Source: Escherichia coli (lineage in GTDB: Bacteria > Pseudomonadota > Gammaproteobacteria > Enterobacterales > Enterobacteriaceae). From it: a stretch of DNA of 64,000 nt. This document shows, in pieces, positions 1 through 64,000 of the stretch. Where the stretch lies: assembly GCF_003019035.1 (NCBI RefSeq), contig NZ_CP027447.1; one strand, 5' to 3'. The translations under genes were made by a program, and so were the position numbers. How positions within the stretch are numbered: position 1 is the stretch's first letter; each line of letters starts with the position of its first letter. The notes below the pieces were generated by a model. It was not told the origin of the DNA. It did no database searches and was given only the letters and a program-made list of their open reading frames with translations.

Positions 1-123
1 TTTGCCCAACATAAAGGGTATCCAACCGCTTTTCATCTGGAAAAACTGGCTGAATATGGCGCGACTGAACATCATCGTCGCAGCTTTGGGCCTGTCAAAC
101 GCGCACTGGGACTTGCGTCCTGA
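1..123 (+). CDS. rnhB: 3' end of ribonuclease HII gene (partial, start outside window)
   Basis: Frame-1 reading ends at TGA 121-123; C-terminal peptide ...[36 protein letters not shown]; sits directly upstream of dnaE as in E. coli. Confidence 0.7.
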
Positions 124-159
124 TTCTTGTGTCGAGATTAAGTAAACCGGAATCTGAAG

Positions 160-3100
160 ATGTCTGAACCACGTTTCGTACACCTGCGGGTGCACAGCGA
201 CTACTCGATGATCGATGGCCTGGCCAAAACCGCACCGCTGGTAAAAAAGGCGGCGGCGTTGGGTATGCCAGCACTGGCGATCACCGATTTCACCAACCTT
301 TGTGGTCTGGTGAAGTTCTACGGAGCGGGACATGGCGCAGGGATTAAGCCTATCGTCGGGGCAGATTTTAATGTCCAGTGTGACCTGCTGGGTGATGAGT
401 TAACCCACCTGACGGTGCTGGCGGCGAACAATACCGGCTATCAGAATCTGACGTTGCTGATCTCAAAAGCGTATCAGCGCGGGTACGGTGCCGCCGGGCC
501 GATCATCGATCGCGACTGGCTTATCGAATTAAACGAAGGGTTGATCCTTCTTTCCGGCGGGCGCATGGGCGACGTCGGACGCAGTCTTTTGCGTGGTAAC
601 AGCGCGCTGGTAGATGAGTGTGTCGCGTTTTATGAAGAACACTTCCCGGATCGCTATTTTCTCGAGCTGATCCGCACCGGCAGGCCGGACGAAGAAAGCT
701 ATCTGCACGCGGCGGTGGAACTGGCGGAAGCGCGCGGTTTACCCGTTGTGGCGACCAACGACGTGCGCTTTATCGACAGCAGCGACTTTGACGCACACGA
801 AATCCGCGTCGCGATCCACGACGGCTTTACCCTCGACGATCCTAAACGCCCGCGTAACTATTCGCCGCAGCAATATATGCGTAGCGAAGAGGAGATGTGT
901 GAGCTGTTTGCCGATATCCCCGAAGCCCTTGCCAACACCGTTGAGATCGCCAAACGCTGTAACGTGACCGTGCGCCTTGGTGAATACTTCCTGCCGCAGT
1001 TCCCGACCGGGGACATGAGCACCGAAGATTATCTGGTCAAGCGTGCAAAAGAAGGCCTGGAAGAGCGTCTGGCCTTTTTATTCCCTGACGAGGAAGAACG
1101 TCTGAAGCGCCGCCCGGAATATGACGAGCGTCTGGAGACTGAACTTCAGGTTATCAACCAGATGGGCTTCCCGGGTTACTTCCTCATCGTTATGGAATTT
1201 ATCCAGTGGTCGAAAGATAACGGCGTACCGGTAGGGCCAGGCCGTGGCTCCGGTGCGGGTTCACTGGTGGCCTACGCGCTGAAAATCACCGACCTCGATC
1301 CGCTGGAATTTGACCTGCTGTTCGAACGTTTCCTTAACCCGGAACGTGTCTCCATGCCTGACTTCGACGTTGACTTCTGTATGGAGAAACGCGATCAGGT
1401 TATCGAACACGTCGCGGACATGTACGGTCGTGATGCGGTATCACAGATCATCACCTTCGGTACGATGGCGGCGAAAGCGGTGATCCGCGACGTAGGCCGC
1501 GTGCTGGGGCATCCGTACGGTTTTGTCGATCGTATCTCGAAACTGATCCCGCCCGATCCGGGGATGACGCTGGCGAAAGCGTTTGAAGCCGAGCCGCAGC
1601 TGCCGGAAATCTACGAAGCGGATGAAGAAGTTAAGGCGCTGATCGACATGGCGCGCAAACTGGAAGGGGTCACCCGTAACGCCGGTAAGCACGCCGGTGG
1701 GGTGGTTATCGCACCGACCAAAATTACCGATTTTGCGCCGCTTTACTGCGATGAAGAGGGCAAACATCCAGTCACCCAGTTTGATAAAAGCGACGTTGAA
1801 TACGCCGGGCTGGTGAAGTTCGACTTCCTCGGTTTGCGTACGCTCACCATCATCAACTGGGCGCTGGAGATGATCAACAAGCGGCGGGCGAAGAATGGCG
1901 AGCCGCCGCTGGATATCGCCGCGATCCCGCTGGATGACAAGAAAAGCTTCGACATGCTGCAACGCTCGGAAACCACGGCGGTATTCCAGCTTGAATCGCG
2001 CGGCATGAAGGACCTGATCAAGCGTCTGCAACCTGACTGCTTCGAAGATATGATCGCACTGGTGGCACTGTTCCGCCCCGGTCCGTTGCAATCAGGGATG
2101 GTGGATAACTTTATCGACCGTAAACATGGTCGCGAAGAGATCTCCTATCCGGACGTGCAGTGGCAGCATGAAAGCCTGAAACCGGTACTGGAGCCAACCT
2201 ACGGCATCATCCTGTATCAGGAACAGGTCATGCAGATTGCCCAGGTGCTTTCTGGTTATACCCTCGGTGGCGCGGATATGCTGCGTCGTGCGATGGGTAA
2301 GAAAAAGCCGGAAGAGATGGCTAAGCAGCGTTCTGTATTTGCTGAAGGTGCAGAAAAGAACGGAATCAACGCCGAACTGGCGATGAAAATCTTCGACCTG
2401 GTGGAGAAATTCGCGGGTTACGGATTTAACAAATCGCACTCTGCGGCCTATGCTTTGGTGTCATATCAAACGTTATGGCTGAAAGCGCACTATCCGGCGG
2501 AGTTTATGGCGGCGGTAATGACCGCCGATATGGACAACACCGAGAAGGTGGTGGGCCTGGTGGATGAGTGCTGGCGGATGGGGCTGAAAATCCTGCCACC
2601 AGATATAAACTCCGGTCTTTACCATTTCCACGTCAACGACGACGGCGAAATCGTGTATGGTATTGGCGCGATCAAAGGGGTAGGTGAAGGTCCGATTGAG
2701 GCGATCATTGAAGCCCGTAATAAAGGCGGCTATTTCCGTGAATTGTTTGATCTCTGCGCCCGTACAGACACCAAAAAGTTAAACCGGCGAGTGCTGGAAA
2801 AACTGATCATGTCCGGGGCGTTTGACCGTCTTGGGCCACACCGCGCGGCGCTGATGAACTCGCTGGGCGATGCGTTAAAGGCGGCTGATCAACACGCGAA
2901 AGCAGAAGCCATCGGTCAGGCCGATATGTTCGGCGTGCTGGCAGAAGAGCCGGAACAAATTGAACAATCCTACGCCAGCTGCCAACCGTGGCCGGAGCAG
3001 GTGGTATTAGATGGGGAACGTGAAACGTTAGGTCTGTACCTGACGGGACACCCTATCAACCAGTATTTAAAAGAGATTGAGCGTTATGTCGGAGGCGTAA

Positions 3101-3642
3101 GGCTGAAAGACATGCACCCGACAGAACGTGGTAAAGTCATCACGGCTGCGGGGCTCGTTGTTGCCGCGCGGGTTATGGTCACCAAGCGCGGCAATCGTAT
3201 CGGTATCTGCACGCTGGATGACCGTTCCGGGCGGCTGGAAGTGATGTTGTTTACTGACGCCCTGGATAAATACCAGCAATTGCTGGAAAAAGACCGCATA
3301 CTTATCGTCAGCGGACAGGTCAGCTTTGATGACTTCAGCGGTGGGCTTAAAATGACCGCTCGCGAAGTGATGGATATTGACGAAGCCCGGGAAAAATATG
3401 CTCGCGGGCTTGCTATCTCGCTGACGGACAGGCAAATTGATGACCAGCTTTTAAACCGACTCCGTCAGTCTCTGGAACCCCACCGCTCTGGGACAATTCC
3501 AGTACATCTCTACTATCAGAGGGCGGATGCACGCGCGCGGTTGCGTTTTGGCGCGACGTGGCGTGTCTCTCCGAGCGATCGTTTATTAAACGATCTCCGT
3601 GGCCTCATTGGTTCGGAGCAGGTGGAACTGGAGTTTGACTAA
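160..3642 (+). CDS. dnaE: DNA polymerase III alpha subunit
   Basis: 1160-aa ORF, N-terminus [24 protein letters not shown] (PHP domain), length and synteny match DnaE. Confidence 0.97.
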
Positions 3643-3654
3643 TACAGGAATACT

Positions 3655-4614
3655 ATGAGTCTGAATTTCCTTGATTTTGAACAGCCGATTGCAGAGCTGG
3701 AAGCGAAAATCGATTCTCTGACTGCGGTTAGCCGTCAGGATGAGAAACTGGATATTAACATCGATGAAGAAGTGCATCGTCTGCGTGAAAAAAGCGTAGA
3801 ACTGACGCGTAAAATCTTCGCCGATCTCGGTGCATGGCAGATTGCGCAACTGGCACGCCATCCACAGCGTCCTTATACCCTGGATTACGTTCGCCTGGCA
3901 TTTGATGAATTTGACGAACTGGCTGGCGACCGCGCGTATGCAGACGATAAAGCTATCGTCGGTGGTATCGCCCGTCTCGATGGTCGTCCGGTGATGATCA
4001 TTGGTCATCAAAAAGGTCGTGAAACCAAAGAAAAAATTCGCCGTAACTTTGGTATGCCAGCGCCAGAAGGTTACCGTAAAGCACTGCGTCTGATGCAAAT
4101 GGCTGAACGCTTTAAGATGCCTATCATCACCTTTATCGACACCCCGGGGGCTTATCCTGGCGTGGGCGCAGAAGAGCGTGGTCAGTCTGAAGCCATTGCA
4201 CGCAACCTGCGTGAAATGTCTCGCCTCGGCGTACCGGTAGTTTGTACGGTTATCGGTGAAGGTGGTTCTGGCGGTGCGCTGGCGATTGGCGTGGGCGATA
4301 AAGTGAATATGCTGCAATACAGCACCTATTCCGTTATCTCGCCGGAAGGTTGTGCGTCCATTCTGTGGAAGAGCGCTGACAAAGCGCCGCTGGCGGCTGA
4401 AGCGATGGGTATCATCGCTCCGCGTCTGAAAGAGCTGAAACTGATCGACTCCATCATCCCGGAACCGCTGGGCGGCGCTCACCGTAACCCGGAAGCGATG
4501 GCGGCATCGTTGAAAGCGCAACTGCTGGCGGATCTGGCCGATCTCGACGTGTTAAGCACTGAAGATTTAAAAAATCGTCGTTATCAGCGCCTGATGAGCT
4601 ACGGTTACGCGTAA
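3655..4614 (+). CDS. accA: Acetyl-CoA carboxylase carboxyltransferase alpha subunit
   Basis: 319-aa [25 protein letters not shown]..., immediately downstream of dnaE. Confidence 0.97.
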
Positions 4615-4632
4615 TCGGCAAATGTTCTGAAA

Positions 4633-4657
4633 AGGGTCACTTCGGTGGCCCTTTTTT
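4633..4657 (+). terminator. Rho-independent terminator after accA
   Basis: GGGTCAC-TTCG-GTGGCCC hairpin followed by TTTTTT. Confidence 0.5.
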
Positions 4658-4711
4658 ATCGCCACGGTTTGAGCAGGCTATGATTAAGGAAGGATTTTCC
4701 AGGAGGAACAC

Positions 4712-6853
4712 ATGAACATCATTGCCATTATGGGACCGCATGGCGTCTTTTATAAAGATGAGCCCATCAAAGAACTGGAGTCGGCGCTGGTGGCGCAAGG
4801 CTTTCAGATTATCTGGCCACAAAACAGCGTTGATTTGCTGAAGTTTATCGAACATAACCCACGAATTTGCGGCGTGATTTTTGACTGGGATGAGTACAGT
4901 CTCGATTTATGTAGCGATATCAATCAACTTAATGAATATCTCCCGCTTTATGCCTTCATCAACACCCACTCGACGATGGATGTCAGCGTGCAGGATATGC
5001 GGATGGCGCTCTGGTTTTTTGAATATGCGCTGGGGCAGGCGGAAGATATCGCCATTCGTATGCGTCAGTACACCAACGAATATCTTGATAACATTACGCC
5101 GCCGTTCACGAAAGCCTTGTTTACCTACGTCAAAGAGCGGAAGTACACCTTTTGTACGCCGGGTCATATGGGCGGCACCGCATATCAAAAAAGCCCGGTT
5201 GGCTGTCTGTTTTATGATTTTTTCGGCGGGAATACTCTTAAGGCTGATGTCTCTATTTCGGTTACCGAGCTTGGTTCGTTGCTCGACCACACCGGGCCAC
5301 ACCTGGAAGCGGAAGAGTACATCGCGCGGACTTTTGGCGCGGAACAGAGTTATATCGTTACCAACGGAACATCGACGTCGAACAAAATTGTGGGTATGTA
5401 CGCCGCGCCATCCGGCAGTACGCTGTTGATCGACCGCAATTGTCATAAATCGCTGGCGCATCTGTTGATGATGAACGATGTAGTGCCAGTCTGGCTGAAA
5501 CCGACGCGTAATGCGTTGGGGATTCTTGGTGGGATCCCGCGCCGTGAATTTACTCGCGACAGCATCGAAGAGAAAGTCGCTGCTACCACGCAAGCACAAT
5601 GGCCGGTTCATGCGGTGATTACCAACTCCACCTATGATGGCTTGCTCTACAACACCGACTGGATCAAACAGACGCTGGATGTCCCGTCGATTCACTTCGA
5701 TTCTGCCTGGGTGCCGTACACCCATTTTCATCCGATCTACCAGGGTAAAAGTGGTATGAGCGGCGAGCGTGTTGCGGGAAAAGTGATCTTCGAAACGCAA
5801 TCGACCCACAAAATGCTGGCGGCGTTATCGCAGGCTTCGCTGATCCACATTAAAGGCGAGTATGACGAAGAGGCGTTTAACGAAGCCTTTATGATGCATA
5901 CCACCACCTCGCCCAGTTATCCCATTGTTGCTTCGGTTGAGACGGCGGCGGCGATGCTGCGTGGTAATCCGGGCAAACGGCTGATTAACCGTTCAGTAGA
6001 ACGAGCGCTGCATTTTCGCAAAGAGGTCCAGCGGCTGCGGGAAGAGTCTGACGGCTGGTTTTTCGATATCTGGCAACCGCCGCAGGTGGATGAAGCCGAA
6101 TGCTGGCCCGTTGCGCCTGGCGAACAGTGGCACGGCTTTAGCGATGCGGATGCCAATCACATGTTTCTCGATCCGGTTAAAGTCACTATTTTGACACCGG
6201 GGATGGACGAGCAGGGCAATATGAGCGAGGAGGGGATCCCGGCGGCGCTGGTGGCAAAATTCCTCGACGGACGTGGGATCGTAGTAGAGAAAACCGGCCC
6301 GTATAACCTGCTGTTTCTTTTTAGTATTGGCATCGATAAAACCAAGGCAATGGGATTATTGCGTGGGTTGACGGAATTCAAACGCTCTTACGATCTCAAC
6401 CTGCGGATCAAAAATATGCTACCCGATCTCTATGCAGAAGATCCCGATTTCTACCGCAATATGCGTATTCAGGATCTGGCGCAAGGGATCCATAAGCTGA
6501 TTCGTAAACACGATCTTCCCGGTTTGATGTTGCGGGCATTCGATACCTTGCCGGAGATGATCATGACGCCACATCAGGCATGGCAGAGACAGATTAAAGG
6601 TGAAGTAGAAACCATTGCGCTGGAACAACTGGTCGGTAGAGTATCGGCAAATATGATCCTGCCTTATCCACCGGGCGTACCGCTGTTGATGCCAGGAGAA
6701 ATGCTGACCAAAGAGAGCCGCACGGTACTCGATTTTCTACTGATGCTTTGTTCCGTAGGGCAACATTACCCCGGTTTTGAAACGGATATTCACGGCGCGA
6801 AACAGGACGAAGACGGCGTTTACCGCGTACGAGTCCTAAAAATGGCGGGATAA
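4712..6853 (+). CDS. ldcC: Lysine decarboxylase, constitutive
   Basis: 713-aa ORF with fold-type I PLP decarboxylase motifs (STHKML), located accA-downstream as ldcC. Confidence 0.93.
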   Translation: MNIIAIMGPHGVFYKDEPIKELESALVAQGFQIIWPQNSVDLLKFIEHNPRICGVIFDWDEYSLDLCSDINQLNEYLPLYAFINTHSTMDVSVQDMRMALWFFEYALGQAEDIAIRMRQYTNEYLDNITPPFTKALFTYVKERKYTFCTPGHMGGTAYQKSPVGCLFYDFFGGNTLKADVSISVTELGSLLDHTGPHLEAEEYIARTFGAEQSYIVTNGTSTSNKIVGMYAAPSGSTLLIDRNCHKSLAHLLMMNDVVPVWLKPTRNALGILGGIPRREFTRDSIEEKVAATTQAQWPVHAVITNSTYDGLLYNTDWIKQTLDVPSIHFDSAWVPYTHFHPIYQGKSGMSGERVAGKVIFETQSTHKMLAALSQASLIHIKGEYDEEAFNEAFMMHTTTSPSYPIVASVETAAAMLRGNPGKRLINRSVERALHFRKEVQRLREESDGWFFDIWQPPQVDEAECWPVAPGEQWHGFSDADANHMFLDPVKVTILTPGMDEQGNMSEEGIPAALVAKFLDGRGIVVEKTGPYNLLFLFSIGIDKTKAMGLLRGLTEFKRSYDLNLRIKNMLPDLYAEDPDFYRNMRIQDLAQGIHKLIRKHDLPGLMLRAFDTLPEMIMTPHQAWQRQIKGEVETIALEQLVGRVSANMILPYPPGVPLLMPGEMLTKESRTVLDFLLMLCSVGQHYPGFETDIHGAKQDEDGVYRVRVLKMAG

Positions 6854-6909
6854 CTTGCCAGAGCGGCTTCCGGGCGAGTAACGTGCTGTTAACAAATAAA
6901 GGAGACGTT

Positions 6910-7299
6910 ATGCTGGGTTTAAAACAGGTTCACCATATTGCGATTATTGCGACGGATTATGCGGTGAGCAAAGCTTTCTACTGCGATATTCTTGGTTTCA
7001 CGCTGCAAAGCGAAGTCTATCGCGAAGCGCGCGACTCGTGGAAAGGGGATTTGGCGCTTAATGGGCAATATGTGATTGAGCTTTTCTCTTTTCCGTTCCC
7101 GCCGGAGCGCCCCAGCCGACCGGAAGCTTGCGGCCTGCGTCATCTGGCTTTTAGCGTTGATGACATCGATGCGGCAGTGGCGCACCTTGAAAGCCATAAC
7201 GTGAAGTGTGAAGCCATCCGTGTCGATCCATACACGCAAAAACGCTTCACCTTCTTTAACGATCCGGACGGGCTGCCGTTGGAACTGTATGAGCAGTAA
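6910..7299 (+). CDS. yaeR: VOC/glyoxalase-family protein YaeR
   Basis: ORF 6883-7299; start chosen at internal Met (MLGLKQVHHIAIIATDYAVSKAFY...) to match the known ~129-aa protein. Confidence 0.85.
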   Translation: MLGLKQVHHIAIIATDYAVSKAFYCDILGFTLQSEVYREARDSWKGDLALNGQYVIELFSFPFPPERPSRPEACGLRHLAFSVDDIDAAVAHLESHNVKCEAIRVDPYTQKRFTFFNDPDGLPLELYEQ

Positions 7300-7363
7300 G
7301 GCTTGTCATCGCCGCATTTGCCCGGTAACGTGCCGGGCATTGCTACTGTAAAATCGCACCATC

Positions 7364-8677
7364 ATGACACTCACGCTCAATAGACAACTTCTCACCTCAC
7401 GCCAGATTCTGGTGGCCTTTAGCGGCGGGCTTGACTCCACCGTTCTGCTGCATCAGTTGGTGCAGTGGCGGACGGAAAATCCGGGCGTCACTCTGCGCGC
7501 TATTCATGTGCATCACGGTTTAAGTGCCAATGCCGATGCCTGGGTTACGCATTGCGAAAACGTCTGCCAACAGTGGCAGGTGCCGCTGGTGGTCGAACGC
7601 GTACAACTTGCGCAAGAGGGGCTGGGGATTGAGGCCCAAGCGCGGCAGGCGCGTTATCAGGCATTTGCCCGTACCCTATTGCCCGGCGAAGTGCTGGTCA
7701 CCGCGCAACATCTCGACGATCAATGTGAAACCTTTCTGCTGGCGCTAAAACGCGGTAGCGGCCCTGCCGGGCTTTCGGCTATGGCGGAAGTTTCGGAGTT
7801 TACCGGAACACGGCTTATCCGCCCGTTGCTTGCCCGCACGCGGGGGGAACTGGAGCAGTGGGCGCGTCAGTATGATTTACGCTGGATTGAAGACGAAAGT
7901 AATCAGGATGACTCATACGATCGTAACTTTCTGCGCCTGCGCGTAGTGCCGTTATTGCAGCAGCGTTGGCCGCATTTTGCCGAAGCAACAGCCCGCAGCG
8001 CCGCACTTTGCGCTGAACAAGAGAGCCTGTTAGATGAACTGCTGTCGGATGATTTAGCGCACTGCCAAACGCAACAGGGAACGTTAAAGATTGCGCCAAT
8101 GGTGGCAATGAGCGATGCCCGTCGCGCGGCGATTATCCGCCGCTGGCTGGCAGGGCAGAATGCACCGATGCCTTCCCGCGACGCGTTGGTGAGGATCTGG
8201 CAGGAAGTGGCGCTGGCGCGAGAAGATGCTTCCCCCTGTTTACGTTTGGGTGCGTTTGAAATCCGCCGCTATCAATCGCAACTGTGGTGGATTAAATCCG
8301 TCACTGGGCAAAGCGAAACCATTCTGCCGTGGCAGACGTGGCTACAACCGCAGGAATTACCGGCGGGGCTGGGAAGTGTACAGCTTACTGCGGGAGGCGA
8401 TATTCGCCCTCCGCGTGCAGACGAAGCGGTCAGCGTGCGTTTCAAAGCGCCAGGATTGCTGCATATTGTCGGGCGCAACGGCGGACGTAAGCTGAAGAAA
8501 ATCTGGCAAGAGTTAGGCGTTCCGCCGTGGCTACGTGACACCACGCCACTGCTGTTTTATGGCGAAACGCTGATTGCGGCGGCAGGGGTATTTGTGACGC
8601 AAGAAGGTGTGGCTGTAGGTGAGAATGGCGTCAGTTTTATCTGGCAGAAAACGCTTAGTCAAGTGAAAGCCGGATAA
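7364..8677 (+). CDS. tilS: tRNA(Ile)-lysidine synthetase
   Basis: 437-aa ORF with PP-loop motif SGGLDS near the N-terminus. Confidence 0.92.
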
Positions 8678-8710
8678 GACGCATCAAACGTCGCATCCGG
8701 CGAAAGTCAA

Positions 8711-8971
8711 TCAGGACTCGCTCACCACCACCGTACCGATTTCCGGGTGGCTAAAGCTGGTAATTTTATCCAGACGCAGCTCGCGGGTTGCACCAGCGGC
8801 CTCGACGACCAGATACTCCACATTTTTGCGGGAGACTAAATCGCTGGCCTTCGCCTGCAATTTTTCGCCATCTTTCAGCTCAAGTGTCAGCATTAAATGA
8901 TGCTGGCAGGCGAGCTCAAGATTATCGTAATCATCACAATTGATTGGTTGATACGTATCATTCATTGACAT
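8711..8971 (-). CDS. rof: Rho-binding anti-terminator Rof
   Basis: 86-aa [29 protein letters not shown]... Confidence 0.9.
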
Positions 8972-9158
8972 AATCGCTCACCAGTAAGTTTGCCGCAGCG
9001 TATGCTGCTTTTTCCCTGACAGCCTCAGAAAGGGCGTCGTCGGCAGCCATTTCATTCAGCACTTTCAAAACGCAGCCCAGCGCGTCCGGAACGTATCCTA
9101 AGTCTCCGCTGGCGATTTCCGCGTACCGCTTGCGTATTAACTCACAATATTTTTCCAC
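8958..9158 (-). CDS. yaeP: UPF0253 protein YaeP
   Basis: ORF 8958-9176; GTG at 9158 gives the 66-aa (M)[22 protein letters not shown]... protein; overlaps rof start. Confidence 0.8.
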
Positions 9159-9323
9159 ATGCCCTCCTGTCAGCACTCTGACTTAACCGTGGATGCAAGT
9201 CTAAGCCTACGAAGATAAACTCTGTTTCGCAAGGTGACTATACCACACTCATTTCTGCAATATCAGCGCCGCAACTGCACGTATTCCGTTACAATGGCCT
9301 CCTGATTCGAAAGGAGTTTTCTT

Positions 9324-9869
9324 ATGGCGCTTAAAGCGACAATTTATAAAGCGACGGTTAATGTGGCCGATCTCGACCGCAACCAGTTTCTCGATGCCTC
9401 TCTGACGCTGGCGCGCCATCCTTCAGAAACCCAGGAGCGCATGATGCTGCGCCTGCTGGCGTGGCTAAAATATGCCGATGAACGTCTGCAATTTACCCGT
9501 GGTTTGTGTGCCGATGATGAGCCGGAAGCGTGGCTGCGTAACGATCATTTGGGTATTGATTTGTGGATTGAGCTGGGGCTGCCGGATGAGCGACGGATTA
9601 AGAAAGCCTGCACCCAGGCCGCAGAAGTGGCGCTGTTTGCCTATAATAGTCGGGCGGCGCAAATCTGGTGGCAGCAAAATCAGAGCAAATGTGCGCAGTT
9701 TGCCAATCTTTCCATCTGGTATCTGGACGATGAACAACTGGCGAAAGTAAGCGCTTTTGCCGATCGTACCATGACGCTGCAGGCAACGATTCAGGATGGC
9801 GTGATCTGGTTATCGGATGATAAGAATAATCTGGAAGTGAACTTAACCGCCTGGCAACAACCTTCATGA
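9324..9869 (+). CDS. yaeQ: YaeQ family protein
   Basis: 181-aa [25 protein letters not shown]... Confidence 0.9.
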
Positions 9870-10288
9870 TTGTGATTTCCCGACATGTTGCTATCCCCGA
9901 TGGTGAGCTTGAGATCACCGCCATTCGTGCGCAGGGCGCGGGCGGGCAGCATGTTAATAAGACCTCAACGGCTATTCATCTGCGTTTTGACATTCGGGCG
10001 TCCAGCCTACCAGAGTATTACAAAGAACGTCTGCTCGCCGCCAGCCATCACTTGATCAGCAGTGATGGGGTGATTGTCATTAAGGCACAGGAATACCGCA
10101 ATCAGGAGCTCAACCGCGAAGCGGCGCTGGCCCGGCTGGTGGCAGTGATTAAAGATTTAACAACAGAACAAAAAGCCCGACGACCCACGCGGCCCACCCG
10201 CGCATCAAAAGAGCGCAGGCTGGCATCGAAAGCACAAAAATCAAGCGTGAAGGCGATGCGCGGCAAAGTGCGCAGCGGTCGGGAATAA
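9866..10288 (+). CDS. arfB: Alternative ribosome-rescue factor / peptidyl-tRNA hydrolase ArfB (YaeJ)
   Basis: 140-aa ORF with GGQ motif ([15 protein letters not shown]) and basic C-terminal tail; 4-nt overlap with yaeQ. Confidence 0.92.
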
Positions 10289-10301
10289 AAAGAAGGAATG
10301 G

Positions 10302-11012
10302 ATGGTGAAAAAAGCGATAGTGACAGCGATGGCTGTAATCAGCCTCTTTACTCTGATGGGATGTAATAATCGGGCCGAAGTCGATACGCTTTCTCCGGCA
10401 CAGGCTGCCGAACTGAAACCGATGCCGCAAAGTTGGCGCGGCGTGCTGCCGTGTGCTGATTGCGAAGGAATCGAAACCTCTCTGTTCCTCGAAAAAGACG
10501 GAACCTGGGTGATGAATGAGCGTTATCTGGGGGCTCGTGAAGAACCTTCCTCCTTCGCTTCCTACGGTACATGGGCGCGAACCGCTGACAAGCTGGTATT
10601 AACCGACAGCAAAGGTGAAAAGTCATATTATCGCGCGAAAGGAGATGCGCTGGAGATGCTCGATCGTGAAGGTAATCCGATTGAATCGCAGTTCAACTAT
10701 ACGCTGGAACCGGCACAATCCAGCTTACCCATGACACCGATGACCCTGCGGGGCATGTATTTTTATATGGCTGATGCGGCGACCTTCACTGATTGCGCGA
10801 CCGGAAAACGTTTCATGGTGGCGAATAACGCAGAGCTGGAGCGTGGCTACCTGGCTGCGCGCGGTAACAGTGAAAAACCGGTGTTACTGTCAGTAGAAGG
10901 TCACTTTACGCTTGAGGCTAATCCGGATACTGGTGCGCCAACCAAAGTATTAGCGCCCGATACGGCGGGTAAATTTTACCCGAATAAGGATTGCAGTAGT
11001 TTGGGGCAGTAA
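10302..11012 (+). CDS. nlpE: Outer-membrane lipoprotein NlpE (CutF)
   Basis: 236-aa ORF, lipoprotein signal ...LMGCNN, CxxC motif (LPCADCEG). Confidence 0.92.
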   Translation: MVKKAIVTAMAVISLFTLMGCNNRAEVDTLSPAQAAELKPMPQSWRGVLPCADCEGIETSLFLEKDGTWVMNERYLGAREEPSSFASYGTWARTADKLVLTDSKGEKSYYRAKGDALEMLDREGNPIESQFNYTLEPAQSSLPMTPMTLRGMYFYMADAATFTDCATGKRFMVANNAELERGYLAARGNSEKPVLLSVEGHFTLEANPDTGAPTKVLAPDTAGKFYPNKDCSSLGQ

Positions 11013-11043
11013 ACCTGCTTAAGGCAGAAACAAACGCAAAATT

Positions 11044-11143
<100 letters not shown>

Positions 11144-11166
11144 TTTTGTGCACGAGGCTGGCTTTA

Positions 11167-12000
11167 TCACTGAGTCAGCCCAACAAAGCGACCCGCCTTG
11201 ATATAAATCCCAGGCTTCAGGTGCCCAACATACTGTAACTGCGTTTCTGGCTTAAACGCAGAGACATCACCAATACGCATATGCATCAGATCGGCAGGGC
11301 TAATCCAGCCCGATTGCGCCAGTGTAAGTGGATGCCCGGCTTTGGCAAAGGCATCCGTGACAAATTCCGAACAAAACCACGACTTTTTGTCTCCTTCGCC
11401 CACACTGCTTAACTGCGCTTTCGCCAGGCCGCTGACGCACTGTTGACGAAAATCCTCGGAGAACGGATTTAGTGAGCACATCTGGCGAGTCACCATAAAT
11501 GGAATAAATTCGACAATGCCGCGATAGTTGTAACCGCTATCTTTAATTTTGTTGGCGAACGCGGTGATTTCTGTGGCTTGTTGCGGGGTAAGATCCGGGA
11601 CCCGTAAGACGAAAAGCTTATCACTATGCTTTATGGCTTTTTTAAGGGAAACAATCTGGACGCCAGCGCCTGTCGCTTCTGCAACGTTATTATCACCCAG
11701 AAAGATTGCAACGTGACTCACAGAGGAAGTGCTGAAGACGCGGATTCCAAATGAGGTTACCCCAAGGCTTGAGGAGAACAGCAAATCGCCGGGTTTGAGA
11801 TCAGGTGCCGTTATTTCTTTTATTGATTGTTCGGTGAAAGAGCTTTGATGCTGGAATTTGACAGCCCATGTTTTTGCCTCGGCATCTACTGCTGTGGCTG
11901 ATGGGTCTGGCTGGCTGATATCAACGGTACAAGCCGAAAGTAAAAGAAAGCTGGGGAGAAACAGGCGGCAGTACGCCTTTGGTTTATCCATTTTATACAA
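11167..12000 (-). CDS. yaeF: NlpC/P60-family putative lipoprotein YaeF
   Basis: 277-aa ORF with signal peptide/lipobox (LLLSACT); exact start (12000 vs 11991) uncertain. Confidence 0.8.
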   Translation of the reverse strand: MYKMDKPKAYCRLFLPSFLLLSACTVDISQPDPSATAVDAEAKTWAVKFQHQSSFTEQSIKEITAPDLKPGDLLFSSSLGVTSFGIRVFSTSSVSHVAIFLGDNNVAEATGAGVQIVSLKKAIKHSDKLFVLRVPDLTPQQATEITAFANKIKDSGYNYRGIVEFIPFMVTRQMCSLNPFSEDFRQQCVSGLAKAQLSSVGEGDKKSWFCSEFVTDAFAKAGHPLTLAQSGWISPADLMHMRIGDVSAFKPETQLQYVGHLKPGIYIKAGRFVGLTQ

Positions 12001-12007
12001 TCCATGT

Positions 12008-12038
12008 AAAAAAAGGCCCTGAAATTCAGGACCCTTTC
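12008..12038 (-). terminator. Candidate rho-independent terminator downstream of proS
   Basis: Imperfect hairpin GGCCCTGAAATTCAGGACC with T-run on the minus strand. Confidence 0.4.
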
Positions 12039-12043
12039 TGGCA

Positions 12044-13762
12044 TCAGCCTTTAATCTGTTTCACCAGATATTCGACGATGTCACCAGTCTTAATTAACTG
12101 TTTCTCGCCGTTGCGACGATATTTATATTCGATATCGTCGTTGTCGAGGTTACGGTCGCCCAGCACAATAGTGTGCGGAATACCGATCAGTTCCATATCA
12201 GCAAACATCACGCCCGGACGCTCTTTGCGGTCATCCAGCAGCACTTCGATACCTTGTGCACGCAGTTCGCTGTACAGTTTCTCAGCAAGCTCTTGTACGC
12301 GGAAGGATTTGTGCATGTTCATCGGCAGAATCGCCACCTGGAACGGCGCGATAGCGTCAGGCCATACGATGCCGCGTTCGTCGTAGTTCTGCTCAATCGC
12401 CGCAGCTACCACACGCGTTACCCCGATACCGTAGCAACCCATCGTCAGGATTTGGTTACGGCCATCTTCACCCTGTACGGAGGCTTTCAGTGCTTCGGAG
12501 TACTTGGTACCCAGCTGGAAGATGTGACCAACTTCGATACCACGTTTGATCAGCAGCGTACCCTGGCCATCCGGGCTTGGATCGCCAGCCACCACGTTAC
12601 GGATATCTGCAACTTCCGGGGTAGCGACATCGCGATCCCAGTTGATACCGAAGTAGTGTTTACCATCGATGTTAGCACCAGCAGCGAAATCACTCATCGC
12701 CGCAACGGTACGGTCAATCACCACCGGAATCGGCATGTTTACCGGACCCAGTGAACCCGGACCGGCTTTAACCACAGCACGAATTTCTTCTTCGGTCGCG
12801 AAAGTCAGCGGGCTTGCAACCTGCGGCAGTTTTTCTGCTTTAACTTCGTTCAGCTCGTGATCACCGCGCACCAGCAGCGCAACCAGCGGGAAGCTGCTGC
12901 CTTCAACCGCTTTAACCAGCAGAGTCTTAACCGTTTTCTCAATCGGCAGATTGAACTGTTCAACCAGTTCCGCGATGGTTTTCGCGTTCGGCGTATCAAC
13001 CAGCGTCATTTCCTGGGTAGCAGCAGCGCGCGGTTCTTTCGGCGCGATAGCTTCTGCCAGTTCAATGTTCGCTGCATAGTCAGAGGTGTCGGAGAAGACC
13101 ACATCGTCTTCACCGCTCTGCGCCAGCACCTGGAATTCGTGAGAGGCGCTGCCGCCGATAGAACCGGTGTCGGCTTGTACGGCGCGGAAATCCAGCCCCA
13201 TGCGGCTGAAGATTTTGCTGTAGGCCGCATACATTGCATCGTAGGTTTCCTGCAGGGATTCCTGAGAAGTATGGAAAGAGTAAGCATCTTTCATCAGGAA
13301 TTCGCGGGAACGCATGACGCCGAAACGCGGACGCACTTCGTCGCGGAACTTGGTCTGGATCTGATAGAAGTTCAGCGGCAGCTGTTTGTAAGAGCTAAGC
13401 TCGTTACGAATCAGGTCAGTGATAACTTCTTCATGAGTTGGGCCGAGTACGAACGGACGCTCGCCACGGTCAACAAAACGCAGCAGTTCCGGACCGTACT
13501 GTTCCCAACGACCACTCTCTTGCCACAAATCGGCTGGCTGAACCACCGGCATCGACACCTCGATCGCACCGGCGTTGTTCATCTCTTCACGCACGATGTT
13601 TTCGACTTTTTTCAGAACGCGCACGCCGGTCGGCAGCCAGGTATATAACCCGGAGGCCAGCTTGCGGATCATCCCGGCGCGCAGCATCAGCTGATGGCTG
13701 ATCACCTCGGCGTCGGCAGGTGTCTCCTTGAGAGTGGAGAGCAGGTATTGGCTAGTACGCAT
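12044..13762 (-). CDS. proS: Prolyl-tRNA synthetase
   Basis: ORF 12044-13816; start set at internal Met [20 protein letters not shown]... giving the known 572-aa protein. Confidence 0.95.
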
Positions 13763-13873
13763 GTTGTTACGGTTCCAGTTGGAAGGTAGAACAGGCTCAA
13801 GGCGAGCCTGGGACAAAAAAAAGTGATTTAGTTTACCAGTGCAAAAGAAATGTCAAAAGAGAAGGGCGTGAAT

Positions 13874-14581
13874 TTAACGCGGTTCCAGCGCAAAGACTTC
13901 AAAACCTGCGTCGGTGACGCGCCAGCGAACGTTAAAATCATGTAGCCAGACGGCATAGGTTTTGCCCGTTTCCTCACCTTTACGATAGGCCGGGCGCGGG
14001 TCCTGCGCCAGTACTTCGCGGATAAACAGCGTTAACTGCGGATAACGCTTCTCCAGCGTCAAAAGCTGCTTTTCGACCTCTGCGGTAAAACTCACAGCCA
14101 TCTCTGCCGCTGGCGCACTTTGCGCATAGCTGGCACTGGCATCGGGAAGCGATTCGGCAAAGGGGAGATACGGTTTGATATCCACCACCGGCGTACCATC
14201 GACCAGATCCAGACTGCCGAGCTTCAGAATCACGCTGTCTTTATGGCAAACAACCTCTTTCAGCTCTACCAGCGACATACCAATTGGGTTAGGGCGAAAA
14301 GTGGAGCGCGTAGCGAAAACACCCATTCTGGCATTACCGCCAAGACGAGGCGGACGCACAGTCGGACGCCAGCCGCCTTCCATCGTTTGATGAAAGACGA
14401 AAAGGATCCATAAATGGCTGAATGCTTCCAGGCCGCGAACGGCGTCGGCCTGGTTGTAGGGAGCAATGAGATGCAGTTCGCCGTTGGCGCTTTTTACCAG
14501 ACCTGGCTGGCGCGGAACGGCGAACTTTTCTTTATAGGGCGAGCGAATAACGCCTATTTGCTCGAACTGGAAACTGCTCAT
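13874..14581 (-). CDS. tsaA: tRNA (adenine37-N6)-methyltransferase TsaA (YaeB)
   Basis: 235-aa ORF MSSFQFEQIGVIRSPYKEKFAVPRQPG... Confidence 0.92.
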   Translation of the reverse strand: MSSFQFEQIGVIRSPYKEKFAVPRQPGLVKSANGELHLIAPYNQADAVRGLEAFSHLWILFVFHQTMEGGWRPTVRPPRLGGNARMGVFATRSTFRPNPIGMSLVELKEVVCHKDSVILKLGSLDLVDGTPVVDIKPYLPFAESLPDASASYAQSAPAAEMAVSFTAEVEKQLLTLEKRYPQLTLFIREVLAQDPRPAYRKGEETGKTYAVWLHDFNVRWRVTDAGFEVFALEPR

Positions 14582-14982
14582 TTCGCCGTAATGTTAAGCG
14601 CAGAACCGATACATACAGCCTGACGATAGCAGCCTGGCGTACCGCTGGTGACTTCGCAGCTATGCAGTAATACCGCATTGGCTTTCATTTTCGAGGCGTT
14701 GATTTGCATCCGCTTACGTGCGGTTGGAATGCTCGGCGGAGAGTCCTGATTAGAGGCCTGGCAAGAGTCGCCACTGACTTCGCCGAGATCGCGGAACGGT
14801 TTGCCGACTAATTCTTCTGCATTGGTATAAATTCGGACCGGCGTGGCGCGCGGCGCTTTCGGTTTTGCAGGCTCCGCTTTCGGCTGGGGTGCAGTGCTTT
14901 GAACGGGTTCGACAGGGGATCTGCTTAACATGGAACAGCCGCTTAGCATGAGTGCTACTAAACAGATCGGTAAAGCACGCAT
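14578..14982 (-). CDS. rcsF: Rcs phosphorelay outer-membrane lipoprotein RcsF
   Basis: 134-aa ORF, lipobox LSGCSM, Pro-rich linker; 4-nt overlap with tsaA. Confidence 0.92.
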   Translation of the reverse strand: MRALPICLVALMLSGCSMLSRSPVEPVQSTAPQPKAEPAKPKAPRATPVRIYTNAEELVGKPFRDLGEVSGDSCQASNQDSPPSIPTARKRMQINASKMKANAVLLHSCEVTSGTPGCYRQAVCIGSALNITAK

Positions 14983-15032
14983 AGTATTTCCTCAATGTAT
15001 GATCAAAACGTCAATATTGAATCAGGCGCTTG

Positions 15033-15063
15033 TAAAAATGACAAGACGGGCAAGCGCCCGTCC
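15033..15063 (-). terminator. Candidate terminator downstream of metQ
   Basis: GACGGGC-AAGC-GCCCGTC hairpin with T-run on the minus strand. Confidence 0.45.
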
Positions 15064-15099
15064 TGAATGATATTACAAATTGTGGAAACAGCCTAAAAA

Positions 15100-15915
15100 T
15101 TACCAGCCTTTAACAGCGCCGCCGTTAAACACTTTGTTTGCTGCTTCGTAAACTTCATCAGACTGATAAGCCTGGACGAATTTCTTCACGTTCTCGGCGT
15201 CTTTGTTATCTTCACGCGTTACGATCAGGTTTACGTACGGGGAGTCTTTATCTTCGACAAAGATACCGTCTTTCGCTGGAGTCAGGCCAATCTGGCTGGC
15301 ATAGGTGGTATTGATAACTGCCAGAGCGATTTGCGCGTCGTCCAGAGATCGAGGCAGCTGCGGTGCTTCCAGCTCAACAATTTTCAGATTTTTTGGGTTC
15401 TCAACAACATCAAGAACGGTCGGCAGCAGGCCAACGCCATCTTTCAGTTTGATCAAGCCCACTTTTTGCAGCAGCAGCAGTGAACGACCAAGATTAGTTG
15501 GATCGTTTGGCACGGCAACCTGCGAACCATCCTGCAGTTCATCCAGTGATTTGATTTTCTTGGAGTAACCAGCAATCGGATAAACAAAAGTGTTGCCTAC
15601 TGCGACCAGTTTGTAGCCACGATCTTTCAGTTGCTGATCAAGGTACGGTTTATGCTGGAAGGCGTTGGCGTCGATATCGCCTTTGCTCAATGCTTCGTTT
15701 GGCAGAACATAGTCGTTGAAGGTTACCAGCTCAACGTCCAGGCCATATTTGTCTTTCGCAACTTTCTGCGCGACTTCTGCTACCTGCTGTTCGGCACCAA
15801 CAATCACGCCGACTTTAATGTGGTTTGGATCTTTTTCATCCTGACCGCAGCCTACCAGTGCCAGTGATCCAATCAGGGCTCCCACTGCCGCAAAGGTTTT
15901 GAATTTGAACGCCAT
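15100..15915 (-). CDS. metQ: D-methionine ABC transporter substrate-binding lipoprotein
   Basis: 271-aa ORF, lipobox LVGCGQ, NlpA family. Confidence 0.95.
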   Translation of the reverse strand: MAFKFKTFAAVGALIGSLALVGCGQDEKDPNHIKVGVIVGAEQQVAEVAQKVAKDKYGLDVELVTFNDYVLPNEALSKGDIDANAFQHKPYLDQQLKDRGYKLVAVGNTFVYPIAGYSKKIKSLDELQDGSQVAVPNDPTNLGRSLLLLQKVGLIKLKDGVGLLPTVLDVVENPKNLKIVELEAPQLPRSLDDAQIALAVINTTYASQIGLTPAKDGIFVEDKDSPYVNLIVTREDNKDAENVKKFVQAYQSDEVYEAANKVFNGGAVKGW

Positions 15916-15954
15916 ACCTTATTCCTTCTTCAATTATTTATGTTGTGTTGAACG

Positions 15955-16608
15955 TTACTTGCGAGTGACAGCCCGGACGATGCGGTCGCCTGCGAACTGA
16001 ATTAAATAAACCAGAATGACTAGCAATACCAGTACCGTATTCATCACCGTCGCGTTATAGCCGATGTAGCCATACTGATAGCCAATCTGACCTAAACCAC
16101 CGGCACCGACTGCACCACCCATCGCGGAATAACCGACCAGGGTAATCAGGGTGATAGTTGCCGCATTCACCAGACCCGGCAGTGCTTCCGGTAACAGCAC
16201 CTTACGGACGATCTGCATCGGCGTGGCACCCATTGCGCGGGAAGCTTCAATTAACCCGGTTGGGATCTCCAGCAGAGCGTTCTCGACCATACGGGCAATA
16301 AACGGTGCTGCACCAACGGTTAACGGAACAATCGCTGCCTGCAAACCAATCGATGTACCGACAATAACGCGGGTAAACGGAATCATCCATACCAGCAAGA
16401 TAATGAACGGGATGGAACGGAAAATGTTCACAATCGCAGAAACGGTACGATACAGCTTCGCGTTAGCAATAATTTGCCCCGGGCGCGTAACATAAAGCAG
16501 GACGCCGACCGGCAGACCAATCACAAAGCCAAAAAATCCGGATACGAAGGTCATTGCCAGCGTTTCCCATACGCCACGAACCAGCAACCACATCATCGGC
16601 TCAGACAT
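15955..16608 (-). CDS. metI: D-methionine ABC transporter permease
   Basis: 217-aa hydrophobic ORF between metN and metQ. Confidence 0.95.
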
Positions 16609-17632
16609 AACCCAGTACCTCTACTTTTACATGGTGTTCCTGCAGCCAGGCAATGGCGGCTTGCGTATCTTGTTGTGTGCCGTGCATTTCAGTCAGCATG
16701 ATGCCGAACTTAACGCCACCGGCGTAATCCATCTGCGCGCTAATAATGTTGTTGTTGACGTTGAAACGACGCGCGGTTTCAGAAAGCAGCGGGGCATCGA
16801 CCGATTGACCGGTAAACTCCAGGCGCAACATCGGCACGCAGTCAGTAAATGGCTCCGCTTGCAGACGTTCCTGGTAATCTTCCGGGATATCCAGATGCAG
16901 GGTCGACTGAATAAACTTCTGCGCCAGCGGCGTTTTCGGATGCGAGAACACTTCACTTACCGTGTCCTGCTCGATCAGTTCGCCATTGCTGATGACCGCC
17001 ACGCAATCACAAATACGCTTCACAACGTCCATTTCGTGGGTGATCAACAGAATCGTCAAACCCAGACGGCGGTTAATGTCTTTCAGCAGTTCGAGAATAG
17101 AACGTGTCGTTGCCGGGTCCAGCGCGCTGGTGGCTTCATCACACAGCAATACTTTGGGATTGCTGGCTAATGCACGGGCAATCGCCACACGTTGTTTCTG
17201 CCCACCGGAAAGATTCGACGGGTAGCTATCATGCTTATCGCCAAGACCAACCAATGACAGCAATTCCGTCACGCGACGTTTGATCTCGTCTTTCGGTGTG
17301 TTGTCCAGCTCCAGCGGCAGAGCCACGTTGCCAAAAACAGTACGCGAAGAGAGCAGGTTAAAATGCTGGAAAATCATACCAATCTGGCGGCGAGCTTTGG
17401 TCAACTCGGATTCTGACAGCGTGGTCAGTTCCTGGCCATCGACCAGCACGCTACCCTCGGTTGGGCGCTCCAGCAGGTTTACACAACGTATAAGCGTACT
17501 CTTACCCGCGCCTGAGGCACCGATAACGCCATAAATTTGTCCAGCTGGCACATGCAGGCTGACGTTGTTCAACGCCTGGATGGTGCGGGTGCCCTGGTGG
17601 AACACTTTGGTGATATTCGAAAGTTTTATCAT
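16601..17632 (-). CDS. metN: D-methionine ABC transporter ATP-binding protein
   Basis: 343-aa ORF with Walker [10 protein letters not shown] and ABC signature LSGGQKQR. Confidence 0.95.
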
Positions 17633-17722
17633 TGATTATTTATTATCGTCATTAAGTTAGTCGTGGCATCTCGAATGCCTGAAACGGGCAACGCCGTCAA
17701 TGAAATGGATGTTAAGGCATCC

Positions 17723-17730
17723 AGACGTCT
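17723..17730. promoter_or_regulatory. Candidate MetJ box upstream of metN
   Basis: Exact AGACGTCT palindrome in the metN-gmhB intergenic region; only one clean box seen. Confidence 0.35.
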
Positions 17731-17819
17731 AAATCAATCAGGTTTATGCGAAGAGCACTTTCTTGCAGGTCGAAACATGCGATACTAGCGTCACATGCCT
17801 TATTAAGGAGCTATAAAAG

Positions 17820-18395
17820 GTGGCAAAGAGCGTACCCGCAATTTTTCTTGACCGTGATGGCACCATTAATGTCGATCACGGCTATGTCCATGAGATCGAC
17901 AACTTTGAATTTATCGACGGTGTTATTGACGCCATGCGCGAGCTAAAAAAAATGGGCTTTGCGCTGGTGGTAGTAACCAACCAGTCTGGCATTGCTCGCG
18001 GTAAATTTACCGAAGCACAGTTTGAAACGCTGACCGAGTGGATGGACTGGTCGCTGGCGGACCGAGATGTCGATCTGGATGGTATCTATTATTGCCCGCA
18101 TCATCCGCAGGGTAGTGTTGAAGAGTTTCGCCAGGTCTGCGACTGCCGTAAACCACATCCGGGGATGCTTTTGTCAGCACGCGATTATTTGCATATTGAT
18201 ATGGCCGCTTCTTATATGGTGGGCGATAAATTAGAAGATATGCAGGCAGCGGCTGCGGCGAACGTGGGAACAAAAGTGCTGGTGCGTACGGGTAAACCTA
18301 TTACGCCTGAAGCAGAAAACGCGGCAGATTGGGTGTTAAATAGCCTGGCAGACCTGCCGCAAGCGATAAAAAAGCAGCAAAAACCGGCGCAATGA
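17820..18395 (+). CDS. gmhB: D-glycero-beta-D-manno-heptose-1,7-bisphosphate 7-phosphatase
   Basis: 191-aa ORF with GTG start, HAD motif FLDRDGTIN. Confidence 0.93.
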
Positions 18396-18435
18396 TTAAA
18401 AGATGAGCGGTTGAAATAAAAATGCATTTTTCCGC

Positions 18436-18574
18436 TTGTCTTCCTGAGCCGACTCCCTATAATGCGCCTCCATCGACACGGCGGATGTGAATCACTTCAC
18501 ACAAACAGCCGGTTCGGTTGAAGAGAAAAAATCCTGAAATTCAGGGTTGACTCTGAAAGAGGAACGCGTAATAT
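18436..18574 (+). promoter_or_regulatory. Tandem rRNA operon promoters P1 and P2
   Basis: P1 TTGTCT-16nt-TATAAT (18436-18463) with GC-rich discriminator; P2 TTGACT-16nt-TAATAT (18547-18574); AT-rich UP-like region upstream. Confidence 0.7.
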
Positions 18575-18614
18575 ACGCCACCTCGCGACAGTGAGCTGAA
18601 AGCTGCGTCGCAAC

Positions 18615-18627
18615 TGCTCTTTAACAA
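18615..18627 (+). promoter_or_regulatory. rRNA antitermination boxA
   Basis: TGCTCTTTAACAA matches the boxA consensus in the 16S leader. Confidence 0.75.
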
Positions 18628-18758
18628 TTTATCAGACAATCTGTGTGGGCACTCGAAGATACGGATTCTTAACGTCGCAAGACGAAAAATGAATACCAAG
18701 TCTCAAGAGTGAACACGTAATTCATTACGAAGTTTAATTCTTTGAGCATCAAACTTTT

Positions 18759-20300
<1,542 letters not shown>

Positions 20301-20368
20301 CCTTAAAGAAGCGTACTTTGCAGTGCTCACACAGATTGTCTGATGAAAATGAGCAGTAAAACCTCTAC

Positions 20369-20445
<77 letters not shown>

Positions 20446-20487
20446 AATTTGCACCGCAAATTTGAAGAGGTTTTAACTACATGTTAT

Positions 20488-20563
20488 GGGGCTATAGCTC
20501 AGCTGGGAGAGCGCCTGCTTTGCACGCAGGAGGTCTGCGGTTCGATCCCGCATAGCTCCACCA
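20488..20563 (+). tRNA. alaV: tRNA-Ala (UGC) in 16S-23S spacer
   Basis: GGGGCTATAGCTCAGCTGGGAGAGCGCCTGCTTTGCACGCAGGAGG...CTCCACCA, 76 nt. Confidence 0.95.
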
Positions 20564-20746
20564 TCTCTGTAGTGATTAAATAAAAAATACTTCAGAGTGT
20601 ACCTGAAAAGGTTCACTGCGAAGTTTTGCTCTTTAAAAATCTGGATCAAGCTGAAAATTGAAACACTGAACAACGAAAGTTGTTCGTGAGTCTCTCAAAT
20701 TTTCGCAACACGATGATGAATCGCAAGAAACATCTTCGGGTTGTGA

Positions 20747-23650
<2,904 letters not shown>

Positions 23651-23741
23651 ACAACGCCGAAGGTGTTTTGGCGGATGAGAGAAGATTTTCAGCCTGATAC
23701 AGATTAAATCAGAACGCAGAAGCGGTCTGATAAACAGAATT

Positions 23742-23861
23742 TGCCTGGCGGCCTTAGCGCGGTGGTCCCACCTGACCCCATGCCGAACTCAGAAGTGAAA
23801 CGCCGTAGCGCCGATGGTAGTGTGGGGTCTCCCCATGCGAGAGTAGGGAACTGCCAGGCAT
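23742..23861 (+). rRNA. rrfH: 5S ribosomal RNA
   Basis: TGCCTGGCGGCCTTAGCGCGGTGGTCCCACCTGACCCCATGCCGAACTCAG...CTGCCAGGCAT, 120 nt. Confidence 0.93.
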
Positions 23862-23913
23862 CAAATTTAGCAGTAAGCCGGTCATAAAACCGGTGGTTGT
23901 AAAAGAATTCGGT

Positions 23914-23990
23914 GGAGCGGTAGTTCAGTCGGTTAGAATACCTGCCTGTCACGCAGGGGGTCGCGGGTTCGAGTCCCGTCCGTTCCGCCA
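23914..23990 (+). tRNA. aspU: tRNA-Asp (GUC) distal to 5S
   Basis: GGAGCGGTAGTTCAGTCGGTTAGAATACCTGCCTGTCACGCAGGGGGTCGCGGGTTCGAGTCCCGTCCGTTCCGCCA, 77 nt. Confidence 0.95.
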
Positions 23991-24001
23991 CTTATTAAGA
24001 A

Positions 24002-24030
24002 GCCTCGAGTTAACGCTCGAGGTTTTTTTT
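24002..24030 (+). terminator. rRNA operon terminator
   Basis: GCCTCGAG-TTAAC-GCTCGAGG hairpin followed by TTTTTTTT. Confidence 0.75.
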
Positions 24031-24152
24031 CGTCTATATTTCTATTATTGCTTAAATCGCAAAAATCCTCTGCGTTTTACGCCCTTTTTCCGCAACATTC
24101 TAAAGCCCATAATCACTTCAGTTAACGAAAATAGCATTAAAAGAGGCATATT

Positions 24153-24956
24153 ATGGCTACCCCTGCATTTGGTTTAGGTACTTTCCGTCTGAAAGACGAC
24201 GTTGTTATTTCATCTGTGAAAACGGCGCTAGAACTTGGTTATCGCGCAATTGATACCGCACAAATCTATGATAACGAAGCCGCAGTAGGTCAGGCGATTG
24301 CAGAAAGTGGCGTGCCGCGTGATGAACTCTACATCACCACGAAAATCTGGATTGAAAATCTCAACAAAGCTAAATTGATCCCGAGTCTGAAAGAGAGCCT
24401 GCAAAAATTGCGTACCGATTATGTTGATCTGACGCTAATCCACTGGCCGTCACCAAACGATGAAGTCTCTGTTGAAGAGTTTATGCAGGCGCTGCTGGAA
24501 GCCAAAAAAGAAGGGTTGACGCGTGAGATCGGTATTTCCAACTTCACGATCCCATTGATGGAAAAGGCGATTGCTGCTGTTGGCGCTGAAAACATCGCTA
24601 CCAACCAGATTGAACTCTCTCCTTATCTGCAAAACCGTAAAGTGGTTGCCTGGGCTAAACAGCACGGTATTCATATCACTTCCTATATGACGCTGGCTTA
24701 TGGTAAGGCACTGAAAGATGAGGTTATTGCTCGTATTGCAGCTAAACACAATGCGACTCCGGCACAAGTGATTCTGGCGTGGGCTATGGGGGAAGGTTAC
24801 TCAGTAATTCCTTCTTCTACTAAACGTAAAAACCTGGAAAGTAATCTTAAGGCACAAAATTTACAGCTTGATGCCGAAGATAAAAAAGCGATCGCCGCAC
24901 TGGATTGCAACGACCGCCTGGTTAGCCCGGAAGGTCTGGCTCCTGAATGGGATTAA
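24153..24956 (+). CDS. dkgB: 2,5-diketo-D-gluconate reductase B (aldo-keto reductase)
   Basis: 267-aa [45 protein letters not shown]... (AKR family). Confidence 0.93.
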
Positions 24957-25867
24957 GCCTCTCTGACAGCTCCTCCGGGAGCTGTTTTTACATGCTCGCT
25001 AAGGAAATCGATAAAAGCCCGGATGCGCGTACTTACCGCACGGTCGCTGTAATAGACGGCACTGAATGGCATTTCCACTGGCAACACTTTATCTGCCATT
25101 AACTCCACCAATTCTCCGCGAGCGATTTCTTTGTCGATCATGTAGTCGGACAAACACGCAATCCCGTTGCCACTCAGGCAAAGCTGTTTCAGTGTTTCCC
25201 CACTATTGGATGACAAACCGTACTTCACCTCATGTAATTGTCCATCACTACAGGCTATCGGCCAGGTATTGAGGGAAGCGGGTTCAGTGAATCCCAGGCA
25301 AATATGTTGCTTTAAATCGTCGATCGTTTCTGGCTTCCCGTAGCGGGAAATATAATCGGGGGAGGCGATAATTTTTCGATAACTGTTAAATAACGGCCTG
25401 GCACGTAAGCTGGAATCCGTTAACGTACCGGCGCGTATCGCGACATCCACTTTTCTTTCGATCAAATTAATAATCGTTTCGGAGGAGACTAGTGATAAAG
25501 TGACTTCCGGATAGCGTTCACGGAAAGGCTTAATCAACGGCATCAGAAAGTGCAGCACCACTGGAGTTGCGGCATCGATGCGCAACAGTCCACGCGGTGT
25601 ATTACGCGTCTCCATAATTTCTGATTCTGCCGCTGCCATCTCCTGCAAAATTGACTGTACGCGACGAAAATAACGCTCGCCTTCTTCCGTCAGGCTAAGT
25701 TGCCGCGTGGTCCGATTAAGCAGGCTAACGCCAAGTTTCATCTCCAGCTTTTTCACCGCCCGGCTTACCGCTGAGTTTGCTTGCCCTAATTGTTCCGCTG
25801 CCCGGCTAAAGCTGCCGCTTTCGACGACCGAAACAAAAATGGCGAGTTCTTCCGACGTGGCTTTCAT
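24953..25867 (-). CDS. yafC: LysR-family transcriptional regulator
   Basis: 304-aa ORF with N-terminal HTH ([23 protein letters not shown]); convergent 4-nt overlap with dkgB. Confidence 0.9.
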
Positions 25868-26056
25868 TTTTGCTCCTGTTGCAAAATAGATGAGATATTT
25901 TGAATTTATTTGTCATTAAACCATCAGGATGCGTGATATGTCATCCGATTTAATGTTCTCAATAATGAGCAAATTTCTGACCGGTGTAAGCACTTGCTTA
26001 CATAACAATATACAATTGCTCGTTGAAAGAGTGAGCTAAAATCCCTATAACAGTAG

Positions 26057-26908
<852 letters not shown>

Positions 26909-26928
26909 GGTATGTCAGGTCTGCCACA

Positions 26929-26960
26929 GGGCAGACCAACGTTTGGCGCTGCCCTTTTTA
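26929..26960 (+). terminator. Candidate terminator after yafD
   Basis: GGGCAG...CTGCCC hairpin followed by TTTTT. Confidence 0.4.
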
Positions 26961-26984
26961 ATCAAACAATAAAAGGACAGCGCA

Positions 26985-27755
26985 ATGACAACACAATCCC
27001 ACCATGACCACGTAGAAAAGCAGTTTAGCTCGCAGGCCAGTGAGTATTTAACCAGTACCGTACATGCATCCGGGCGAGATTTACAGCGCCTGGCGGTGCG
27101 TCTGGCTGATTATCCTGATGCAAGTGTACTTGATATGGGCAGCGGAGCAGGGCATGCCAGCTTTGTCGCTGCGCAGAACGTGAGCGCGGTGGTGGCGTAT
27201 GACTTATCTGCCCAAATGCTGGATGTCGTGGCACAAGCTGCCGAAGCCCGGCACCTGAAAAATATCGCCACCCGCCAGGGTTATGCCGAAAGTCTGCCAT
27301 TTGCCGATAACGCATTTGATATTGTTATCAGCCGTTATTCTGCCCATCACTGGCATGATGTTGGTGCAGCACTGCGTGAAGTGAATCGGGTATTGAAACC
27401 CGGCGGTAGGCTGATTGTGATGGACGTAATGTCTCCGGGTCACCCAGTGCGCGACGTCTGGTTACAGACGGTAGAAGCATTACGCGATACCTCTCACGTA
27501 CGAAACTACGCCAGCGGTGAGTGGTTGACGTTAATCAATGAAGCCAATCTGATAGTTGATAATTTAATTACAGATAAGTTACCGCTGGAATTTTCTTCAT
27601 GGGTCGCGAGAATGCGTACGCCAGAAGCGTTAGTAGACGCTATTCGCATTTACCAACAGAGCGCATCGACAGAGGTGAGAACGTATTTTGCCTTGCAGAA
27701 TGACGGCTCTTTCACCAGTGATATCATCATGGTAGAAGCACATAAAGCGGCATAA
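26985..27755 (+). CDS. yafE: SAM-dependent methyltransferase
   Basis: 256-aa ORF with methyltransferase motif I (VLDMGSGAGHAS). Confidence 0.88.
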   Translation: MTTQSHHDHVEKQFSSQASEYLTSTVHASGRDLQRLAVRLADYPDASVLDMGSGAGHASFVAAQNVSAVVAYDLSAQMLDVVAQAAEARHLKNIATRQGYAESLPFADNAFDIVISRYSAHHWHDVGAALREVNRVLKPGGRLIVMDVMSPGHPVRDVWLQTVEALRDTSHVRNYASGEWLTLINEANLIVDNLITDKLPLEFSSWVARMRTPEALVDAIRIYQQSASTEVRTYFALQNDGSFTSDIIMVEAHKAA

Positions 27756-27757
27756 AT

Positions 27758-27790
27758 AAAAAAGGCACCGGGGGAATCGGTGCCTTTTGA
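27758..27790. terminator. Bidirectional terminator between yafE and mltD
   Basis: AAAAAAGGCACCG-GGGGAAT-CGGTGCCTTTT hairpin flanked by A-run and T-run. Confidence 0.6.
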
Positions 27791-27802
27791 TTATCTGATT
27801 TG

Positions 27803-29161
27803 TCAGGAATCTGGCATGTTGTTGTTTTTCACAAACAACGTCAGCTTATCGCCTGGTTGCAGATTCGCAGTGTCGCTGTTCCAGCGCATCACATCTTTGA
27901 TGTTCACGCCGTGGCGTTTAGCAATGCTTGAAAGCGAATCGCCTTTGCGCACACGATACGTAATGCTATCGCTGTTGTTTGCCAGTCGCTGTGCGCTACT
28001 ACCTGCGCCAATCGTCAAACTTTGGCCTGGCTTCAGCTTAGATCCGCGCAGTTTGTTCCACTGCTGCAAATCTTTGGTGCTTACGCCGAGACGTGAAGCG
28101 ATACTTGAAAGCGTGTCGCCAGAGCGTACGGTGTAAACACGGCTGTTAAGCGGCGTATTGTCGGCAACCAGCGTCGACTGTACAGCAGCAATTTCGCCTG
28201 AAGCCAGAGATTCACGCAGTTGATCTGCATGCTTCTTTGGCACCATCACGTACTGCGGACCACTCGCGCCCAGCGTGGAGCCTTTTACGCCTGCGTTGAA
28301 TGTCTTCAGCTTGCTGACGGAAATCCCCGCCATATCTGCAACCTTTGCCATTTCAACCGGGCTGCTCAGGTGCACACGCGCCAGAGCACGGCTTTCATCG
28401 GTCGTTGGCAGACGTACGCCATAACGCTTGCTGTTTTTGAGAATATCACTCAATGCCAGCATCTTAGGCACGTACTGCTTCGTTTCCTGCGGCAACGGTA
28501 ACGACCAGAAGTCCGTGGATTTCCCTCGCGCTTTGTTCGTTTTAATTGCCTTCATGACCCGACCTTCGCCGCTGTTATAAGCCGCTACGGTCAGAAGCCA
28601 GTCGCCGTCAAACATCTTGTTCAGACGCTGCATCATATTCAGCGCGGCAGTTGTTGAAGCAACAACATCGCGACGCGCGTCATAATTGCGGGTCTGTTTC
28701 AAACCATAATTGCGCCCCGTGCTCGGAATGATCTGCCAGATGCCTGCGGCATTGGCGCCAGACGTTGCGTGAGGATCAAAAGCGCTCTCCACTATGGGTA
28801 GTAGTACCAGTTCCATAGGCATGTTACGTTTTTTAACTTGCCCGGCTATCCAGTACATATACGGCTCTGCCCGTAAAGTTACATCGTGGAGATAGCTCTT
28901 ATTGCGTAAATATTTCTGTTTCTGTTCGCGAATCCGGTCGTTTTCCGGAATTCCCATCTTTAGCTCGTCGCCAATGAAAGCCCACAAGTCACCATCTGGC
29001 GCGATAGACGTCCCATCGTCCATCCATCGTGCCTGACTTGTAAACTTTGCTGCTTCCCCTTGACCAGCTGCAGAAAGGCTCTGTGCGTGCTGTTGAACGT
29101 TGCCGGTGCTCTGGCAACCCACGAGCAGGACAGAGGCGAGTAATATCGCTTTTGCCTTCAT
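27803..29161 (-). CDS. mltD: Membrane-bound lytic murein transglycosylase D
   Basis: 452-aa ORF, lipobox LLVGCQS, SLT domain and C-terminal LysM repeats. Confidence 0.93.
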   Translation of the reverse strand: MKAKAILLASVLLVGCQSTGNVQQHAQSLSAAGQGEAAKFTSQARWMDDGTSIAPDGDLWAFIGDELKMGIPENDRIREQKQKYLRNKSYLHDVTLRAEPYMYWIAGQVKKRNMPMELVLLPIVESAFDPHATSGANAAGIWQIIPSTGRNYGLKQTRNYDARRDVVASTTAALNMMQRLNKMFDGDWLLTVAAYNSGEGRVMKAIKTNKARGKSTDFWSLPLPQETKQYVPKMLALSDILKNSKRYGVRLPTTDESRALARVHLSSPVEMAKVADMAGISVSKLKTFNAGVKGSTLGASGPQYVMVPKKHADQLRESLASGEIAAVQSTLVADNTPLNSRVYTVRSGDTLSSIASRLGVSTKDLQQWNKLRGSKLKPGQSLTIGAGSSAQRLANNSDSITYRVRKGDSLSSIAKRHGVNIKDVMRWNSDTANLQPGDKLTLFVKNNNMPDS

Positions 29162-29232
29162 GTGTGTGTCAATAGTTGCTTAAAAGACGACCGATCATAA
29201 CGGCGAACGGAGCCGATGACAAGAAAGTTTTA

Positions 29233-29991
<759 letters not shown>

Positions 29992-30021
29992 TTACCTCTC
30001 AGTGTGAAACGGAAGGTTGTG

Positions 30022-30744
30022 ATGAAACCGGCAAGAGTCCCTCAAACTGTCGTGGCTCCTGATTGCTGGGGCGATTTGCCCTGGGGAGAGCTTTATCGCA
30101 AGGCGCTGGAGCGCCAGCTCAACCCGTGGTTCACTAAAATGTATGGTTTTCATCTGCTTAAGATTGGCAATTTAAGCGCAGAAATCAATTGCGAAGCGTG
30201 CGCGGTTTCTCATCAAGTGAATGTTTCTGCGCAAGGAATGCCCGTCCAGGTGCAGGCGGATCCACTTCATCTTCCTTTTGCCGATAAATCCGTTGATGTT
30301 TGTCTACTGGCACATACCTTGCCGTGGTGCACCGATCCGCATCGTTTATTGCGTGAAGCCGATCGGGTACTGATTGATGATGGTTGGCTGGTGATTAGTG
30401 GCTTCAACCCCATCAGTTTAATGGGATTACGCAAACTTGTGCCGGTATTGCGCAAAACCTCGCCCTATAATAGCCGGATGTTTACTCTGATGCGGCAACT
30501 GGACTGGCTCTCTTTGTTGAATTTTGAAGTGCTACACGCCAGCCGTTTCCACGTTCTCCCGTGGAACAAACACGGTGGAAAACTATTGAATGCGCATATT
30601 CCTGCGCTTGGTTGCTTACAACTTATTGTCGCCCGGAAACGGACTATTCCTTTAACGCTAAATCCGATGAAACAGAGTAAAAACAAGCCACGAATTCGCC
30701 AGGCGGTTGGAGCCACCCGGCAATGTCGTAAACCACAGGCTTAA
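30022..30744 (+). CDS. yafS: SAM-dependent methyltransferase YafS
   Basis: ORF 29659-30744 trimmed to ATG at 30022 ([22 protein letters not shown]...), giving about 240 aa and removing the overlap with gloB. Confidence 0.85.
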
Positions 30745-31208
30745 ACTTCGACTTGATAGCCCGTATCTTCCAGTGTGGGATTCATCGCTGCGGCACGAGC
30801 CAGTTCATCGCAACGTTCGTTTTCTGGATGACCGGCATGGCCTTTAACCCATTCCCATTTGATTTGATGCTGCCCCAGCGCAGCATCAAGACGTTGCCAG
30901 AGATCGACATTTTTTACTGGTTTTTTGTCTGCTGTTTTCCAGCCACGTTTTTTCCAGTTATGGATCCACTGGGTGATACCCTGGCGGACATACTGGCTGT
31001 CGGTACTCAAAATAACTTCGCAATGTTCTTTTAACGCCTCCAGCGCGACAATAGCGGCCATCAACTCCATACGGTTGTTGGTGGTGCGGGTGTAGCCTGC
31101 GCTAAAGGTTTTCTCGCGTCCGCGATAGCGTAAAATAGCACCGTATCCCCCCGGTCCTGGATTACCCAGACACGAACCGTCGGTGAAAATTTCTACCTGT
31201 TTAAGCAT
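30741..31208 (-). CDS. rnhA: Ribonuclease HI
   Basis: ORF 30741-31280; start set at [26 protein letters not shown]... (155 aa). Confidence 0.93.
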
Positions 31209-31272
31209 CTCTGGTAGACTTCCTGTAATTGAATCGAACTGTAAAACGACAAGTCTGACATAAATGACCGCT

Positions 31273-32004
31273 ATGAGCACTGCAATTACACGCCAGATCG
31301 TTCTCGATACCGAAACTACCGGTATGAACCAGATTGGTGCGCACTATGAAGGCCACAAGATCATTGAGATTGGTGCCGTTGAAGTGGTGAACCGTCGCCT
31401 GACGGGCAATAACTTCCATGTTTATCTCAAACCCGATCGGCTGGTGGATCCGGAAGCCTTTGGCGTACATGGTATTGCCGATGAGTTTTTGCTCGATAAG
31501 CCCACGTTTGCCGAGGTTGCCGATGAGTTCATGGACTATATCCGCGGCGCGGAGCTCGTGATCCATAACGCAGCGTTCGATATCGGCTTTATGGACTACG
31601 AGTTTTCGTTGCTTAAGCGCGATATTCCGAAGACCAATACCTTCTGTAAGGTCACCGATAGCCTTGCGGTGGCGAGGAAAATGTTTCCCGGTAAGCGCAA
31701 CAGCCTCGATGCGTTATGTGCCCGCTACGAAATAGATAACAGTAAACGAACGCTGCACGGGGCATTACTCGATGCCCAGATCCTTGCGGAAGTTTATCTG
31801 GCGATGACCGGTGGTCAAACGTCGATGGCTTTTGCGATGGAAGGAGAGACACAACAGCAACAAGGTGAAGCAACAATTCAGCGCATTGTGCGTCAGGCAA
31901 GTAAGTTACGCGTTGTTTTTGCGACAGATGAAGAGCTTGCGGCACATGAAGCCCGTCTCGATCTGGTGCAGAAAAAGGGCGGAAGCTGCCTCTGGCGGGC
32001 ATAA
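31273..32004 (+). CDS. dnaQ: DNA polymerase III epsilon subunit (3'-5' proofreading exonuclease)
   Basis: ORF 31264-32004; start at [20 protein letters not shown]... (Exo I motif DTETTG), divergent from rnhA. Confidence 0.93.
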
Positions 32005-32079
32005 ATACCTGTAAAAGGCGCTAAAAATAGCGACTTGGGCGATTTTTGCAGCAAACGATTCAAAAGATGAGAAAAACCG

Positions 32080-32108
32080 TTGACGAAGGTCGAGGCAATC
32101 CGTAATAT
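32080..32108 (+). promoter_or_regulatory. Candidate sigma-70 promoter for aspV
   Basis: TTGACG-17nt-TAATAT about 30 nt upstream of the tRNA. Confidence 0.45.
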
Positions 32109-32136
32109 TCGCCTCGTTCCCAACGGAACACAACGC

Positions 32137-32213
32137 GGAGCGGTAGTTCAGTCGGTTAGAATACCTGCCTGTCACGCAGGGGGTCGCGGGTTCGAGTCCC
32201 GTCCGTTCCGCCA
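32137..32213 (+). tRNA. aspV: tRNA-Asp (GUC), stand-alone copy; left boundary of accessory island
   Basis: 77 nt, identical to the rrn-distal tRNA-Asp at 23914-23990. Confidence 0.95.
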
Positions 32214-32243
32214 CTATTCACTCATAAAAATGAGTTCAGAGAG

Positions 32244-32273
32244 CCGCAAGATTTTTAATTTTGCGGTTTTTTT
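32244..32273 (+). terminator. Terminator after aspV
   Basis: CCGCAAGATTTTTAATTTTGCGG hairpin followed by TTTTTTT. Confidence 0.5.
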
Positions 32274-32540
32274 GTATTTGAATTCCACCATTTCTCTGTT
32301 CAATGATTTTACTCTGGCGTAAGTGCGTGATTCTCGCTTGTTGTCTCATTCATTAAAATTCAATAATGATATCGAACCATTCAGCTTAAATATATTTCCA
32401 GAGAATAAATTTATATTGATTAAATGAATGTATATTTCAAATTGATTTTGTTTGTTATTATTTAAGTGAGGTATATAATTAGAGTCCGTTATCAATGCTA
32501 AATATTCTAATCATTATGACAGGCGAGGGAGTGTCCAATT

Positions 32541-33326
32541 ATGAATTCAAAAAAGCTTTGTTGCATATGTGTGTTATTCTCGCTGCTTGCAGGATGTGCC
32601 TCTGAATCTTCTATTGATGAAAAGAAGAAAAAAGCTCAAGTCACACAAAGTAATATTAATAAAAACACTCCCCAGCAACTGACAGACAAAGATTTATTCG
32701 GTAATGAAACCACTCTGGCCGTATCCGAGGAGGATATTCAAGCTGCGCTTGATGGAAATGAGTTCCGCGTTCCCCTTAATTCTCCTGTAATACTTGTTCA
32801 ATCCGGCAACCGCGCACCGGAAACCATTATGCAGGAGGAGATGCGAAAATATTATACTGTTTCCACATTCTCTGGTATCCCGGACAGGCAAAAGCCTCTG
32901 ACTTGTAACAAAAACAAAGATAAAAATGAGAACGAGGATGTTGCCAGTGCTGAAAATATGAACTGGATGCAGGCATTGCGTTTTGTGGCTGCGAAAGGGC
33001 ATCAGAAAGCGATTATTGTTTACCATGATACGTTGCAGACAGGAAAATATGACACTGCACTGAAATCAACAGTATGGTCCGACTATAAAAATGACAAACT
33101 CACTGACGCTATCTCCCTGCGCTACCTGGTACGTTTCACGCTGGTGGATGTGGCAACAGGTGAGTGGGCTACCTGGTCGCCGGTGAATTATGAATATAAA
33201 GTGCTTCCACCATTGCCCGACAAGAATGAAGCCAGTACGACTGATATGACAGAGCAGCAAATCATGCAACTTAAGCAAAAGACCTATAAAGCGATGGTAA
33301 AAGATTTGGTTAACCGCTATCAATAA
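32541..33326 (+). CDS. yafT: Lipoprotein YafT-like, unknown function
   Basis: 261-aa ORF, lipobox LLAGCAS, AT-rich gene preceded by a very AT-rich 330-bp region. Confidence 0.75.
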
Positions 33327-33462
33327 TAAATTATATCTGCCGCCAGGAATTTCTGGCGGAAATAATACAAAATTCTTTGCATAAGAAATTTTTCTTGACA
33401 AAGACAGTGCAAGAAAGGACATGGAATCCGGAGTTAAAAACTGTTTGTTTTAGAATATTTAA

Positions 33463-33942
33463 TTATTTAACTGCTGAATCTTCCTTGCGAGAAATATATC
33501 CATTATTACATTTCATGCCATTTTTAATATAGATTGCTCCTGGGAAAATTCCCGTATTATTACCGCAGGGGTGATAATTAGTATTGACATATCCTGTGAC
33601 AAAAGGAGCTATTAAAGGTGCTATTACGATAGCTATTAGTAAAAATATAAGAGTTAGCTGTATTGTTATGTCTGTGGCGAAATTGACTACCTTCGTTTTT
33701 TTGATTAAGAATGATTTTATTATCGTAAGTAAAATTACATGAATATTTAAAAAGGAAAACGACATGAAACCGAAGCACAGAATCAACATTCTCCAATCAT
33801 AAAATATTTCCGTGGAGCATTTTATTATTGAATATAGAGGTTTAACTCCGGTAAAAAACAAAGAAGCATTGAATGCAGGGAAAAATAATATGGCCATAAA
33901 AAACATCGAAAGAAACTCTTTTAATTTAACATGTAAACGCAT
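33463..33942 (-). CDS. ykfM: Small polytopic inner-membrane protein (YkfM-like); candidate immunity protein
   Basis: 159-aa ORF, very hydrophobic with several predicted TM segments, AT-rich; 9 nt downstream of the 309-aa ORF. Confidence 0.55.
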   Translation of the reverse strand: MRLHVKLKEFLSMFFMAILFFPAFNASLFFTGVKPLYSIIKCSTEIFYDWRMLILCFGFMSFSFLNIHVILLTIIKSFLIKKTKVVNFATDITIQLTLIFLLIAIVIAPLIAPFVTGYVNTNYHPCGNNTGIFPGAIYIKNGMKCNNGYISRKEDSAVK

Positions 33943-33951
33943 GGTTAATCC

Positions 33952-34881
33952 TCATATCACGGGTGGAGTGTTAAGAACATACATAAATGGAGTCATGTTT
34001 TCCCTTTTCCATTTATCAAGTTCCTGTTGCCGTTTTAGTCCATCTCTAATTGCATATTTTAATTTTTCTGATAAATGGCATTGAGCATCGATTTCATTTA
34101 AAACAACTGTACACACTATCCCTGTCAGTAAAATTGCTCCTCCGACAAGAATTACTGGAAAGCCAAAGCTAACACAGGCAAAAGAAGCCAGGCTTCCAAT
34201 AGCGGTTGCAACACCACCGGCTATAACTGCTTTGGCCACATCCATTGAAAAATCGCCAAGAAAATTAACCAGATCTCGCTCTGAACTCATAATAAATTCT
34301 ATGGTTCTCCAGGCTACTGAAAACCAGATACAGAACTTAACTCCTTTTATTGATTCAGATAAAGCTCCTCGCCAGCCAATAGCGAGTTCCAGAACTTGAG
34401 GCGCTCGTGAAGAGAAAATATATTTACCGAGCTTTTCTAAAAGCCAGGGGCTGGATGTTGTGATTTTTATATATTTCTCTCCAAGTATTTCAAAGTAACT
34501 TGCTTTTGTATACTTTAAGGCATTAAGGTTAAATATAATTTTCCCATTGTCATCAAACTCAGTCATTAATTTACCCGCGTTAACTAACCAGGCGAGTGTA
34601 TCTTTTATACCTGAAGGATGTGTAGTGATAAAATGAATGTAATCAAATGATGTTATTGGGCTGAGTATTTTTTTTGCAACATCAAGTGTCAAGAGAATAA
34701 CATGATGAGTGTTCTGATGCCTTAACTCATCAATGAGTGGGACGTCGTTAAGATAAGGGTGCTGAGGTACTAGCTGGTTTATCGGCTGAGCCCCCCGAAG
34801 AATGTCACCCACATAATCAGCCCACTGTGCATTCTGTGTGTTGTTGTTATTCCTTAAACCAGCCATTTTATCTCTCCGCAA
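33952..34881 (-). CDS. Membrane-anchored hypothetical protein (apparent full-length YafU-like); candidate Hcp-associated effector
   Basis: 309-aa ORF with soluble N-terminal region and C-terminal Gly/Ala-rich hydrophobic hairpin (VAKAVIAGGVATAIGSLASFACVSFGFPVILVGGAILLTGIVCTVVL); 28 nt downstream of the Hcp paralog. Confidence 0.55.
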   Translation of the reverse strand: MRRDKMAGLRNNNNTQNAQWADYVGDILRGAQPINQLVPQHPYLNDVPLIDELRHQNTHHVILLTLDVAKKILSPITSFDYIHFITTHPSGIKDTLAWLVNAGKLMTEFDDNGKIIFNLNALKYTKASYFEILGEKYIKITTSSPWLLEKLGKYIFSSRAPQVLELAIGWRGALSESIKGVKFCIWFSVAWRTIEFIMSSERDLVNFLGDFSMDVAKAVIAGGVATAIGSLASFACVSFGFPVILVGGAILLTGIVCTVVLNEIDAQCHLSEKLKYAIRDGLKRQQELDKWKRENMTPFMYVLNTPPVI

Positions 34882-34909
34882 TAGTAATTTATTATGTTAT
34901 TACAGTAAG

Positions 34910-35392
34910 TTACTGTACACGATCCTGCCATTTACTCATTGCATTCGTACCGGCTAACGTATGCTCCCAGGAAATATCTTCATAAATAAAGGCAATTCTC
35001 TCCTGTGGTTCCAGTTCTTTTTCCAGGACAGCATGCGGTGTGACAAAATCAATACTTGATATTCGGGCTTTTGACAGATTTATTTTATAATAAGGCTGGT
35101 AAATACCCGCTTTACTGGTTCGGTAGAGTATAAATTCACATAATGCCATTTTTTCATTGTCACTAAGTGCTTTTGCCAGCAATGGTGAGGATTTATCAAC
35201 CGGTTTGGTGATAATTAATTCATGATGATTGACATTTTGACTTCTTGAGATGGAATGCATTAACGCATAAACCATGATCTGATCTTTATGTTCTGGCTGC
35301 GCTTTGTTTCCGACAGAATCAAGCGTTGAGCAACCTGCTGAAATTAGCCCTTGTGTCTCTCCACTCAAAGATAAATAACTTATATTTGCCAT
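34910..35392 (-). CDS. Hcp-family protein (divergent TssD paralog)
   Basis: 160-aa ORF; YLSLSGETQGLISAGCSTLDSVGN aligns with canonical Hcp YISITGQTQGNITAGAFTADSVGN at 55478; similar C-terminal ...SWEH... motif. Confidence 0.75.
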   Translation of the reverse strand: MANISYLSLSGETQGLISAGCSTLDSVGNKAQPEHKDQIMVYALMHSISRSQNVNHHELIITKPVDKSSPLLAKALSDNEKMALCEFILYRTSKAGIYQPYYKINLSKARISSIDFVTPHAVLEKELEPQERIAFIYEDISWEHTLAGTNAMSKWQDRVQ

Positions 35393-35415
35393 GATAATCT
35401 CCTTTAATTAAATAA

Positions 35416-36769
35416 TTATTTTTCGGCCGTGGTACCGGTTGCCGCCTCTGGCATGACGTTATTCTTCAGCAGCAGCCAGCGGCTTAACACGCCTTCGAGT
35501 CGCTCATTAATTTGTTTTTCCAGCGCATCTGTATTCTGCTTCTGCGCACGGGCATCCTGGTACTGCGTCAACAGAGACTCAACGGGTGTTTCCTGCCCCA
35601 GTCCCCGCTCCGCCTGCCAGATGACATTTTTGATATAGGAAAGGGTTAGTCCCTCTTTCTCGCGCTGCATCACTAGATCTGCAAAAGCATGTAAGTCCTG
35701 GCGGGTCTGCAACCAGCCACGCAACTGCGGGCTACTCTGTGCGCGGGTTTTGAGTGCCTCATTCCATTGTGTCGAGGCCTGTTGCTGTTGCAGGCTTTCC
35801 GGCCAGCGACTGTCGGCAACACGCATCATCTGCATCCCGGTTTCCAGCGGCTGTACCGGGGAGGTATCAAGAAGTTGTTGCAGCCTGCGCTCATAGTTTT
35901 CGAGTTCAGGTGAGGCCATCCACACCGTTGCTGCGCCCTGAGCGGTGTCGTTAACCTGTAACAGTTGCTGCTGCACCGGATAGACCTGCCACCACCACAA
36001 TGCTGAGGCGACAGCCACTGAACAGGCGATCCCTGCGATAAACCCTCTTACCATACTGCCTTGCTTTATCACACTGGCCTGTGGGGGATTCTCTGTCAGA
36101 CTGCGCACTTCCACTTTCATCTCAGGCAGGCCAGGCAGGGGAGGCACTACCGCTTCTGGTGTGGAAGATGCCTGTGTTTCCGGGGCATAAATCAGCGTTC
36201 TGACCGTGGTCTGTGCGGCGTTCTCAGTGTTACTCTTCAGCTGGGGTTCAAGCCGTTTACGCGTGTTCTGCATAAAATAGAGCAGATTCTCCACGCGCGG
36301 AACGCGCTTCAGTTCCACCTGCTGGAGCTTATCGCAGATAAGCTGCAATGCCCGCTCTGTGCGGTAGATCAGTGGTAGGTCGGATTCCGCAAAGGAGATT
36401 TGCTGACGCAGAATATTGCCGGTTCGGGAGTTAAACCAGTCCAGCATTTCAGTACGCGCCGGGCCGCCCTGCGGCCAGAACTTATCCCAGTCGTGGCTTA
36501 CCATTGCCGCCAGCAGTTCCGCACCTTCGCAGAATCCCGCCAGTCCCTGTGTCCGTGTCCGGGCAAGCGTATAGTAGGTGGCGGTGTGTAAATCCACACC
36601 GTTGGCTTTAAAAATCGCCAGCGCCAGCGACTCCACCAGTTTCCAGTTCAGCTCAGGCTGTGACGGGTGGCTGGCTTTGTTTATTTCCTCGCGGATGGCG
36701 CTGAATTCCGGCAGCCCGCGCGGGTCACTGCCGGTAACGATAGTTTGTGTCAGTACGTTACTATTCATC
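35416..36769 (-). CDS. T6SS-associated ImpA_N-domain membrane protein (VasL/TagA-like)
   Basis: ORF 35416-36858; likely start MNSNVLTQ at 36769 behind a GGAGG RBS; N-terminal TssA-like region (DPRGLPEFSAIREEINKASHPSQPELNWKLV...) plus one TM segment (GFIAGIACSVAVASALWWW); last gene of a V. cholerae-like cluster order. Confidence 0.7.
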
Positions 36770-36778
36770 CCTGCCTCC

Positions 36779-39700
36779 TCAGTACAGTGTGTCTGACAGA
36801 CCAAACTGGCTGAACAACCCACCGCTGAACGGGTTATCTTCCGTGTCGGTATGCACACGGTAGGTCATCGCGCCACCGTCCACGCTAAAGCGCACGGTAA
36901 AGTTGCCATCCTGTACTCCGGTCAGTTGTCCGGCCCCGAACAGGCGGAACTGCGCCCACGGCCCGCTGAAGCTGATACTGCGCGGCGCGTTGCCGCTGGT
37001 GCCGATGAGCGTCAGCTTACTTTCGTTGCCTTCGCGCATGTTGTTAGGCCAGACCAGATGGGCGGTATAGTTACGGCCCTGGCTGTAATCGACTAACTGA
37101 CCGTCAAGGTTCAGTACACTGCGGCGTTTATTGCCTGAAAGCGATACCGTTTCCACGGCAAAGGATGTTCCCAGACCGTTCTGTTTGCTGAAGAAGATGT
37201 CACGGATTTTCTGCGCAGTTTCCAGTTGCGCAATAATATCTTCGCGAATAATGACGTTGTTATCGCCGTCTTCCAGGCTCAGATCATTGTCGATAAACAG
37301 TTTCAGGTTCTGCTGGTAGAAGGTATCCAGTATGCCATCCGGTTTAAAGAATCGTTCGAAGGCATCCAGTGAGGCATCCTGTGCAGAACGTGGATTAAAC
37401 GGATAGTTATTTGCCAGTTGCTCGTTAAACGGTTTCACCACGCTGTCGCGCCAGTCCACTTCCATATAGTGAACGGCTTCCACCATCACCACATGCCAGG
37501 CCTGGTCAGCCAGCCTGCCTACCCAGCGGTTGAGCGGAGCAGGCAGTGTTTTTGCCATCTGGCGGGTGGCGAATATTGGATCGCTGCTGTTCTGATCAAG
37601 CCTTAACTGCACGGCTTTCAGCGCCGATTTCCCTGGTACAGGCGCGTTCTGGATTGCCAGCAGGTAGCGGTGTAACTCGGTGAGCTGCTGGTATACGGCC
37701 TGCATCGTGCTTTCTTTGTCTTTCTGTACTGTCAGGGTACTGTTTTCCGGGGCGAATTCATGCCCGAGGCGGGTAAGTAACTGGTAATCCGGCTCTGCCA
37801 GGGCCTCATCCCGCTCTTTGGCAGAGAGTTTTTCAGAAAAGACTCCTGGCTGTGTGTTGTCACGCAGCACGGTCAGCGCCCGCTGCAAAGGCTGGTCGCC
37901 GCTGATAACCTGCTCCAGAGTGCCAGTCAGTTGTCCAATGGACTCAAAATTGCGGATATTGAGATTGTCCATCCCGGCCCGCCAGGTGGCGGTGTAGTCG
38001 CTGATATACTGCTCGGTCAACTGGCGCTGAATTTCCGCGCGGTCGGCGTCACTGTATTTCACGCTGCGGGTGAGGTTGAGTACCCAGGAATCCATCGCCG
38101 TCAGTTCAACCAGTTCATCGCGCTGTTTTACAAAATAGCTTTGCAGGCCGTAACGGGTAAGAAACTGTGGAACAACCAGTTTGTTATCATCGGCAGATGT
38201 AAACACCTGGTCAAAGGTTGGCCCTACCTGGTCACGCAGATTGAGGTCAGCAGGAAGAACGCCCAGCGCCCGCGTTTTCAGGCTCTGATAAACCCGCTGG
38301 TAGACAGGCAGTTTGCTCAGTTCTTTCTGTGCTGATACCACGGGCTTGTCATATGGCGTCCAGCGGCTGATGGCATCACCGTCGCCCGCCTGACGCTCTG
38401 CATGCCAGTCAGTATGAGCCAGCGCGTAGTCAAGATGGGACATCAGTTGTGTCTGGATATCGCGCTGTCCGTGGAACTTTTCGCTCCAGCGTTTTGCCAT
38501 ATACTGCTTCACCACCTCATTGTTACGTCCGCTTTTGTCCTCCAGCATTCGCATCACGCGCAGCACCGCGAGTTTTTCTTCACTCTCCGGCGGCGCGGCA
38601 TTCATCGCTTTGACCAGCCCGTTAAACAGCGAGGGCAGGTAACGCTGCTCCAGAAGTTGCAGATAGGTCTGTTCCACATATGGCCCGATACGTCTCCCCT
38701 GGTACAGGCCCATATCGGCCAGACGGCTGCGCTCGCCCCAGTCGCCATAGGCCAGTGTTGCATCGCGTACCGGGTTCAGCAGTGGCAGTTGCAGGTTGCC
38801 AAAGTCATCTTCCCCCTGCGGAGGCGGCACGTCCATAAAGGCTTTGGCCTGCTTAAGCACGGTGATGCCGGACTGATAGTTACCGTTGTAATAGTGATGC
38901 CAGCCGGTGATGAGCAGCAGTGCCGCCACGCCGCCTGTGGCAGAGAAAACCGTCAGGCGGCGACGGGAACGCATCAGCCAGGCGCTGCTCTCTGTTGCCA
39001 GATTAGGCTCTGCGAGTAATGCCTGCGGGAACAGGCTGCGGGTGAAATAAGGCGCGGTGTCCACCAGAGGCCAGGACGCCAGTGGGTTATTGCCCAGTCG
39101 GTACTGGCGGGCAGCAGACTGGGTGAATATATCATCCATCTGTCCACGCTGAAGCGAAGAGGTGAGATAGACACCACGCAGCATCACGTTCATATTTTCG
39201 CCGTCAAGCAGACCCTCAAGCAGTGACACCAGCGGCTCACGGCTTCCCTGCATCTGGCGGGAAAAACTGAATAAAGACGCGCGGGTGTGAGTCTGGGTGA
39301 CCATCAGATCCGGCAACGCCAGATTCATTCGATCCACCCATGTCTGCCAGAAAGCATTCAACTCTGTTCGCCAGTCATCATTTTCATGAGCACGGCGGGT
39401 GAACGTAACACCCAGAATCGCATCGCGATCCTGTCTGTTCAGTGACTGAAACAGGGCGGCAAAACCCTGCAATAAATCAAGCCGGGTCAGTACCACGTAA
39501 ACCGGTAACTGGCAATGAAGATGCTGGCGTATATCCTGTAAGCGGCTGCGCAGCGTCTGTAACAGATGCTCGCGGCGGCGTTTGTCTGCGGTCAGCAGAT
39601 CGGGTAAATCGAGTGTCAGAATAATCCCGTTCAGCGGCTGGCGCGCGCGCTTTTCCTTCAGCCAGCCGAGGGCATGTTCCCACAGACGGCGATGCAGGAT

Positions 39701-40303
39701 ATCCGCATCAGCGGGAGCGCAGAGTGTGCCGTCGATATCAAAGATCACCGCCTGTTTACCGACATGGGGCGTGAGGTACAGGCGTTGTTCTGCGCCGCGC
39801 GCGCCCTCCGGGGCATAAATAATGTCTGACGGAAACCCCTCGCGCAGCAGTGTCGTTTTGCCACTGCCCACAGGACCGATGACCATATACCACGGCAACT
39901 GCCACAGGAAACGGCGGTTGTCGAGATGGCGTTGCAGGCGCAGCAGCCAGCGGTCGAGGTAACGCTGCTGGGCGTTCAGTTCCACACTGAGCGCATCAAC
40001 GGCTTCCTCGCGCTGTTGCTTTTGCATTTTTTCAAGCTGTTGCAGGCGCTTCATTACCCGGACGGTAAGCCACACCAGGGCAATAATCCCCCACGCCGCC
40101 GTTGCCAGCCAGCGGTTCGCCAGTGGTTTGAGCCACTGCTCTTCATACAGCGTCCATGTCGGGCCTTTCCACCAGATCCATACCAGCAGGAAAATCCACG
40201 CCAGTATCAGCAGCCAGAATGCAGAAACTTTAAACCGGGGCATCGCCGGGCGCAGGGCTGATTTGAGTTCGCTGAATAGTCGGGGTGTTGGTAATCTGAA
40301 CAC
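36779..40303 (-). CDS. tssM: T6SS membrane-complex protein TssM (IcmF)
   Basis: 1174-aa ORF, N-terminal TM segments, Walker A GPVGSGKTT. Confidence 0.93.
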   Translation of the reverse strand: MFRLPTPRLFSELKSALRPAMPRFKVSAFWLLILAWIFLLVWIWWKGPTWTLYEEQWLKPLANRWLATAAWGIIALVWLTVRVMKRLQQLEKMQKQQREEAVDALSVELNAQQRYLDRWLLRLQRHLDNRRFLWQLPWYMVIGPVGSGKTTLLREGFPSDIIYAPEGARGAEQRLYLTPHVGKQAVIFDIDGTLCAPADADILHRRLWEHALGWLKEKRARQPLNGIILTLDLPDLLTADKRRREHLLQTLRSRLQDIRQHLHCQLPVYVVLTRLDLLQGFAALFQSLNRQDRDAILGVTFTRRAHENDDWRTELNAFWQTWVDRMNLALPDLMVTQTHTRASLFSFSRQMQGSREPLVSLLEGLLDGENMNVMLRGVYLTSSLQRGQMDDIFTQSAARQYRLGNNPLASWPLVDTAPYFTRSLFPQALLAEPNLATESSAWLMRSRRRLTVFSATGGVAALLLITGWHHYYNGNYQSGITVLKQAKAFMDVPPPQGEDDFGNLQLPLLNPVRDATLAYGDWGERSRLADMGLYQGRRIGPYVEQTYLQLLEQRYLPSLFNGLVKAMNAAPPESEEKLAVLRVMRMLEDKSGRNNEVVKQYMAKRWSEKFHGQRDIQTQLMSHLDYALAHTDWHAERQAGDGDAISRWTPYDKPVVSAQKELSKLPVYQRVYQSLKTRALGVLPADLNLRDQVGPTFDQVFTSADDNKLVVPQFLTRYGLQSYFVKQRDELVELTAMDSWVLNLTRSVKYSDADRAEIQRQLTEQYISDYTATWRAGMDNLNIRNFESIGQLTGTLEQVISGDQPLQRALTVLRDNTQPGVFSEKLSAKERDEALAEPDYQLLTRLGHEFAPENSTLTVQKDKESTMQAVYQQLTELHRYLLAIQNAPVPGKSALKAVQLRLDQNSSDPIFATRQMAKTLPAPLNRWVGRLADQAWHVVMVEAVHYMEVDWRDSVVKPFNEQLANNYPFNPRSAQDASLDAFERFFKPDGILDTFYQQNLKLFIDNDLSLEDGDNNVIIREDIIAQLETAQKIRDIFFSKQNGLGTSFAVETVSLSGNKRRSVLNLDGQLVDYSQGRNYTAHLVWPNNMREGNESKLTLIGTSGNAPRSISFSGPWAQFRLFGAGQLTGVQDGNFTVRFSVDGGAMTYRVHTDTEDNPFSGGLFSQFGLSDTLY

Positions 40304-40321
40304 AAAAACTCCTGTTCTCTT

Positions 40322-41737
40322 TTATTGTTCTGCCGTGAATTTTTGTTCTAGCTGCTCAAGCAGGGACGGCTCCCAGTCTGCCACCATCATCTGCAATCCC
40401 ATCCTGAACAACATCCGGTACTGTTGCTGCGCAAGCTGTATCAGCCCCGCCTCCTCCGTCAACTGTGCGGCAAGGTACTGGCGGTGAAACTGATCGCGGG
40501 GTTCACCGGCGGGCAACGTATCCAGATACCGTAAGGCGGCTTCCAGCCCCTGTTCATCAAAACACAACCGCGCAGCCTGAATATCTTCATTACTCACCTG
40601 TATGACTGGCGCGGCCTGGTTACCTGGCTGAGTTGCAAGCCATTGCTTCGTTTTTTCAGAAACAAACGGTGTGTGGTCGTTAAACAGAAGATCGGCAAGA
40701 GCGGGCAGACGGCCAAGGAAGGAAACGACTTCATCGCGGATGGCATCGGCCACGGCGGTATAGCCAAGACGGTGCGCCGTCTGTGCAGAAATGCAGTGAC
40801 CGTCCAGCCAGTAGGGTGCCAGCAATACGCTTTTTTCCACCTGCTGCCACAGCGCCATATCGGCACTACCGAGCTGAGCATGGTAATCCGCCACCATATC
40901 GGCAGAGACCGCAGCCAGTGGGGTACGTCCATCGCTTTCCGCCTGGGGCGTACTGGTGATGGATTGCCACAGGGCATGGCGGCGGAGGCGATAGCCCAGC
41001 GGCGAGTCCGGCTGGCGTTCACATAAAATAGCCGCCACTTTTAACAGCGTGTCGCGCCAGGCTTTGTCGTCGTGACTGTCGATGGCGATCTGTAGAGCCG
41101 GAGCACTGGTTTGCGTCATGCTGCTTTCAGACGTGACGGTGGTTTGTGGTGAACTACCGGAGGCCGCCGGAGTGGGGACCGGAGCAGGAGCCGCACGATT
41201 AAACGTACGCTGGTACAGGGCAAAAAGATCATCGGTAGCCTGTGCCAGTTCCGGGACGTTATGTGACTGCCAGCACTGTGCCAGTTTCGCCAGTTCACCT
41301 AATAGCGCATCGCGCTGCGCTGTGGCGGCGTTCTGTGAAAAGCCTTCAATACCTGTTTCAAAGCGTTTAATGACCTGGCTGGCGAAGCGTTTTTTATGTG
41401 CCATATTCTGCGGCGCGGCCACCGCCCAGTAATGTTCCACATACAGTGCCAGCAGGCGCAAGGCCAGAAGCGGATCACCGGCATGTTGCAGGGTTCTCAG
41501 CAGATGCGCCAGCAGACGAAAATCCTTACTCTCCGAAGCCAGAATGACCAGCCCCCGGCGCTGGAGTTCCGGGATATCCAGTTGGCTGTGGGCCAGTGAA
41601 CCCAGTTTGACGATTTCGCCGTCGATATACTCCCAGTCCGGGTTGTCATCTTTTAGCGCCGATGCCTGTTTTTCTTCAGGCAGGTTTTCCAGCAGGTGCG
41701 ATATCCAGACATTCGGATCGCGTAAGTCCATTGCCAT
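40322..41737 (-). CDS. tssA: T6SS baseplate/cap protein TssA
   Basis: ORF 40322-41803; probable start MAMDLRDPNVW at 41737; ImpA_N-type N-terminal domain. Confidence 0.85.
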   Translation of the reverse strand: MAMDLRDPNVWISHLLENLPEEKQASALKDDNPDWEYIDGEIVKLGSLAHSQLDIPELQRRGLVILASESKDFRLLAHLLRTLQHAGDPLLALRLLALYVEHYWAVAAPQNMAHKKRFASQVIKRFETGIEGFSQNAATAQRDALLGELAKLAQCWQSHNVPELAQATDDLFALYQRTFNRAAPAPVPTPAASGSSPQTTVTSESSMTQTSAPALQIAIDSHDDKAWRDTLLKVAAILCERQPDSPLGYRLRRHALWQSITSTPQAESDGRTPLAAVSADMVADYHAQLGSADMALWQQVEKSVLLAPYWLDGHCISAQTAHRLGYTAVADAIRDEVVSFLGRLPALADLLFNDHTPFVSEKTKQWLATQPGNQAAPVIQVSNEDIQAARLCFDEQGLEAALRYLDTLPAGEPRDQFHRQYLAAQLTEEAGLIQLAQQQYRMLFRMGLQMMVADWEPSLLEQLEQKFTAEQ

Positions 41738-41741
41738 ATTT

Positions 41742-42485
41742 TTATTCTCCCGCCCAGTGGCAGGCGTCGCGTAGCGGCGCAATAACCCGTGCCAGCCCGT
41801 CAATGTTAAAGGTCAGCTTTCCGGCTGCGTTGTCTGCGCCGGTATCCACCGTCAGCGTTGTTGCGCCGAACAGTTGCTTAATTTCATCAATCCCGGACAG
41901 CCCCCGGCTGGACTCCAGCAGGGTGCCGTTCTCGCGCACAAACCAGTGGCTGCGCAATACCCGGCTGTCGGCATTCAGGGTGACGGCGATATCATGGACA
42001 TCCAGAGGGTGCACCAGCGCCACCTGCATCCGGGTGATATTGTCCACACAGCTGAACATCAGCACCGGGCGAGGCGGAACATGGCCGATAGCCGGGGTGG
42101 TTACCACCACCGTCGGGCGTTCCCCCGGCACCTGCGTCACCAGCAGCTCTGTGGTGTTGCCCTGGCGACGTTTTTCCTGCTCTATGGCACGGGTCCAGGC
42201 TTCGCCCACAAAACTGGCTTTGACCAGCGCCCCGTCAAACCCTGACGGGGACAGCGGTTCCAGCAGGCGGTCATAGCAGTCAAGCCGCTCCAGCGCCGCG
42301 AACTCCCGCCGACAGGACTGCATGGCCTGTAATGTGGCTGTCGCATCCGGCGGGGTCGCTGTGGCGACGGCTACCGCCACACCGGCCATTGACGATGTTT
42401 CTGCGGGCGCGGCACTGGCGGGTAAGCCCGCCATCAGGCCCGCAATAAACCATCCTGTCTGCCGGAAAACGCGCAACCTGCTCAT
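41742..42485 (-). CDS. T6SS-associated secreted/periplasmic protein (VasI-like by position)
   Basis: 247-aa ORF with signal peptide (…LMAGLPASAAPA); sits between clpV and tssA as vasI does in V. cholerae. Confidence 0.5.
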   Translation of the reverse strand: MSRLRVFRQTGWFIAGLMAGLPASAAPAETSSMAGVAVAVATATPPDATATLQAMQSCRREFAALERLDCYDRLLEPLSPSGFDGALVKASFVGEAWTRAIEQEKRRQGNTTELLVTQVPGERPTVVVTTPAIGHVPPRPVLMFSCVDNITRMQVALVHPLDVHDIAVTLNADSRVLRSHWFVRENGTLLESSRGLSGIDEIKQLFGATTLTVDTGADNAAGKLTFNIDGLARVIAPLRDACHWAGE

Positions 42486-45241
42486 AAAACCGTTTCATCT
42501 TCTGTGACGGACTCGTCGTCCAGAGCATCTTCCACATCTGCTGTGAACGTGCCGTCTGCCGCCGACAGCCGAATCCGGGCAATCGCCGTGTTGGCTGCCA
42601 TCTTCTGCAACAGCAGCAGGGAGAGCGGCGGCAGCATGTCGCCGTCAATGACCGATTCGAGCATCCTCGCGCCGTTTTCCGCTCGGGTGACGCGGCTCAT
42701 GATTTCGTCCGTCACTTCCGGCTCAATAATCACTTCCGCGCCAAAGCGACTGCGCAGCACGTTATCCAGACGGGTGAGTTTCCCGGCAATAATGGTGGCG
42801 AGCGTCTCTTTCGACAACGGCAGGTACGGCACCACTTCCATACGCGCCAGCAGGGCAGGTTTAAAGAAGTCCGCCAGCACCGGATAGAGGGCTTCCTGCA
42901 TGGTCTCCGGGTCATCGGCGTGTTCGACAATCACCTGGTAGCCAAGGTTGGAGGTGAGGAAGAAGACGATGTTTTTACAGTCAATCAGGCGACCTTCGCC
43001 GTCTGCCATCTCGCCCTTGTCAAACGCCTGGTAGAACAGGTTGAGGACATCCGGGTGCGCTTTTTCCACTTCATCGAGTAGCACCACCGAGTACGGTTTC
43101 TGGCGAATCGCTTCGGTCAGCACGCCGCCTTCGCCATAGCCAACGTAGCCCGGAGGCGAACCAATCAGGCGTGAAACGGTGTGTTTCTCCTGGAACTCGG
43201 ACATATTAATGGTGGTCAGGTACTGGCGACCGCCGTAGAGCAGTTCTGCCAGTTGCAGAACGGTTTCGGTTTTACCCACGCCGCTGGGGCCAGCCAGCAG
43301 GAACGCGCCGAGCGGGCGTCCCGGGCGGCGCAGGTCGGCGCGTGCAGTCAGCAGATGCTTATGCAGGCTGGCAATCGCCAGATCCTGGCCTTTGATGGTG
43401 TCGCCCAGCCATTTCGGCAGGTCGGTGATGACCGACATTTCATTCTGCGACAGGCGGTTAAGCGGAACGCCAGTCCATTCGGCAATCACCGCCGCAATCT
43501 GTTTTTTATCGACGTGCGGGGAGACCTGCAACCGGTCGTTATGCAGGGCGTCCAGTTCGGCAGTAAGCTGTGCCAGCCGTTGTACCGGGGAAACTGTTTC
43601 AGCGGTCTCTTCCGGCTGTTCGCTGCCAGCTTCATCAGCCGGTTCGGCATCGGTATTATCCTGTTCTGCCTCAGACGGCGTATCCTCCGCGGCATCTGCG
43701 TCCGGCAACGACGCCGCATCGTCTTCTGCCATACCCAGTAACTGCTGGCGCAGCGCGATAATTTCCTGTACCAGCGTCTGTTGCTGATGCCAGGCGGCTT
43801 CCAGTTCGTCCAGCGCCGTCAGCGTTTCATCATACTGCACCAGCACCTCCGTCATCCGTGAGGTGTCGGTACGCAGCCCGATGCGAAGCTCGCGCTCAAG
43901 CTGGCGAATTTCCGCCTCCTGCTGGTGGCTCAGGGTGGTCAGCGCCGAGATTTGCTTCGGTGGCGATGAAAGGTTAATGGCCACGCGGGCGCAGGCCGTA
44001 TCCAGCACATCAATGGCTTTGTCCGGCAACTGACGTCCGGAGAGATAACGCTCGCTTAATGTCGCAGCGGCCTGCAAGGCATCATCGTCAATCAGGACGC
44101 CGTGAGACTGTTCATAGACCGCCGACAGACCACGCAGAATAATGGTGGCTTCGGCGGCACTGGGTTCGCTGACCTTCACCAACTGGAAGCGGCGCGACAG
44201 GGCGGCATCTTTCTCGAAGTATTTTTTGTACTCGCTCCAGGTGGTGGCGGCGATGGTTTTCAGCTCGCCGCGCGCCAGTGCCGGTTTGAGCAGGTTGGAG
44301 ATATCCAGCCCGCCCTGCTGGTTGCCCGCCCCAATCAGGGTATGCGCTTCGTCGATAAACAGAATGACCGGCACCGGGGAGGATATGACCTCCGCCATCA
44401 GCCCCTTGAAGCGTTTTTCAAACTCACCTTTCACCGATGCCCCGGCCTGCAATGCACCCAGGTCAAGGGTCATAATGTCGGTGTTTTTCAGTTTGTCCGG
44501 CACCTGGCCTGCCACGATGCGCAGCGCCAGCCCTTCAATCAGCGCGCTTTTACCCACACCCGCTTCACCCACCACCACCGGATTGTTTTTACGACGGCGG
44601 CAGAGAATGTCGATCATCAGGTCGATTTCGTGGTCGCGGCACAGTACCGGATCAAGCCTGCCGTTACGGGCATCTTCGGTCATGTTTTTGGCGTAGCGGG
44701 CAAGCAGGGTGTCAGCAGCGTCCGTCAGTGTGCCTGCGCCTTTACCGTCTGCATCCGGCACGACTGATTCCGCCGACTCCTGTGTCCACTGCACAAAGTC
44801 CTGCTGCAGACGGTCACGGTTAATGCCGGTCAACAGCCGGGCGGCAGCAGGCGGTATATAACGCAGCGGCGAATGCAGCAGGGCCAGCAGCAACACGCCG
44901 CCGCGCAGTTCGCTGTGCTGCATCTCAGCCGACGCCAGCAGCCAGCCCTCTTTCAGCCACTCAACCAGCATCGGGGAAAACGCCGGGTAGCTGTCCGCAG
45001 AACGGGCGGTTGTGTAGTTCTCCACCGTCAGTGCCAGGCGCAACTCTTCCATGCCAATATCGCCCTGGCGGGTAATAACCCGCAGGTCACTGCGTGGCAT
45101 GGCGAGCATCTGAATAAGCACATGGCTGACGGTAATTTCCGCTGCCTGCTGGCTCATACATTCAGAGGCGGCCATCTCCAGCGCCTGGCGGGAGAACAGG
45201 TTAAGCCGTTTTACCAGCGTGGGAAGATCAATCTGGATCAT
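42482..45241 (-). CDS. clpV: T6SS AAA+ ATPase ClpV (TssH)
   Basis: ORF 42482-45355; start set at MIQIDLPTLVKRLN (45241); two AAA+ modules (Walker A GEAGVGKS and GPSGVGKT). Confidence 0.93.
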   Translation of the reverse strand: MIQIDLPTLVKRLNLFSRQALEMAASECMSQQAAEITVSHVLIQMLAMPRSDLRVITRQGDIGMEELRLALTVENYTTARSADSYPAFSPMLVEWLKEGWLLASAEMQHSELRGGVLLLALLHSPLRYIPPAAARLLTGINRDRLQQDFVQWTQESAESVVPDADGKGAGTLTDAADTLLARYAKNMTEDARNGRLDPVLCRDHEIDLMIDILCRRRKNNPVVVGEAGVGKSALIEGLALRIVAGQVPDKLKNTDIMTLDLGALQAGASVKGEFEKRFKGLMAEVISSPVPVILFIDEAHTLIGAGNQQGGLDISNLLKPALARGELKTIAATTWSEYKKYFEKDAALSRRFQLVKVSEPSAAEATIILRGLSAVYEQSHGVLIDDDALQAAATLSERYLSGRQLPDKAIDVLDTACARVAINLSSPPKQISALTTLSHQQEAEIRQLERELRIGLRTDTSRMTEVLVQYDETLTALDELEAAWHQQQTLVQEIIALRQQLLGMAEDDAASLPDADAAEDTPSEAEQDNTDAEPADEAGSEQPEETAETVSPVQRLAQLTAELDALHNDRLQVSPHVDKKQIAAVIAEWTGVPLNRLSQNEMSVITDLPKWLGDTIKGQDLAIASLHKHLLTARADLRRPGRPLGAFLLAGPSGVGKTETVLQLAELLYGGRQYLTTINMSEFQEKHTVSRLIGSPPGYVGYGEGGVLTEAIRQKPYSVVLLDEVEKAHPDVLNLFYQAFDKGEMADGEGRLIDCKNIVFFLTSNLGYQVIVEHADDPETMQEALYPVLADFFKPALLARMEVVPYLPLSKETLATIIAGKLTRLDNVLRSRFGAEVIIEPEVTDEIMSRVTRAENGARMLESVIDGDMLPPLSLLLLQKMAANTAIARIRLSAADGTFTADVEDALDDESVTEDETVL

Positions 45242-45249
45242 AAACGTCC

Positions 45250-46011
45250 TTATCGAAGTAATTTGTTTAGCTGGTGCAGGATGTCCTGCGTCTGGCTGTC
45301 CAGCCGCAACAGATAGAACAGGTAAAACAACGCCAGCACGACAACGCCACCACAAAAAATATGTTTAATGGTCAGGTGACTGATGAGCTGATAACGCCCG
45401 CCCTGGTTTTTTTTGTCCTGGTGTAACAGCGGGAAAGGGGCATCGCCGCGTAGTTTATGCAGGACGTGGTACAGGCGGCGGTAGATCTGCTCAAATTCTC
45501 CCTGATCCTGTGCTGCCACTTTGTAGCGCCCGCGAAATCCCAGAGAAAAACAGAGCCAGAGAAATTCCAGCAGATCCTGGTAACGTTTGGGTTCACGGAT
45601 CAGGCGCTCCAGCAGGATGAAAACTTTCTCGCCACCCCAGGCTTCGTTGTGGAAATGGACCAGCAATGACTGCTTGATCCACTCGTTCTTGTTCGACCAG
45701 CCGTTACCGAGCGCCGCTTCATCAATAAACGTGCAGAGGATGTAGCGAAACGAGATAATCACGCCCGGTTCGTAGCCCTGCTCCTGAAGCAGTTGCTCCA
45801 CGGCCTGAACATCCGTCACCACCTGAGCAAAAAGATGCTCCGGCATCGTCTGGCTGTTCATGGTTGAAAGGCGCATCACCATACCGAGGAGCGGCGTGGC
45901 TGCGTCGATCATCGGATTCAGGCTGTTGCCACGAAGCGCGAGATGGTAGTCGCGCTGGCCTTTTTCGTCGTGTCCGATAAATGGTGGCAGAGACAGTGAC
46001 TCCTCATCCAT
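45250..46011 (-). CDS. tssL: T6SS membrane-complex protein TssL (DotU family)
   Basis: 253-aa ORF with DotU-like cytoplasmic domain and single C-terminal TM segment; no peptidoglycan-binding extension. Confidence 0.85.
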   Translation of the reverse strand: MDEESLSLPPFIGHDEKGQRDYHLALRGNSLNPMIDAATPLLGMVMRLSTMNSQTMPEHLFAQVVTDVQAVEQLLQEQGYEPGVIISFRYILCTFIDEAALGNGWSNKNEWIKQSLLVHFHNEAWGGEKVFILLERLIREPKRYQDLLEFLWLCFSLGFRGRYKVAAQDQGEFEQIYRRLYHVLHKLRGDAPFPLLHQDKKNQGGRYQLISHLTIKHIFCGGVVVLALFYLFYLLRLDSQTQDILHQLNKLLR

Positions 46012-46015
46012 CGTC

Positions 46016-47347
46016 TTACCCTCTTATAGCCCACAGTTGCATATTCAGGTCCGGAAAACTGCCGGAGACATGCAGTGCAACGGCCCCGGCGGCAGCTATT
46101 TCAGCCCAGGCCTGGCCGCTTTTGTCGAGTTCGAAATAGCTGAACCCGGAATGGTAGGGAAGCTGGCGGGGAGCCACCATCAGTGCACGCAGAGGAATAC
46201 CGGGGATCTGCACACTGACCATATTGCGGATTTTTTCCGGCGAGGAAATTTTCGACTGCTGGATAAACTGGCGCTGGATCTGATCGACCGGCATGTTTGC
46301 CGCCACGGCCAGCACAAAGGTGGCAGATTGCAGCAGTTCTGTGTCATGGATATCGGCCTGCCAGATACCGTCACGCAGATGCAGCGGCAGATTGACGGCT
46401 CTTGGCGACAGTACGGTATGCAGCGCCCGTTTGACTTCCGGTAACAGCGTTTTAAATGTTTTGGTCAGGTCATGATGATCATACACATCAAGCGGGCAGG
46501 GCAGGCGCGACGGCTCGGTAAAGGTCATCAGTTCACCCAGCAACCCCGCAAGATCAAGGTAGAAATCTTCCGGGTGGAGCTGGGATCGACGAGCGCGATG
46601 GGTAAACCGGGTCTGGTTACGGTTAAGTAACTGCAACATCATAAATTCCGCCACATCCGCGATGCCGCTCTGCGCCGGAGAGCCAATGCGGTTTGCCAGA
46701 TCGCTTGCCCGTCCGCCAATGGCCCCCTGTACCTCTTTGAGATAAACACGCAGTTTCTTACTGACCTGAATATTCTGGCAGGAGGGGATAAAATCGTCAT
46801 CCAGCGTCAGGGAGCCGTCGGCATGGCGATCGCTGATACGGCAAAGCGGGAGCGTAATATAGGCGCTCATATCTTCTGCACCGCTCATAATGCGCGGCGT
46901 AAGTTGACCCAGCGTCAGTGTTCGCGCGTCACCTTCTTCTGAATGCAAATCCCGGACATCGGCATAATTCAGCCGGTAACGCCCGATTCGCCGCCCGTCG
47001 CTGATTTCATTTCTCACATCACTGGCGACCGGCAGAGCGAGGTAAATATTGCGGCTTCTTTCGTCCGGAAAATTTTGCGGGTGCAGCGGATCGGGCAGTG
47101 CGTCCTGGTCGGGGATAGAAAAGACGGTGCCGTCGGGCAGTGTGCCTGACGCGCTGTCAATCATGATCTTACCCTGCGCCAGCAGTTCATTGTTGAGGGT
47201 GAGTTCGGTAAATCCCCAGGATAAATCATTCATGGCCCGGAAACGCTGGTTATCCAGGTAGTCGTTGTAACGCTGCTGTTGCTGGAAATGGTGTGGGCGC
47301 ATCAGCATCCCTTCCTGCCACATCACCTTGTTGCGGGTGGTTGCCAT
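46016..47347 (-). CDS. tssK: T6SS baseplate protein TssK
   Basis: 443-aa ORF; N-terminus ...VMWQEGMLMRPHHFQQQQRY typical of TssK. Confidence 0.88.
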   Translation of the reverse strand: MATTRNKVMWQEGMLMRPHHFQQQQRYNDYLDNQRFRAMNDLSWGFTELTLNNELLAQGKIMIDSASGTLPDGTVFSIPDQDALPDPLHPQNFPDERSRNIYLALPVASDVRNEISDGRRIGRYRLNYADVRDLHSEEGDARTLTLGQLTPRIMSGAEDMSAYITLPLCRISDRHADGSLTLDDDFIPSCQNIQVSKKLRVYLKEVQGAIGGRASDLANRIGSPAQSGIADVAEFMMLQLLNRNQTRFTHRARRSQLHPEDFYLDLAGLLGELMTFTEPSRLPCPLDVYDHHDLTKTFKTLLPEVKRALHTVLSPRAVNLPLHLRDGIWQADIHDTELLQSATFVLAVAANMPVDQIQRQFIQQSKISSPEKIRNMVSVQIPGIPLRALMVAPRQLPYHSGFSYFELDKSGQAWAEIAAAGAVALHVSGSFPDLNMQLWAIRG

Positions 47348-47349
47348 AA

Positions 47350-47874
47350 TTATTCATCCTCTTTTTTCATTTCGATGCTGCTTTGACGTACATGCACCAG
47401 CAGGCGGTAATGGTGGCCGGTTCCTTCCACCGTCTCGATTTGTTTCCATTCAGTGGCCTGGTCATCGGAGAAATAGGCCACGACACCAATAAACTGCGTT
47501 TTCTCATCCAGCTTTACCGGCGGCAGGGTTTTGATGGTGTCCGGCAACAGGTTGAAATCCTGGTGGTCGATATAGTTTTTACCCAGCACATCCGGTAGCG
47601 GCGTACTGGCTATCTGGTCATAGTCGGCTGCCAGCAATTTTGAGTCGTCAGTCAGGTACACCAGTTGCACATCCACGGCGGCTGATTCACCCTCCGCATT
47701 GGTATTGGTGTCCGGTTCGGTCAGCAGGGTGACGGTTATTTCCGAAGGTTGCTCCTTCAGGCTCCCGACCTGGATATCCGGGTTTTTGATCACCTCACTG
47801 ATTTTTTTCGCCGTTTCGCAGCCGGTTAATATGACGCACATCAGCACGCAGGCCAGAAACGCCTTCCTGTTCAT
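47350..47874 (-). CDS. tssJ: T6SS outer-membrane lipoprotein TssJ
   Basis: 174-aa ORF with lipobox ILTGCE; position between tagH and tssK. Confidence 0.85.
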   Translation of the reverse strand: MNRKAFLACVLMCVILTGCETAKKISEVIKNPDIQVGSLKEQPSEITVTLLTEPDTNTNAEGESAAVDVQLVYLTDDSKLLAADYDQIASTPLPDVLGKNYIDHQDFNLLPDTIKTLPPVKLDEKTQFIGVVAYFSDDQATEWKQIETVEGTGHHYRLLVHVRQSSIEMKKEDE

Positions 47875-49172
47875 GCTTCCGGCTCCCGCTGTTTTTCACG
47901 AAGCACCCGGTCATAGACCTGGGCGTAGACCTCGTTAAACAGCATCTCAAACCCCTGCTGGCGATCGGAGGCCAGCTCTTCGTAATAATGGCTGTACATT
48001 TGCCATGCTCCGGCATCATCCAGCGGCTGGCGCAGTTCATGGCTGCGGCGGTACTGCACAAAGCGGCGCAGCAGATTTTGTGGTGAGAAGGCGTCCAGCA
48101 GGACACGAAGCGACTCCACAATCGCCGCCCGGTTAGCTTCTTCGTGGTGGCGGACATTGCGCAGGCTTTCACTGACAGCGGCGGGAGCCGCCAGATGTAC
48201 CGGACTTTTACCTTCGGCAAACATCACGTCGAGCGCGGTGGCGTAATCCATGTTCAGGCGCAGCGGGTTATCTTCCAGCGGGCGCAAATGTTTGTCTGAG
48301 AGGCTGTTACGCTGCTGCTGCAAATCAAGCAGACCTTTTATTGCGGCCTGTAACGTGCGTCCGGCCTCCTCCAGAAAATCATCCGCATCGTCGGAATTGC
48401 TCACGGTAAGCGAGCCGCCAAGACCGCGCAGTAAGGGGGTGACCGCAAGGTGGCGTTGCGCCATTTCTGCCACAGAGACGTCATCATTACGCTCGCCGGG
48501 GCTGGCATAAATGGGCGGCAGATCCATAAACGGCGTATTGATCCCCCCATTACTTGCCGGATCGGACAGCGGTGCCGATGGCCGGACAGCCGCAATGCCT
48601 GAAAGCGGATCGCCCGCGGTAATCAGGCTTTCGGACTGAAGTGCCTGGAGTGGATCGGCAGAAAAACCGTTTACCACGGTGTCTGCAAGCTGATGCCGGT
48701 GAGTCATTCCCGGATAGTGTGGCGCACCCTCCGTTGACAGCAGGGTATCCGTGAGCATATCGCGATTGGTGACGATGGTTTCGGGAGTGGCCATTTCCTC
48801 ATCGTAATGGGGGATATCTCCCCGGTTCAGATGAACCCTCACCATCAGACGCCCTATCTGGATCTCATCGCCCTGGCGCAGCTGTATCAGGTCTGATGTT
48901 GCTGTGACTTTTGCCTGGTTCAGCCACAGTTGTGCCGTCTGCGGGCGCAGACAAAATGTGCCATCGTGCAGGATAACGGTAAAGGCCTGAGCCGGAATGC
49001 TCTGCTGACGATCCTGTACCGACCAGTGGCATTCGGGGCCATGGCCGACATTTCCCTGCTGCGTGAACAGACAGCGCGCCGCCCGCCCGCTTTCCAGCTC
49101 ACTGCCGTTAATGACCTGCAATGAAAGCGTCTGTAGTTTCTCTTCCGGCATATTCTGCTCCGTGATTATCAT
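47871..49172 (-). CDS. tagH: T6SS FHA-domain protein TagH (Fha)
   Basis: 433-aa ORF with N-terminal FHA domain; ATGA overlap with tssJ. Confidence 0.85.
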   Translation of the reverse strand: MIITEQNMPEEKLQTLSLQVINGSELESGRAARCLFTQQGNVGHGPECHWSVQDRQQSIPAQAFTVILHDGTFCLRPQTAQLWLNQAKVTATSDLIQLRQGDEIQIGRLMVRVHLNRGDIPHYDEEMATPETIVTNRDMLTDTLLSTEGAPHYPGMTHRHQLADTVVNGFSADPLQALQSESLITAGDPLSGIAAVRPSAPLSDPASNGGINTPFMDLPPIYASPGERNDDVSVAEMAQRHLAVTPLLRGLGGSLTVSNSDDADDFLEEAGRTLQAAIKGLLDLQQQRNSLSDKHLRPLEDNPLRLNMDYATALDVMFAEGKSPVHLAAPAAVSESLRNVRHHEEANRAAIVESLRVLLDAFSPQNLLRRFVQYRRSHELRQPLDDAGAWQMYSHYYEELASDRQQGFEMLFNEVYAQVYDRVLREKQREPEA

Positions 49173-49175
49173 AAT

Positions 49176-50264
49176 TTACGACCGTACCCTGATGGTGACT
49201 GAGGGTCGTTCTTCCGGTGTGCCGAGGAAGCTGGTCCAGCCCAGCAGCGCACTTTTGTTATCGCCCAGGCGCATTGCGCCCACCTGCTCCGGTGCCAGCC
49301 CCAGATGTAAGTCCCAGGCAAGCTGATCGCGCAGGATGAAGGACACAAACATCGTCAGTGGCAGGAAGTTTTCGCCGGACGGCAGAAAAGAGAGGAGCTG
49401 TTTTCGGGTCAGGCTGGTAATACTGAGCTGGAATTTTCCGCTGAGATCGGGCACCCGTGTACCCAGAACAAAGTTGCCCAGTACCGATCTTCCGGCCAGT
49501 TTTTCGCCATTTTTAAGGGAATAGCTCCCCAGGCTGTTTTGCTGATCCGGTTCAATATCCACCTTGCGACGTTGCCAGTTTTGCAGCGTCACGTCTGACA
49601 AGTCAAAACAGTGTGACACCAGGCCGCAGATGATTTCCGGGGATCGTCCCGGATTTGCCAGGATCCCGGAATACGCCAGCATTTTGCTGTGATTAATCGC
49701 CAGCTTATCGCGAAGCTGGCGGTGGCCCAGCCCGACAAGGGAGTACATGCGCTGCGAGAACGCATCCACACCGCCGTTACGAAAACTGATGTGATAGCGG
49801 TACTTACGCCAGATATGCCAGACAAACTGGGTCAGGCGGTGGCTGAACATATCCAGAAAATCGCCTACCGGACTTTGTTCATGTACCGCTTTCCAGGCCA
49901 GGTGATCCAGGTAATAACCGGGGAGAGGCGACTGGCTCCCCTGTAACCCCATAAAGGTGGTGGTCATCCTGAATGCCCCTGACGTATCCCGTTTCAGCCC
50001 ACTGATATCACTGCACGGGAAGGCAAGGCTGGCATCGGCGCTGAAACGCAGGGTTTCCTGTGCCGGATCATCGCGCAGGGATAATTCCGGTGTCCCCTTT
50101 TCACCCTGTGCCAGGCGGTGCAACAGCTCCGCCATCGCAAAAAAATTGTAAGAGCAGGCGTTATGGAAAACCTGTGCCAGCGGATCATTCTGCTCTTTAT
50201 CTGCCGGGGGATGTCCCGGACTCAGATAAGAGGATGCTGCCCGGTTCTTTCCGTCCATTTCCAT
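49176..50264 (-). CDS. tssG: T6SS baseplate protein TssG
   Basis: 362-aa ORF directly downstream of tssF; start may be internal (43-nt overlap with tssF as drawn). Confidence 0.85.
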   Translation of the reverse strand: MEMDGKNRAASSYLSPGHPPADKEQNDPLAQVFHNACSYNFFAMAELLHRLAQGEKGTPELSLRDDPAQETLRFSADASLAFPCSDISGLKRDTSGAFRMTTTFMGLQGSQSPLPGYYLDHLAWKAVHEQSPVGDFLDMFSHRLTQFVWHIWRKYRYHISFRNGGVDAFSQRMYSLVGLGHRQLRDKLAINHSKMLAYSGILANPGRSPEIICGLVSHCFDLSDVTLQNWQRRKVDIEPDQQNSLGSYSLKNGEKLAGRSVLGNFVLGTRVPDLSGKFQLSITSLTRKQLLSFLPSGENFLPLTMFVSFILRDQLAWDLHLGLAPEQVGAMRLGDNKSALLGWTSFLGTPEERPSVTIRVRS

Positions 50265-52072
50265 GTCTCCTGGCTTTCTGTGTTCACAACGGTCAGCATG
50301 TGGAATGAGTTAACGCTGGCGTACAGCGACAGAAAATGCGAAAGCACCGTACCGAGCAGATACATTTCCCCTTCACAGACAAACGGCTCCGGGTGCAGAT
50401 ACAGCGTGGAGGCCAGCCCCCGGACGGGAATGCCCGTAAACAGGCGATCGACAGGGCGGGTCTCCAGACGCTCAATGGCATCCAGCTTTTGTTGTGACAG
50501 CCGCGCCGTCTGCGGATGATGGATTGCGTGGCGATCAAAGTTGGCGATGACCTGCTTCAGCGCGTCCGTATCTAGTAATGACAGATAATTCAGGTTCATG
50601 GCGGAGAGCAGGGACCAGTGCAGGCTGCCATCAATGACCGGCCAGAGCGGTTGCGTCGGGCGGGTAATGTTGCGAAATGAAGCAACAGCCGCATTTTTAC
50701 CGGTTGTGCCGGTGATATCGCCGGAACGAATTTGTGACGGAAGCTCACGGTTGGTACAGGTCAGCGATACCGAAACCACTTCATTACTGAGCAGCGATTC
50801 GTCTGACGGATAACTGCCATCAGCATGTATAAAAGCAAGGGTATGATCAAAGCCGCGATGGAACAGGGATGTTTTGGTCCGGTGATGCCAGTACACCACT
50901 TCCCGCTTCCGGCTGTATTCCATCTGATGGCTGAAACTTTCAAAGGCAGGCCACTGGCGCGCGGCCTGCGTCGAAACAGGACGCCCCAGATCTTTTTTCC
51001 TGAACATATCCTGCACCTGGCTCACCACGCCGTTAACGGAAAAGACATCGTAATGTTCCGGATAGTGGCGGCTGGGAACCAGCGGATAGTCTGCCCGCCG
51101 GTTGTCCAGCGTGATGGCTTCTGCATGGTGGATAAATAAATTAATGGCAGGTGCGCAATACAGGCGCAGAGAATCGCGGCGCAGCCGGATGTCCACGGGC
51201 AATGGGCGCGAAAAACGCAGTTGCAGGGTAAAGGATTCAGCCTGCAATCCGTCAGGCAACGCCGGGCAACCACAAAGATCAAAAAAGAGAAACGCATCCG
51301 GGTAACAGAAATACTCCTGAAGGATCCGGTAGCCGCTGTGGACGTTTTTCGGCCAGGGCAGCATGGCATCCTGCGGCTCAAAACCGACAGCTTTCAGCAT
51401 AAACTCAGGCAGGCGAATATGCTGTTCACCCACAGTCAGGTCGGCACCCTGCAAGTATTCACAGAACCATAAATAAAGCTGGTCACGGGTATAGTTGTCG
51501 TCATTGCCGAGCCAGAAGCGAAGTTTGTTCAGATCCAGCGTGCGGAAGTCCGTTCCCGGTGCGACCGAAAAGGTGATGTTGATAACACCATTACGGGTCG
51601 TACTGCGGTTTTCAATCTGCTCCAGGCGAACGGGCAGCAGCCAGATATCCCGGCAGAGGGTGAAGGTACAGGGAGGCGGCTCCTCCTTTTTAGCATCGGA
51701 GGGCAGCACTTCATCGACTCTAATTTCCCCGGCGTTGGTTGTAAACTGCTCATTACGGGGGATTAACACCGGCACAGAAGACTTATCCATATCCGGCGTA
51801 TATTCAATAAGGGTCATTGCCGGAACCGGACGCAGGTAATTAGGCCACAGCATCTTAATAAGCCCGTGCGTCAGTTCTGGGAATTCATCCTCAATTTTCT
51901 GGCGGAGATTGCCGGTAAGAAAAGCCACGCCTTCCAGCAGGCGTTCAATATCCGGATCCGCATCTTTTTCGGCCAGGAAGCGGGCCAGATGGGGTTTTTC
52001 CGTTGCCAGCAGCTTGCTGAGCTGGCGCAGGTAATCGAGTTCTTCCCGGAAATAGCGTTCTTCAAATTCCAT
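50222..52072 (-). CDS. tssF: T6SS baseplate protein TssF
   Basis: 616-aa ORF MEFEERYFREELDYLRQLSKLLATEKPHLARFL... Confidence 0.88.
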   Translation of the reverse strand: MEFEERYFREELDYLRQLSKLLATEKPHLARFLAEKDADPDIERLLEGVAFLTGNLRQKIEDEFPELTHGLIKMLWPNYLRPVPAMTLIEYTPDMDKSSVPVLIPRNEQFTTNAGEIRVDEVLPSDAKKEEPPPCTFTLCRDIWLLPVRLEQIENRSTTRNGVINITFSVAPGTDFRTLDLNKLRFWLGNDDNYTRDQLYLWFCEYLQGADLTVGEQHIRLPEFMLKAVGFEPQDAMLPWPKNVHSGYRILQEYFCYPDAFLFFDLCGCPALPDGLQAESFTLQLRFSRPLPVDIRLRRDSLRLYCAPAINLFIHHAEAITLDNRRADYPLVPSRHYPEHYDVFSVNGVVSQVQDMFRKKDLGRPVSTQAARQWPAFESFSHQMEYSRKREVVYWHHRTKTSLFHRGFDHTLAFIHADGSYPSDESLLSNEVVSVSLTCTNRELPSQIRSGDITGTTGKNAAVASFRNITRPTQPLWPVIDGSLHWSLLSAMNLNYLSLLDTDALKQVIANFDRHAIHHPQTARLSQQKLDAIERLETRPVDRLFTGIPVRGLASTLYLHPEPFVCEGEMYLLGTVLSHFLSLYASVNSFHMLTVVNTESQETWKWTERTGQHPLI

Positions 52073-52075
52073 CTG

Positions 52076-52489
52076 TCAGTCCACCCGGTAATGCTGGCTG
52101 CCATTCGGTGCCATATCAAATTCAAGCACTTCATGCGTTTCGTTAAATGTCACCCAGGCTGTAATATGAAACGTCATATCCAGCGGGCTGGCGGCGGATG
52201 AAACCACAGCCTGCACTTCAGCGTGTGAGATCCGGGGTTCATAGCGTTCTATACATTGCGCGATGGCCCGACTCATTGATTGGCGGAAGTTTTCAGCCCC
52301 TTCCGGTTCATCAATGCCCAGTTCAGGCGCACCCCGGCAACTACCGGACCGGGTATTAAGAATGTTTCGCAGGTTCTGGCGAATGGACTGCCTGAGCGCA
52401 TGAATACTGCTTCCCTGCCGGTTTCTGGCCGGTGAGGCTTCCATACGCTCAAAAAGAGAACCTGTGGTTCTTTCCCGATCCGGTATCAT
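52076..52489 (-). CDS. tssE: T6SS baseplate protein TssE (gp25-like)
   Basis: 137-aa ORF between tssC and tssF. Confidence 0.85.
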   Translation of the reverse strand: MIPDRERTTGSLFERMEASPARNRQGSSIHALRQSIRQNLRNILNTRSGSCRGAPELGIDEPEGAENFRQSMSRAIAQCIERYEPRISHAEVQAVVSSAASPLDMTFHITAWVTFNETHEVLEFDMAPNGSQHYRVD

Positions 52490-52495
52490 GGCGTG

Positions 52496-53971
52496 TTACT
52501 CCCTGTCTAACCGGCCAACCAGGGAAAGCTCAAAGTTTGCCCCCATAAATTTAAAATGGGGCCGCACGCTCAGCGCGACCTGGTACCAGCCGGGTTCGCC
52601 TTCCACATCCATAACCTCAACTTTGGCAGCGCGCAGAGGTTTACGGCTGCGCACGTCCGCAGGCGGGTTTTCCTGGTCGGCAACATACTGACGGATCCAG
52701 GTATTAAGCTCTCTTTCTAAGTCGCTCCTTTCTTTCCATGACCCCAGTTGTTCACGCTGCAACACCTTGATGTAGTGCGCTAACCGGTTGATGATGAAGA
52801 GATAAGGAAGCTGCGTACCCAGCTTATAGTTGGTTTCTGCGTCTTTGCCCGGAAAGTGCTTCGGTTTTTGTACCGAGTTTGCAGAGAAAAAGGCTGCATT
52901 ATCAGAGTCTTTACGCATGGTAAGGGTGATAAAACCCTCTTCAGCCAGTTCAAATTCGCGGCGATCGGTGACCAGCACCTCGGTTGGGATTTTGGCCTGA
53001 ATCTGACCCATCGTTTCGAACAGATGCACCGGCAGATCTTTCACTGCGCCGCCGCTTTGCGGACCGATGATATTTGGACACCAGCGGTATTTGGCAAAAC
53101 TGTCTGCGACATTGCACGCCAGCATCCAGGCCGTATTACCCCACAGATAATCTTCGTGGTTCCGGCTGACATCTTCGTGATAGTTAAAGTTCTTAACAGG
53201 GTTATCTGTTGGTGAATAAGGCTGGCGAAGCAGGAAGCGGGGTGCCGTAAGCCCTAAATAGCGCGAATCTTCCGAGTCACGCAGGGCGCGCCATTTGGTG
53301 TAGGCCGGACCTTCAAAGATGGCATAAAGATCTTTGATATTAGGCAGTTCGGTCCACGAGTTCAGCCCCATAAATTCCGGGGAAACGGAGGACAGGAACG
53401 GTGCGTGCGCCATTGCGCCCACGGCACTGACGTATTGCAGCAGTTTCATGTCAGGCGCGGTATTTTTGAACTCATAAGCGCCCAGCACGGCAGCGATGGG
53501 TTCACCGCCAAACTGTCCGAAACCGGACGAATAAACGTGCTTATAAAATCCGGACTGAATAATTTCTGGCGCAAACTCAAAGTCTTCCAGAAGTTCCTGC
53601 TTGGTGACATGAAGCACGTTGACCTTGATGTTTTCACGGAAATCAACGCGATCCACCATTGTTTTCAGTGAGCGCCAGAACGACTCGACCTGCTGAAAGG
53701 CAGGCGCATGGATGATGACATCCATCTGGCGGCTGATGCGTTCATCAATATCTGCAATCATGCTGTCCACGGCCAGTTTATTGACCGGTTCGGCAGATGC
53801 AGTGGATTGCAGGATGCTGGCAATAAAGGCTGTCACACCCTGGCGGGCAACGTCATAACCTTCCGAACCGGGCTGAATACGGGTCTGTGCCATGATTTGA
53901 TCAAGCAGCGACGATGCCTGCTCAGGCTGCCCGGCATGACTGGAAACGAGTTCCTCTTCCTGTAAAGACAT
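52496..53971 (-). CDS. tssC: T6SS contractile sheath large subunit TssC (VipB)
   Basis: 491-aa ORF with conserved TssC core. Confidence 0.93.
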   Translation of the reverse strand: MSLQEEELVSSHAGQPEQASSLLDQIMAQTRIQPGSEGYDVARQGVTAFIASILQSTASAEPVNKLAVDSMIADIDERISRQMDVIIHAPAFQQVESFWRSLKTMVDRVDFRENIKVNVLHVTKQELLEDFEFAPEIIQSGFYKHVYSSGFGQFGGEPIAAVLGAYEFKNTAPDMKLLQYVSAVGAMAHAPFLSSVSPEFMGLNSWTELPNIKDLYAIFEGPAYTKWRALRDSEDSRYLGLTAPRFLLRQPYSPTDNPVKNFNYHEDVSRNHEDYLWGNTAWMLACNVADSFAKYRWCPNIIGPQSGGAVKDLPVHLFETMGQIQAKIPTEVLVTDRREFELAEEGFITLTMRKDSDNAAFFSANSVQKPKHFPGKDAETNYKLGTQLPYLFIINRLAHYIKVLQREQLGSWKERSDLERELNTWIRQYVADQENPPADVRSRKPLRAAKVEVMDVEGEPGWYQVALSVRPHFKFMGANFELSLVGRLDRE

Positions 53972-54021
53972 ACTGAAAATCCTTCTGTTTTAGCTGTGTT
54001 TCTGAAACCGGCTTTTCGCCA

Positions 54022-54246
54022 TCAGTGAAGTACGCGCTGCCAGTGCGACGCGCTCTGCTGAAACTCACAAAAATGGATAATCTCATCCAATAGATCACTG
54101 ATACGGCGATCCAGTGTTGTAATCAGCGCAGCCACACCATCCTGGTTGATTTCAACGGACGGGCTGAAACATACCTGGTAAACCACCTGCAGAATGTCTG
54201 CAACAGAGAGGTGGTATGTCCCGGAGATATTTTTGTGTGCCGTCAT
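54022..54246 (-). other. Short ORF (74 aa) resembling the N-terminal segment of TssC; possible gene fragment
   Basis: ...VAALITTLDRRISDLLDEIIHFCEFQQSASHWQRVL aligns by eye (about 40% identity) with TssC residues ...VDSMIADIDERISRQMDVIIHAPAFQQVESFWRSL. Confidence 0.3.
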
Positions 54247-54280
54247 GCCTGGATAACCCTGTTTAATGAAATAGTGGTGG

Positions 54281-54781
54281 TTATTTATTGCTCACCCGGC
54301 CGATTTCTTTGAGCAACTGCTCGCGGGACTCCTCATTTTCCAACAATGCCTGGAGCTGGGTACGGAATGCCGGAAGGTTACCCATCGGCCCCTTCAGTGC
54401 AGTCAGTGCTTCACGCAGTTCCAGCAATTTATTCACTTCCGGAACCTGCCGGGCCACGCTATCTGGTGAAAAATCATCCAGTGATTTGATATTCAGCGCC
54501 ACATTCAGTTCATCGTCTGTTGTGCTTCCCTTCAGCGTGGCGGGGACAGTAAAATTGAGGCCAATGGCTGCTTCAGCCATCACTGCACCGAAATTGTGCT
54601 TGTTAACGGAAACTGCCTGACGTTCATCCAGTGGGGATGTTTCCTGCGTATTTCCGGTATCGCCGACAACGAGCATGTTAAGCGGAAGTTCCACTTCAGC
54701 CGTCTGGCCATCTGTTTTTGGGACATACGATATATTAATACGCTCGCGAGGCGCGACGCTGCCTTCAAATTTTTTGCTCAT
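54281..54781 (-). CDS. tssB: T6SS contractile sheath small subunit TssB (VipA)
   Basis: 166-aa ORF MSKKFEGSVAPRERINISYVPKTDGQTAEVELPLNMLVVGD... Confidence 0.9.
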   Translation of the reverse strand: MSKKFEGSVAPRERINISYVPKTDGQTAEVELPLNMLVVGDTGNTQETSPLDERQAVSVNKHNFGAVMAEAAIGLNFTVPATLKGSTTDDELNVALNIKSLDDFSPDSVARQVPEVNKLLELREALTALKGPMGNLPAFRTQLQALLENEESREQLLKEIGRVSNK

Positions 54782-55165
54782 AAAAGTGATCCGTCATGTT
54801 ATCTCGTACAGGCCATGAACACGGCATATTTGTACCGAAAAAAAATATCGGCAATGCCGCCCTAATGGCGGTGAAAATAAAATCACCACTCCTTCATCAC
54901 CCCGCATTCTACGCTTCAAAATAAATAAGAAAAGGACTTTTTATCGATCGTAAAGAGGGGTATTCTGCAAGCGTTAAATAGATTGTGTGAACCTGTGCAA
55001 TTCGCGCCAGGTGTATTATGGCAATAATTTAAATATAGAGCTTTTATGTAACTTATTGAATTATATAATAATTTCATTAAACATAAGCTAATCTGATGAT
55101 TGCTTGTTTATATATTTGTTTTGTGATTGATTAAGTGGGTATTTTTAAGGAATATCTCAAAAATT

Positions 55166-55186
55166 ATCAAAATGATAATTCAGAAA
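55166..55186. promoter_or_regulatory. Weak Fur-box-like sequence in the tssB/hcp divergent control region
   Basis: AATGATAAT core matches the central 9 nt of the Fur consensus GATAATGATAATCATTATC; about 11/19 overall. Confidence 0.25.
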
Positions 55187-55477
55187 GGATAAATACAATA
55201 TTTATTCATGATTCAGCTTTGGCCATTTTATGGAGGCAATACGGACTTTGAACAGTTGGGTATGGTTATCCAGATATATATTATTAACTTATTGCTGAAT
55301 AAGAGATTTAATGATTTTAAAAATAGTTTTTACGACAACCGTAAATTCTAGCTCGGTTTGTATGTAAAAAATACTGAAAAATGATGCGGTTCCGTGAAGT
55401 GAGCTGCATCTGCCTGTCTGGGATTAACGGCAGGTCATTGTAAGTAGTAATTAACCACGTTAACAAGGAGTTTACAA

Positions 55478-55996
55478 ATGCCAACACCGTGTTATATCTC
55501 CATCACTGGTCAGACCCAGGGAAATATTACTGCAGGTGCATTTACCGCTGATTCTGTCGGCAACATCTATGTGCAGGGGCACGAAGACGAGATGCTGGTG
55601 CAGGAATTCCTGCATAACGTTACTGTCCCGACCGATCCTCAGTCCGGCCAGCCTGCGGGTCAGCGTGCTCACAAGCCGTTCATTTTTACCGTGGCGCTGA
55701 ACAAAGCTGTTCCGCTGATGTACAACGCACTGGCCTCCGGCGAAATGCTGCCAACCACTGAACTTCACTGGTGGCGTACCTCTGTGGAAGGCAAACAGGA
55801 GCATTATTTCACCACCCGCCTGACCGATTCGACGATTGTCGATATGAAACTGCATATGCCGCATTGCCAGGATCCGGCGAAACGCGAGTTCACCCAGTTG
55901 CTCGAAGTTTCACTGGCCTACCGCAAAATAGAGTGGGAACACGTCAAATCTGGCACCTCCGGTGCCGACGACTGGCGCGCACCGCTGGAAGCATAA
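55478..55996 (+). CDS. hcp: T6SS inner tube protein Hcp (TssD)
   Basis: 172-aa ORF MPTPCYISITGQTQGNITAGAFTADSVGNIYVQGHEDE... Confidence 0.93.
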   Translation: MPTPCYISITGQTQGNITAGAFTADSVGNIYVQGHEDEMLVQEFLHNVTVPTDPQSGQPAGQRAHKPFIFTVALNKAVPLMYNALASGEMLPTTELHWWRTSVEGKQEHYFTTRLTDSTIVDMKLHMPHCQDPAKREFTQLLEVSLAYRKIEWEHVKSGTSGADDWRAPLEA

Positions 55997-56007
55997 GTTA
56001 AGCCAAC

Positions 56008-56040
56008 AGCATCCGGCTATCAGGCCGGATGCTGTTTTTG
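56008..56040 (+). terminator. Candidate intrinsic terminator/attenuator between hcp and vgrG
   Basis: GCATCCGGC-TATCAG-GCCGGATGC hairpin followed by TGTTTTTG. Confidence 0.5.
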
Positions 56041-56205
56041 TATTACGCCGTAAAAAGAAAGGTTGTCAGTAAGGGGTTACGTTCACGGGAGATGGCGGAT
56101 GCCGGAAACTTCGGCGGTAGCGTGCCTGAACGCAAGCGTAACACTGTACTGTTACAGCCGCTTTAACAGCGAACTGTCTGTTTTTCCTTAAACCCGGAGG
56201 TTGCT

Positions 56206-58314
56206 ATGTCAACCGGATTACGTTTCACGCTGGAAGTGGACGGCCTGCCACCGGACGCGTTTGCGGTGGTCTCCTTTCATCTGAACCAGTCACTCTCTTC
56301 GCTCTTTTCCCTCGATCTCTCTCTGGTCAGCCAGCAGTTTCTCTCCCTTGAATTTGCGCAGGTGCTGGACAAAATGGCCTACCTGACGGTATGGCAGGGC
56401 GATGACGTACAGCGCCGGGTGAAAGGTGTGGTGACCTGGTTTGAACTGGGGGAGAACGACAAAAACCAGATGCTGTACAGCATGAAGGTGTGCCCACCGC
56501 TGTGGCGCACAGGGCTGCGCCAGAACTTCCGTATCTTCCAGAATGAGGACATCGAAAGCATACTCGCGACGATCCTGAAAGAAAACGGGGTGACCGAGTG
56601 GAGTCCGCTGTTCAGCGAGCCGCATCCTTCCCGTGAGTTTTGTGTCCAGTACGGCGAAACCGATTACGATTTCCTGTGCCGGATGGCGGCGGAGGAAGGC
56701 ATCTTCTTTTATGAGGAGCACGCGCAAAAAAGTACCGACCAGAGCCTGGTCCTGTGCGACACCGTGCGTTATCTGCCGGAGTCCTTTGAGATCCCCTGGA
56801 ATCCGAACACCCGTACCGAGGTGAGCACCCTATGCATCAGCCAGTTCCTCTACAGCGCACAAATCCGCCCATCTTCCGTGGTGACCAAAGACTACACCTT
56901 TAAACGACCCGGCTGGGCAGGGCGTTTTGATCAGGAAGGCCAGCACCAGGATTACCAGCGCACACAGTATGAAGTGTATGACTACCCCGGACGTTTCAAG
57001 GGTGCCCACGGGCAGAACTTTGCCTGCTGGCAGATGGATGGCTGGCGAAACAACGCAGAAGTGGCGCGCGGAACAAGCCGTTCGCCGGAGATATGGCCGG
57101 GACGGCGAATTGCGCTGACGGGGCATCCGCAGGCGAACCTGAACCGGGAATGGCAGGTGGTGGCAAGTGAACTGCACGGCGAGCAGCCGCAGGCGGTGCC
57201 GGGACGCAGTGGTTCAGGTACCACGCTGAATAACCACTTTGCGGTAATACCGGCAGACAGAACATGGCGGCCACAGCCGTTGCTGAAACCGCTGGTGGAC
57301 GGCCCGCAGAGCGCCGTCGTGACGGGACCGGCAGGAGAAGAAATCTTCTGTGATGAACATGGCCGCGTGCGGGTGAAATTTAACTGGGACCGTTATAACC
57401 CGTCAAACCAGGACAGTTCATGCTGGATCCGTGTGGCACAGGCGTGGGCAGGCACCGGGTTTGGTAACCTGGCGATACCGCGTGTGGGTCAGGAGGTCAT
57501 TGTGGACTTCCTCAACGGCGATCCGGACCAGCCGATTATTATGGGGCGCACCTACCACCAGGAAAACCGCACCCCCGGCAGCCTGCCGGGAACAAAGACG
57601 CAAATGACCATTCGTTCAAAAACCTATAAGGGCAGCGGGTTTAATGAACTGAAGTTTGACGATGCGACAGGGAAAGAACAGGTCTACATCCACGCGCAGA
57701 AGAACATGAACACCGAGGTGCTGAATAACCGCACCACAGATGTGATAAACAACCATGCTGAGACCATCGGCAACAATCAGGTGATTGCGGTTACCAACAA
57801 TCAGATACAGACGGTGGGCGTTAACCAGATAGAGACGGTGGGCAGTAACCAGATCATTAAAGTGGGCTCTGTTCAGGTGGAAACGATTGGACTTGTTCGT
57901 GCGCTGACTGTGGGCGTGGCGTATCAGACGACGGTAGGTGGCATTATGAACACCTCGGTGGCCCTGATGCAGTCCTCGCAGATCGGTTTGCATAAATCGT
58001 TGATGGTCGGGCTGGGTTATGACGTCAAAGTCGGAAATAACGTTACCTTCACCGTTGGTAAAACGAAAAAGGATGATACCGGGCAGACCGCGATTTACTC
58101 CGCCGGTGAGCATCTGGAACTCTGCTGTGGTAAGGCAAGGCTGGTGCTGACTAAGGACGGACAAATTTTTCTCAACGGCACAAAAATTCATTTGCAGGGT
58201 AAGGAGCAGGTTAATGGTGACTCACTGTTGATTAACTGGAACTGTGCAGCCTCGAAATCCCCACCGAAGACCCCTGATGAAAAGCAGGATACGCCGGATA
58301 TGAGAGAGTACTGA
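56206..58314 (+). CDS. vgrG: T6SS spike protein VgrG (TssI)
   Basis: 702-aa ORF, N-terminus MSTGLRFTLEVDGLPPDAFAVVSFHLNQSLSSLFSLDLSLVSQQ, beta-helix repeat region (TVGVNQIETVGSNQIIKVGSVQVETIG). Confidence 0.93.
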   Translation: MSTGLRFTLEVDGLPPDAFAVVSFHLNQSLSSLFSLDLSLVSQQFLSLEFAQVLDKMAYLTVWQGDDVQRRVKGVVTWFELGENDKNQMLYSMKVCPPLWRTGLRQNFRIFQNEDIESILATILKENGVTEWSPLFSEPHPSREFCVQYGETDYDFLCRMAAEEGIFFYEEHAQKSTDQSLVLCDTVRYLPESFEIPWNPNTRTEVSTLCISQFLYSAQIRPSSVVTKDYTFKRPGWAGRFDQEGQHQDYQRTQYEVYDYPGRFKGAHGQNFACWQMDGWRNNAEVARGTSRSPEIWPGRRIALTGHPQANLNREWQVVASELHGEQPQAVPGRSGSGTTLNNHFAVIPADRTWRPQPLLKPLVDGPQSAVVTGPAGEEIFCDEHGRVRVKFNWDRYNPSNQDSSCWIRVAQAWAGTGFGNLAIPRVGQEVIVDFLNGDPDQPIIMGRTYHQENRTPGSLPGTKTQMTIRSKTYKGSGFNELKFDDATGKEQVYIHAQKNMNTEVLNNRTTDVINNHAETIGNNQVIAVTNNQIQTVGVNQIETVGSNQIIKVGSVQVETIGLVRALTVGVAYQTTVGGIMNTSVALMQSSQIGLHKSLMVGLGYDVKVGNNVTFTVGKTKKDDTGQTAIYSAGEHLELCCGKARLVLTKDGQIFLNGTKIHLQGKEQVNGDSLLINWNCAASKSPPKTPDEKQDTPDMREY

Positions 58315-58380
58315 TCCCGTACCTGTTCAGTATTCAGTAACAAACAAGCATTAAAAATAAACAGAAGAAGGAATTGAATC

Positions 58381-61300
58381 ATGAGCGGAAAACCGGCGGC
58401 GCGTCAGGGAGATATGACCCAGTATGGCGGTCCCATTGTCCAGGGTTCGGCAGGTGTAAGAATTGGCGCGCCCACCGGCGTGGCCTGTTCAGTGTGCCCG
58501 GGCGGAGTCACTTCCGGCAACCCGGTAAACCCGCTGCTGGGAGCGAAGGTGCTGCCCGGTGAGACGGATGTTGCGCTGCCCGGTCCGCTGCCGTTCATTC
58601 TCTCCCGCACCTACAGCAGCTACCGGACCCGGACGCCTGCACCGGTGGGCGTTTTCGGCCCCGGCTGGAAAGCGCCTTCTGATATCCGCTTACAGCTACG
58701 TGATGACGGACTGATACTCAACGACAACGGCGGGCGGAGCATTCACTTTGAGCCGCTGCTGCCGGGGGAGGCGGTGTACAGCCGCAGCGAGTCAATGTGG
58801 CTGGTGCGTGGCGGTAAGGCAACGCAGCCGGACGGCCACACGCTGGCACGGCTGTGGGCGTCGCTGCCGCCGGATATCCGGTTAAGCCCGCATCTTTACC
58901 TGGCGACCAACAGCGCACAGGGGCCGTGGTGGATACTCGGCTGGTCAGAGCGGGTGCCGGGTACTGAGGACGTACTGCCAGCGCCGCTGCCGCCGTACCG
59001 GGTGCTTACCGGGCTGGCGGACCGCTTCGGGCAGACGCTGACGTACCGGCGTGAGGCCGCCGGTGACCTGGCCGGGGAAATCACCGGCGTGACGGACGGT
59101 GCCGGGCGGAAGTTCCGTCTGGTGCTGACCACACAGGCGCAGCGGGCGGAAGAGGCCCGTAAACAGCACACCGCTTCCTTATCTTCCCCTGACACCCCCC
59201 GCCCTCTTTCAGACTCAGCTTTCCCCGACACACTGCCCGGTACGGAATACGGCCCCGACAGGGGTATCCGCCTTTCGGCGGTGTGGCTGATGCACGACCC
59301 GGCATACCCGGAAAGCCTGCCCGGTGCGCCACTGGCGCGGTACACGTATACGGAAGCCGGTGAACTGCTGGCGGTATATGACCGCAGCAATACGCAGGTG
59401 CGCGCTTTCACGTATGACGTGCAGCACCCGGGCCGGATGGTGGGGCACCGTTATGCGGGAAGGCCGGAGATGCGCTACCGCTACGACAATACCGGGCGGG
59501 TGGTGGAGCAGCTGAACCCGGCAGGGTTAAGCTATCGCTATCTTTATGAGCAGGACCGCATCACCATCACGGACAGCCTGAACCGGCGAGAGGTGCTGCA
59601 TACAGAAGGCGGGGCCGGGCTGAAGCGGGTGGTGAAAAAAGAACTGGCGGACGGCAGCGTCACGCACAGCGGGTATGACGCGGCAGGAAGGCTCACGGCA
59701 CAGACGGACGCGGCGGGACGGCAGACAGAGTACGGTCTGAATGTGGTGTCAGGCGATATCACGGACATCACCACGCCGGACGGGCGGGAGACGAAATTTT
59801 ACTATAACGACGGGAACCAGGTGACGGCAGTGGTGTCCCCGGACGGGCTGGAGAGCCGCCGGGCGTATGATGAGCGGGACAGGCTGGTAACGGAGACATC
59901 GCGCAGTGGGGACGTCATCCGGTATGCTTATGATAATCCGCACAGTGAATTACCGGCCACGACAACAGATGCGACGGGCAGCACCCGGCAGATGACCTGG
60001 AGCCGCTACGGGCAGTTGCTGGCGTTCACCGACTGCTCGGGCTACCAGACCCGCTATGAGTACGACCGCTTCGGCCAGATGACGGCGGTCCACCGCGAGG
60101 AAGGCATCAGCCTTTACCGCCGCTATGACAACCGTGGCCGGTTAACCTCGGTGAAAGACGCACAGGCCCGTGAAACGCAGTATGAGTACAACGCCGCAGG
60201 CGACCTGACTGCCGTTATCACCCCGGATGGCAACCGGAGTGAGACACAGTACGATGGGTGGGGAAAGGCCATCAGCACCACGCAGGGCGGGCTGACGCGC
60301 AGTATGGAGTACGATGCTGCCGGACGTATCACCACGCTGACTAACGAGAACGGCAGCCACAGCGACTTTAGTTACGATGCGCTGGACCGCCTGATACAGC
60401 AGGGCGGCTTTGACGGGCGGACGCAACGTTATCATTATGACCTGACCGGAAAACTCACGCAGAGTGAAGATGAGGGGCTTGTCATCCTCTGGTACTACGA
60501 TGAATCGGACCGTATTACTCACCGCACGGTAAACGGTGAACCGGCAGAACAGTGGCGGTATGACGGCCACGGCTGGCTGAGAGAAATCAGCCACCTGAGC
60601 GAAGGCCACCGTGTTGCCGTCCACTATGGCTATGATAATAAAGGCCGCCTGACCAGTGAGCGCCAGACGGTGCATCACCCGGAGACGGGAGAGCTGCTCT
60701 GGCAGCATGAGACCGGACATGCGTACAACGAACAGGGGCTGGCAAACCGCGTCACGCCGGACAGTCTGCCGCCGGTGGAGTGGCTGACCTATGGTAGCGG
60801 TTATCTGGCAGGCATGAAGCTGGGCGGGACGCCGCTGCTGGAGTTCACGCGCGACCGCCTGCACCGTGAGACGGTGCGCAGCTTCGGCAGCATGGCAGGC
60901 AGTAATGCCGCATACGAACTGACCAGCACATACACCCCTGCAGGCCAGTTACAGAGTCAGCACCTGAACAGCCTGGTGTATGACCGTGACTACGGGTGGA
61001 ATGACAACGGAGACCTGGTGCGCATCAGCGGCCCGCGACAGACGCGGGAATACGGCTACAGCGCCACGGGCAGGCTGGAGAGTGTGCGCACCCTCGCACC
61101 GGACCTGGACATCCGCATCCCGTATGCCACGGACCCGGCGGGCAACCGGCTGCCGGACCCGGAGCTGCACCCGGACAGTACACTCACAGTGTGGCCGGAT
61201 AACCGCATCGCGGAGGATGCGCACTATGTCTACCGCCACGATGAATACGGCAGGCTGACGGAGAAGACGGACCGCATCCCGGCGGGTGTGATACGGACGG

Positions 61301-61989
61301 ACGACGAGCGGACCCACCACTACCACTACGACAGCCAGCACCGCCTGGTGTTCTACACGCGGATACAGCATGGCGAGCCACTGGTCGAGAGCCGCTACGT
61401 CTACGACCCGCAGGGACGGCGAATGGCGAAACGGGTATGGCGGCGGGAGCGTGACCTGACGGGGTGGATGTCGCTGTCGCGTAAACCGGAGGTGACGTGG
61501 TACGGCTGGGACGGCGACCACCTGACGACGGTGCAGACCGACAGCACACGTATCCAGACGGTATACGAGCCGGGAAGCTTCACACCGCTCATCCGCATCG
61601 AAACAGACAACGGCGAGCGGGAGAAAACGCAGCGGCGGAGCCTGGCGGAGAAGCTCCAGCAGGAAGGGAGCGAGGACGGACACGGTGTGGTGTTCCCGGC
61701 TGAACTGGTGAGGATGCTGGACAGGCTGGAGGAAGAAATCCGGGCAGACCGCGTGAGCGGTGAAAGCCGGACGTGGCTTGCACAGTGCGGGCTGGCGGTG
61801 GAGCAACTGGAAAAACAGGTGGAGCCGGAATACACGCCGGAACGCACACTGCATCTTTACCACTGCGACCATCGGGGACTGCCGCTGGCGCTTATCAGCG
61901 AAGACGGCAATACGGTGTGGAGCGCGGAGTATGATGAATGGGGAAACCTGCTTAATGAGGAGAACCCGCATCATGTGTATCAGTCATAG
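58381..61989 (+). CDS. rhs: PAAR-domain Rhs protein, core region, terminated by in-frame TAG
   Basis: 1202-aa ORF; N-terminal PAAR-like region ([42 protein letters not shown]) then YD/RHS repeats; ends ...[11 protein letters not shown] at TAG 61987-61989. Confidence 0.9.
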
Positions 61990-62598
61990 CGTCTGCCGGG
62001 GCAGCAGCATGATGAGGAGTCGGGGCTGTATTATAACCGGAACCGGTACTACAATCCGTTGCTGGGGAGGTATATTACCCAGGATCCAATTGGGCTGGAG
62101 GGGGGATGGAACCTGTATAATTACCCACTGAATCCGATAATAAGGATGGATCCTTTGGGTTTGTATAATTTATATCAATTATTATATGATGTTTGGCATG
62201 ATGATTCATATGGAACATCATCAATTGATATTACTGGCAGTGGAGATCTAATATCATTAGGTGGTCATGCAGGACTTGGCGTTGCGTTTGCTAAAAAGAA
62301 AGGTGAAATGTTATCTGATATTTGTATTTATGCTACAGCATGCGGACATGCAGGAATTGGTGGTGGGATAAATGCGGCTATCACATATTCTGAGACCAAG
62401 TCTTTACCTACATCGGGAGTCAGCAATTCAGTAGGTGTAACGGTTGGCGGCGGAGTTGGGGGGCATTTTGCGTATACTTATGTAGTGGATGTTGATAATC
62501 CAGAATCATCGACAGAATCTGTTGGTATCGGTGCAGGTGTTGACGCTTCAGTTATGACTCTGGCTTGTAGAACGTGGCAAGAATGCTGGGTCAATTAA
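61990..62598 (+). other. Rhs C-terminal region in frame with the core: conserved junction (DPxGL motif) plus glycine-rich candidate toxin domain
   Basis: Same frame as 58381 ORF; [58 protein letters not shown] then an AT-rich, Gly-rich tail; track ORF 62059 begins at TTG, no ATG. Confidence 0.6.
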
Positions 62599-62609
62599 CA
62601 GGAGGAAAT

Positions 62610-63005
62610 ATGAAAGAATATATATTTTTAGTTTTATTTTTATTGTGTGGTTGTTCTCCAGTGGACATAGAGCCAGCTAGACAAGAAGTTAATATCTTTC
62701 GTGGTTTATATCAGACAGGAAAATACAGTGATATATATAAAATCACTTCAAGTGATTTTCAGACTGCCACATCTGAAAAAAAATTTATCGACATAATGAG
62801 CGAAGCAAAAGGAAAAGATCTTGGGACTTATAAAAAATCAACCCTTAAAACTGAAAAAATCACTCGCGGATTATTTTCAAACGATGAAATTACATTGATA
62901 TATTTCTCAGAATATTCAAAAAGAATTGTCCAAGAGGTTTTTGTGTTTAATGTTGAAGACAAAAAAGTAAAATTAAAAGGTTATAGGTATGATTCGATTA
63001 ATTAA
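62610..63005 (+). CDS. Putative lipoprotein, candidate Rhs immunity protein
   Basis: ORF 62574-63005; ATG at 62610 behind AGGAGG; MKEYIFLVLFLLCGCSP lipoprotein signal; AT-rich; immediately after the Rhs C-terminal domain. Confidence 0.6.
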   Translation: MKEYIFLVLFLLCGCSPVDIEPARQEVNIFRGLYQTGKYSDIYKITSSDFQTATSEKKFIDIMSEAKGKDLGTYKKSTLKTEKITRGLFSNDEITLIYFSEYSKRIVQEVFVFNVEDKKVKLKGYRYDSIN

Positions 63006-63297
63006 ATTTTTTGATGATGACTTCAATTAGTAGAACATGTATTTTTCGATAAAAGCACCGATGACTTTTTCATGAAGTTCTACAGAGCGCGAGAAACAGA
63101 TGGTTCTGCGAGTCAGACGTTTGATTCAGGTTCTCAGGGGCAGATTCAGGGACAGGGAAAGATCATCAGAAGTTCACTTTTTGCACTAAATAATTCGCAT
63201 TTTATGTTTAAAAATTGAGATATTTCTCATTACCTGAAACTGTTTTTTTATTGCTTATACATGATCAAATACTCCTTACATAATTAAGGAGAACAAA

Positions 63298-64000
63298 ATG
63301 GAACTTAAAAAATTGATGGAACATATTTCTGTTATCCCCGATTACAGACAAGCCTGGAAAGTGGAACATAAATTATCGGATATTCTACTGTTGACTATTT
63401 GTGCCGTTATTTCGGGTGCAGAAGGCTGGGAAGATATAGAGGATTTTGGGGAAACACATCTCGATTTTTTGAAGCAATATGGTGATTTTGATAATGGTAT
63501 TCCTGTTCACGATACCATTGCCAGAGTTGTATCCTGTATCAGTCCTGCAAAATTTCACGAGTGCTTTATTAACTGGATGCGTGACTGCCATTCTTCAGAT
63601 GATAAAGACGTCATCGCAATTGATGGAAAAACACTCCGGCATTCTTATGACAAGAGTCGCCGCAGGGGAGCGATTCATGTCATTAGTGCGTTCTCAACAA
63701 TGCACAGTCTGGTCATCGGACAGATCAGGACGGATGAGAAATCCAATGAGATTACAGCTATCCCTGAACTTCTTAACATGGTGGATATTAAAGGAAAAAT
63801 CATCACAACTGATGCGATGGGTTGCCAGAAAGATATAGCAGAGAAGATACAAAAACAGGGCGGTGATTATTTATTCGCTGTAAAAGGAAATCAGGGTCGG
63901 CTAAATAAAGCCTTTGAGGAAAAATTCCCACTGAAAGAATTAAATAATCCAGAACATGACAGTTACGCAATTAGTGAAAAGAGTCACGGCAGAGAAGAAA
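63298..64000 (+). mobile_element. ISAs1-family transposase (H-repeat-associated protein), 5' part; continues beyond window
   Basis: ATG at 63298 behind AAGGAG; [58 protein letters not shown]... matches E. coli H-rpt proteins; typical position downstream of Rhs elements. Confidence 0.85.

Follow-up and report, generated by a model that had tools for sequence, protein, structure and literature searches.

T6SS islands at the tRNA gene aspV, a site reported to be a hot spot for islands gained by horizontal transfer, are known from several E. coli strains. PAI I of LF82 occupies this site and, according to the table in the LF82 paper, 3 of its 29 ORFs are held by MG1655. In EAEC 042 the cluster Ec042-0210-0226 lies at aspV and includes an FHA gene; the authors of that work reported no evidence of its expression there. 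The 'T6SS-2' of ST410 clade A, named by the scheme of Journet and Cascales, contains an extra tssA and tssD, an FHA gene, and rhs after vgrG. The islands of LF82, 042 and ST410 form a class with two tssD genes, VasL as a second tssA-like gene, clpV, FHA, and vgrG followed by rhs. The 37-kb aspV island of EDL933, called T6SS2 in PMC5874247, secretes KatN, is repressed by H-NS and has been described with three hcp genes (PMC5363993). In Salmonella, SPI-6 and SPI-20 are T6SS clusters at the same tRNA hot spot that lack obvious flanking direct repeats, and the Salmonella aspV island paper places them in different T6SS phylogenetic groups.

The window analysed here, a stretch of 64,000 nucleotides of E. 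coli DNA, almost certainly carries this known chromosomal aspV-linked island (T6SS-2), of which K-12 has the deleted form. Published accounts already cover the island (LF82 PAI I, EAEC 042, ST410, EDL933), which is not new. The window shares the architecture of LF82 PAI I, the FHA gene of the 042 cluster and, from ST410, the extra tssA and tssD and the rhs after vgrG; it differs from these islands only at the strain level, for example by a nonsense codon in its Rhs gene. Its core is the same as that of EDL933, but it has two hcp genes and other cargo. The identical order dnaQ–yafT–DUF1240–...–tme–hcp–vasL–tssM–tssA–vasI–clpV is found in one S. enterica assembly, whereas SPI-6 of S. Typhimurium, a different species, is a mosaic of greater size (47 kb) that includes fimbrial operons. 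The sequence-only reading had proposed alignment to T6SS-positive E. coli genomes: the window proved near-identical to E. coli SCU-301, whose PGAP gene names agree, and the T6SS core matched an O157:H7 genome along its entire length at 96.2% identity.

We observed conserved core synteny up to aspV and AT-rich DNA directly after it, as that reading had described. Window positions 1-32213 are collinear with K-12 at 97.6-98.8% identity. In three successive 1-kb bins following aspV, GC content is 0.40, 0.35 and 0.39, compared with approximately 0.50-0.52 before the tRNA gene; it then climbs to 0.53-0.61 over the T6SS genes and falls to 0.38 at 62-64 kb. aspV itself (tRNA-Asp(GTC), 32137..32213, plus strand) was called by ARAGORN and Rfam (RF00005, 67.7 bits), is annotated as aspV at the homologous K-12 position, and is the left anchor of the island. 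A hairpin with a 16-pair stem followed by a T-run (32238..32272, plus strand), found by consensus scan, is terminator-like as a consensus match only and may close the aspV transcription unit. Next comes yafT (32541..33326, plus strand), which encodes a 261-aa lipoprotein with the lipobox LLAGC and had no NCBIfam match. This gene is annotated and kept in K-12, its region being 98.4% identical there, and the Salmonella yafT ortholog adjoining dnaQ carries the YafT family PF25851.

All 13 core components, TssA-M, had been read from the sequence, and each of the 13 families was recovered above its curated NCBIfam cut-off with near full-length matches. We called T6SS families with NCBIfam profiles at these cut-offs, except VasL, which was called by Pfam. 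From tssB to ykfM, 18 co-directional genes are separated by gaps of at most 108 nt. tssB, encoding the small sheath subunit (54281..54781, TIGR03358, 171 bits against a cut-off of 97), is the first gene of this leftward 21-kb array, all on the minus strand. It is followed by a conserved 74-aa ORF (54022..54246), annotated in SCU-301 as hypothetical protein WP_000123970.1 and without an NCBIfam match, and then by tssC for the large sheath subunit (52496..53971, TIGR03355, 702.9 bits against 271.5). The baseplate genes tssE (52076..52489, TIGR03357, 116.6 against 53), tssF (50222..52072, TIGR03359, 560.8 against 260) and tssG (49176..50258, TIGR03347, 347.7 against 143) come next, followed by tagH, for an FHA-domain accessory protein (47871..49151, TIGR03354, 341.5 against 120), the lipoprotein gene tssJ (47350..47874, TIGR03352, 133.7 against 31.6), the baseplate gene tssK (46016..47347, TIGR03353, 454 against 100) and tssL (DotU; 45250..46011, TIGR03349, 216 against 90). 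tssH/clpV encodes an intact ATPase of 920 aa (42482..45244, TIGR03345, 1119 against 885); the 'frameshift' recorded for this gene in SCU-301 is the loss of one base at a CCTGG site (window position 43386), which the window does not share. The accessory gene vasI (41742..42485, TIGR03360, 253.6 against 124), tssA (40322..41737, TIGR03362, 500 against 230) and tssM, for the IcmF-like membrane complex subunit (36779..40213, TIGR03348, 945 against 388, full length), precede a gene for a 450-aa VasL-domain accessory protein (35416..36768). This second, distant tssA-like gene matched Pfam VasL (PF12486, E=6e-23) and ImpA_N (E=3e-19), and matched the TssA NCBIfam models only below cut-off. The FHA, VasI-like and VasL-like genes were therefore also as described. 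At the end of the main operon, in the 'Hcp2A' position, lies the first hcp/tssD copy (34910..35392, 160 aa, TIGR03344, 203 bits against 58.9).

The divergent intergenic region between tssB and the second hcp (54782..55477) is AT-rich, with a GC content of 0.43 for 55001-56000. It presumably holds promoters and an H-NS target, although promoter-like matches in this region were no commoner than in shuffled sequence. H-NS repression of T6SS2 has been reported for APEC and EHEC (PMC5874247), and by extension from this literature H-NS may regulate the T6SS of the present strain.

At the left end of the array we found a full-length yafU (33952..34866, minus strand, WP_000908052.1) encoding 304 aa with C-terminal TM segments at approximately aa 213-261. 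The supplement of Fridman 2020 (PMC7046647) lists this protein with a Tme domain (residues 122-277, E=3.7e-36), places an Hcp gene 43 bp upstream of it, and gives YkfM, of 159 aa and 3 TM segments, as the protein encoded 9 bp downstream. The validated members of the Tme/Tmi family are Tme1 and Tme2 of Vibrio parahaemolyticus, and the E. coli YafU entry is a computational listing. Homologs of yafU in Salmonella and Rahnella likewise lie beside hcp and upstream of DUF1240 genes. Full-length YafU is thus a candidate membrane-disrupting T6SS effector of the Tme family. ykfM (33463..33942, minus strand, annotated YkfM, WP_001236645.1) encodes a membrane protein of 159 aa, for which a hydropathy scan gave 3-4 TM segments, and is kept in K-12. 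YkfM had no Pfam match, DUF1240 included, but shares 51% identity (E=1e-47) with the DUF1240 protein that occupies the corresponding position in Salmonella. Elsewhere, DUF1240 (Tmi) genes come after Tme homologs, as ykfM comes after yafU, and ykfM is likely the DUF1240-like Tmi immunity gene of Tme.

The second effector module lies to the right of the intergenic region, on the plus strand. It starts with hcp/tssD copy 2 in the 'Hcp2B' position (55478..55996, 172 aa, TIGR03344, 207 bits against 58.9), which by the operon logic of PMC5874247 heads an hcp-vgrG-effector operon. vgrG/tssI (56206..58314, TIGR03361, 626 bits against a cut-off of 186) is intact at 702 aa, the length of the intact VgrG of JNE23-011. 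Downstream, an Rhs element core gene with a C-terminal toxin tip (58381..62598) is interrupted. Its product matched NF041261 (RHS_core) at 2591 bits against a cut-off of 2000 over model positions 1-1202, and the ORF after the stop matched model positions 1228-1261. The core protein is approximately 94% identical to its nearest intact relatives. The sequence-only reading had proposed a PAAR-Rhs toxin; the Rhs core stood, whereas PAAR was below threshold in Pfam, the N-terminus being a 47-residue PAAR-like segment of Tse5 type. In Tse5 (RhsP1) of Pseudomonas aeruginosa (PDB 8CP6), a PAAR-like N-terminus of approximately 47 residues likewise precedes a PVNPxLGxK cleavage-site motif, although residue 47 is Asn in the present Rhs and not Lys. 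Also shared are the N-terminal DUF6531 plug, which we detected with Pfam, then a YD-repeat shell and, at the C-terminal end, an aspartyl-protease plug (DPXGX18-19DPXG) and a toxin tip of approximately 140-150 aa, but sequence similarity to Tse5 was detected for residues 48-146 only (E=6e-16) and the present gene is interrupted before the C-terminal plug. Because the toxin tip has no recognisable family, the likeness to Tse5 is no basis for assigning pore-forming activity.

The interruption is an in-frame TAG at 61987-61989, codon 1203 (Y1203*), where SCU-301 and JNE23-011 have TAC. It sits just before the putative autoprotease plug, marked by the motif DPIGX18DPLG at aa 1235-1260 downstream of the stop, and the toxin tip. 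JNE23-011 and SC423 encode intact Rhs proteins of 1402 aa. Since the gene is interrupted at codon 1203, this strain is predicted not to produce the toxin as a fusion. One possible explanation is that the TAG is a base-calling or assembly error and that the Rhs toxin is really intact at 1405 aa. The codon is a lone C-to-G difference from SCU-301, the nearest relative, no second disruption is present in the 4.2-kb gene, and Rhs genes recur within a genome (median of 8 matching places), a situation in which assembly or polishing can go wrong. We nevertheless consider an error unlikely, as polished assemblies contain fewer substitution errors than indels and the window looks cleaner than SCU-301, being free of its CCWGG and homopolymer indels, with tssH and vgrG intact. 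A genuine nonsense codon is the reading that we retain. Immediately downstream, dsORF-e4 (62610..63005, plus strand, annotated 'RHS element protein dsORF-e4') encodes a 131-aa predicted lipoprotein with the lipobox LLCGC and only weak Pfam DUF matches; from its position, it is presumed to be the Rhs immunity gene. Cargo and IS content after vgrG vary by strain; in JNE23-011, for instance, ISAs1 is present three times, together with an orphan Rhs fragment.

Two IS-derived features lie towards the right end of the window. An IS1 transposase fragment (63027..63125, minus strand; coordinates carried over from locus L001 with an offset of 35011) is present as partial IS1 in the same place in SCU-301, JNE23-011 and SC423. 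The IS-family transposase that had been noted is of the ISAs1 family (H-repeat, ISEc1-like; 63298..64000, plus strand, NF033564, 282 bits against a cut-off of 70), and its gene is cut by the window end. In SCU-301, the annotated ISEc1 ends approximately 434 bp past the window and is followed by yafV. From SCU-301, whose ISAs1 copy differs from that of the window in its last 250 bp, we infer that the right boundary sought beyond the window lies approximately 430-480 bp past its end. The island had been called complete and intact: the T6SS is complete, whereas the Rhs gene is not intact and the right edge falls some 0.45 kb outside the window.

Comparison with K-12 MG1655 bore out the statement that only yafT, ykfM, a short yafU and an H-repeat pseudogene remain at this tRNA: between aspV and yafV, K-12 contains only yafT, ykfM and pseudogenes of yafU and yafF, so its gene content is not that of the window. 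Alignment ends on the left at window position 34308, in yafU, of which only the 3′ 357 nt are left in K-12. The right breakpoint is inside the ISAs1 gene, approximately 150 bp past the window end (L001 29143), and yafF is the 3′ remnant of this transposase gene. The two breakpoints are joined at a 5-bp microhomology, GTTCT. K-12 thus carries a deletion of approximately 29.8 kb from the middle of tme (yafU) to the inside of the ISAs1 transposase gene. Only two edges of the same DNA are kept in K-12, which is therefore the deleted form, as had been suggested; as a refinement, the first approximately 2.1 kb after aspV (yafT, ykfM and the 3′ part of yafU) are still in K-12. The K-12 junction was found in 372 genomes. 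In NADC 5570/86-24, of the O157:H7 lineage, the junction query matched in its ISAs1 part only, not its yafU part.

The adjoining tRNA, the atypical GC content and the reputation of aspV as a hot spot could instead suggest a recent integrase-mediated insertion at an att site, with K-12 as the ancestral empty site. However, no integrase was present among ORFs of at least 80 aa, PGAP-named genes or NCBIfam-tested ORFs, and a direct repeat of the tRNA 3′ end, which that reading had proposed to look for, was absent: no copy occurs in the island or in the 20 kb on its right. The island is not of the integrase/att type, because both features are missing over these spans. Moreover, K-12 is not empty, its retained ends meet at the microhomology inside two truncated genes, and the Salmonella genome has the same aspV–yafT–...–hcp–vasL–tssM order. 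An insertion of this kind is highly improbable, and deletion from K-12 remains our reading.

We surveyed 5,426 complete E. coli genomes. Of these, 2,029 (~37%) carried 80% or more of the T6SS core, mostly at 95-99% identity, and 3,541 carried some of it; the cluster has often undergone nested deletion, leaving remnants that cover 60%, 47%, 26%, 17% and 10%. Together with the published parallel loss of T6SS in MDR lineages (ST410 work), these counts and the rhs TAG would fit a decaying, effectively disarmed system, in which the Rhs nonsense codon is the first step of a stepwise loss and the weapon no longer works. We regard this as quite improbable for the present locus. Each of the 13 core genes, like the accessory genes, is full length and scores above curated cut-offs, the Tme/YkfM module is intact, and a truncated Rhs is the loss of one effector, not of the apparatus. 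The apparatus genes are all intact here, and the sole interruption noted is the stop in the Rhs gene.

From its protein families and the literature, an intact apparatus of this kind would build a contractile injection machine from a TssJLM membrane complex, a TssEFGK baseplate and a TssBC sheath, completed by TssA, the Hcp tube, the VgrG spike and the recycling ATPase ClpV, with TagH (FHA), VasI and VasL as accessory proteins. At the left end, hcp–tme(yafU)–ykfM would supply a membrane-disrupting Tme with its Tmi-like immunity protein; at the right end, hcp–vgrG–rhs–dsORF-e4 would encode an Rhs cage, its polymorphic C-terminal toxin and an immunity protein. The machine may thus deliver effectors into neighbouring bacteria, while immunity proteins would protect sister cells.

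We identified the tRNA-Asp(GTC) gene at 32137-32213 as aspV (ARAGORN, with agreement from Rfam; the name follows the K-12 annotation), and a second tRNA-Asp gene at 23914-23990, which closes an rRNA operon, is aspU (rrnH) by the same annotation. Positions 1-32213 of the window were collinear with E. coli K-12 MG1655 at 97.6-98.8% identity, except for two small indels. At the yafD/yafE junction (26952-27148), about 195 bp of the window is missing from K-12. Short similar sequences (TTTGGCGCTGC and TTTGTCGCTGC) lie at the two ends of this segment, the window YafE is longer, beginning MTTQSHHDHVEKQF..., and the K-12 gene seems to have lost its N-terminal part. Between nlpE and yaeF (11143-11162), about 19 bp in the window stands against about 85 bp in K-12, and we can only guess that this length difference is a REP-type element polymorphism. 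Directly after aspV come a terminator-like hairpin with a T-run (32238-32272) and the AT-rich shift that the sequence-only reading had described: GC content was about 0.50-0.52 in the bins preceding aspV and 0.40, 0.35 and 0.39 in the next three 1-kb bins. It then reached 0.53-0.61 over 36-54 kb and fell to 0.38 at 62-64 kb. An Rfam search of 32000-64000 at gathering thresholds returned the tRNA as its sole match. Promoter-like sites after aspV and in the tssB/hcp intergenic region were as frequent as expected from shuffled sequence, and the aspV hairpin was the only notable element.

We scored the predicted products of the region against NCBIfam, with gene starts as PGAP had annotated them in the near-identical E. 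coli SCU-301 (NZ_CP051751), the closest RefSeq record. TssA, B, C, E, F, G, H/ClpV, I/VgrG, J, K, L and M and two Hcp/TssD proteins all exceeded the curated cut-offs, so that each of the 13 core components named from the sequence alone was recovered intact. The profile matches were essentially full-length, the ORFs were uninterrupted and their lengths equalled those of the annotated proteins of relatives. The cluster is a canonical T6SS with all 13 core components. The FHA, VasI-like and VasL-like accessory genes proposed from sequence were likewise recovered, TagH (FHA) and VasI above curated NCBIfam cut-offs and VasL by Pfam. The last of these, a 450-aa protein encoded beside tssM, fell below the cut-offs of the TssA models and matched Pfam VasL (E=6e-23) and ImpA_N, which identifies it with the 'second, distantly related tssA' of the LF82 island. 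Eighteen genes run leftward from tssB (54781) to ykfM (33463) with gaps of at most 108 nt, and hcp, vgrG, rhs and dsORF-e4 (a 131-aa predicted lipoprotein gene at 62610-63005, plus strand) run rightward out of an AT-rich 696-bp intergenic region (54782-55477). Between tssB and tssC, on the minus strand at 54022-54246, lies a conserved 74-aa ORF (WP_000123970.1) with no NCBIfam match.

This island is the E. coli T6SS-2 of the Journet and Cascales scheme, located at aspV between dnaQ and yafV. A 35-kb T6SS island, PAI I, was described at aspV in LF82, with two tssD, clpV, vgrG and two distant tssA genes, and MG1655 holds 3 of its 29 ORFs. The third T6SS of EAEC 042, also at aspV and with an FHA gene, exceeds 95% identity with its counterparts in UMN026, 536, UTI89, APEC O1, S88, ED1a and 55989. 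The locus of ST410 clade A has the same parts and was classed as T6SS-2, as was the UMN026 cluster, and the aspV island of EDL933 (PMC5363993) was named T6SS2 and reported to be repressed by H-NS (PMC5874247). The island in the window shares with the ST410 and LF82 descriptions VasL (the second tssA-like gene), two tssD, the FHA gene and an rhs gene downstream of vgrG. We rejected the label 'T6SS-1' for this cluster, as papers using the Journet and Cascales scheme name this architecture T6SS-2. The 19.4-kb core was 96.2% identical over 100% of its length to an O157:H7 genome, an indirect link to the EDL933 cluster named T6SS2. Across 5,426 complete E. coli genomes, 3,541 held some of this core and 2,029 held at least 80% of it; the others formed a ladder of nested remnants. 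The island was already known, and the sequence-only interpretation was right in substance. Its aspV site, gene content and near-absence from K-12 have been in the literature since 2010 (the genome papers on LF82 and EAEC 042), and its uneven loss among E. coli lineages has also been studied; as a discovery it carries little weight. Our analysis adds the K-12 breakpoints at base level, a nonsense codon in rhs, likely sequencing artefacts in SCU-301, the lack of an integrase or attachment repeat, and a link from two K-12 y-genes, ykfM and the pseudogene yafU, to an effector/immunity family of T6SSs already in print.

The MG1655 locus is annotated with aspV, yafT, ykfM, yafU (pseudogene), yafF (pseudogene) and yafV, exactly the content given in the sequence-only reading. 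Alignment of K-12 to the window stopped at 34308, within a gene encoding a 304-aa protein (33952-34866, minus strand), the 3' third of which is K-12 yafU. It restarted inside the ISAs1 transposase gene of SCU-301, about 150 bp past the equivalent of the window end, and yafF is the 3' remnant of this transposase gene. The K-12 junction reads ...ATGGTTCT|GCTGATT..., and the microhomology GTTCT is found at both parental sites. Both alignment breaks fall inside genes and are joined at GTTCT, so that K-12 has lost about 29.8 kb by deletion and its locus does not resemble an empty attachment site. The proposal that the window holds the form of the island that K-12 has lost is thus right in substance, and the breakpoints can be mapped. 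The K-12-type junction was present in 372 of the 5,426 genomes.

An integrase or recombinase was not found between 32214 and 64000, whether among ORFs of at least 80 aa, PGAP names or NCBIfam names; the mobility genes in this interval were the ISAs1 transposase gene and an IS1 fragment. The sequence-only reading had also proposed looking for a direct repeat of the tRNA 3' end. In the window, a 24-nt pattern allowing up to 3 mismatches matched aspU and aspV alone, and it had no match in the SCU-301 locus, which runs from the equivalent of window position 34999 to some 20 kb past the window end. Neither the island nor the 20 kb that follow it on the right thus showed such a repeat. A paper on Salmonella T6SSs made the same remark, of no flanking repeat, on the aspV-proximal SPI-20 and called aspV a hot spot. 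One S. enterica assembly had the same gene order (dnaQ, yafT ... tme, hcp, vasL, tssM, tssA, vasI, clpV), and because of this shared order the arrangement is either old or has passed between genomes by homologous recombination in the conserved flanks.

On its left the island is bordered by dnaQ-aspV. At the other end, the IS-family transposase that had been noticed proved to be of the ISAs1 family (H-repeat): the gene starts at 63298, is cut by the window end, and scored 282 bits with NF033564 (cut-off 70) across the 238 residues that the window encodes. The SCU-301 copy extends about 434 bp further than the window, and yafV, ivy and fadE come after it. From this order we infer an island of about 32.2 kb with its right edge just outside the window, an estimate based on a relative and not on the strain's own sequence. 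The preceding 29 kb or so is nearly identical to SCU-301, but 12 substitutions relative to that record lie at 63753-63972, within the ISAs1 gene and the final 250 bp of the window. They point to another ISAs1 copy, or to gene conversion between the several that the genome contains.

In the SCU-301 record (NZ_CP051751.1), tssH, vgrG and rhs are marked as frameshifted. In most cases where SCU-301 departs from the window in these three genes (43386 and 56726-61641), the change is a single-base indel or substitution that falls at a CCWGG (Dcm) site or in a homopolymer. Such a pattern is a known signature of nanopore base-calling error. Because the differences cluster at these sites, the frameshift calls are probably sequencing artefacts. 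Both tssH (920 aa) and vgrG (702 aa) are intact in the window, with vgrG of the same length as in the relative JNE23-011. A tssH frameshift in the window was rejected, as the 1-base deletion, at a CCTGG site, belongs to SCU-301.

A frameshift in rhs, as annotated in SCU-301, was also rejected for the window, which has an in-frame nonsense codon instead. The RHS_core model NF041261 (2591 bits, cut-off 2000) matched the ORF at 58381-61989 with its positions 1-1202 and the following ORF with its positions 1228-1261, and the two ORFs share one frame and are split by a TAG at 61987-61989 (codon 1203). This codon is TAC (Tyr) in SCU-301 and JNE23-011, and JNE23-011 and another relative, SC423, encode an uninterrupted Rhs of 1402 aa. 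Because the TAG precedes both the DPIGX18DPLG autoprotease motif (aa 1235-1260 when translation is read through the stop) and the toxin tip, the strain as sequenced would make a truncated Rhs cage that lacks the C-terminal plug and the toxin. Either the G at 61989 is a genuine mutation that disarms the effector, or the source assembly is wrong at this one base.

The same gene had been read as a PAAR-Rhs toxin. The Rhs shell was borne out and is accompanied by an N-terminal plug matching DUF6531 in Pfam (E=1e-18), but the ORF is interrupted and the PAAR part stayed below threshold. Pfam PAAR_motif gave only sub-threshold fragments at residues 2-29 (E=0.14 and 1.4), and the PAAR structures 4JIV and 9RCE gave weak matches (E=0.13-0.69). 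In a search against solved structures, Rhs residues 48-146 matched the shell of Tse5, a P. aeruginosa Rhs effector (E=6e-16). The Tse5 shell starts at its cleavage site, PVNPMLGSK, and the window Rhs is arranged likewise, with PVNPLLGAK coming after 47 residues. These 47 residues resemble Tse5-NT, which its authors named 'PAAR-like', and a defensible label for the Rhs N terminus would be 'PAAR-like, Tse5-type' and not a canonical PAAR domain.

The C-terminal tip of Rhs matched no recognisable toxin family in Pfam. Tse5-like pore formation, suggested by the Gly-rich composition of the tip, found no support. The dsORF-e4 product is lipoprotein-like with only marginal Pfam matches to DUFs, and from the position of its gene we infer a role in immunity. 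As a set, the tip, dsORF-e4 and the IS1 fragment (61900-63125) recurred at about 97.7% identity in 1,317 genomes, often elsewhere on the chromosome at a locus that has a separate vgrG-rhs pair (for example, in NZ_LR778145.1, locus L008), which indicates that Rhs tips or modules are exchanged between loci. Such shuffling is usual for Rhs tips and modules.

The left end of the island carries the gene that is truncated in K-12 as yafU. The full-length 304-aa YafU gene follows hcp after 43 nt and precedes ykfM by 9 nt; together yafU and ykfM occupy 33463-34866 (minus strand), which corresponds to 4258-5085 of the K-12 locus L003. Its product had no sequence match in Pfam, NCBIfam or the PDB and has a hydrophobic C-terminal region; the ykfM product is a 159-aa protein with 3-4 transmembrane segments. 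The YafU family is small, with 19 clusters in 5.8 billion proteins, and its Salmonella and Rahnella homologues are encoded beside hcp with DUF1240 proteins next. In Fridman et al. 2020 (PMC7046647), Tmi, the proteins that give immunity to the membrane-disrupting Tme effectors, were defined as DUF1240 and DUF1240-like. WP_000908052.1, the accession of this YafU, is entered in their supplement with a Tme domain (residues 122-277, E=3.7e-36), together with Hcp, encoded 43 bp upstream of it, and WP_001236645.1 (YkfM), encoded 9 bp downstream. We took the domain call from the authors' table; the window and SCU-301 do not differ in this stretch. On the basis of this listing and its Hcp and YkfM neighbours, yafU is predicted to be a truncated tme gene. 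YkfM itself had no Pfam match, shared 51% identity (E=1e-47) with the Salmonella protein at the same position, which has a precomputed PF06836 assignment, and was weakly similar (E=6e-5) to a Rahnella DUF1240 protein. We propose that ykfM is probably the immunity gene of Tme, orphaned in K-12. The Tme family assignment is published, and its link to the K-12 names yafU and ykfM was not found in the literature searched: a search on ykfM and T6SS returned no paper linking them, and one on yafU returned unrelated papers only.

A Rahnella bruchi contig (QZWI01000007.1; locus L004, 10001-11937) has an orphan tme-like gene and a DUF1240 gene next to an orphan hcp in convergent orientation. The 20-kb locus contains no T6SS core genes, and the arrangement looks like a stand-alone Hcp-linked effector/immunity islet.

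Whether ykfM still works in K-12 is a further step, to which we give a little under an even chance: it may be a functional Tmi-type immunity gene left behind by the deletion of the T6SS island. If so, this would explain why an intact ykfM sits beside a truncated yafU, and ykfM would shield K-12, and the roughly 7% of sequenced strains with the same deletion, from Tme-armed E. coli neighbours.

Follow-up and report, generated by a model that had tools for sequence, protein, structure and literature searches.

Some genes of Escherichia coli K-12 still have no known function, yafT among them, and a literature search on yafT, on family PF25851 and on a lipoprotein of the aspV T6SS found no functional study. 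In K-12 it stands directly after the tRNA gene aspV and is followed by ykfM, a truncated ORF, an ISAs1 remnant and then yafV. A transcriptionally silent extended protein occupancy domain has been described at the K-12 locus, where an inserted lac promoter is silenced (PMC4191405); other reporters inserted there are also repressed (PMC9561378), and reporters at the locus are de-repressed once the domain is replaced (PMC4191405, PMC9561378). An RpoS-holoenzyme binding site found in vitro, at K-12 position 238050, is listed between aspV and ykfM at yafT. In Salmonella enterica subsp. arizonae a T6SS island, SPI-20, is located at aspV with no flanking direct repeats; it has 55-60% GC overall with low-GC (~42%) regions of unknown function, and its "first ORF" was taken not to be linked to the function of the T6SS (PMC2907695). 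The position of this ORF, with an ImpA-like gene two ORFs further in, leads us to infer that it is a YafT homologue. Other Salmonella contigs carry a 71%-identical YafT beside VgrG and Rhs genes.

At the level of the protein, two described systems are relevant. The LptE/PelC/FlgP group (TolB-N-like alpha/beta proteins, also including CsgG, GNA1162, LpoB, PqiC and TraT) resembles YafT in fold, and its members serve as structural partners of larger assemblies: LptE in LptD, PelC under PelB, FlgP-type rings and PqiC. TssJ resembles YafT in being an outer-membrane lipoprotein encoded in a T6SS island.

The locus described here lies in a window of 64,000 nucleotides, by which we mean the whole stretch of E. 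coli DNA that was analysed. Positions 32214-33326 are 98.8% identical to K-12 DNA, and the matched gene is annotated "lipoprotein YafT"; it is the same gene in the same position after aspV, but K-12 retains just the island stump listed above, whereas a complete T6SS follows here. We conclude with high confidence that 32214-33326 is part of a T6SS island of ~32 kb that begins directly after aspV, and constitutes its left-end module. The features of the region are as follows.

32137-32213, plus strand: aspV, tRNA-Asp(GTC) (ARAGORN; Rfam, 67.7 bits)
32220-32272, plus strand: aspV terminator of two hairpins, island-borne (terminator scan and fold)
32273-32540, plus strand: AT-rich non-coding spacer and yafT regulatory region (composition, promoter scan)
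32452-32457 and 32474-32479: predicted sigma-70 promoter of yafT, -35 TTGTTA and -10 TATAAT, 16-nt spacer
32525-32531: predicted ribosome-binding site of yafT, GAGGGAG
32541-33326, plus strand: yafT, ORF of 261 aa
33340-33359: hairpin CCGCCAG-GAATTT-CTGGCGG between convergent yafT and ykfM (read from the sequence)
33463-34881, minus strand: variable cargo slot between yafT and hcp
33463-33942, minus strand: ykfM, three hydrophobic segments (hydropathy)
33952-34881, minus strand: 304/309-aa protein, Gly-rich transmembrane hairpin (hydropathy)
34910-45244, minus strand: T6SS operon of hcp, vasL/tagA-like, tssM, tssA, vasI and tssH (Pfam, NCBIfam, RefSeq annotation of SCU-301)
47353-47874: tssJ, 174 aa, Pfam T6SS-SciN, a gene distinct from yafT

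The aspV gene is 100% identical in all E. coli loci compared and is the core-genome anchor of the region. With a query that begins at the tRNA, the match of yafT-less genomes stops at position 83-84; the core/island boundary is within ~7 nt of the tRNA 3' end, with variable DNA beginning ~7 nt past its CCA. When the window is compared with the B2 strain SF-166, identity is 97-100% from yafS through aspV, 92% in the terminator, 73% in the spacer, 83% in yafT and 76% in vasL/tssM. Values of dS are 0.057 for dnaQ, 0.60 for yafT and 1.0-1.26 for T6SS genes. Divergence of yafT therefore follows the island and not the core genes, and the gene is missing where the island is missing: among 5426 complete E. 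coli genomes yafT is present in 4269 (79%), and in 757 the aspV-yafV junction is empty, the terminator and spacer being absent along with yafT. Of 60 yafT-positive genomes sampled at even spacing, 48 still have hcp-vasL beside yafT; the rest are truncations, the K-12 type included, and those that were inspected are IS-linked. Where the left arm of the T6SS has been lost to an IS, yafT has been lost too.

Composition sets the same segment apart. The left arm of the island has 29-43% GC, T6SS genes 56-63% and core DNA ~50%, and low GC is common to yafT, hcp and the cargo genes. For yafT itself GC is 42.6% and GC3 0.435, versus a GC3 of 0.563 for dnaQ and 0.60-0.72 for the T6SS structural genes. 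Insertion at a tRNA 3' end, deviant composition and presence/absence polymorphism are all characteristic of a tRNA-linked genomic island. The initial annotation of this segment, which had noted a terminator hairpin after the tRNA, ~270 bp of very AT-rich non-coding DNA, and an AT-rich yafT-like lipoprotein gene on the strand opposite to the T6SS operon, is confirmed in each of these respects, and yafT is, as it had proposed to check, distinguishable from core genes in composition. Its suggestion that yafT might be an older insertion at the same tRNA hotspot has to be given up, since yafT shares the divergence of the island, is lacking in exactly those genomes that lack the island, and ends the same T6SS type at other tRNAs or at no tRNA.

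The terminator consists of a small hairpin at 32220-32235 that precedes the main 16-pair hairpin at 32238-32272, the latter found by the terminator scan. The main hairpin contains CCGCAAGATTTTTAATTTTGCGG followed by a T7 run and folds at -22 kcal/mol (z = -4.7), with none of 200 shuffles equally stable. Because empty-site genomes carry a different hairpin, CCCGAATCATTACTGATTCGGG, in its place, the terminator is island DNA and not the ancestral terminator of aspV. The empty-site hairpin resembles the aspV terminator of Pseudocitrobacter, and a third hairpin is present where another island fills the aspV site.

From the terminator end to the yafT ATG the spacer measures 268 bp, at ~29% GC (28.9% over 266 bp from 32275), a value in the lowest 0.9% among 266-bp windows of the 64-kb sequence. 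An Rfam search of 31000-35000 at a permissive threshold matched the tRNA alone, with no known RNA family in the spacer. The predicted yafT promoter agrees with the consensus at 10 of 12 positions and is the top site of the scan; transcription is predicted to start near 32486. In the alignment of E. coli alleles, E. whittamii and E. albertii, the -10 element and the ribosome-binding site are unchanged, while the -35 hexamer shows a one-base difference, the spacer as a whole being just 56-68% identical across the same set. A 49-aa minus-strand ORF within the spacer (32346-32495) was discarded, because the spacer alleles vary by insertions and deletions. Beyond the yafT stop, the hairpin at 33340-33359 may serve as a transcription stop; it has no T-run on either strand and is absent from the terminator scan output.

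Horizontally acquired AT-rich DNA is usually silenced by nucleoid proteins such as H-NS, and the spacer would be silenced in this way. The silent domain of K-12 is a close precedent in that the present DNA has the identity to K-12 given above and 29-43% GC, although silencing is known from K-12, where there is no T6SS. Moving the island border to the tRNA 3' end changes how the island is delimited, and also accounts for the silenced, foreign character of the yafT locus in K-12. The yafT, ykfM and adjacent truncated ORF of K-12 are likewise to be understood as the stump of a deleted T6SS.

YafT begins with a signal peptide that ends in the lipobox LLAGC at residues 15-19 (Cys19 is encoded at 32595-32597), in agreement with the pattern [LVI][ASTVI][GAS]C after a signal peptide that identifies bacterial lipoproteins, and the lipobox Cys is conserved in at least 90% of 50 family members. 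Position +2 is Ala, and Asp at +2 is found in no aligned member shown, so that by the enterobacterial Lol rule YafT is predicted to be sorted to the outer membrane, on its inner face. In the AF2 model (mean pLDDT 79.6), residues ~20-45 are a disordered Lys-rich tether, residues 46-229 an alpha/beta domain with a low-confidence charged insertion at about residues 113-140, and residues 230-260 a long C-terminal helix. The domain has an LptE/PelC/FlgP-like fold, with matches at superfamily level, at 8-14% identity and with marginal Foldseek E-values of 1e-4 to 1e-2. YafT differs from that group in having two N-terminal helices, the charged insertion and the 30-residue C-terminal helix, in the lack of any sequence-family match to it, and in its genomic partner, which is the T6SS and not lptD, pel, csg or flagellar genes. 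In particular, YafT and 50 relatives have no LptE match in Pfam or NCBIfam, their neighbours being T6SS genes rather than lptD, and the pel operon and PelB partner that accompany PelC are not found with YafT. TssJ is encoded by a separate gene here; YafT has no T6SS-SciN match in Pfam and stands outside that family, with fold matches that are LptE/PelC-like.

Sequence searches give little beyond the family itself. No PDB sequence matched YafT at E<=10, and a Pfam/NCBIfam model set without PF25851 gave just a sub-threshold, signal-peptide match to Lpp/OprI. YafT belongs to PF25851, as judged from a precomputed label on near-identical or homologous proteins, which homologues of 65-98% identity all carry; 164 cluster representatives match YafT at E<=1e-3. 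The "aminopeptidase" label on some YafT records is unsupported by any fold or family match. The gene is under purifying selection, with a dN/dS of 0.19 versus 0.12-0.17 for tssM, tssA and vasL.

The association of yafT with this type of secretion system extends well beyond E. coli. Loci in other genera were collected by a YafT search (13-sequence alignment), the species survey covering Enterobacterales. In 25 of 30 informative species-level loci, T6SS genes lie within 10 kb of, and convergent with, the yafT homologue, which stands at the end of a T6SS cluster of the same type (hcp-vasL-tssM-tssA-vasI-tssH). The linked loci adjoin tRNA-Asp, tRNA-Phe, tRNA-Ser(gga), tRNA-Asn or no tRNA, and contigs of Hafnia, Lelliottia and Salmonella show the same arrangement. 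Such conserved co-localisation with a T6SS, here over at least four tRNA sites and in 48 of 60 E. coli genomes, is one characteristic of a T6SS-associated accessory (Tag) gene. It is kept at deep divergence, as in Budvicia (YafT 40%, TssM 50% identity) and Phytobacter (YafT 34%, TssM 49%). Pairwise identities of YafT and TssM are correlated (r = 0.74, n = 20; reached by 0 of 2000 permutations), a correlation that leans on two very divergent loci and is less tight than that of T6SS genes among themselves (r = 0.94-0.95). One YafT sub-lineage of ~52% identity adjoins T6SS genes that are 76-86% identical, which points to exchange at the island edge.

At the other five enterobacterial loci, no T6SS gene lies within 10 kb. 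Some of these look like decayed islands: in one (L043) a truncated yafT adjoins an IS110-type element and an Rhs-like ORF, and another (L034) has neighbouring genes in common with it. More distant members of the family, at 25-35% identity, are lone genes in housekeeping surroundings that include no T6SS; the labels of the three named records are Verrucomicrobia, Deltaproteobacteria and Acidobacteria. The longer contigs among them have no shared neighbour, and two contigs of 0.9-2.7 kb provide little context. Since these distant members stand alone, the ancestral function is not T6SS-specific, and for the same reason a T6SS-specific role for YafT is putative. The initial annotation had also offered YafT as a periplasmic accessory of the island. 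Location and linkage support this, YafT being a lipoprotein with the fold of outer-membrane lipoproteins and co-inherited with the T6SS; a functional dependence on the T6SS is putative, and distant members of the family have no T6SS.

The explanation that we favour overall, with moderate confidence, is that the segment is the left-end module of the island and that YafT is a structural, T6SS-linked lipoprotein. The module has three parts: the island's own tRNA terminator, an AT-rich spacer that contains the yafT promoter, and yafT. YafT would hang from the inner face of the outer membrane on its tether of ~25 residues and, by analogy with others of its fold, may be a non-enzymatic structural partner of a trans-envelope machine. 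The partner here would be the outer-membrane end of the T6SS, the cluster of which encodes TssJ. Other trans-envelope machines are capped or plugged by proteins with the fold of YafT, and the TssL of this cluster is a bare DotU domain with no peptidoglycan-anchoring domain. Taken on its own, a T6SS-related function for YafT is conceivable, though somewhat short of an even chance. If linkage does reflect function, YafT would add a new accessory part, located at the outer membrane, to a T6SS that is widespread in enterobacteria.

A more specific form of this proposal is speculative and rather unlikely: the VasL/VasI-type T6SS of enterobacteria would have a conserved outer-membrane component that has so far gone unrecognised, namely YafT. 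As an LptE/PelC-like lipoprotein held on a tether, and perhaps forming oligomers as PelC, FlgP and PqiC do, YafT would dock or stabilise the TssJ-TssM tip where it meets the outer membrane or the cell wall, or would shield the envelope in firing. Were this so, yafT would be a new "tag" gene, and the yafT of K-12 a relic of a lost weapon. Two observations are counterpoints to a dedicated T6SS role: yafT is transcribed alone, from the strand opposite to the T6SS, and K-12 lineages retain an intact yafT without any T6SS.

These same observations also suit a passenger gene, in which case YafT would be a general envelope lipoprotein (e.g., in outer-membrane or peptidoglycan homeostasis) carried at the island edge. 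This reading, a serious one that we nonetheless place on the unlikely side, draws on the predicted promoter that yafT has of its own on the opposite strand, its intact state in K-12-type strains that lost the T6SS, the unrelated housekeeping neighbourhoods of the single-gene distant relatives, the five enterobacterial loci with no T6SS nearby, and the looser co-divergence of yafT with the T6SS than is seen among true T6SS genes. A mere passenger is, however, not readily reconciled with linkage that holds at four or more insertion sites and down to 34-40% YafT identity, or that survives although the yafT-hcp interval is a gene-replacement hotspot; in addition, loci such as L043 and L034 have the look of decayed islands, and the dN/dS of yafT is similar to that of T6SS accessory genes. 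Should the linkage prove not to be functional, yafT would be an ordinary passenger lipoprotein, and its place a matter of routine island anatomy.

Among the immunity proteins that counter T6SS effectors acting in the periplasm, many are small lipoproteins with genes in T6SS islands, and a periplasm-facing YafT might accordingly be a defence protein that neutralises an effector from its own or a neighbour's T6SS. Besides this general precedent, yafT adjoins the effector cargo slot and is retained without a working T6SS, as orphan immunity genes are. We consider an immunity role improbable, as the gene stays constant while the cargo varies: ykfM and the 309-aa protein here (neither the latter, in its 304/309-aa form, nor ykfM has a Pfam or NCBIfam match), DUF1311-containing cargo in O157-type strains and nothing in B2 strains, with the K-12 slot interrupted by an ISAs1 element. 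An immunity gene would be expected to be adjacent to, co-oriented with and co-varying with its effector; yafT is convergent with ykfM, the 304/309-aa ORF, hcp, vasL and tssM, all on the minus strand, and is neither co-oriented nor co-transcribed with any candidate effector. Its family is widespread in phyla and contexts that have no T6SS, none of its fold matches is a known immunity protein, and for the 309-aa cargo protein the more obvious candidate for immunity is YkfM, a membrane protein whose gene follows directly.

That yafT and its AT-rich leader are core DNA, or an independent insertion that predates a T6SS island inserted downstream, is very improbable: one published genome comparison took the core position, and the presence of yafT in 79% of complete genomes and its GC of 42.6%, against 56-63% in T6SS structural genes, might be cited for it, but B2 identity collapses right after the tRNA and not after yafT, empty-site genomes lack yafT, spacer and terminator together, the same yafT-T6SS arrangement recurs at tRNA-Phe, tRNA-Ser, tRNA-Asn and tRNA-less sites, and hcp and the cargo genes nearby also have low GC.

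The preferred reading, of an island whose left end is the yafT module, places the rest of the T6SS to the right. Onward from the hcp-tssH operon to the window end are tssL, tssK, tssJ, tagH, tssG, tssF, tssE, tssC, tssB, hcp2, vgrG and rhs, an annotation aided by the RefSeq annotation of strain SCU-301 (99.99% identical). The right border of the island, with its yafV flank, lies outside the window. An integrase together with a direct repeat at the far border, as would be expected of a tRNA-linked island, is not seen: no integrase is annotated in the SCU-301 island, and the window has no second copy of the aspV 3' end except in the tRNA-Asp at 23914-23990. The SCU-301 island extends ~32 kb from aspV to yafV and ends in an Rhs element and ISEc1. 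In the SCU-301 annotation tssH is frameshifted; within the window, one frame suffices for its alignment.

The segment at 32214-33326, 98.8% identical to K-12 DNA annotated "lipoprotein YafT", very probably belongs to the T6SS island. It would form the left-end module of that island, comprising a tRNA terminator, a promoter region subject to silencing and the gene of an outer-membrane lipoprotein. The features concerned are:

31264-32004, dnaQ, E. coli chromosome, followed by aspV
32137-32213, aspV, tRNA-Asp(GTC), downstream of dnaQ
32238-32272, second of two hairpins 3' of aspV
32452-32479, predicted sigma-70-like promoter (TTGTTA, 16 nt, TATAAT), the best site of the region
9 nt upstream of the yafT ATG, ribosome-binding site GAGGGAG
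32541-33326, + strand, yafT, ORF of 261 aa
33463-34881, - strand, variable slot holding ykfM and a 304/309-aa ORF
47353-47874, tssJ

The hairpin at 32238-32272 has 16 pairs, ends in a run of seven T residues and is detected by a consensus terminator scan (fold of -22 kcal/mol; z = -4.7 versus dinucleotide shuffles), so that the terminator described after the tRNA in the initial annotation is present. The very AT-rich non-coding stretch of about 270 bp described there corresponds to a 268 bp spacer between hairpin and yafT, in which neither a convincing ORF nor an Rfam match was found; GC content over the 266 bp from 32275 is 28.9%, which ranks in the bottom 0.9% of windows of that size in the 64-kb stretch. 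Composition also bears out the AT-rich lipoprotein gene, yafT having 42.6% GC and a GC3 of 0.435, versus a GC3 of 0.563 for dnaQ and 0.60-0.72 for T6SS structural genes. Its dN/dS of 0.19 indicates purifying selection and is similar to that of vasL and tssA (0.17).

To map the core/island border, the window was set against E. coli loci whose yafT alleles are progressively more divergent. Identity to the B2 strain SF-166 is 97-100% from yafS through aspV, 92% in the terminator, 73% in the AT-rich spacer, 83% in yafT and 76% in vasL and tssM; dS values agree (dnaQ 0.057, rnhA 0.20, yafT 0.60, vasL/tssM/tssA 1.0-1.26). The match of yafT-less genomes to the window stops about 7 nt past the tRNA. 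In strain 4/0 only 98 bp separate aspV from yafV, and these hold another terminator hairpin; 757 of the 5426 complete E. coli genomes share this empty aspV-yafV junction. Because it is similar to the hairpin after aspV in Pseudocitrobacter, the empty-site hairpin is probably the ancestral aspV terminator. A third terminator hairpin is found where another island, with CbtA/YeeU-type genes, fills the site (regions compared: window 32214-32272 and two aspV sites lacking the T6SS island, L054 9078-9120 and L055 9078-9115). Since the hairpin varies with site content (T6SS island, empty or other island), each insertion gives the tRNA a new terminator. The break in identity and dS after the tRNA, taken with the empty-site and third hairpins, indicates that terminator, spacer and yafT are all variable DNA, the hairpin at 32238-32272 being island-supplied.

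Among complete E. coli genomes, 4269 of 5426 (79%) carry yafT, at identities from about 83% to 100%. Arrangements were sampled from 60 genomes evenly spaced among the 4187 that match a yafT-to-vasL query. The window arrangement (yafT, ykfM, 309-aa ORF, hcp, vasL) accounts for 36 of the 60, an O157-like order with other cargo including a DUF1311 protein for 5, and a B2-like order with hcp immediately after yafT for 7; the remaining 12 are truncated, 6 being of K-12 type and 6 other truncations. What K-12 (L002 9250-10371) still has is yafT, ykfM and, joined to a truncated ISAs1-family transposase, the C-terminal third of the 309-aa ORF; yafV follows, and the region is a deletion stump of the island. 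The intact island of strain SCU-301 has a full ISEc1 (ISAs1-like) at the place of the K-12 transposase fragment, which suggests that an IS-mediated deletion removed the T6SS from K-12. An IS1 deletion of the T6SS left arm took yafT too. The proposed comparison of yafT presence with that of the T6SS was made on the 60-genome sample and the inspected loci: neither an intact T6SS at aspV without yafT nor yafT at a site otherwise free of the island was seen.

SCU-301, 99.99% identical to the window, shows an island of about 32 kb from aspV to yafV that ends in vgrG, an Rhs element and ISEc1; the right border lies beyond the window. No second copy of the tRNA end was found as a flanking repeat, and no integrase gene is annotated in the SCU-301 island. 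As described initially, yafT lies on the strand opposite the T6SS operon, being convergent with ykfM, the 304/309-aa ORF, hcp, a VasL/ImpA_N protein gene, tssM, tssA, vasI and tssH, all on the - strand.

The association extends to other genera. A pattern scan in which each GTDB species was represented by one genome reached Enterobacterales only and gave 35 loci, 30 of them informative; all were retrieved by YafT search, so T6SS clusters without yafT fall outside the count. T6SS genes lie within 10 kb of the yafT homologue in 25 of the 30, almost always convergent with it and in the order hcp/vasL, tssM, tssA, vasI, tssH. The upstream neighbour is tRNA-Asp in Escherichia, Pseudocitrobacter, Superficieibacter and Hafnia, tRNA-Phe in Lelliottia and Trabulsiella, tRNA-Ser(gga) in Yokenella, Citrobacter werkmanii, Enterobacter asburiae and Phytobacter ursingii, and tRNA-Asn in Atlantibacter; many other loci have no tRNA upstream. 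Separate contig look-ups in Salmonella, Hafnia and Lelliottia give the same picture. Linkage across genera and sites excludes an older insertion confined to the aspV hotspot, one of the two readings first proposed. It is kept at deep divergence (Budvicia, YafT 40% and TssM 50%; Phytobacter massiliensis, 34% and 49%), and in Buttiauxella izardii and Atlantibacter the yafT homologue sits at the opposite cluster end, again terminal. Pairwise YafT identities correlate with those of TssM, VasL and TssA (r = 0.74; 0 of 2000 permutations as high), the T6SS genes correlating more tightly among themselves (0.94-0.95). One YafT sub-lineage is about 52% identical, yet its adjoining T6SS genes are 76-86% identical. 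Five informative loci have no T6SS nearby. Some of these resemble decayed islands: in L043 a truncated yafT is flanked by an IS110-type element and an Rhs-like ORF, and L034 has neighbouring genes in common with L043. Overall, this makes yafT an edge gene that has long accompanied this T6SS type, though some edge exchange has occurred. A second YafT lineage (L035, L038, L039, L041) is 44-54% identical to the window YafT, with adjoining T6SS genes at 66-86%. Citrobacter sp. wls619 and Superficieibacter electus each have two YafT-family loci. The second lineage and these double loci point to swapping of yafT alleles between islands.

Upstream of yafT, an alignment across Escherichia species shows the -10 element and ribosome-binding site kept and the -35 element one base different, in a spacer that is 56-68% identical. 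Among E. coli alleles and E. whittamii, the promoter-proximal spacer is 76-87% identical, versus 65-68% otherwise. The spacer (32275-32540) exists as two alleles, about 70% identical and several insertions/deletions apart, that combine independently with those of yafT; HB-Coli0 joins the other spacer allele to a 98.5%-identical yafT, which implies recombination breakpoints near the yafT start. The K-12 locus is a transcriptionally silent extended protein occupancy domain, at which an inserted lac promoter is silenced and relieved when the domain is replaced (PMC4191405), and other reporters there ranked lowest in every growth condition tested (PMC9561378). Acquired AT-rich DNA is usually silenced by nucleoid proteins such as H-NS, and H-NS would be the silencer at the yafT locus. 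Spacer positions 32317-32343 match 32563-32589, in the signal-peptide code of yafT, at 21 of 27 nt (1 of 500 shuffles reaches the score); the match does not extend further and could be either a chance resemblance or the remnant of a gene start that was duplicated.

YafT has an N-terminal signal peptide with the lipobox LLAGC; its +2 residue is Ala, and Asp is absent from this position in all aligned relatives shown. Under the enterobacterial sorting rule, lipoproteins without Asp at +2 go to the outer membrane, and YafT is predicted to do so. An AlphaFold2 model from 50 diverse relatives (mean pLDDT 79.6; core >90) has a disordered Lys-rich tether (about aa 20-45), two short helices, an alpha/beta domain, a charged low-confidence insertion (about aa 113-140) and a 30-residue C-terminal helix. 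Fold matches, which hold at superfamily level, are LptE (9.3-10.0), PelC (9.1-9.7), CsgG (8.4), a flagellar LPHT-ring protein (8.3), HpaA (8.0), the TolB N-domain (7.5), TraT (7.1), LpoB (7.0) and PqiC (6.7); Foldseek independently gave the LPHT-ring protein, PelC, GNA1162, FlgT, Cj1090c and LptE. Columns conserved in at least 90% include Q87, S88, G89, P93, R147, W179, R194, D203, W209, K245 and Y249. The "aminopeptidase" label of some YafT records is unsupported, because no fold match resembles a peptidase. Nor is YafT TssJ, which has its own gene.

The fold points to a non-enzymatic structural role at the inner face of the outer membrane. Long co-inheritance with this T6SS would point to a T6SS-connected role, either in docking or stabilising the outer-membrane end of the system or in envelope protection, and such a function is put forward tentatively, at somewhat less than an even chance. 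The chief argument against a dedicated role is the distant family. An exhaustive profile-free search gave 164 cluster representatives (E<=1e-3), whose members at 25-35% identity are mostly metagenomic, three named records being labelled Verrucomicrobia, Deltaproteobacteria and Acidobacteria. On the long contigs examined these are lone genes amid unrelated housekeeping genes, with no T6SS or common neighbour, and fold and family are thus older than the T6SS association. Such stand-alone relatives, the promoter that yafT has to itself and its persistence in K-12 would suit a passenger gene, a reading we consider less likely than not. An immunity protein is improbable, since yafT is constant while the adjacent cargo differs or is missing, and no effector is co-oriented with it. 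That yafT is a core gene or older insertion, as implied by the IMT5155 genome paper (PMC4232414), is contradicted by border mapping, population and cross-genus linkage and is very improbable.

That yafT exists, encodes a lipoprotein and lies in a silenced locus was already known. None of the literature searched states that E. coli yafT is island DNA and not core flank, that this T6SS type has it as a conserved terminal gene in different genera and at different sites, or that its product has an LptE/PelC-like fold. Salmonella SPI-20 has a low-GC "first ORF" of unknown function within a T6SS island at aspV (PMC2907695); judging by position, this ORF may be the YafT homologue. We regard yafT as a candidate T6SS-associated accessory gene encoding a candidate LptE-like outer-membrane lipoprotein.

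In the neighbouring slot, the ykfM product has three hydrophobic segments, and in the 304/309-aa protein residues 213-261 form a Gly-rich transmembrane hairpin; no family match was obtained for either. The same slot holds DUF1311-containing cargo in O157-type strains and is empty in B2 strains. It resembles an Hcp-linked effector/immunity pair, of which K-12 ykfM and the truncated ORF look like relics. Between convergent yafT and ykfM, 33340-33359 can pair into a hairpin with a perfect 7-bp stem (CCGCCAG-GAATTT-CTGGCGG); a T-run is lacking on both strands, and the terminator scan does not report this hairpin. RefSeq annotates frameshifts in tssH, vgrG and the Rhs core of SCU-301, whereas window tssH (42482-45244, - strand; compare the SCU-301 locus L001, 22269-25027) matches an intact homologue without any change of frame, and the window reading frames of vgrG (56206-58314) and rhs (58381-61989) are both long and open; the few differences between the two sequences may therefore stem from errors in one assembly. 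Other low-GC patches lie at 29200-29600 (35% GC, in the core region upstream of yafS), at 54381-55867 (the divergent tssB/hcp2 intergenic region of the T6SS) and at 61941-63987, after the Rhs core.

Follow-up and report, generated by a model that had tools for sequence, protein, structure and literature searches.

Among T6SS effectors that act on membranes, Tse4 of the Pseudomonas aeruginosa H1-T6SS is an Hcp-dependent pore former that contains glycine-rich hydrophobic helices and attacks the inner membrane from the periplasm; its binding to Hcp has been demonstrated, and its immunity partner, Tsi4, is a membrane protein. VasX of Vibrio cholerae is a colicin-like pore-forming T6SS effector that depends on VgrG. 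For Tme1 and Tme2 of Vibrio, T6SS-dependent secretion has been reported, and in E. coli they caused periplasm-specific toxicity, depolarisation, and PI uptake, with VasX as the positive control for depolarisation (PMC7046647). Each cognate Tmi protects specifically against its Vibrio Tme, and the Tme family, which is distinct from VasX and Tse4, is defined by an almost invariant DxxK motif, followed by a predicted TM helix and a flanking D (PMC7046647).

The locus analysed here lies in a 64,000-nucleotide stretch of E. coli DNA (the window) at the end of the T6SS-2 main operon; in the E. coli chromosome, the T6SS-2 island sits at the tRNA-Asp gene aspV. Based on ORFs and on the PGAP annotation of strain SCU-301 transferred by coordinate offset, the operon upstream of the variable segment described below spans 35416–54781 on the minus strand and contains vasL, tssM, tssA, vasI, tssH, tssL, tssK, tssJ, tagH, tssG, tssF, tssE, tssC, a small ORF, and tssB. 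The initial annotation had added three distal minus-strand ORFs at 34910–35392, 33952–34881, and 33463–33942, separated by gaps of 23, 28, and 9 nt, and our ORF coordinates agree with these positions and gaps. The first, hcp, closes the structural part of the tssB...vasL main operon and opens the variable segment; it encodes a 160-aa, 18.0-kDa TssD of the "Hcp2A" type. The second, which directly follows hcp as the second-to-last gene of the operon, had been given as a 309-aa protein, a length that comes from the TTG-started longest ORF. By direct reading of the sequence, we identified a GGAG Shine-Dalgarno sequence at 34874–34877 (minus strand), which overlaps the mechanically chosen TTG start at 34881 and is located 7 nt upstream of an ATG at 34866. 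This ATG is the start used in PGAP, in most orthologues, and in the published table; it gives a protein of 304 aa and 34.0 kDa (33952–34866; WP_000908052.1) and a gap to hcp of 43 nt. From here on, we refer to this gene as tme. The third gene, ykfM (33463–33942), starts 9 nt after the end of tme and encodes a 159-aa protein with a pI of 9.6 (WP_001236645.1). The DNA of the trio is 100% identical to that of SCU-301.

In the 309-aa protein, in which no catalytic motif had been recognised earlier, the Tme signature DxxK-helix-D is present, and WP_000908052.1 is already catalogued as a Tme family member by Fridman et al. 2020 (PMC7046647). Supplementary Data 5 of that study gives a Tme domain at residues 122–277 (RPS-BLAST, E = 3.7e-36), an Hcp upstream at 43 nt, and a 159-aa 3-TM protein downstream at 9 nt, and it also includes WP_001236645.1 (YkfM) as the Tmi partner. 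Because the same accession, with Hcp upstream and YkfM downstream, had been tabulated there, the classification is not new; the Hcp linkage of this Tme subgroup was listed in that table without analysis. Thus, of the proposed new effector-immunity module, the novelty does not stand, while the functional reading of a cargo-matched Hcp, a membrane effector, and a membrane immunity protein is supported by family, synteny, and cassette behaviour. Literature searches on yafU/ykfM, on ykfM with T6SS, and on Tme/Tmi with E. coli T6SS2 turned up no work in which the E. coli pair had been studied. We consider it highly probable that the T6SS-2 (aspV) main operon ends distally in a Tme/Tmi pair encoded together with an Hcp matched to this cargo.

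The 304-aa protein has a clade-specific N-terminal region (residues ~1–120) followed by the Tme domain (~122–277), which contains D209-x-x-K212, hydrophobic Gly/Ala-rich helices at ~213–256, and D260. D209-V-A-K212 is invariant in an alignment of nine sequences, and among distant relatives (hmmalign, 124 representatives) D209 is kept in 112 of 123, K212 in 119 of 123, and D260 in 117 of 119. The hydrophobic stretch falls between DxxK and D260; Kyte-Doolittle values in 19-residue windows reach 1.9 at residues 222–224 and 2.7 at 230–250, as expected from the Gly/Ala-rich hydrophobic C-terminal region that had been described, and Phobius places a TM helix at 234–256 (PMC7046647 table). An AF2 model (pLDDT 76.7) has a small beta-sheet at residues 100–137 and then four long helices at 165–290, while a model built from the nine sequences (pLDDT 46) was unusable. 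A profile search returned 702 cluster representatives at E ≤ 1e-3, and most of the matches listed align to about profile positions 120–280 alone. Some relatives carry an N-terminal PAAR domain (P0114 and P0127, 135–138 bits), and in two others (P0147 and P0179) the Tme domain is joined to the N-terminal region of the VPA1263 effector family, which we take to be MIX-type. Neither the 304-aa protein nor YkfM matched a Pfam or NCBIfam model, a PADLOC scan returned nothing, and sequence searches against the PDB with Tme alone and with a 112-sequence profile gave chance matches only; one of these, to AhlB (E = 2.9) across the hydrophobic hairpin, was discounted as evidence. Neither Tme nor Tmi has a solved structure or a fold match that is informative.

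The E. coli protein shares with Tme1 (WP_015297525.1) and Tme2 (WP_047706523.1) of the V. parahaemolyticus T6SS1 (encoded as Tme1/Tmi1 and Tme2/Tmi2 pairs) the C-terminal Tme domain (DxxK, TM helix, D), a length of about 300 aa, the lack of a signal peptide, a link to a T6SS, and a directly downstream gene for a DUF1240-like membrane immunity protein with 3 to 6 helices. It differs from them in being distant in sequence, in its enterobacteria-specific N-terminal region, and in its position inside the T6SS-2 structural operon, right after an hcp with which it is exchanged. Like Tse4, it is a small-to-medium candidate cargo with Gly-rich hydrophobic helices and a membrane immunity partner; however, we detected no sequence relationship between the two (no Pfam, NCBIfam, or PDB match), and binding to Hcp, demonstrated for Tse4, is only proposed for the E. 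coli protein. VasX belongs to the same phenotype class as Tme but is far larger and of another fold family, and no similarity to the E. coli protein was found.

In the E. coli/Salmonella Tme clade, four positions of the Tme domain that are otherwise strongly conserved and near-invariant in the family carry other residues (G137T, R143L, N155A, and D195S), and these replacements could alter or weaken its activity. They are in line with an alternative in which the E. coli/Salmonella Tme has diverged or is decaying, being inactive or repurposed, e.g., against eukaryotic membranes, with YkfM serving another membrane role. The mostly host-related functions to which T6SS-2 of ExPEC/APEC has been linked would fit such a scenario (PMC5874247). 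On the other hand, the core DxxK-helix-D signature is intact, the tme ORF is intact with at least 99% DNA identity in about 2200 complete genomes, and the effector-immunity order with its 9-nt gap is preserved across genera. We regard decay or repurposing of this Tme as improbable.

YkfM was described in the initial annotation as a polytopic membrane protein, and we indeed found three hydrophobic segments on the Kyte-Doolittle scale; the Phobius topology is i12-32o52-75i96-119o (PMC7046647 table). Its predicted periplasmic C-terminal tail contains invariant Y123, C126, G131, Y138, K140, and C145. With three hydrophobic segments and a distance of 9 nt, ykfM agrees with the definition of a Tmi gene (located ≤50 bp downstream of tme, same strand, 3 to 6 TM). 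YkfM itself had no DUF1240 match in Pfam even at E ≤ 10, a failure that would also fit a decayed pair. However, its relatives at 52–66% identity are recorded as PF06836/DUF1240 (P0032, P0037, and Salmonella L002:6926-7375), and YkfM is 52% identical to a Salmonella DUF1240 protein. When a seven-member YkfM alignment was rescanned for PF06836, one member matched at E ≤ 0.001 and three members at E ≤ 0.1, and the pairwise comparison with a Rahnella DUF1240 protein gave E = 6e-5 at 23% identity. YkfM thus appears DUF1240-like only through its relatives, i.e., by transitive membership.

The initial annotation stated that K-12 appears to retain only a C-terminal fragment of the effector gene (yafU) next to ykfM, and this is right: ykfM is intact, and yafU is a C-terminal fragment of the 304-aa gene. 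In K-12/C600, tme has been truncated at an ISAs1 remnant to its C-terminal 118 codons, and the entire T6SS has been lost. In about 420 of the complete genomes, ykfM is present and the N-terminal half of tme is absent. The persistence of ykfM in strains without any T6SS could be taken to favour a role for YkfM other than immunity; however, K-12 ykfM and the ~420 genomes with ykfM but no N-terminal half of tme follow what looks like an orphan immunity pattern, in which an immunity gene is expected to outlast its toxin, and such persistence does not speak for another role.

Of the 5426 complete E. coli genomes, 2543 carry the full-length trio, and Salmonella, Rahnella, Kluyvera, and Photorhabdus have protein-level orthologues; the three ORFs are real genes and not chance ORFs. 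Outside E. coli, Tme with DUF1240 was found in Salmonella, Rahnella, Kluyvera, Photorhabdus (three copies), and Marinimicrobium, and a DUF1240 or DUF1240-like gene lies directly 3′ of tme in all six genera examined. An hcp adjoins tme in Salmonella, Rahnella, and Photorhabdus; in Kluyvera and Marinimicrobium, tme lacks such a neighbour.

A comparison with O157:H7 revealed identity of 98% up to 33195 and of 93–100% from 35448, with 59–70% identity or unalignable sequence in between. The segment bounded by these sharp breakpoints (33196–35447) runs from the yafT 3′ end through ykfM, tme, and the entire hcp into the last ~10 vasL codons. Its GC content is 36.5% compared with 55.8% in the T6SS core, in agreement with the AT-richness noted earlier. 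At the same site, O157:H7 has an Hcp allele that is 54% identical, a 73-aa ORF, a 198-aa ORF, and a DUF1311 gene. In the manner of orphan hcp-effector-immunity islands and other variable T6SS 3′ ends, the O157:H7 allele groups an Hcp with a candidate small effector and, in the DUF1311 gene, an immunity-like partner. Its place in the chromosome and its breakpoints are those of the hcp-tme-ykfM segment, but its cargo and immunity families are different and the O157 cargo is uncharacterised. These comparisons indicate that hcp, tme, and ykfM swap as a single AT-rich 2.25-kb cassette, which goes beyond the content of Fridman et al. 2020.

The same observations bear on whether the 304-aa and 159-aa proteins could have a housekeeping or T6SS-accessory role in the membrane instead of being toxin and antidote. 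In favour of such a role, each is predicted to be a membrane protein, neither has a recognised enzymatic domain, and their genes lie within a structural operon. Nevertheless, the region is strain-variable, being replaced by unrelated genes in O157:H7 and missing from about half of E. coli genomes, and it has the AT-rich composition common in foreign DNA. Moreover, the homologous domain is fused elsewhere to PAAR and VPA1263-type (MIX-type) N-termini for delivery, and in Kluyvera and Marinimicrobium the pairs stand alone amid unrelated housekeeping genes. We therefore give a housekeeping or accessory role very little credence.

Hcp2A had been called a divergent Hcp paralog. It indeed shares only 29% identity with the second Hcp in the cluster (55478–55996), but it is a canonical TssD, matching TIGR03344 with 203 bits (cut-off 58.9; E = 2.9e-60) over residues 1–157 on model positions 1–166 of 167, and the best match among solved structures was P. 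aeruginosa Hcp3 (3he1; E = 3.7e-23). A function as a specialised chaperone is plausible given its genetic co-variation with the cargo, but because Hcp2A, in the published Hcp2A/Hcp2B nomenclature, is the sole hcp of the main structural operon (PMC5874247), it may also be no more than a tube subunit. In the latter case, the Tme/Tmi pair would be the same, Tme would be carried by the VgrG/PAAR spike or by a different adaptor, and the adjacency to hcp would reflect operon position. Delivery by the spike works in this system, as in APEC the PAAR effector XmtU is delivered by the Hcp2B/VgrG2 operon, which is transcribed divergently (PMC5874247). Since other family members have PAAR or MIX-type N-termini and the Kluyvera and Marinimicrobium pairs lack an adjacent hcp, Hcp loading does not appear to be a property of the Tme family. 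At 34 kDa, Tme is also large for an Hcp-lumen cargo, which counts against carriage by Hcp. Three observations stand against a tube-only Hcp2A. First, the hcp allele is exchanged along with the cargo, with breakpoints that leave the entire hcp inside the exchanged segment. Second, Hcp2A-type genes accompany tme away from T6SS clusters, at Rahnella and Photorhabdus loci without T6SS structural genes, and the Hcps encoded there are 57% and 50% identical to Hcp2A, respectively. Third, Hcp-linked enterobacterial Tme proteins have in common the N-terminal motif Y-x-G-D-x-L-R-G-x4-N-Q-L-x-P-Q/K-H, located at residues 18–38, which is missing from the Marinimicrobium member. Overall, we find the tube-only explanation somewhat unlikely.

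For the E. coli locus, our analysis shows how the genes are built and arranged, places them in their families from motif and profile, and documents their synteny and the exchange of the cassette; by analogy, we infer that the activities of the Vibrio Tme proteins apply to the E. coli pair, and we also infer Hcp2A to be the carrier of Tme and the mode in which YkfM neutralises it. In the mechanism that we propose for a Tme/Tmi pair with a cargo-matched Hcp, hcp, tme, and ykfM would be co-transcribed with the structural genes, and the 304-aa Tme would be loaded on the T6SS, the likeliest route being binding of its clade-specific N-terminal region to a hexamer of the Hcp2A type. Sheath contraction would drive Tme into the periplasm of an adjacent Gram-negative bacterium, where the Tme domain, with its DxxK, Gly/Ala-rich hydrophobic helical hairpin, and Asp, would enter the inner membrane from the periplasmic side. 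Once inserted, Tme would dissipate the membrane potential and permeabilise the cell. YkfM, as a three-helix DUF1240-like Tmi of the inner membrane, would shield sister cells, probably by neutralising cognate Tme in or at the membrane and possibly via its conserved Cys-containing periplasmic tail.

We further suggest, tentatively and with somewhat more doubt than confidence, that Hcp2A-type Hcps and the N-terminal motif of enterobacterial Tme form a dedicated recognition pair exchanged as the 2.25-kb cassette, so that the tube subunit would be part of a polymorphic toxin module, and that K-12 ykfM is a functional orphan immunity gene against T6SS-2 with yafU as the toxin remnant. If the E. coli pair acts like Vibrio Tme/Tmi, about half of sequenced E. 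coli would have a membrane-depolarising T6SS-2 weapon, and many T6SS-less strains, K-12 included, would keep the antidote. This would be relevant to competition between strains in the gut and to the roles of the uncharacterised K-12 loci ykfM and yafU; if the orphan-immunity interpretation holds, laboratory K-12 would resist Tme-armed E. coli only through ykfM.

A point against the proposed explanation is that H-NS reportedly silences T6SS-2 in rich medium (PMC5874247). A scan of 33200–35600 for an internal promoter or terminator scored no better than shuffled sequences. A 7-bp inverted repeat at 33340–33359 lies 3′ of both ykfM and yafT; it is not followed by a T-run and was not called as a terminator. 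For the annotation transfer, two stretches of SCU-301 were compared with the window and were identical except for one base in the stretch containing tssH. We rejected a tssH frameshift in the window: the gene is frameshifted in SCU-301, and the window, with one extra base, has an intact ORF.

The initial annotation had placed three ORFs at the distal end of the T6SS operon (33463-35392), and their coordinates, minus-strand orientation and gaps were all confirmed for ORFs taken mechanically. The length of 309 aa given for the middle protein reflects a mechanical ORF from a TTG at 34881, and the real protein starts at the ATG at 34866. Based on the GGAG that precedes this ATG with a 7-nt spacer in the sequence and on the use of this start by PGAP and most orthologues, the protein comprises 304 aa (34.0 kDa), and the gap between hcp (34910-35392) and its gene, here referred to as tme (33952-34866), is 43 nt. 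Hydropathy analysis bore out the Gly/Ala-rich, strongly hydrophobic C-terminal region (approximately residues 213-256 of the 304-aa protein) as well as the polytopic nature of the 159-aa membrane protein YkfM (33463-33942), which has three hydrophobic segments. The cassette is also AT-rich, as had been noted, with 36.5% GC versus 55.8% in the T6SS core.

The 304-aa protein had no significant match in Pfam, NCBIfam, PADLOC or PDB sequence searches, and a word-indexed search returned few homologues, i.e., in E. coli, Salmonella (62% identity), Rahnella (39%) and a few metagenomic sequences. DUF1240 genes beside these homologues led us to Fridman et al. 2020 (PMC7046647), a paper mentioning DUF1240, in which DUF1240 and DUF1240-like proteins (Tmi) are put forward as the cognate immunity family of the T6SS membrane toxins Tme. 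Its Supplementary Data 5 lists WP_000908052.1 (304 aa; Tme domain at 122-277, E=3.7e-36) with a TIGR03344 Hcp 43 nt upstream and, starting 9 nt downstream, 159-aa proteins that have three TM helices, YkfM (WP_001236645.1) among them; at least approximately 1250 E. coli rows in the table are of this type. The effector-immunity interpretation of the initial annotation is well supported; the module cannot be considered new, since the family was defined and functionally characterized in 2020 and the exact protein and its neighbours are tabulated in PMC7046647.

We built a profile from nine close relatives and searched it against 1.84 billion cluster representatives; 702 proteins matched at E<=1e-3, of which 344 reached E<=1e-10, and in most of the matches listed, the match was limited to approximately profile positions 120-280. 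When 124 of these proteins were aligned to the profile, D209 (112/123), K212 (119/123) and D260 (117/119) were conserved among the distant relatives, and G129, G164 and G175 were each conserved in >93%. Hydropathy analysis identified a hydrophobic stretch between K212 and D260; together, these features show that the defining Tme signature is present. At four positions that are strongly conserved elsewhere in the family, the E. coli/Salmonella clade has substitutions (G137T, R143L, N155A and D195S). Named family members include Kluyvera, Photorhabdus, Xenorhabdus, Shewanella, Marinimicrobium and Desulfamplus, and the Xenorhabdus member carries the UniRef name "inner membrane protein yafU". In several distant members (P0114 and P0127; 135-138 bits), a PAAR domain precedes the homologous domain; others (P0147 and P0179) share their N-terminal region with the VPA1263 effector family, and we take this region to be MIX-type. 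Such fusions match the polymorphic-toxin architecture described in PMC7046647.

YkfM itself has no Pfam match. PF06836 is the recorded family of relatives that are 52-66% identical to it, and it can be aligned along its length with Salmonella and Rahnella DUF1240 proteins; based on this, YkfM is DUF1240-like in the sense of PMC7046647 rather than a clean Pfam member. A DUF1240 gene directly follows Tme in all six genera examined. The invariant residues of the YkfM alignment, Y123, C126, G131, Y138, K140 and C145, are all in the C-terminal tail, which is predicted to be periplasmic by the Phobius topology (i12-32o52-75i96-119o) given in PMC7046647. It is a reasonable hypothesis that a periplasmic, disulfide-bonded loop of YkfM contacts Tme.

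Secretion of, and killing by, Vibrio Tme1 and Tme2 depend on T6SS1; both show toxicity in the periplasm of E. coli, with none or much less in the cytoplasm, and cause loss of membrane potential, as do VasX and CCCP, as well as entry of PI, and each is neutralized only by its cognate Tmi (PMC7046647). By homology, E. coli Tme would be delivered to the prey periplasm, where its Gly/Ala-rich helical hairpin would insert into the inner membrane and depolarize the prey, while YkfM in the membrane would provide self-protection.

On the E. coli chromosome, the cassette is flanked by tRNA-Asp (aspV)/yafT on one side and, on the other, by a complete T6SS gene cluster, at its distal end. A megablast of 33300-35500 against 5426 complete E. 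coli genomes gave matches in 3445, with >=80% of the query covered in 2543, and strain SCU-301 is 100% identical over this region. The PGAP gene order in SCU-301 is rnhA, dnaQ, tRNA-Asp and yafT-like, followed on the opposite strand by ykfM, the gene for the hypothetical protein WP_000908052.1, and hcp, and then by the genes for VasL, TssM, TssA, VasI, TssH, TssL, TssK, TssJ, TagH, TssG, TssF, TssE, TssC and TssB, after which comes a divergent second hcp. In the window, VgrG and a PAAR-Rhs protein come after this second Hcp (55478-55996; 172 aa). In APEC/ExPEC naming, the cluster is T6SS2, Hcp2A ends the vipA2...hcp2A operon, and Hcp2B is the Hcp with vgrG2 (PMC5874247). The tssH region (42400-45300) has >=99% identity in only 1 complete genome and 90-95% in 2140, whereas 33300-35500 has >=99% identity in 3001 genomes, and a stretch of vasL matches O157:H7 at 100% identity. 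Conservation is thus mosaic, with a common cassette allele on an uncommon T6SS-2 core allele. The tssH (clpV) ORF (42482-45355, minus strand) is intact in the window; the SCU-301 tssH region is one base shorter and marked as frameshifted by PGAP, while the rest of the compared stretches are identical. This discrepancy is either genuine or due to misassembly of one of the two sequences.

O157:H7 aligns at 98% identity as far as 33195, within the 3' end of yafT, and again at 93-100% identity beginning at 35448, a position within the final ~10 codons of vasL. The breakpoints are sharp on both sides, and 33196-35447 has 59-70% identity or is unalignable. In O157:H7, both vasL and tssM carry frameshift annotations. 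The O157:H7 cassette (L006:4088-5936) encodes an Hcp 54% identical to Hcp2A, a 73-aa ORF, a 198-aa candidate effector with no informative NCBIfam match, and a DUF1311 protein. Because the breakpoints lie outside hcp and O157:H7 has a different hcp allele, hcp is part of the exchangeable cassette rather than the conserved core.

The cassette Hcp is a canonical TssD (TIGR03344, 203 bits) with only 29% identity to Hcp2B of the same cluster; the Hcps next to Tme in Rahnella (57%) and Photorhabdus (50%) are much closer to Hcp2A. An N-terminal motif at approximately residues 18-38 (Y-x-G-D-x-L-R-G-x4-N-Q-L-x-P-Q/K-H) is common to the Hcp-linked Tme proteins of enterobacteria and is lacking in the Marinimicrobium Tme, which has no Hcp nearby. 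These genetic arguments suggest, but do not prove, that Hcp2A and Tme are a matched Hcp-cargo pair; Kluyvera Tme has the motif with no adjacent hcp, and the structural operon contains no hcp other than that for Hcp2A. Beside a convergent hcp in Rahnella bruchi, far from any T6SS structural gene, lie the Tme homologue and a DUF1240 gene. The Salmonella order is vasL, hcp, the Tme homologue, DUF1240, two small ORFs, a second DUF1240 gene and yafT. The ORFs between the two DUF1240 genes in S. enterica (L002:6926-9010) are of 169 and 43 aa, and three tandem DUF1240 copies lie downstream of tme in Photorhabdus (L009:4860-6140); with these extra genes, the loci resemble arrays of Tmi immunity genes, either orphan or alternative.

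We found ykfM in 2997 complete genomes at >=80% coverage and the N-terminal half of tme in 2574, leaving ~420 genomes, in many cases K-12 derivatives, with the predicted immunity gene and without an intact toxin gene, a pattern typical of orphan immunity. As the initial annotation had stated for yafU, K-12/C600 retains a C-terminal piece of tme beside ykfM: ykfM is intact (same protein accession), tme is reduced to its last 118 codons, truncated at an ISAs1 remnant, and the T6SS is absent. In the journals covered by our search, we found no paper testing the E. coli Tme-YkfM pair. Our modest additions are the cassette boundaries taking in hcp, the co-travelling Hcp2A-type Hcps, the Tme N-terminal motif, the substitutions specific to the E. 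coli/Salmonella clade, the conserved and predicted periplasmic YkfM Cys pair, and the reading of K-12 ykfM/yafU as orphan immunity.

The lipoprotein gene yafT (32541-33326, plus strand), whose Salmonella counterpart is assigned to the Pfam YafT family, is conserved beside the cassette site in E. coli, O157 and Salmonella; its 3' end contains the left cassette breakpoint. The genes ykfM and yafT are convergent, and the space separating them holds a 7-bp inverted repeat (CCGCCAG-N6-CTGGCGG; 33340-33359), which has no T-run, was not called by a terminator scan and could be a weak bidirectional terminator. In 58381-62598 (plus strand), the PAAR-Rhs ORF is ended by an in-frame stop at 61987-61989, ~35 codons ahead of the DPIGL core-end motif. 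The stop cuts the Rhs shell off from its C-terminal toxin tip, which is AT-rich (ORF 62059-62598, plus strand), and from a putative lipoprotein immunity gene (62574-63005). It looks like a nonsense mutation disabling the Rhs effector.

What the first reader, a model, noticed from the sequence alone, without database searches (positions are those of the whole stretch)
35416..54781. Vibrio cholerae-like T6SS gene order without the vasH sigma-54 activator
The minus-strand order tssB, tssC, tssE, tssF, tssG, FHA, tssJ, tssK, tssL, clpV, vasI-like, tssA, tssM, vasL-like matches the V. cholerae vipA-vasL cluster gene for gene, except that no sigma-54 enhancer-binding protein lies between clpV and the vasI-like gene (clpV stop and vasI-like start overlap). 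No Ser/Thr kinase or phosphatase partner for the FHA protein and no peptidoglycan-binding TagL/TssL extension is seen either. Regulation and cell-wall anchoring must therefore work differently from the textbook systems.
Basis: partly seen in the sequence, partly recalled or inferred. Interest (0 to 1): 0.5.

Follow-up and report, generated by a model that had tools for sequence, protein, structure and literature searches.

The report
E. coli T6SS-2 cluster, no vasH
This is the well-known second type VI secretion gene cluster of Escherichia coli, next to the aspV tRNA gene; it does lack the VasH activator found in Vibrio cholerae, but so does its whole clade of relatives, so the finding is correct but ordinary.

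Summary
Window 35416-54781 (minus strand) encodes tssB, tssC, tssE, tssF, tssG, tagH (FHA), tssJ, tssK, tssL, clpV, vasI, tssA, tssM and a VasL/TagA-like gene. The clpV stop and vasI start overlap in ATGA. No sigma-54 activator, Hanks kinase, PP2C phosphatase or OmpA-like domain was found in the window.

It is not new. The window is E. coli chromosome, and the cluster is the aspV island known as T6SS-2 (T6SS-i1). At least 80% of it is present in 2029 of 5426 complete E. coli genomes. It is 92.6% identical to the O157:H7 Sakai locus. The cluster at the same aspV locus in O157:H7 EDL933 was shown to be functional and H-NS-repressed.

Two of the three "missing" features, the kinase/phosphatase pair and the peptidoglycan-binding domain, are also missing in V. 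cholerae according to published reviews. Only the loss of vasH separates the two systems.

In 80 related loci the clpV-vasI junction has three states. Two loci carry a full sigma-54 activator. Thirty-two carry a conserved ~265-aa VasH that lacks its AAA+ core (Yersinia, Proteus, Photorhabdus and others). Forty-six, including E. coli, carry nothing. The E. coli clade is sister to a short-VasH group, which suggests stepwise loss. The TagH FHA domain also lacks the canonical phosphothreonine-binding Arg.

Interest is low.

The parts
32137..32213 (+). tRNA-Asp (aspV), the insertion site of the island
   Evidence: ARAGORN. The annotations of SCU-301 and Sakai agree.
32541..33326 (+). 261-aa hypothetical gene, at the position where Sakai annotates the lipoprotein gene yafT; low-GC island edge
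   Evidence: ORF list. Cluster names are 'hypothetical' or 'putative aminopeptidase'. Sakai annotates yafT, a lipoprotein gene, at the same position. No Pfam or NCBIfam family was found.
33463..33942 (-). ykfM, function unknown, downstream of hcp
   Evidence: Annotation and cluster names. No family hits.
33952..34866 (-). 304-aa YafU-like hypothetical membrane protein, downstream of hcp. Possibly effector or immunity cargo (inference).
   Evidence: Annotation. The name 'Inner membrane protein yafU' appears. No family hits.
34910..35392 (-). hcp (tssD), first copy, last gene of the minus-strand operon
   Evidence: TIGR03344, E 3e-60.
35416..36768 (-). VasL/TagA-like protein (ImpA_N + VasL domains). 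The open frame extends to 36858.
   Evidence: Pfam ImpA_N 3e-19 and VasL 7e-23. RefSeq calls it a 'VasL domain-containing protein'.
36779..40303 (-). tssM (IcmF). The annotated start is about 40213.
   Evidence: TIGR03348, E 7e-284, covering residues 32-1170 of 1174.
40322..41737 (-). tssA (VasJ)
   Evidence: TIGR03362, E 1e-149. Pfam T6SS_VasJ and ImpA_N.
41742..42485 (-). vasI (tagO). Predicted periplasmic protein with four invariant Cys. Its start overlaps the clpV stop.
   Evidence: TIGR03360, E 1e-75. Invariant C58, C70, C146 and C242. ATGA overlap read directly.
42482..45241 (-). clpV (tssH), 919 aa, intact here
   Evidence: TIGR03345, E 0. SCU-301 is one base shorter across the cluster and annotates tssH as frameshifted.
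45250..46011 (-). tssL (DotU), short form with no peptidoglycan-binding extension
   Evidence: Pfam DotU covers residues 33-234 of 253 and nothing else matches. TIGR03349.
46016..47347 (-). tssK
   Evidence: TIGR03353, E 6e-136.
47350..47874 (-). tssJ lipoprotein
   Evidence: TIGR03352, E 4e-39.
47871..49172 (-). tagH, an FHA-domain protein whose FHA domain is divergent (GR replaced by GH; the SxxH His and the NG Asn are not kept)
   Evidence: TIGR03354, E 1e-101. Pfam FHA only E 5e-4, T6SS_FHA_C 3e-41. Alignments to Rad53 FHA1 and to 70 TagH relatives.
49176..50264 (-). tssG
   Evidence: TIGR03347, E 5e-104.
50222..52072 (-). tssF
   Evidence: TIGR03359, E 5e-168.
52076..52489 (-). tssE
   Evidence: TIGR03357, E 6e-34.
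52496..53971 (-). tssC (sheath large subunit)
   Evidence: TIGR03355, E 2e-211.
54022..54246 (-). 74-aa ORF between tssB and tssC, a diverged copy of TssC residues 50-102
   Evidence: BLASTP gives 34% identity, E 2e-8. Weak Pfam VipB hit, E 3e-3. Annotated as hypothetical in SCU-301 and as ECs_0232 in Sakai. The exact sequence is recorded on at least 1000 contigs.
54281..54781 (-). tssB (sheath small subunit), first gene of the minus-strand operon
   Evidence: TIGR03358, E 1e-50.
54782..55477 (.). Divergent AT-rich control region between tssB and hcp. Likely H-NS target with sigma-70-type promoters (inference).
   Evidence: GC is 23-32% at 54900-55400, against about 55% in the cluster. No sigma-54 -24/-12 match. 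Only weak sigma-70-like matches, no more than chance.
55478..55996 (+). hcp (tssD), second copy, first gene of the plus-strand operon
   Evidence: TIGR03344, E 2e-61.
56206..58314 (+). vgrG (tssI)
   Evidence: TIGR03361, E 4e-188.
58381..62598 (+). PAAR-Rhs effector gene, interrupted by one in-frame stop at 61987-61989. The C-terminal toxin part resumes in the same frame.
   Evidence: NF041261 RHS_core matches positions 1-1202 of 1261. Translation reads ...HHVYQS*RLPGQQ.... The N-terminus reads [11 protein letters not shown].
62574..63005 (+). 143-aa gene after the Rhs C-terminus, possibly an immunity lipoprotein (inference)
   Evidence: ORF containing an LLCGCS lipobox-like motif. Weak DUF hits only.

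Best explanation
This is the Escherichia coli T6SS-2 gene cluster (phylogenetic subclass T6SS-i1, the same subclass as the V. cholerae VAS cluster), inserted at the aspV tRNA-Asp gene.

Shown. It encodes a complete contractile secretion machine: all 13 core Tss proteins, plus TagH, VasI and a TagA/VasL-like protein. Two Hcp genes, VgrG and a PAAR-Rhs effector flank it. Its lineage has lost the cluster-encoded sigma-54 activator VasH. Sister clusters keep a VasH that has lost its AAA+ core, and the E. coli clade has lost the gene entirely.

Inferred.
- Transcription starts from ordinary sigma-70-type promoters in the very AT-rich divergent tssB/hcp intergenic region. Host global regulators control it, chiefly H-NS silencing, as was shown for the cluster at the same aspV locus in EHEC EDL933.
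- TagH acts as a phosphorylation-independent scaffold, because its FHA domain lacks the canonical phosphothreonine-binding arginine and no kinase or phosphatase is present.
- As in V. cholerae, the membrane complex works without a dedicated peptidoglycan-binding subunit.
For: Identity of the cluster.
- The window is 99.8% identical to E. coli SCU-301.
- The 19.4-kb query hits 3541 of 5426 complete E. coli genomes, and 2029 of them cover at least 80% of it.
- The annotations of SCU-301 and O157:H7 Sakai show the same order next to aspV.
- The window is 92.6% identical to Sakai over 27 kb.
- The literature equates E. coli T6SS2 with T6SS-i1 (10.1101/2025.01.23.634537).

Completeness. NCBIfam equivalog matches exist for every core gene.

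No vasH, kinase, phosphatase or peptidoglycan-binding domain.

No sigma-54 promoter. There are 40 matches with up to 2 mismatches against 42.9 expected, and none in an intergenic region.

H-NS.
- GC falls to 23-32% in the divergent promoter region.
- The EHEC EDL933 aspV T6SS is poorly expressed in vitro, de-repressed in an hns mutant, and secretes Hcp (PMC5363993).

Loss series for vasH.
- In 80 loci the clpV-vasI junction is empty in 46, holds a 260-269-aa ORF in 32, and holds a 522-545-aa bEBP in 2.
- The short ORF aligns to the N-terminal domain and the C-terminal HTH of VasH, with the AAA+ core missing.
- HMMs built from its two halves find only the full-length bEBPs among 4305 ORF segments.
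- In a bootstrapped neighbour-joining tree of ClpV, the E. coli-type empty clade has 100% support and is sister to a short-VasH group at 94%. All empty loci together are monophyletic in only 1% of replicates.

FHA domain.
- Pfam FHA scores only E 5e-4.
- GR is replaced by GH or GS in the window TagH and in all 70 TagH relatives extracted.
- The aligned His and Asn of Rad53 FHA1 are not kept in E. coli.

V. cholerae lacks PpkA/PppA and a peptidoglycan-binding domain (PMC10482370; PMC8253398).
Against: - The H-NS data come from EHEC EDL933, not this strain, and the allele here differs by about 7% from the O157:H7 (Sakai) sequence I compared.
- No promoter was mapped. The sigma-70-like matches in the intergenic region are no more frequent than chance.
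- Only 64 kb of the genome is visible, so an unlinked regulator, kinase or anchor cannot be excluded.
- The FHA alignment to a solved structure is weak (E 0.08). A His in place of the Arg might retain some phosphate binding.
- The loss series rests on a single-protein NJ tree with only two full-length-VasH outgroups. No V. cholerae or Aeromonas sequence was included.
- The Rhs effector carries an in-frame stop, so activity in this particular strain is uncertain.
Confidence: 0.75

Rival explanations
1. The cluster is still sigma-54 dependent, but it uses an enhancer-binding protein encoded elsewhere in the chromosome, either an orphan vasH or one of the housekeeping bEBPs of E. coli.
For: Only 64 kb of the genome is visible. 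E. coli has RpoN and about a dozen bEBPs (general knowledge). RpoN-dependent T6SS expression without a cluster-encoded bEBP is listed for several species in the regulation review (PMC10482370).
Against: No TGGCAC-N5-TTGCW-like site lies in any intergenic region of the island, and the window-wide count equals the chance expectation. Neither full nor short VasH has any tblastn match in the window. The EHEC study explains silencing by H-NS alone.
Confidence: 0.07
2. In this strain the cluster is a decaying, non-functional relic. Loss of the regulator is part of gene erosion rather than a working alternative design.
For: The PAAR-Rhs effector has an in-frame stop. A tssC fragment sits between tssB and tssC. 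Sakai annotates tssA as a pseudogene. SCU-301 annotates tssH, vgrG and rhs as frameshifted. K-12 keeps only the names ykfM and yafU from this region, according to UniProt and general knowledge.
Against: All 13 core genes and the accessory genes are intact, full-length ORFs in the window, with near-complete model coverage. The vasH-less architecture is conserved across 29 loci of many genera at 100% bootstrap, which argues for long-term maintenance. The cluster at the same aspV locus in EHEC EDL933 secretes Hcp. The SCU-301 frameshifts coincide with 38 indels relative to the window and look like assembly errors.
Confidence: 0.12
3. TagH is still controlled by threonine phosphorylation, through a Ser/Thr kinase and phosphatase encoded outside the island.
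For: An FHA-domain protein is retained and conserved. The regulation review suggests unidentified kinases as a possibility for V. cholerae TagH.
Against: No kinase motif occurs in the window. The canonical Arg of the FHA phosphate pocket is absent in the window TagH and in all 70 TagH relatives extracted, and the His and Asn positions are not kept in E. coli. The Pfam FHA score is marginal, with a weak resemblance to the YscD-type cytoplasmic domain. No phosphorylation of V. cholerae TagH was observed.
Confidence: 0.06

Closest known systems
E. coli T6SS-2 (T6SS-i1) aspV island, as in EHEC O157:H7 EDL933/Sakai (Z0243-Z0275 / ECs_0216-0237), NMEC RS218 and APEC T6SS2
   Same: The insertion site (aspV), gene content and gene order are the same, including the 74-aa ORF between tssB and tssC, two hcp genes, vgrG and Rhs. 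DNA identity to Sakai is 92.6% over 27 kb. There is no vasH, no kinase or phosphatase, and a short TssL.
   Different: The differences are allelic only. The variable genes between aspV and hcp differ (ykfM and a yafU-like gene here, other small ORFs in Sakai). The Rhs C-terminus differs and is interrupted by a stop here. tssA is intact here but a pseudogene in Sakai.
Vibrio cholerae VAS large cluster (vipA-vasL, VCA0107-VCA0121)
   Same: The order tssB-C-E-F-G-tagH-J-K-L-clpV-(vasH)-vasI-tssA-tssM-vasL is the same and the subclass is i1. This rests on general knowledge, and is supported by contig L086, which carries tssJ-K-L-clpV-bEBP-vasI-tssA. Both lack PpkA/PppA and a peptidoglycan-binding domain.
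   Different: There is no vasH between clpV and vasI. An extra tssC-fragment ORF lies between tssB and tssC. hcp, vgrG and PAAR-Rhs are adjacent to the structural genes rather than sitting in auxiliary clusters. No sigma-54 promoter precedes hcp. In V. cholerae the hcp operons depend on VasH and RpoN.
T6SS-i1 clusters of Yersinia, Proteus, Providencia, Morganella, Photorhabdus, Xenorhabdus and some Serratia
   Same: The tssL-clpV-...-vasI-tssA backbone is the same, with VasI 40-55% identical. The TagH FHA domain also has GS in place of GR.
   Different: These clusters keep a conserved 260-269-aa gene between clpV and vasI. It consists of the VasH N-terminal domain plus a Fis-type HTH, without the sigma-54 AAA+ core. 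It is annotated only as 'Fis family transcriptional regulator'. E. coli has no trace of it.
EAEC Sci-1 (E. coli T6SS-1, T6SS-i2)
   Same: It is a complete T6SS in the same species. Regulation is by host factors (Fur/Dam) rather than a cluster-encoded activator. It also has a TagA-type protein.
   Different: Sci-1 belongs to a different subclass with a different gene order. It carries TagL with an OmpA-like peptidoglycan-binding domain. It has no TagH or VasI.

Membership tests
Canonical (class i) type VI secretion system | All 13 core components TssA-TssM are present | tested here: met
   NCBIfam equivalog or subfamily matches above the curated cut-offs for tssA, B, C, D (two copies), E, F, G, H, I, J, K, L and M.
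Canonical (class i) type VI secretion system | A PAAR spike-tip protein | tested here: inconclusive
   The Rhs N-terminus reads [11 protein letters not shown]..., and NF041261 RHS_core matches from residue 1. No separate PAAR Pfam hit could be seen, because the list is truncated.
E. coli T6SS-2 / aspV island | Inserted beside tRNA-Asp aspV, between dnaQ and yafV | tested here: met
   tRNA-Asp lies at 32137-32213. SCU-301 and Sakai both show dnaQ-aspV-island-yafV.
E. coli T6SS-2 / aspV island | High nucleotide identity and the same gene order as the O157:H7 reference cluster | tested here: met
   92.6% identity over 27,149 bases to Sakai, with identical gene order.
T6SS-i1 (V. cholerae-type) subclass | Phylogenetic placement with V. 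cholerae-type clusters | tested here: inconclusive
   The literature states that E. coli T6SS2 equals T6SS-i1. My ClpV tree roots the family on two VasH-bearing loci, Halomonas and an Osedax symbiont. No V. cholerae sequence could be fetched.
T6SS-i1 (V. cholerae-type) subclass | Accessory genes tagH, vasI and vasL/tagA in the VAS order | tested here: met
   TIGR03354, TIGR03360 and Pfam VasL with ImpA_N.
Sigma-54 / enhancer-binding-protein-regulated T6SS (VasH, Sfa2 type) | A bEBP (Sigma54_activat AAA+ with GAFTGA, plus HTH_8) encoded in the cluster | tested here: not met
   clpV and vasI overlap. There is no tblastn hit and no motif in the window, and no Pfam hit.
Sigma-54 / enhancer-binding-protein-regulated T6SS (VasH, Sfa2 type) | -24/-12 (TGGCAC-N5-TTGCW) promoters upstream of T6SS operons | tested here: not met
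   No match with up to 2 mismatches lies in an intergenic region of the island. The window total is 40 against 42.9 expected.
Threonine-phosphorylation-regulated T6SS (PpkA/PppA/Fha) | A Hanks-type kinase and a PP2C phosphatase in the cluster | tested here: not met
   No HRDxKxxN or DFG...APE motif in any of the six frames. No Pkinase or PP2C in the Pfam scans.
Threonine-phosphorylation-regulated T6SS (PpkA/PppA/Fha) | An FHA domain with the canonical pThr-binding residues (Arg, Ser, His, Asn) | tested here: not met
   GR is replaced by GH. The positions aligned to the His and Asn of Rad53 FHA1 are Ala (or Gln) and Ala. Pfam FHA scores only E 5e-4. The structural alignment is weak (E 0.08).
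Peptidoglycan-anchored T6SS (TagL, TagN, TagP or extended TssL) | An OmpA/Pal/MotB-like peptidoglycan-binding domain in TssL or an accessory protein | tested here: not met
   TssL is 253 aa and DotU-only. NF038239 and the long-form TssL models fall below their cut-offs. No such domain appears in any island protein.

The most novel reading that the evidence does not exclude
E. coli T6SS-2 may be the end point of a stepwise dismantling of the VasH regulator within T6SS-i1. Full sigma-54 activators (Vibrio-like, Halomonas) gave rise to an AAA+-less form: an N-terminal sensory domain plus an HTH, about 265 aa. This form is conserved in Yersinia (including Y. pestis), Proteus, Providencia, Morganella, Photorhabdus, Xenorhabdus and others, and presumably acts as a sigma-54-independent DNA-binding regulator. 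The gene was then deleted completely at least twice, once in the E. coli/Citrobacter/Rahnella clade. Alongside this, the family's TagH carries an FHA domain that no longer binds phosphothreonine. If so, the E. coli machine runs with no dedicated transcriptional or post-translational regulator at all. The short VasH appears not to have been described as a VasH derivative in the papers I could search.
Probability: 0.45. Interest if true: 0.4.

Novelty: already known. Interest (0 to 1): 0.15.

Why it matters
For the window itself it matters little. The locus is a common and already studied E. coli island, and the "missing" parts are either shared with V. cholerae or characteristic of the whole enterobacterial clade.

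The comparative by-product has modest value. It shows that vasH was lost in steps within T6SS-i1. It also shows that many pathogens, including Y. pestis, P. mirabilis and Photorhabdus, keep a truncated VasH lacking the sigma-54 ATPase core. That protein is a testable candidate regulator.

The regulation review I read lists regulators for E. coli T6SS-1 and T6SS-3 but none for T6SS-2. How T6SS-2 is switched on beyond relief of H-NS silencing therefore remains an open but narrow question.

Tried and rejected
- Sigma-54 promoter scan (TGGCAC-N5-TTGCW, up to 2 mismatches) over the window. It gave 40 hits against 42.9 expected and none intergenic. The same scan over all related loci was uninformative, because the hcp promoters mostly lie outside the ±8-kb flanks.
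- Fur-box scan (GATAATGATAATCATTATC, up to 3 mismatches). No hits, so there is no support for Fur control of the kind seen in Sci-1.
- Sigma-70 promoter and terminator scan of 53900-55600. Counts did not exceed chance, so no promoter is claimed at a specific position.
- PADLOC search of the unknown island ORFs. Nothing found.
- NCBIfam and Pfam searches of the genes next to hcp (ykfM, the yafU-like gene, the 261-aa ORF). No informative family.
- Bernard et al. 2011 on sigma-54 and T6SS (PMC3133059) is not held in the library.
- A 47-sequence VasI alignment was too diverse for the genome scan. A 13-sequence alignment worked but did not retrieve Vibrio or Aeromonas.
- Looking up distant VasI representatives gave one short contig pair with no context and one useful contig with a full bEBP.
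- I considered whether mltD (LysM lytic transglycosylase, about 3 kb before aspV) is a linked cell-wall factor. I rejected this as a coincidence, because mltD is core-genome DNA outside the island (by general knowledge it is also present in K-12, which has no T6SS).
- I considered whether the SCU-301 'frameshifted tssH' annotation means clpV is broken here. It does not. The window has one extra base and an intact 919-aa frame.

Full report
**What is there.** The stretch 35416-54781 is tightly packed with minus-strand genes. NCBIfam equivalog models match them at E-values from 6e-34 to 0, almost all over nearly their full length. In transcription order they are:
- tssB 54281-54781
- tssC 52496-53971
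- tssE 52076-52489
- tssF 50222-52072
- tssG 49176-50264
- tagH 47871-49172
- tssJ 47350-47874
- tssK 46016-47347
- tssL 45250-46011
- clpV 42482-45241
- vasI 41742-42485
- tssA 40322-41737
- tssM 36779-40303
- a protein with ImpA_N and VasL domains, 35416-36768

The operon continues into an hcp gene (34910-35392). A divergent operon starts at 55478 with a second hcp, then vgrG (56206-58314) and a PAAR-Rhs gene (58381 onward).

**The three absences.**
- The clpV stop and the vasI start share ATGA, so nothing can lie between them.
- Three Pfam scans covering every plausible island protein found only the expected T6SS families.
- TssL is 253 aa with a DotU domain at residues 33-234 and no other domain.
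- The family models cover almost all of each of the other proteins, leaving no room for an extra ~100-aa domain. The exception is the VasL/TagA-like protein, whose Pfam scan is listed in full and shows only ImpA_N and VasL.
- tblastn with two full-length VasH proteins and four short VasH relatives against all 64 kb found nothing (best E 0.087).
- Six-frame motif scans found no GAFTGA, no bEBP Walker A and no Hanks-kinase signature.
- The rest of the window is ordinary E. coli core genome (dnaE ... rrn operon ... dnaQ), with no regulator of these kinds.

The absences are confirmed.

**What it is.**
- The window is 99.8% identical to E. coli SCU-301.
- The 19.4-kb query matches 3541 of 5426 complete E. 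coli genomes, and 2029 of them cover at least 80% of it.
- The island sits directly after tRNA-Asp aspV (32137-32213), between dnaQ and yafV.
- The O157:H7 Sakai chromosome has the same genes in the same order at the same site, including the 74-aa ORF (ECs_0232). It is 92.6% identical over 27 kb.

This is the island called T6SS-2 in the E. coli field, which belongs to subclass T6SS-i1 (10.1101/2025.01.23.634537; PMC6730261). For EHEC EDL933, Wan et al. described the aspV-associated cluster, showed Hcp secretion, and found very low expression in vitro that is relieved in an hns mutant (PMC5363993).

The comparison with "textbook systems" mixes models. V. cholerae and Edwardsiella tarda are the named exceptions that lack a T6SS peptidoglycan-binding domain (PMC8253398). 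Two of the three absences are therefore features of the V. cholerae type itself. Only the absence of vasH is a real difference.

**Is the missing vasH unusual?** I collected 80 VasI-encoding loci from species-representative genomes and located tssL, clpV, vasI and tssA in each. The clpV-vasI junction has three states:
- Forty-six loci have no gene there. These include E. coli, Citrobacter, Buttiauxella, Lelliottia, Rahnella, Trabulsiella, Pasteurellaceae, Gilliamella, Budvicia and Pragia.
- Thirty-two loci have a conserved ORF of 260-269 aa. These include Yersinia (with Y. pestis), several Serratia, Photorhabdus, Xenorhabdus, Proteus, Providencia, Morganella and a second Trabulsiella cluster.
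- Two loci (Halomonas and an Osedax symbiont) have a 522-545-aa protein that matches NorR, NtrC and PspF-type sigma-54 activators at about E 1e-98.

A metagenomic contig with a distant VasI shows tssJ-tssK-tssL(DotU only)-clpV-Sigma54_activat/HTH_8-vasI-tssA.

The short protein has neither GAFTGA nor a Walker A motif. Its N-terminal 150 residues align to the VasH N-terminal domain and its C-terminus to the Fis-type HTH, with the roughly 250-residue AAA+ core simply missing. HMMs built from each half retrieve only the two full-length activators among 4305 ORF segments: E 2.4e-6 and 5.5e-3 for the N-terminal half, 2.5e-10 and 4e-10 for the C-terminal half. Neither HMM hits anything in the window. 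Databases name the short protein only "Fis family transcriptional regulator" or "HTH domain-containing protein".

**Direction of change.** I built a neighbour-joining tree of ClpV rooted on the two VasH-bearing loci, with 100 bootstraps.
- The E. coli-type empty clade (29 loci) has 100% support.
- Its sister relationship to a short-VasH group (Edaphovirga, Enterobacillus, Entomohabitans, Trabulsiella-b) has 94% support.
- All empty loci together are monophyletic in only 1% of replicates.

The simplest reading is full VasH, then AAA+-less VasH, then nothing, with complete loss occurring at least twice. This is an inference from one protein and a distance method, and no Vibrio or Aeromonas sequences were included.

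**Regulation in E. coli.**
- No -24/-12 sigma-54 element is present in any intergenic region of the island, and the window-wide count equals chance.
- No Fur box was found.
- The 696-bp divergent tssB/hcp region drops to 23-32% GC, against about 55% in the genes. That composition is typical of H-NS targets and agrees with the EHEC data.
- Sigma-70-like matches there do not exceed chance, so I do not place a promoter.

I infer sigma-70-type promoters under H-NS silencing, with an unknown counter-silencer or inducing signal. The regulation review lists regulators for E. coli T6SS-1 and T6SS-3 but none for T6SS-2.

**The FHA protein.** TagH matches TIGR03354 strongly, but the Pfam FHA model only at E 5e-4, with a faint resemblance to the YscD cytoplasmic domain. 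The N-terminal region aligns to Rad53 FHA1 only weakly (E 0.08). In that alignment:
- The conserved Gly-Arg becomes Gly-His.
- The His of the SxxH motif becomes Ala.
- The Asn of the NG motif becomes Ala.

Across the window TagH and the 70 TagH relatives extracted from the related loci, the Arg is never present; it is always His or Ser. I infer that this FHA domain is a phospho-independent interaction module, which would explain the lack of a kinase and phosphatase. This fits the report that V. cholerae TagH phosphorylation was not observed.

**Anchoring.** No peptidoglycan-binding domain is present, as in V. cholerae. The TagL paper suggests that such systems may borrow OmpA- or Pal-like proteins encoded elsewhere. 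VasI has a signal-peptide-like N-terminus and four invariant cysteines. It is a periplasmic accessory protein of unknown role. I have no evidence that it binds the cell wall.

**State of this copy.** All core genes are intact. SCU-301's "frameshifted" tssH reflects a one-base difference, and the window has an open 919-aa frame. The Rhs gene has a single in-frame stop just before the conserved DPxGL region (...HHVYQS*RLPGQQ...), so its toxin domain would not be made as a fusion.

**Verdict.** The object is the already known E. coli T6SS-2. Interest in the finding as posed is low. The graded loss of VasH and the AAA+-less VasH in sister clusters are the only mildly new points, and they lie outside the window.

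Noticed in passing
window 54022-54246 (-): A 74-aa ORF lies between tssB and tssC. It is a diverged copy of TssC residues 50-102 (34% identity, E 2e-8; weak Pfam VipB hit). It is conserved in E. coli and Shigella (the exact sequence is on at least 1000 contigs) and annotated as hypothetical (ECs_0232 in Sakai). It may be a relic of a recombination or duplication at the tssC 5' end, or a small sheath-related protein.
   Followed up: partly
L044 7133-7930 (Y. pestis), L064 7121-7909 (P. mirabilis) and 30 further loci (L033-L080): A conserved 260-269-aa gene between clpV and vasI equals VasH without its sigma-54 AAA+ core: the N-terminal domain plus a Fis-type HTH. It is annotated only as 'Fis family transcriptional regulator'. 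It is a candidate sigma-54-independent T6SS regulator in Yersinia, Proteus, Providencia, Morganella, Photorhabdus and Xenorhabdus.
   Followed up: partly
window 61987-61989 (within Rhs 58381-62598, +): A single in-frame stop codon (...HHVYQS*RLPGQQ...) interrupts the PAAR-Rhs effector just before the conserved cleavage region. The C-terminal toxin part continues in the same frame. SCU-301 annotates its copy as frameshifted.
   Followed up: partly
window 47871-49172 (-), residues ~40-110 of TagH: The FHA domain lacks the canonical phosphothreonine-binding Arg (GH instead of GR). The window TagH and all 70 TagH relatives in the related loci have His or Ser at that position.
   Followed up: partly
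window 33463-34866 (-) and 32541-33326 (+): The low-GC (about 38-43%) stretch between aspV and hcp carries ykfM, a 304-aa YafU-like membrane protein and a 261-aa hypothetical gene where Sakai annotates yafT. This stretch differs from the one in O157 Sakai. The names ykfM and yafU come from E. coli K-12, which suggests that K-12 keeps remnants of this island.
   Followed up: no
L083 12971-14382 (O157:H7 Sakai, ECs_0219): tssA is annotated as a pseudogene in the Sakai reference genome, whereas it is intact in the window.
   Followed up: no
window ~11069-11070: Relative to SCU-301, the window lacks an IS621 (IS110-family) insertion between yaeF and nlpE. SCU-301 also differs from the window by 38 small indels, which probably explains its several 'frameshifted' annotations.
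   Followed up: no
window 62574-63005 (+): A 143-aa ORF overlaps the end of the Rhs C-terminal region and has a lipobox-like LLCGCS motif. It is a likely immunity lipoprotein for the Rhs toxin, with only weak DUF hits.
   Followed up: no

What the first reader, a model, noticed from the sequence alone, without database searches (positions are those of the whole stretch)
35416..36769. Membrane-anchored TssA-like (ImpA_N) protein in addition to canonical TssA
The cluster has two ImpA_N-domain proteins: the canonical TssA and this 450-aa protein with a TssA-like N-terminal region followed by one TM helix and a Gln-rich C-terminal region. This class (VasL/TagA-like) is only partly characterised and may act as a membrane stopper or anchor for the distal sheath end.
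Basis: inference. Interest (0 to 1): 0.35.

Follow-up and report, generated by a model that had tools for sequence, protein, structure and literature searches.

The report
E. coli T6SS-2 TagA sheath anchor
This gene encodes the already catalogued TagA/VasL accessory protein of the common E. coli type VI secretion system 2, a membrane-anchored relative of TssA that by homology stops and holds the far end of the firing sheath, so the finding is correct but ordinary.

Summary
It has an ImpA_N domain (E 3e-19), a roughly 60-residue disordered linker, one non-amphipathic hydrophobic helix (about 240-262) and a VasL domain (E 6e-23) with 12.5% Gln. It lies between tssM and hcp in the E. coli T6SS-2 island at tRNA-Asp (aspV). 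That island also carries a canonical long TssA (ImpA_N + VasJ).

The protein aligns end to end (27% identity, E 1e-48) with EAEC 042 TagA, the experimentally studied sheath stopper. It has the same architecture and sits beside a long TssA.

It is not new. The gene occurs in 2965 of 5426 complete E. coli genomes, and RefSeq calls it "VasL domain-containing protein". Pfam VasL is described as "EvfB, or VasL", and evfB is a gene of the E. coli K1 cluster. The O157:H7 cluster is listed with a TagA in Bernal et al. 2021.

One point goes beyond annotation. Across 49 diverse homologues the hydrophobic helix, the positive-inside bias and the near-total absence of Cys after the helix indicate a bitopic protein with a periplasmic VasL domain. 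The literature instead calls TagA peripherally membrane-associated. Interest is low.

The parts
35416..36768 (-). tagA / vasL (evfB-type) coding sequence, 450 aa plus stop
   Evidence: ORF list; Pfam ImpA_N + VasL; RefSeq annotates the identical 1353-bp CDS as 'VasL domain-containing protein'.
36774..36780 (-). GAGGAGG ribosome-binding site. It overlaps the tssM stop codon (36779-36781) and lies 5 nt upstream of the ATG
   Evidence: Sequence read directly. Indicates translational coupling with tssM (inference).
36238..36741 (-). N-terminal helical ImpA_N/TssA-Nt1-like domain, residues 10-177. The Pfam ImpA_N match covers residues 12-113 (36430-36735)
   Evidence: Pfam; AF2 pLDDT above 95 over most of this range; matches to solved TssA N-terminal domains 6rju (E 1.8e-6) and 6hs5.
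36055..36237 (-). Pro/Ser/Thr/Ala-rich linker predicted as disordered, residues 178-238
   Evidence: AF2 pLDDT below 50 for residues 201-236; composition; length varies among homologues of 373-542 aa that keep the same two domains.
35983..36051 (-). Single predicted transmembrane helix, residues about 240-262 (VRGFIAGIACSVAVASALWWWQV)
   Evidence: Kyte-Doolittle 1.83. Position conserved in 48/49 homologues. All 49 have Eisenberg <H> >= 0.42 and a low hydrophobic moment. Conserved basic cluster, W240, F243, G246 (48/49), W259-261, P264.
35467..35895 (-). VasL domain (PF12486), residues 292-434. All-alpha, Gln-rich, Cys-free
   Evidence: Pfam; AF2 models; Cys 0.035% family-wide.
36779..40303 (-). 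tssM (IcmF), immediately upstream; context
   Evidence: TIGR03348 945 bits.
40322..41803 (-). Canonical long TssA (ImpA_N + VasJ), the presumed partner of TagA. The ORF is listed from a TTG; the RefSeq-equivalent start is about 41737
   Evidence: TIGR03362 499.7 bits; PF16989 E 2.8e-72.
34910..35392 (-). hcp, 23 nt downstream of tagA; context
   Evidence: TIGR03344 203 bits.

Best explanation
This is the TagA (also TsmA, VasL or EvfB) accessory protein of the E. coli T6SS-2 cluster at tRNA-Asp (aspV).

Shown here:
- It is co-oriented with tssM and hcp and tightly packed between them.
- Its start site sits on the tssM stop codon.
- It has a TssA-like ImpA_N helical domain, a disordered linker of about 60 residues, one membrane-spanning helix and an all-alpha VasL domain.
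- It is a full-length homologue of EAEC TagA.

Inferred from the experimentally studied homologues:
- The protein sits in the inner membrane all round the cell.
- When the growing sheath, capped by the long TssA (VasJ type), reaches the opposite membrane, the cytoplasmic ImpA_N domain on its flexible tether binds the TssA cap and the sheath end.
- This stops polymerisation and clamps the extended sheath until it fires.
- Loss of TagA is expected to give over-long, bent or detached sheaths and lower but not abolished T6SS-2 activity. Over-production is expected to block assembly.

Inferred from sequence statistics:
- The helix spans the membrane N-in/C-out, so the VasL domain is periplasmic and provides the fixed anchoring point.
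For: Architecture: ImpA_N + VasL, and a single non-amphipathic hydrophobic helix whose position is conserved in 48/49 diverse homologues.

AF2 model: mean pLDDT 84.9, with an N-terminal helical domain, a disordered linker, a long helix at 239-274 and an all-alpha C-terminal domain.

Homology: 27% identity over the full length, E 1e-48, to the 455-aa ImpA_N+VasL protein encoded beside the sci-1 cluster of EAEC 042.

Context: the order vasI-tssA(VasJ)-tssM-tagA-hcp is reproduced in Morganella. Distant family members lie next to tssE/tssJ/tssG of T6SS-1-type clusters, one of which is seen to carry a long TssA. All core T6SS genes are intact in the window.

Function of the class: PMC6745524, PMC6450956, PMC7545191, PMC7896307.
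Against: No experiment on the T6SS-2 copy itself was found in the searchable literature.

Identity to the characterised EAEC protein is only 27%. V. cholerae TagA was not compared directly.

T6SS-2 firing dynamics in E. coli are not described in the papers read.

The N-terminal domain shows no BLASTP similarity to the cluster's own TssA, so any competition for the same binding site is inferred from shared Pfam membership only.

In V. cholerae, deleting tagA had a negligible effect on killing (PMC6745524), so the phenotype may be subtle.
Confidence: 0.85

Rival explanations
1. It works mainly as a brake on assembly rather than as an anchor. It would titrate or compete with TssA at initiation sites and so set firing frequency, with distal-end holding secondary.
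For: Over-produced V. cholerae TagA abolishes sheath assembly and retains TssA at initiation sites. TagA is sometimes seen briefly at initiation sites (PMC6745524). Deleting tagA stimulates sheath assembly in a tssA mutant (PMC7545191).
Against: At native levels both characterised TagAs are mostly seen at distal ends, and their loss gives long, bent sheaths. This reading does not exclude the anchor model. Nothing in the window distinguishes the two.
Confidence: 0.1
2. It is a second TssA-type cap or chaperone (TsaC or TsaB class) that primes or polymerises the sheath, redundant with the canonical TssA.
For: It shares the ImpA_N domain. There are weak sub-threshold hits to the TssA equivalogs TIGR03362 (84.5 bits) and TIGR03363 (39.8 bits). 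The N-terminal domain resembles solved TssA N-terminal domains.
Against: It scores far below both TssA cut-offs (230.1 and 160.85), and the match covers only the N-terminal 200 residues. It has no VasJ or other ring-forming C-terminal domain, and has a TM helix plus VasL instead. A complete TssA is already present.
Confidence: 0.03
3. It is an effector or effector-delivery protein that uses ImpA_N as a loading domain, as proposed for ImpA_N-Tme fusions.
For: ImpA_N fused to a membrane-disrupting toxin domain has been reported (PMC7046647). The gene lies next to hcp and a low-GC cargo region.
Against: The C-terminal domain is VasL, not a toxin family. The gene order tssM-tagA-hcp recurs in Morganella, and all 10 further homologues scanned keep ImpA_N + VasL. 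No immunity-like gene is paired with it across these contexts.
Confidence: 0.02

Closest known systems
TagA of enteroaggregative E. coli 042 (Sci-1/T6SS-1; Santin et al. 2018; TsmA, class B of Schneider et al. 2019)
   Same: Same length (455 vs 450 aa) and same ImpA_N - linker - hydrophobic helix - VasL architecture. Alignable end to end (27% identity, E 1e-48). Both accompany a long VasJ-type TssA.
   Different: A different T6SS lineage: phylogenetic group 2/T6SS-1 against group 1/T6SS-2. A different position: EAEC tagA lies about 4 kb downstream of the sci-1 core genes, separated by unrelated genes, whereas here it sits between tssM and hcp. Sequence divergence is 73%. The T6SS-2 copy has not been tested.
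VasL / TagA of Vibrio cholerae (VCA0121; Schneider et al. 2019, Stietz et al. 2020)
   Same: Same T6SS phylogenetic group 1. The gene order matches: vasI(VC_A0118)-vasJ(VC_A0119)-vasK-vasL, as read from Pfam descriptions and locus-tag numbering. Both clusters encode exactly two ImpA_N proteins. Pfam's VasL family carries its name.
   Different: Bernal et al. put V. cholerae in a separate 'TagAV' column from the E. coli O157 'TagA'. V. cholerae TagA is reported as only 19.3% identical to EAEC TagA. The V. cholerae cluster also has vasH, which is absent here (own knowledge).
Canonical long TssA (TsaC; ImpA_N + VasJ), for example the window's own TssA at 40322-41803
   Same: Pfam ImpA_N domain at the N terminus. 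Same operon.
   Different: No pairwise similarity by BLASTP. TssA has no TM helix and carries the ring-forming VasJ C-terminal domain. It is the sheath cap, not the membrane anchor.

Membership tests
TagA / TsmA (class B ImpA_N proteins) | N-terminal ImpA_N domain (PF06812) | tested here: met
   E 3e-19, 69.7 bits against a cut-off of 26.9, residues 12-113.
TagA / TsmA (class B ImpA_N proteins) | Hydrophobic or transmembrane region after the ImpA_N domain | tested here: met
   One segment at about 240-262, Kyte-Doolittle 1.83. Position conserved in 48/49 homologues. Eisenberg <H> >= 0.42 and mean hydrophobic moment 0.08 in all 49. No dedicated TM predictor was available.
TagA / TsmA (class B ImpA_N proteins) | C-terminal VasL domain (PF12486) | tested here: met
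   E 6.4e-23, 81.8 bits against a cut-off of 27.3, residues 292-434 covering profile positions 1-146 of 147.
TagA / TsmA (class B ImpA_N proteins) | Full-length sequence homology to an experimentally characterised TagA | tested here: met
   27% identity over 457 aligned columns, E 1e-48, to EAEC 042 L002:24071-25435. That ORF is equated with published TagA from its position by sci-1 and its architecture; the old locus tag could not be checked.
TagA / TsmA (class B ImpA_N proteins) | Co-occurrence with a long TssA (ImpA_N + VasJ) in the same T6SS cluster | tested here: met
   TssA at 40322-41803 has PF16989 at E 2.8e-72. The same pairing is seen in L003 and L004.
TagA / TsmA (class B ImpA_N proteins) | Direct similarity to V. 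cholerae VasL (VCA0121) | not tested
   The sequence was not retrievable without the single costly genome scan. Only Pfam naming and gene-order agreement were used.
TagA / TsmA (class B ImpA_N proteins) | Localises to the distal sheath end and binds TssA; deletion gives over-long, bent sheaths | not testable with these tools
   Needs live imaging and interaction assays in a T6SS-2-active strain.
TssA (TsaC, NCBIfam TIGR03362 / TIGR03363 equivalogs) | Score above the equivalog cut-off over the whole protein | tested here: not met
   84.5 bits against 230.1, and 39.8 bits against 160.85. The N-terminal region only is matched: residues 11-217 for TIGR03362 and 40-184 for TIGR03363.
TssA (TsaC, NCBIfam TIGR03362 / TIGR03363 equivalogs) | C-terminal VasJ oligomerisation domain (PF16989) | tested here: not met
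   No hit even at E <= 1.

The most novel reading that the evidence does not exclude
TagA/VasL proteins may be bitopic N-in/C-out inner-membrane proteins whose VasL domain lies in the periplasm, rather than cytosolic proteins peripherally attached to the membrane. The distal sheath clamp would then be a true transmembrane tether. Its periplasmic domain could fix it to the cell wall, to TssM/TssJ or to another envelope partner.

Evidence across 49 homologues of 23-77% identity:
- A 19-33-residue, non-amphipathic hydrophobic helix, flanked by a basic cluster plus Trp on one side and a Trp belt about 20 residues later.
- K+R counts of 3.4 in the 20 residues before the helix against 1.6 after it.
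- Cys at 1.15% in the N-terminal domain and 1.5% in the helix, but 0.035% in the VasL domain.
- The same Cys-free pattern in the periplasmic part of TssM and in mature TssJ of this cluster.
Probability: 0.5. Interest if true: 0.4.

Novelty: already known. Interest (0 to 1): 0.15.

Why it matters
For genome annotation it matters little. The gene could be named tagA rather than "VasL domain-containing protein". Its presence, together with a long TssA, predicts that E. coli T6SS-2 is a slow, anchored system that holds its sheath extended before firing, according to the TssA-long/TagA framework of PMC7896307.

The only wider point is topology. If the VasL domain is periplasmic, models of how the distal sheath end is fixed and how non-canonical distal contractions are triggered would need a periplasmic partner. 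Reported interactions of the TagA C-terminal fragment with cytosolic proteins would also need re-examination.

Tried and rejected
- VasL fold: Foldseek of the full model against PDB found only the TssA N-terminal domain (6hs5, E 1.1e-3) and weak TPR-like matches.
- VasL fold: a VasL profile against PDB sequences found nothing significant.
- Conclusion on the fold: there is no solved relative and no functional clue.
- Literature: Santin et al. 2018 is not held, no preprint was found, and the old locus tag EC042_4550 is not searchable. The primary evidence for 'cytosolic/peripheral' could therefore not be read.
- Alternative periplasmic domains: I looked for family members with another known periplasmic C-terminal domain as comparative proof of topology. 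All 10 atypical-length homologues scanned had ImpA_N + VasL again.
- Start codon: the longer GTG-initiated ORF (480 aa, to 36858) was considered and rejected as the true start.
- Amphipathic in-plane helix: considered and rejected (hydrophobic moment 0.08).
- Re-entrant hairpin: considered and rejected, because the segment is mostly 19-28 residues long.
- Paralogy with TssA: BLASTP against the cluster's own TssA gave no alignment, so recent duplication is excluded.
- Scans not run: the genome contigs and metagenome scans, because the classification did not depend on them.

Full report
**1. The observation**

The window carries a minus-strand ORF at 35416-36858 when read from a GTG. Translating 35416-36769 gives 24 stops, while 35419-36768 translates cleanly.

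Three things favour the ATG as the true start:
- It lies 5 nt downstream of a GGAGG inside GAGGAGG, which overlaps the tssM stop codon.
- RefSeq annotates the identical 1353-bp CDS from this start.
- Homologues begin at this position.

The domains are as follows:
- Pfam finds ImpA_N at residues 12-113 (E 3e-19) and VasL at residues 292-434 (E 6.4e-23). Both are well above their gathering scores.
- There is one hydrophobic segment, with a Kyte-Doolittle 19-residue maximum of 1.83 at 239-257. The next best window in the protein scores 0.88.
- Residues 275-450 are 12.5% Gln, against 6.1% in the N-terminal half.

It hits TIGR03362 at 499.7 bits against a cut-off of 230.1, and has ImpA_N plus T6SS_VasJ.

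**2. Where it sits**

The DNA is Escherichia coli. The gene matches 2965 of 5426 complete E. coli genomes, 2481 of them at 99% identity or more. It is named "VasL domain-containing protein".

The neighbourhood, in the orientation of the operon, is tssB, a small ORF, tssC, tssE, tssF, tssG, tagH, tssJ, tssK, tssL, tssH, vasI, tssA, tssM, this gene, then hcp. Two unannotated ORFs follow, then tRNA-Asp at 32137-32213. A divergent hcp-vgrG-rhs arm lies on the other side.

This is the T6SS-2 island at aspV, as described for E. coli (PMC6730261). Every core gene is open in the window. That includes tssH, which starts at the ATG at 45241.

**3. What the protein looks like**

An AlphaFold2 model built on 49 diverse homologues has mean pLDDT 84.9. 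It shows:
- a helical N-terminal domain at residues 10-177, with block-mean pLDDT mostly above 95
- a segment at 201-236 with pLDDT below 50, rich in Pro, Ser, Thr and Ala
- one long helix at 239-274
- an all-alpha C-terminal domain at 276-435

**4. The family**

An exhaustive HMMER search of 1.84 billion representatives found 857 proteins at E <= 1e-3 and 145 at E <= 1e-30. Named members come from Enterobacterales, including Salmonella, Citrobacter, Enterobacter, Morganella, Hafnia, Pantoea and Moellerella. Most are annotated as VasL domain-containing. All 10 homologues of atypical length that were scanned have the same ImpA_N + VasL pair and differ mainly in linker length.

Genomic contexts fall into three types:
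- In Morganella the order vasI-tssA(VasJ)-tssM-tagA-hcp is identical to the window.
- More distant members (23-25% identity) sit after tssG-tssJ-tssE in clusters laid out like EAEC sci-1. One of these contigs also shows a long TssA. Another member lies directly after tssE.
- One member is an orphan outside any T6SS cluster.

**5. Comparison with the characterised proteins**

In EAEC 042 an intact 455-aa ORF lies about 4 kb downstream of the sci-1 core genes (L002:24071-25438). It has ImpA_N + VasL. It aligns with the window protein over its whole length at 27% identity, E 1e-48. By position and architecture I take it to be the TagA of Santin et al. 2018. The old locus tag could not be verified.

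The literature describes this class as TagA, renamed TsmA, or class B. [quoted passage not shown] The reported properties are:
- EAEC and V. cholerae TagA localise to the membrane and to the distal end of fully extended sheaths.
- They interact with TssA.
- Their loss gives excessive polymerisation, bending, detachment and loss of the static extended phase.
- Over-production blocks assembly.

These come from PMC6745524, PMC6450956 and PMC7545191. TagA anchors go with long, VasJ-type TssA proteins in T6SS phylogenetic groups 1 and 2 (PMC7896307; PMC10433429).

The window protein meets every sequence-level criterion of this class. It fails the TssA equivalog criteria, scoring 84.5 bits against 230.1 with no VasJ domain. 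It shows no pairwise similarity to its own cluster's TssA.

**6. Mechanism**

Shown here: the architecture, the membrane helix, the homology, and the operon position with apparent translational coupling to tssM.

Inferred from homologues: the protein is distributed in the inner membrane. Its cytoplasmic ImpA_N domain, on a flexible tether of about 60 residues, captures the TssA cap and sheath end when the sheath reaches the far side of the cell. This terminates polymerisation and holds the sheath extended until contraction. I put this at 0.85.

The main rival is not exclusive of this model. It is that TagA acts chiefly as a brake on initiation by sequestering TssA (0.1). A second TssA-like cap (0.03) and an ImpA_N-borne effector (0.02) are unlikely, for the reasons given under the rival explanations.

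**7. The one point beyond annotation: topology**

[quoted passage not shown] From memory, the abstract of Santin et al. 2018 calls it a cytosolic protein tightly associated with the membrane; I could not read that paper. The sequence family points another way.

- *Hydrophobic segment.* In 49 homologues of 23-77% identity the segment keeps its position but not its sequence. It is 19-33 residues long, mostly 20-26. All 49 have Eisenberg <H> of 0.42 or more, with a mean hydrophobic moment of 0.08, and none falls in the surface-helix region.
- *Flanking residues.* The segment is preceded by a basic cluster and a conserved W-(K/R)-G-F-x-A-G motif, with Gly246 in 48 of 49. About 20 residues later comes a Trp belt and then Pro-Leu.
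- *Positive-inside bias.* K+R in the 20 residues before the helix averages 3.43, against 1.59 after it. The count is higher before the helix in 40 of 49 sequences (Wilcoxon p = 8e-8).
- *Cysteine.* Cys is 1.15% of the N-terminal domain and 1.48% of the helix. It is 0.035% of the VasL domain (3 of 8491 residues), and 47 of 49 sequences have none there (Fisher p = 1e-25). These p-values ignore shared ancestry.
- *Internal control.* In the window's own cluster the known periplasmic part of TssM (after the third TM helix) and mature TssJ also have no Cys. Nearly all cytoplasmic components do have Cys.

Together these are the marks of an N-in/C-out bitopic protein with a periplasmic VasL domain.

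The evidence against this reading is:
- the published description of TagA as peripheral or cytosolic

A fluorescent C-terminal mNeonGreen fusion in V. cholerae does not settle it either way.

I rate this reading at about 0.5. It needs PhoA/LacZ fusions or cysteine accessibility to settle.

**8. Novelty and verdict**

The gene is not new, for four reasons:
- Pfam PF12486 is described as "EvfB, or VasL", and evfB is a gene of the T6SS cluster of E. coli K1 RS218.
- RefSeq names the gene in thousands of genomes.
- The O157:H7 Sakai copy (ECs_0217) is 99% identical over 440 residues.
- Dataset S1 of Bernal et al. 2021 lists the O157:H7 EDL933 and O55:H7 group-1 clusters with a TagA (32% identity, 93% coverage to their reference).

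What remains untested is the T6SS-2 copy's own phenotype. No paper on it was found.

The finding is a correct annotation of a known accessory component. Interest is 0.15.

Noticed in passing
L002:24071-25438 (E. coli 042, NC_017626.1 4884070-4885437): The intact 455-aa ImpA_N+VasL ORF next to sci-1 is taken to be the experimentally studied TagA. RefSeq/PGAP annotates it as three separate 'incomplete' pseudogene fragments (ImpA_N, POTRA, VasL). This looks like an annotation artefact.
   Followed up: partly
window 33463-34881 (-): Two ORFs lie directly downstream of hcp: 309 aa (33952-34881, with a Gly-rich, strongly hydrophobic C-terminal region) and 159 aa (33463-33942). They sit in a low-GC stretch (38-43%, against 55-60% in the core cluster) and have no Pfam or NCBIfam hit. 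They are a candidate Hcp-linked membrane-targeting effector and immunity pair. O157:H7 Sakai carries different small ORFs at the same position.
   Followed up: partly
L008:8971-10382 and L008:3980-5389 (E. coli O157:H7 Sakai): In Sakai the canonical tssA (ECs_0219) is annotated as a pseudogene, while the tagA orthologue (ECs_0217) is intact. ECs_0217 has a different, longer C-terminal tail (469 aa) that overlaps hcp.
   Followed up: no
window 36779-40303 and 47350-47874 (-): The periplasmic part of TssM (after the third TM helix, about 700 residues) and mature TssJ contain no cysteine, whereas almost all cytoplasmic T6SS-2 components do. This served as an internal control for the Cys-free VasL domain.
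   Followed up: partly
L001 versus window 15394-56770: The closest complete genome (strain SCU-301) is 99.87% identical over 41 kb but has 30 gap openings, and its tssH is annotated as frameshifted. The window's tssH is open from the ATG at 45241. Indel errors in that assembly are the likely cause.
   Followed up: partly
window 58381-64000 (+): An Rhs protein (DUF6531 + RHS repeats, 1202 aa) lies downstream of vgrG and is followed by a 38% GC segment. This is the usual variable Rhs toxin tip and immunity region of T6SS-2.
   Followed up: no
L005:8001-9419 (GCA_001484765.1): A family member with ImpA_N + VasL (25% identity) lies outside any T6SS cluster, between an RND efflux/TetR pair and cytochrome c maturation genes. 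It is an orphan tagA.
   Followed up: no
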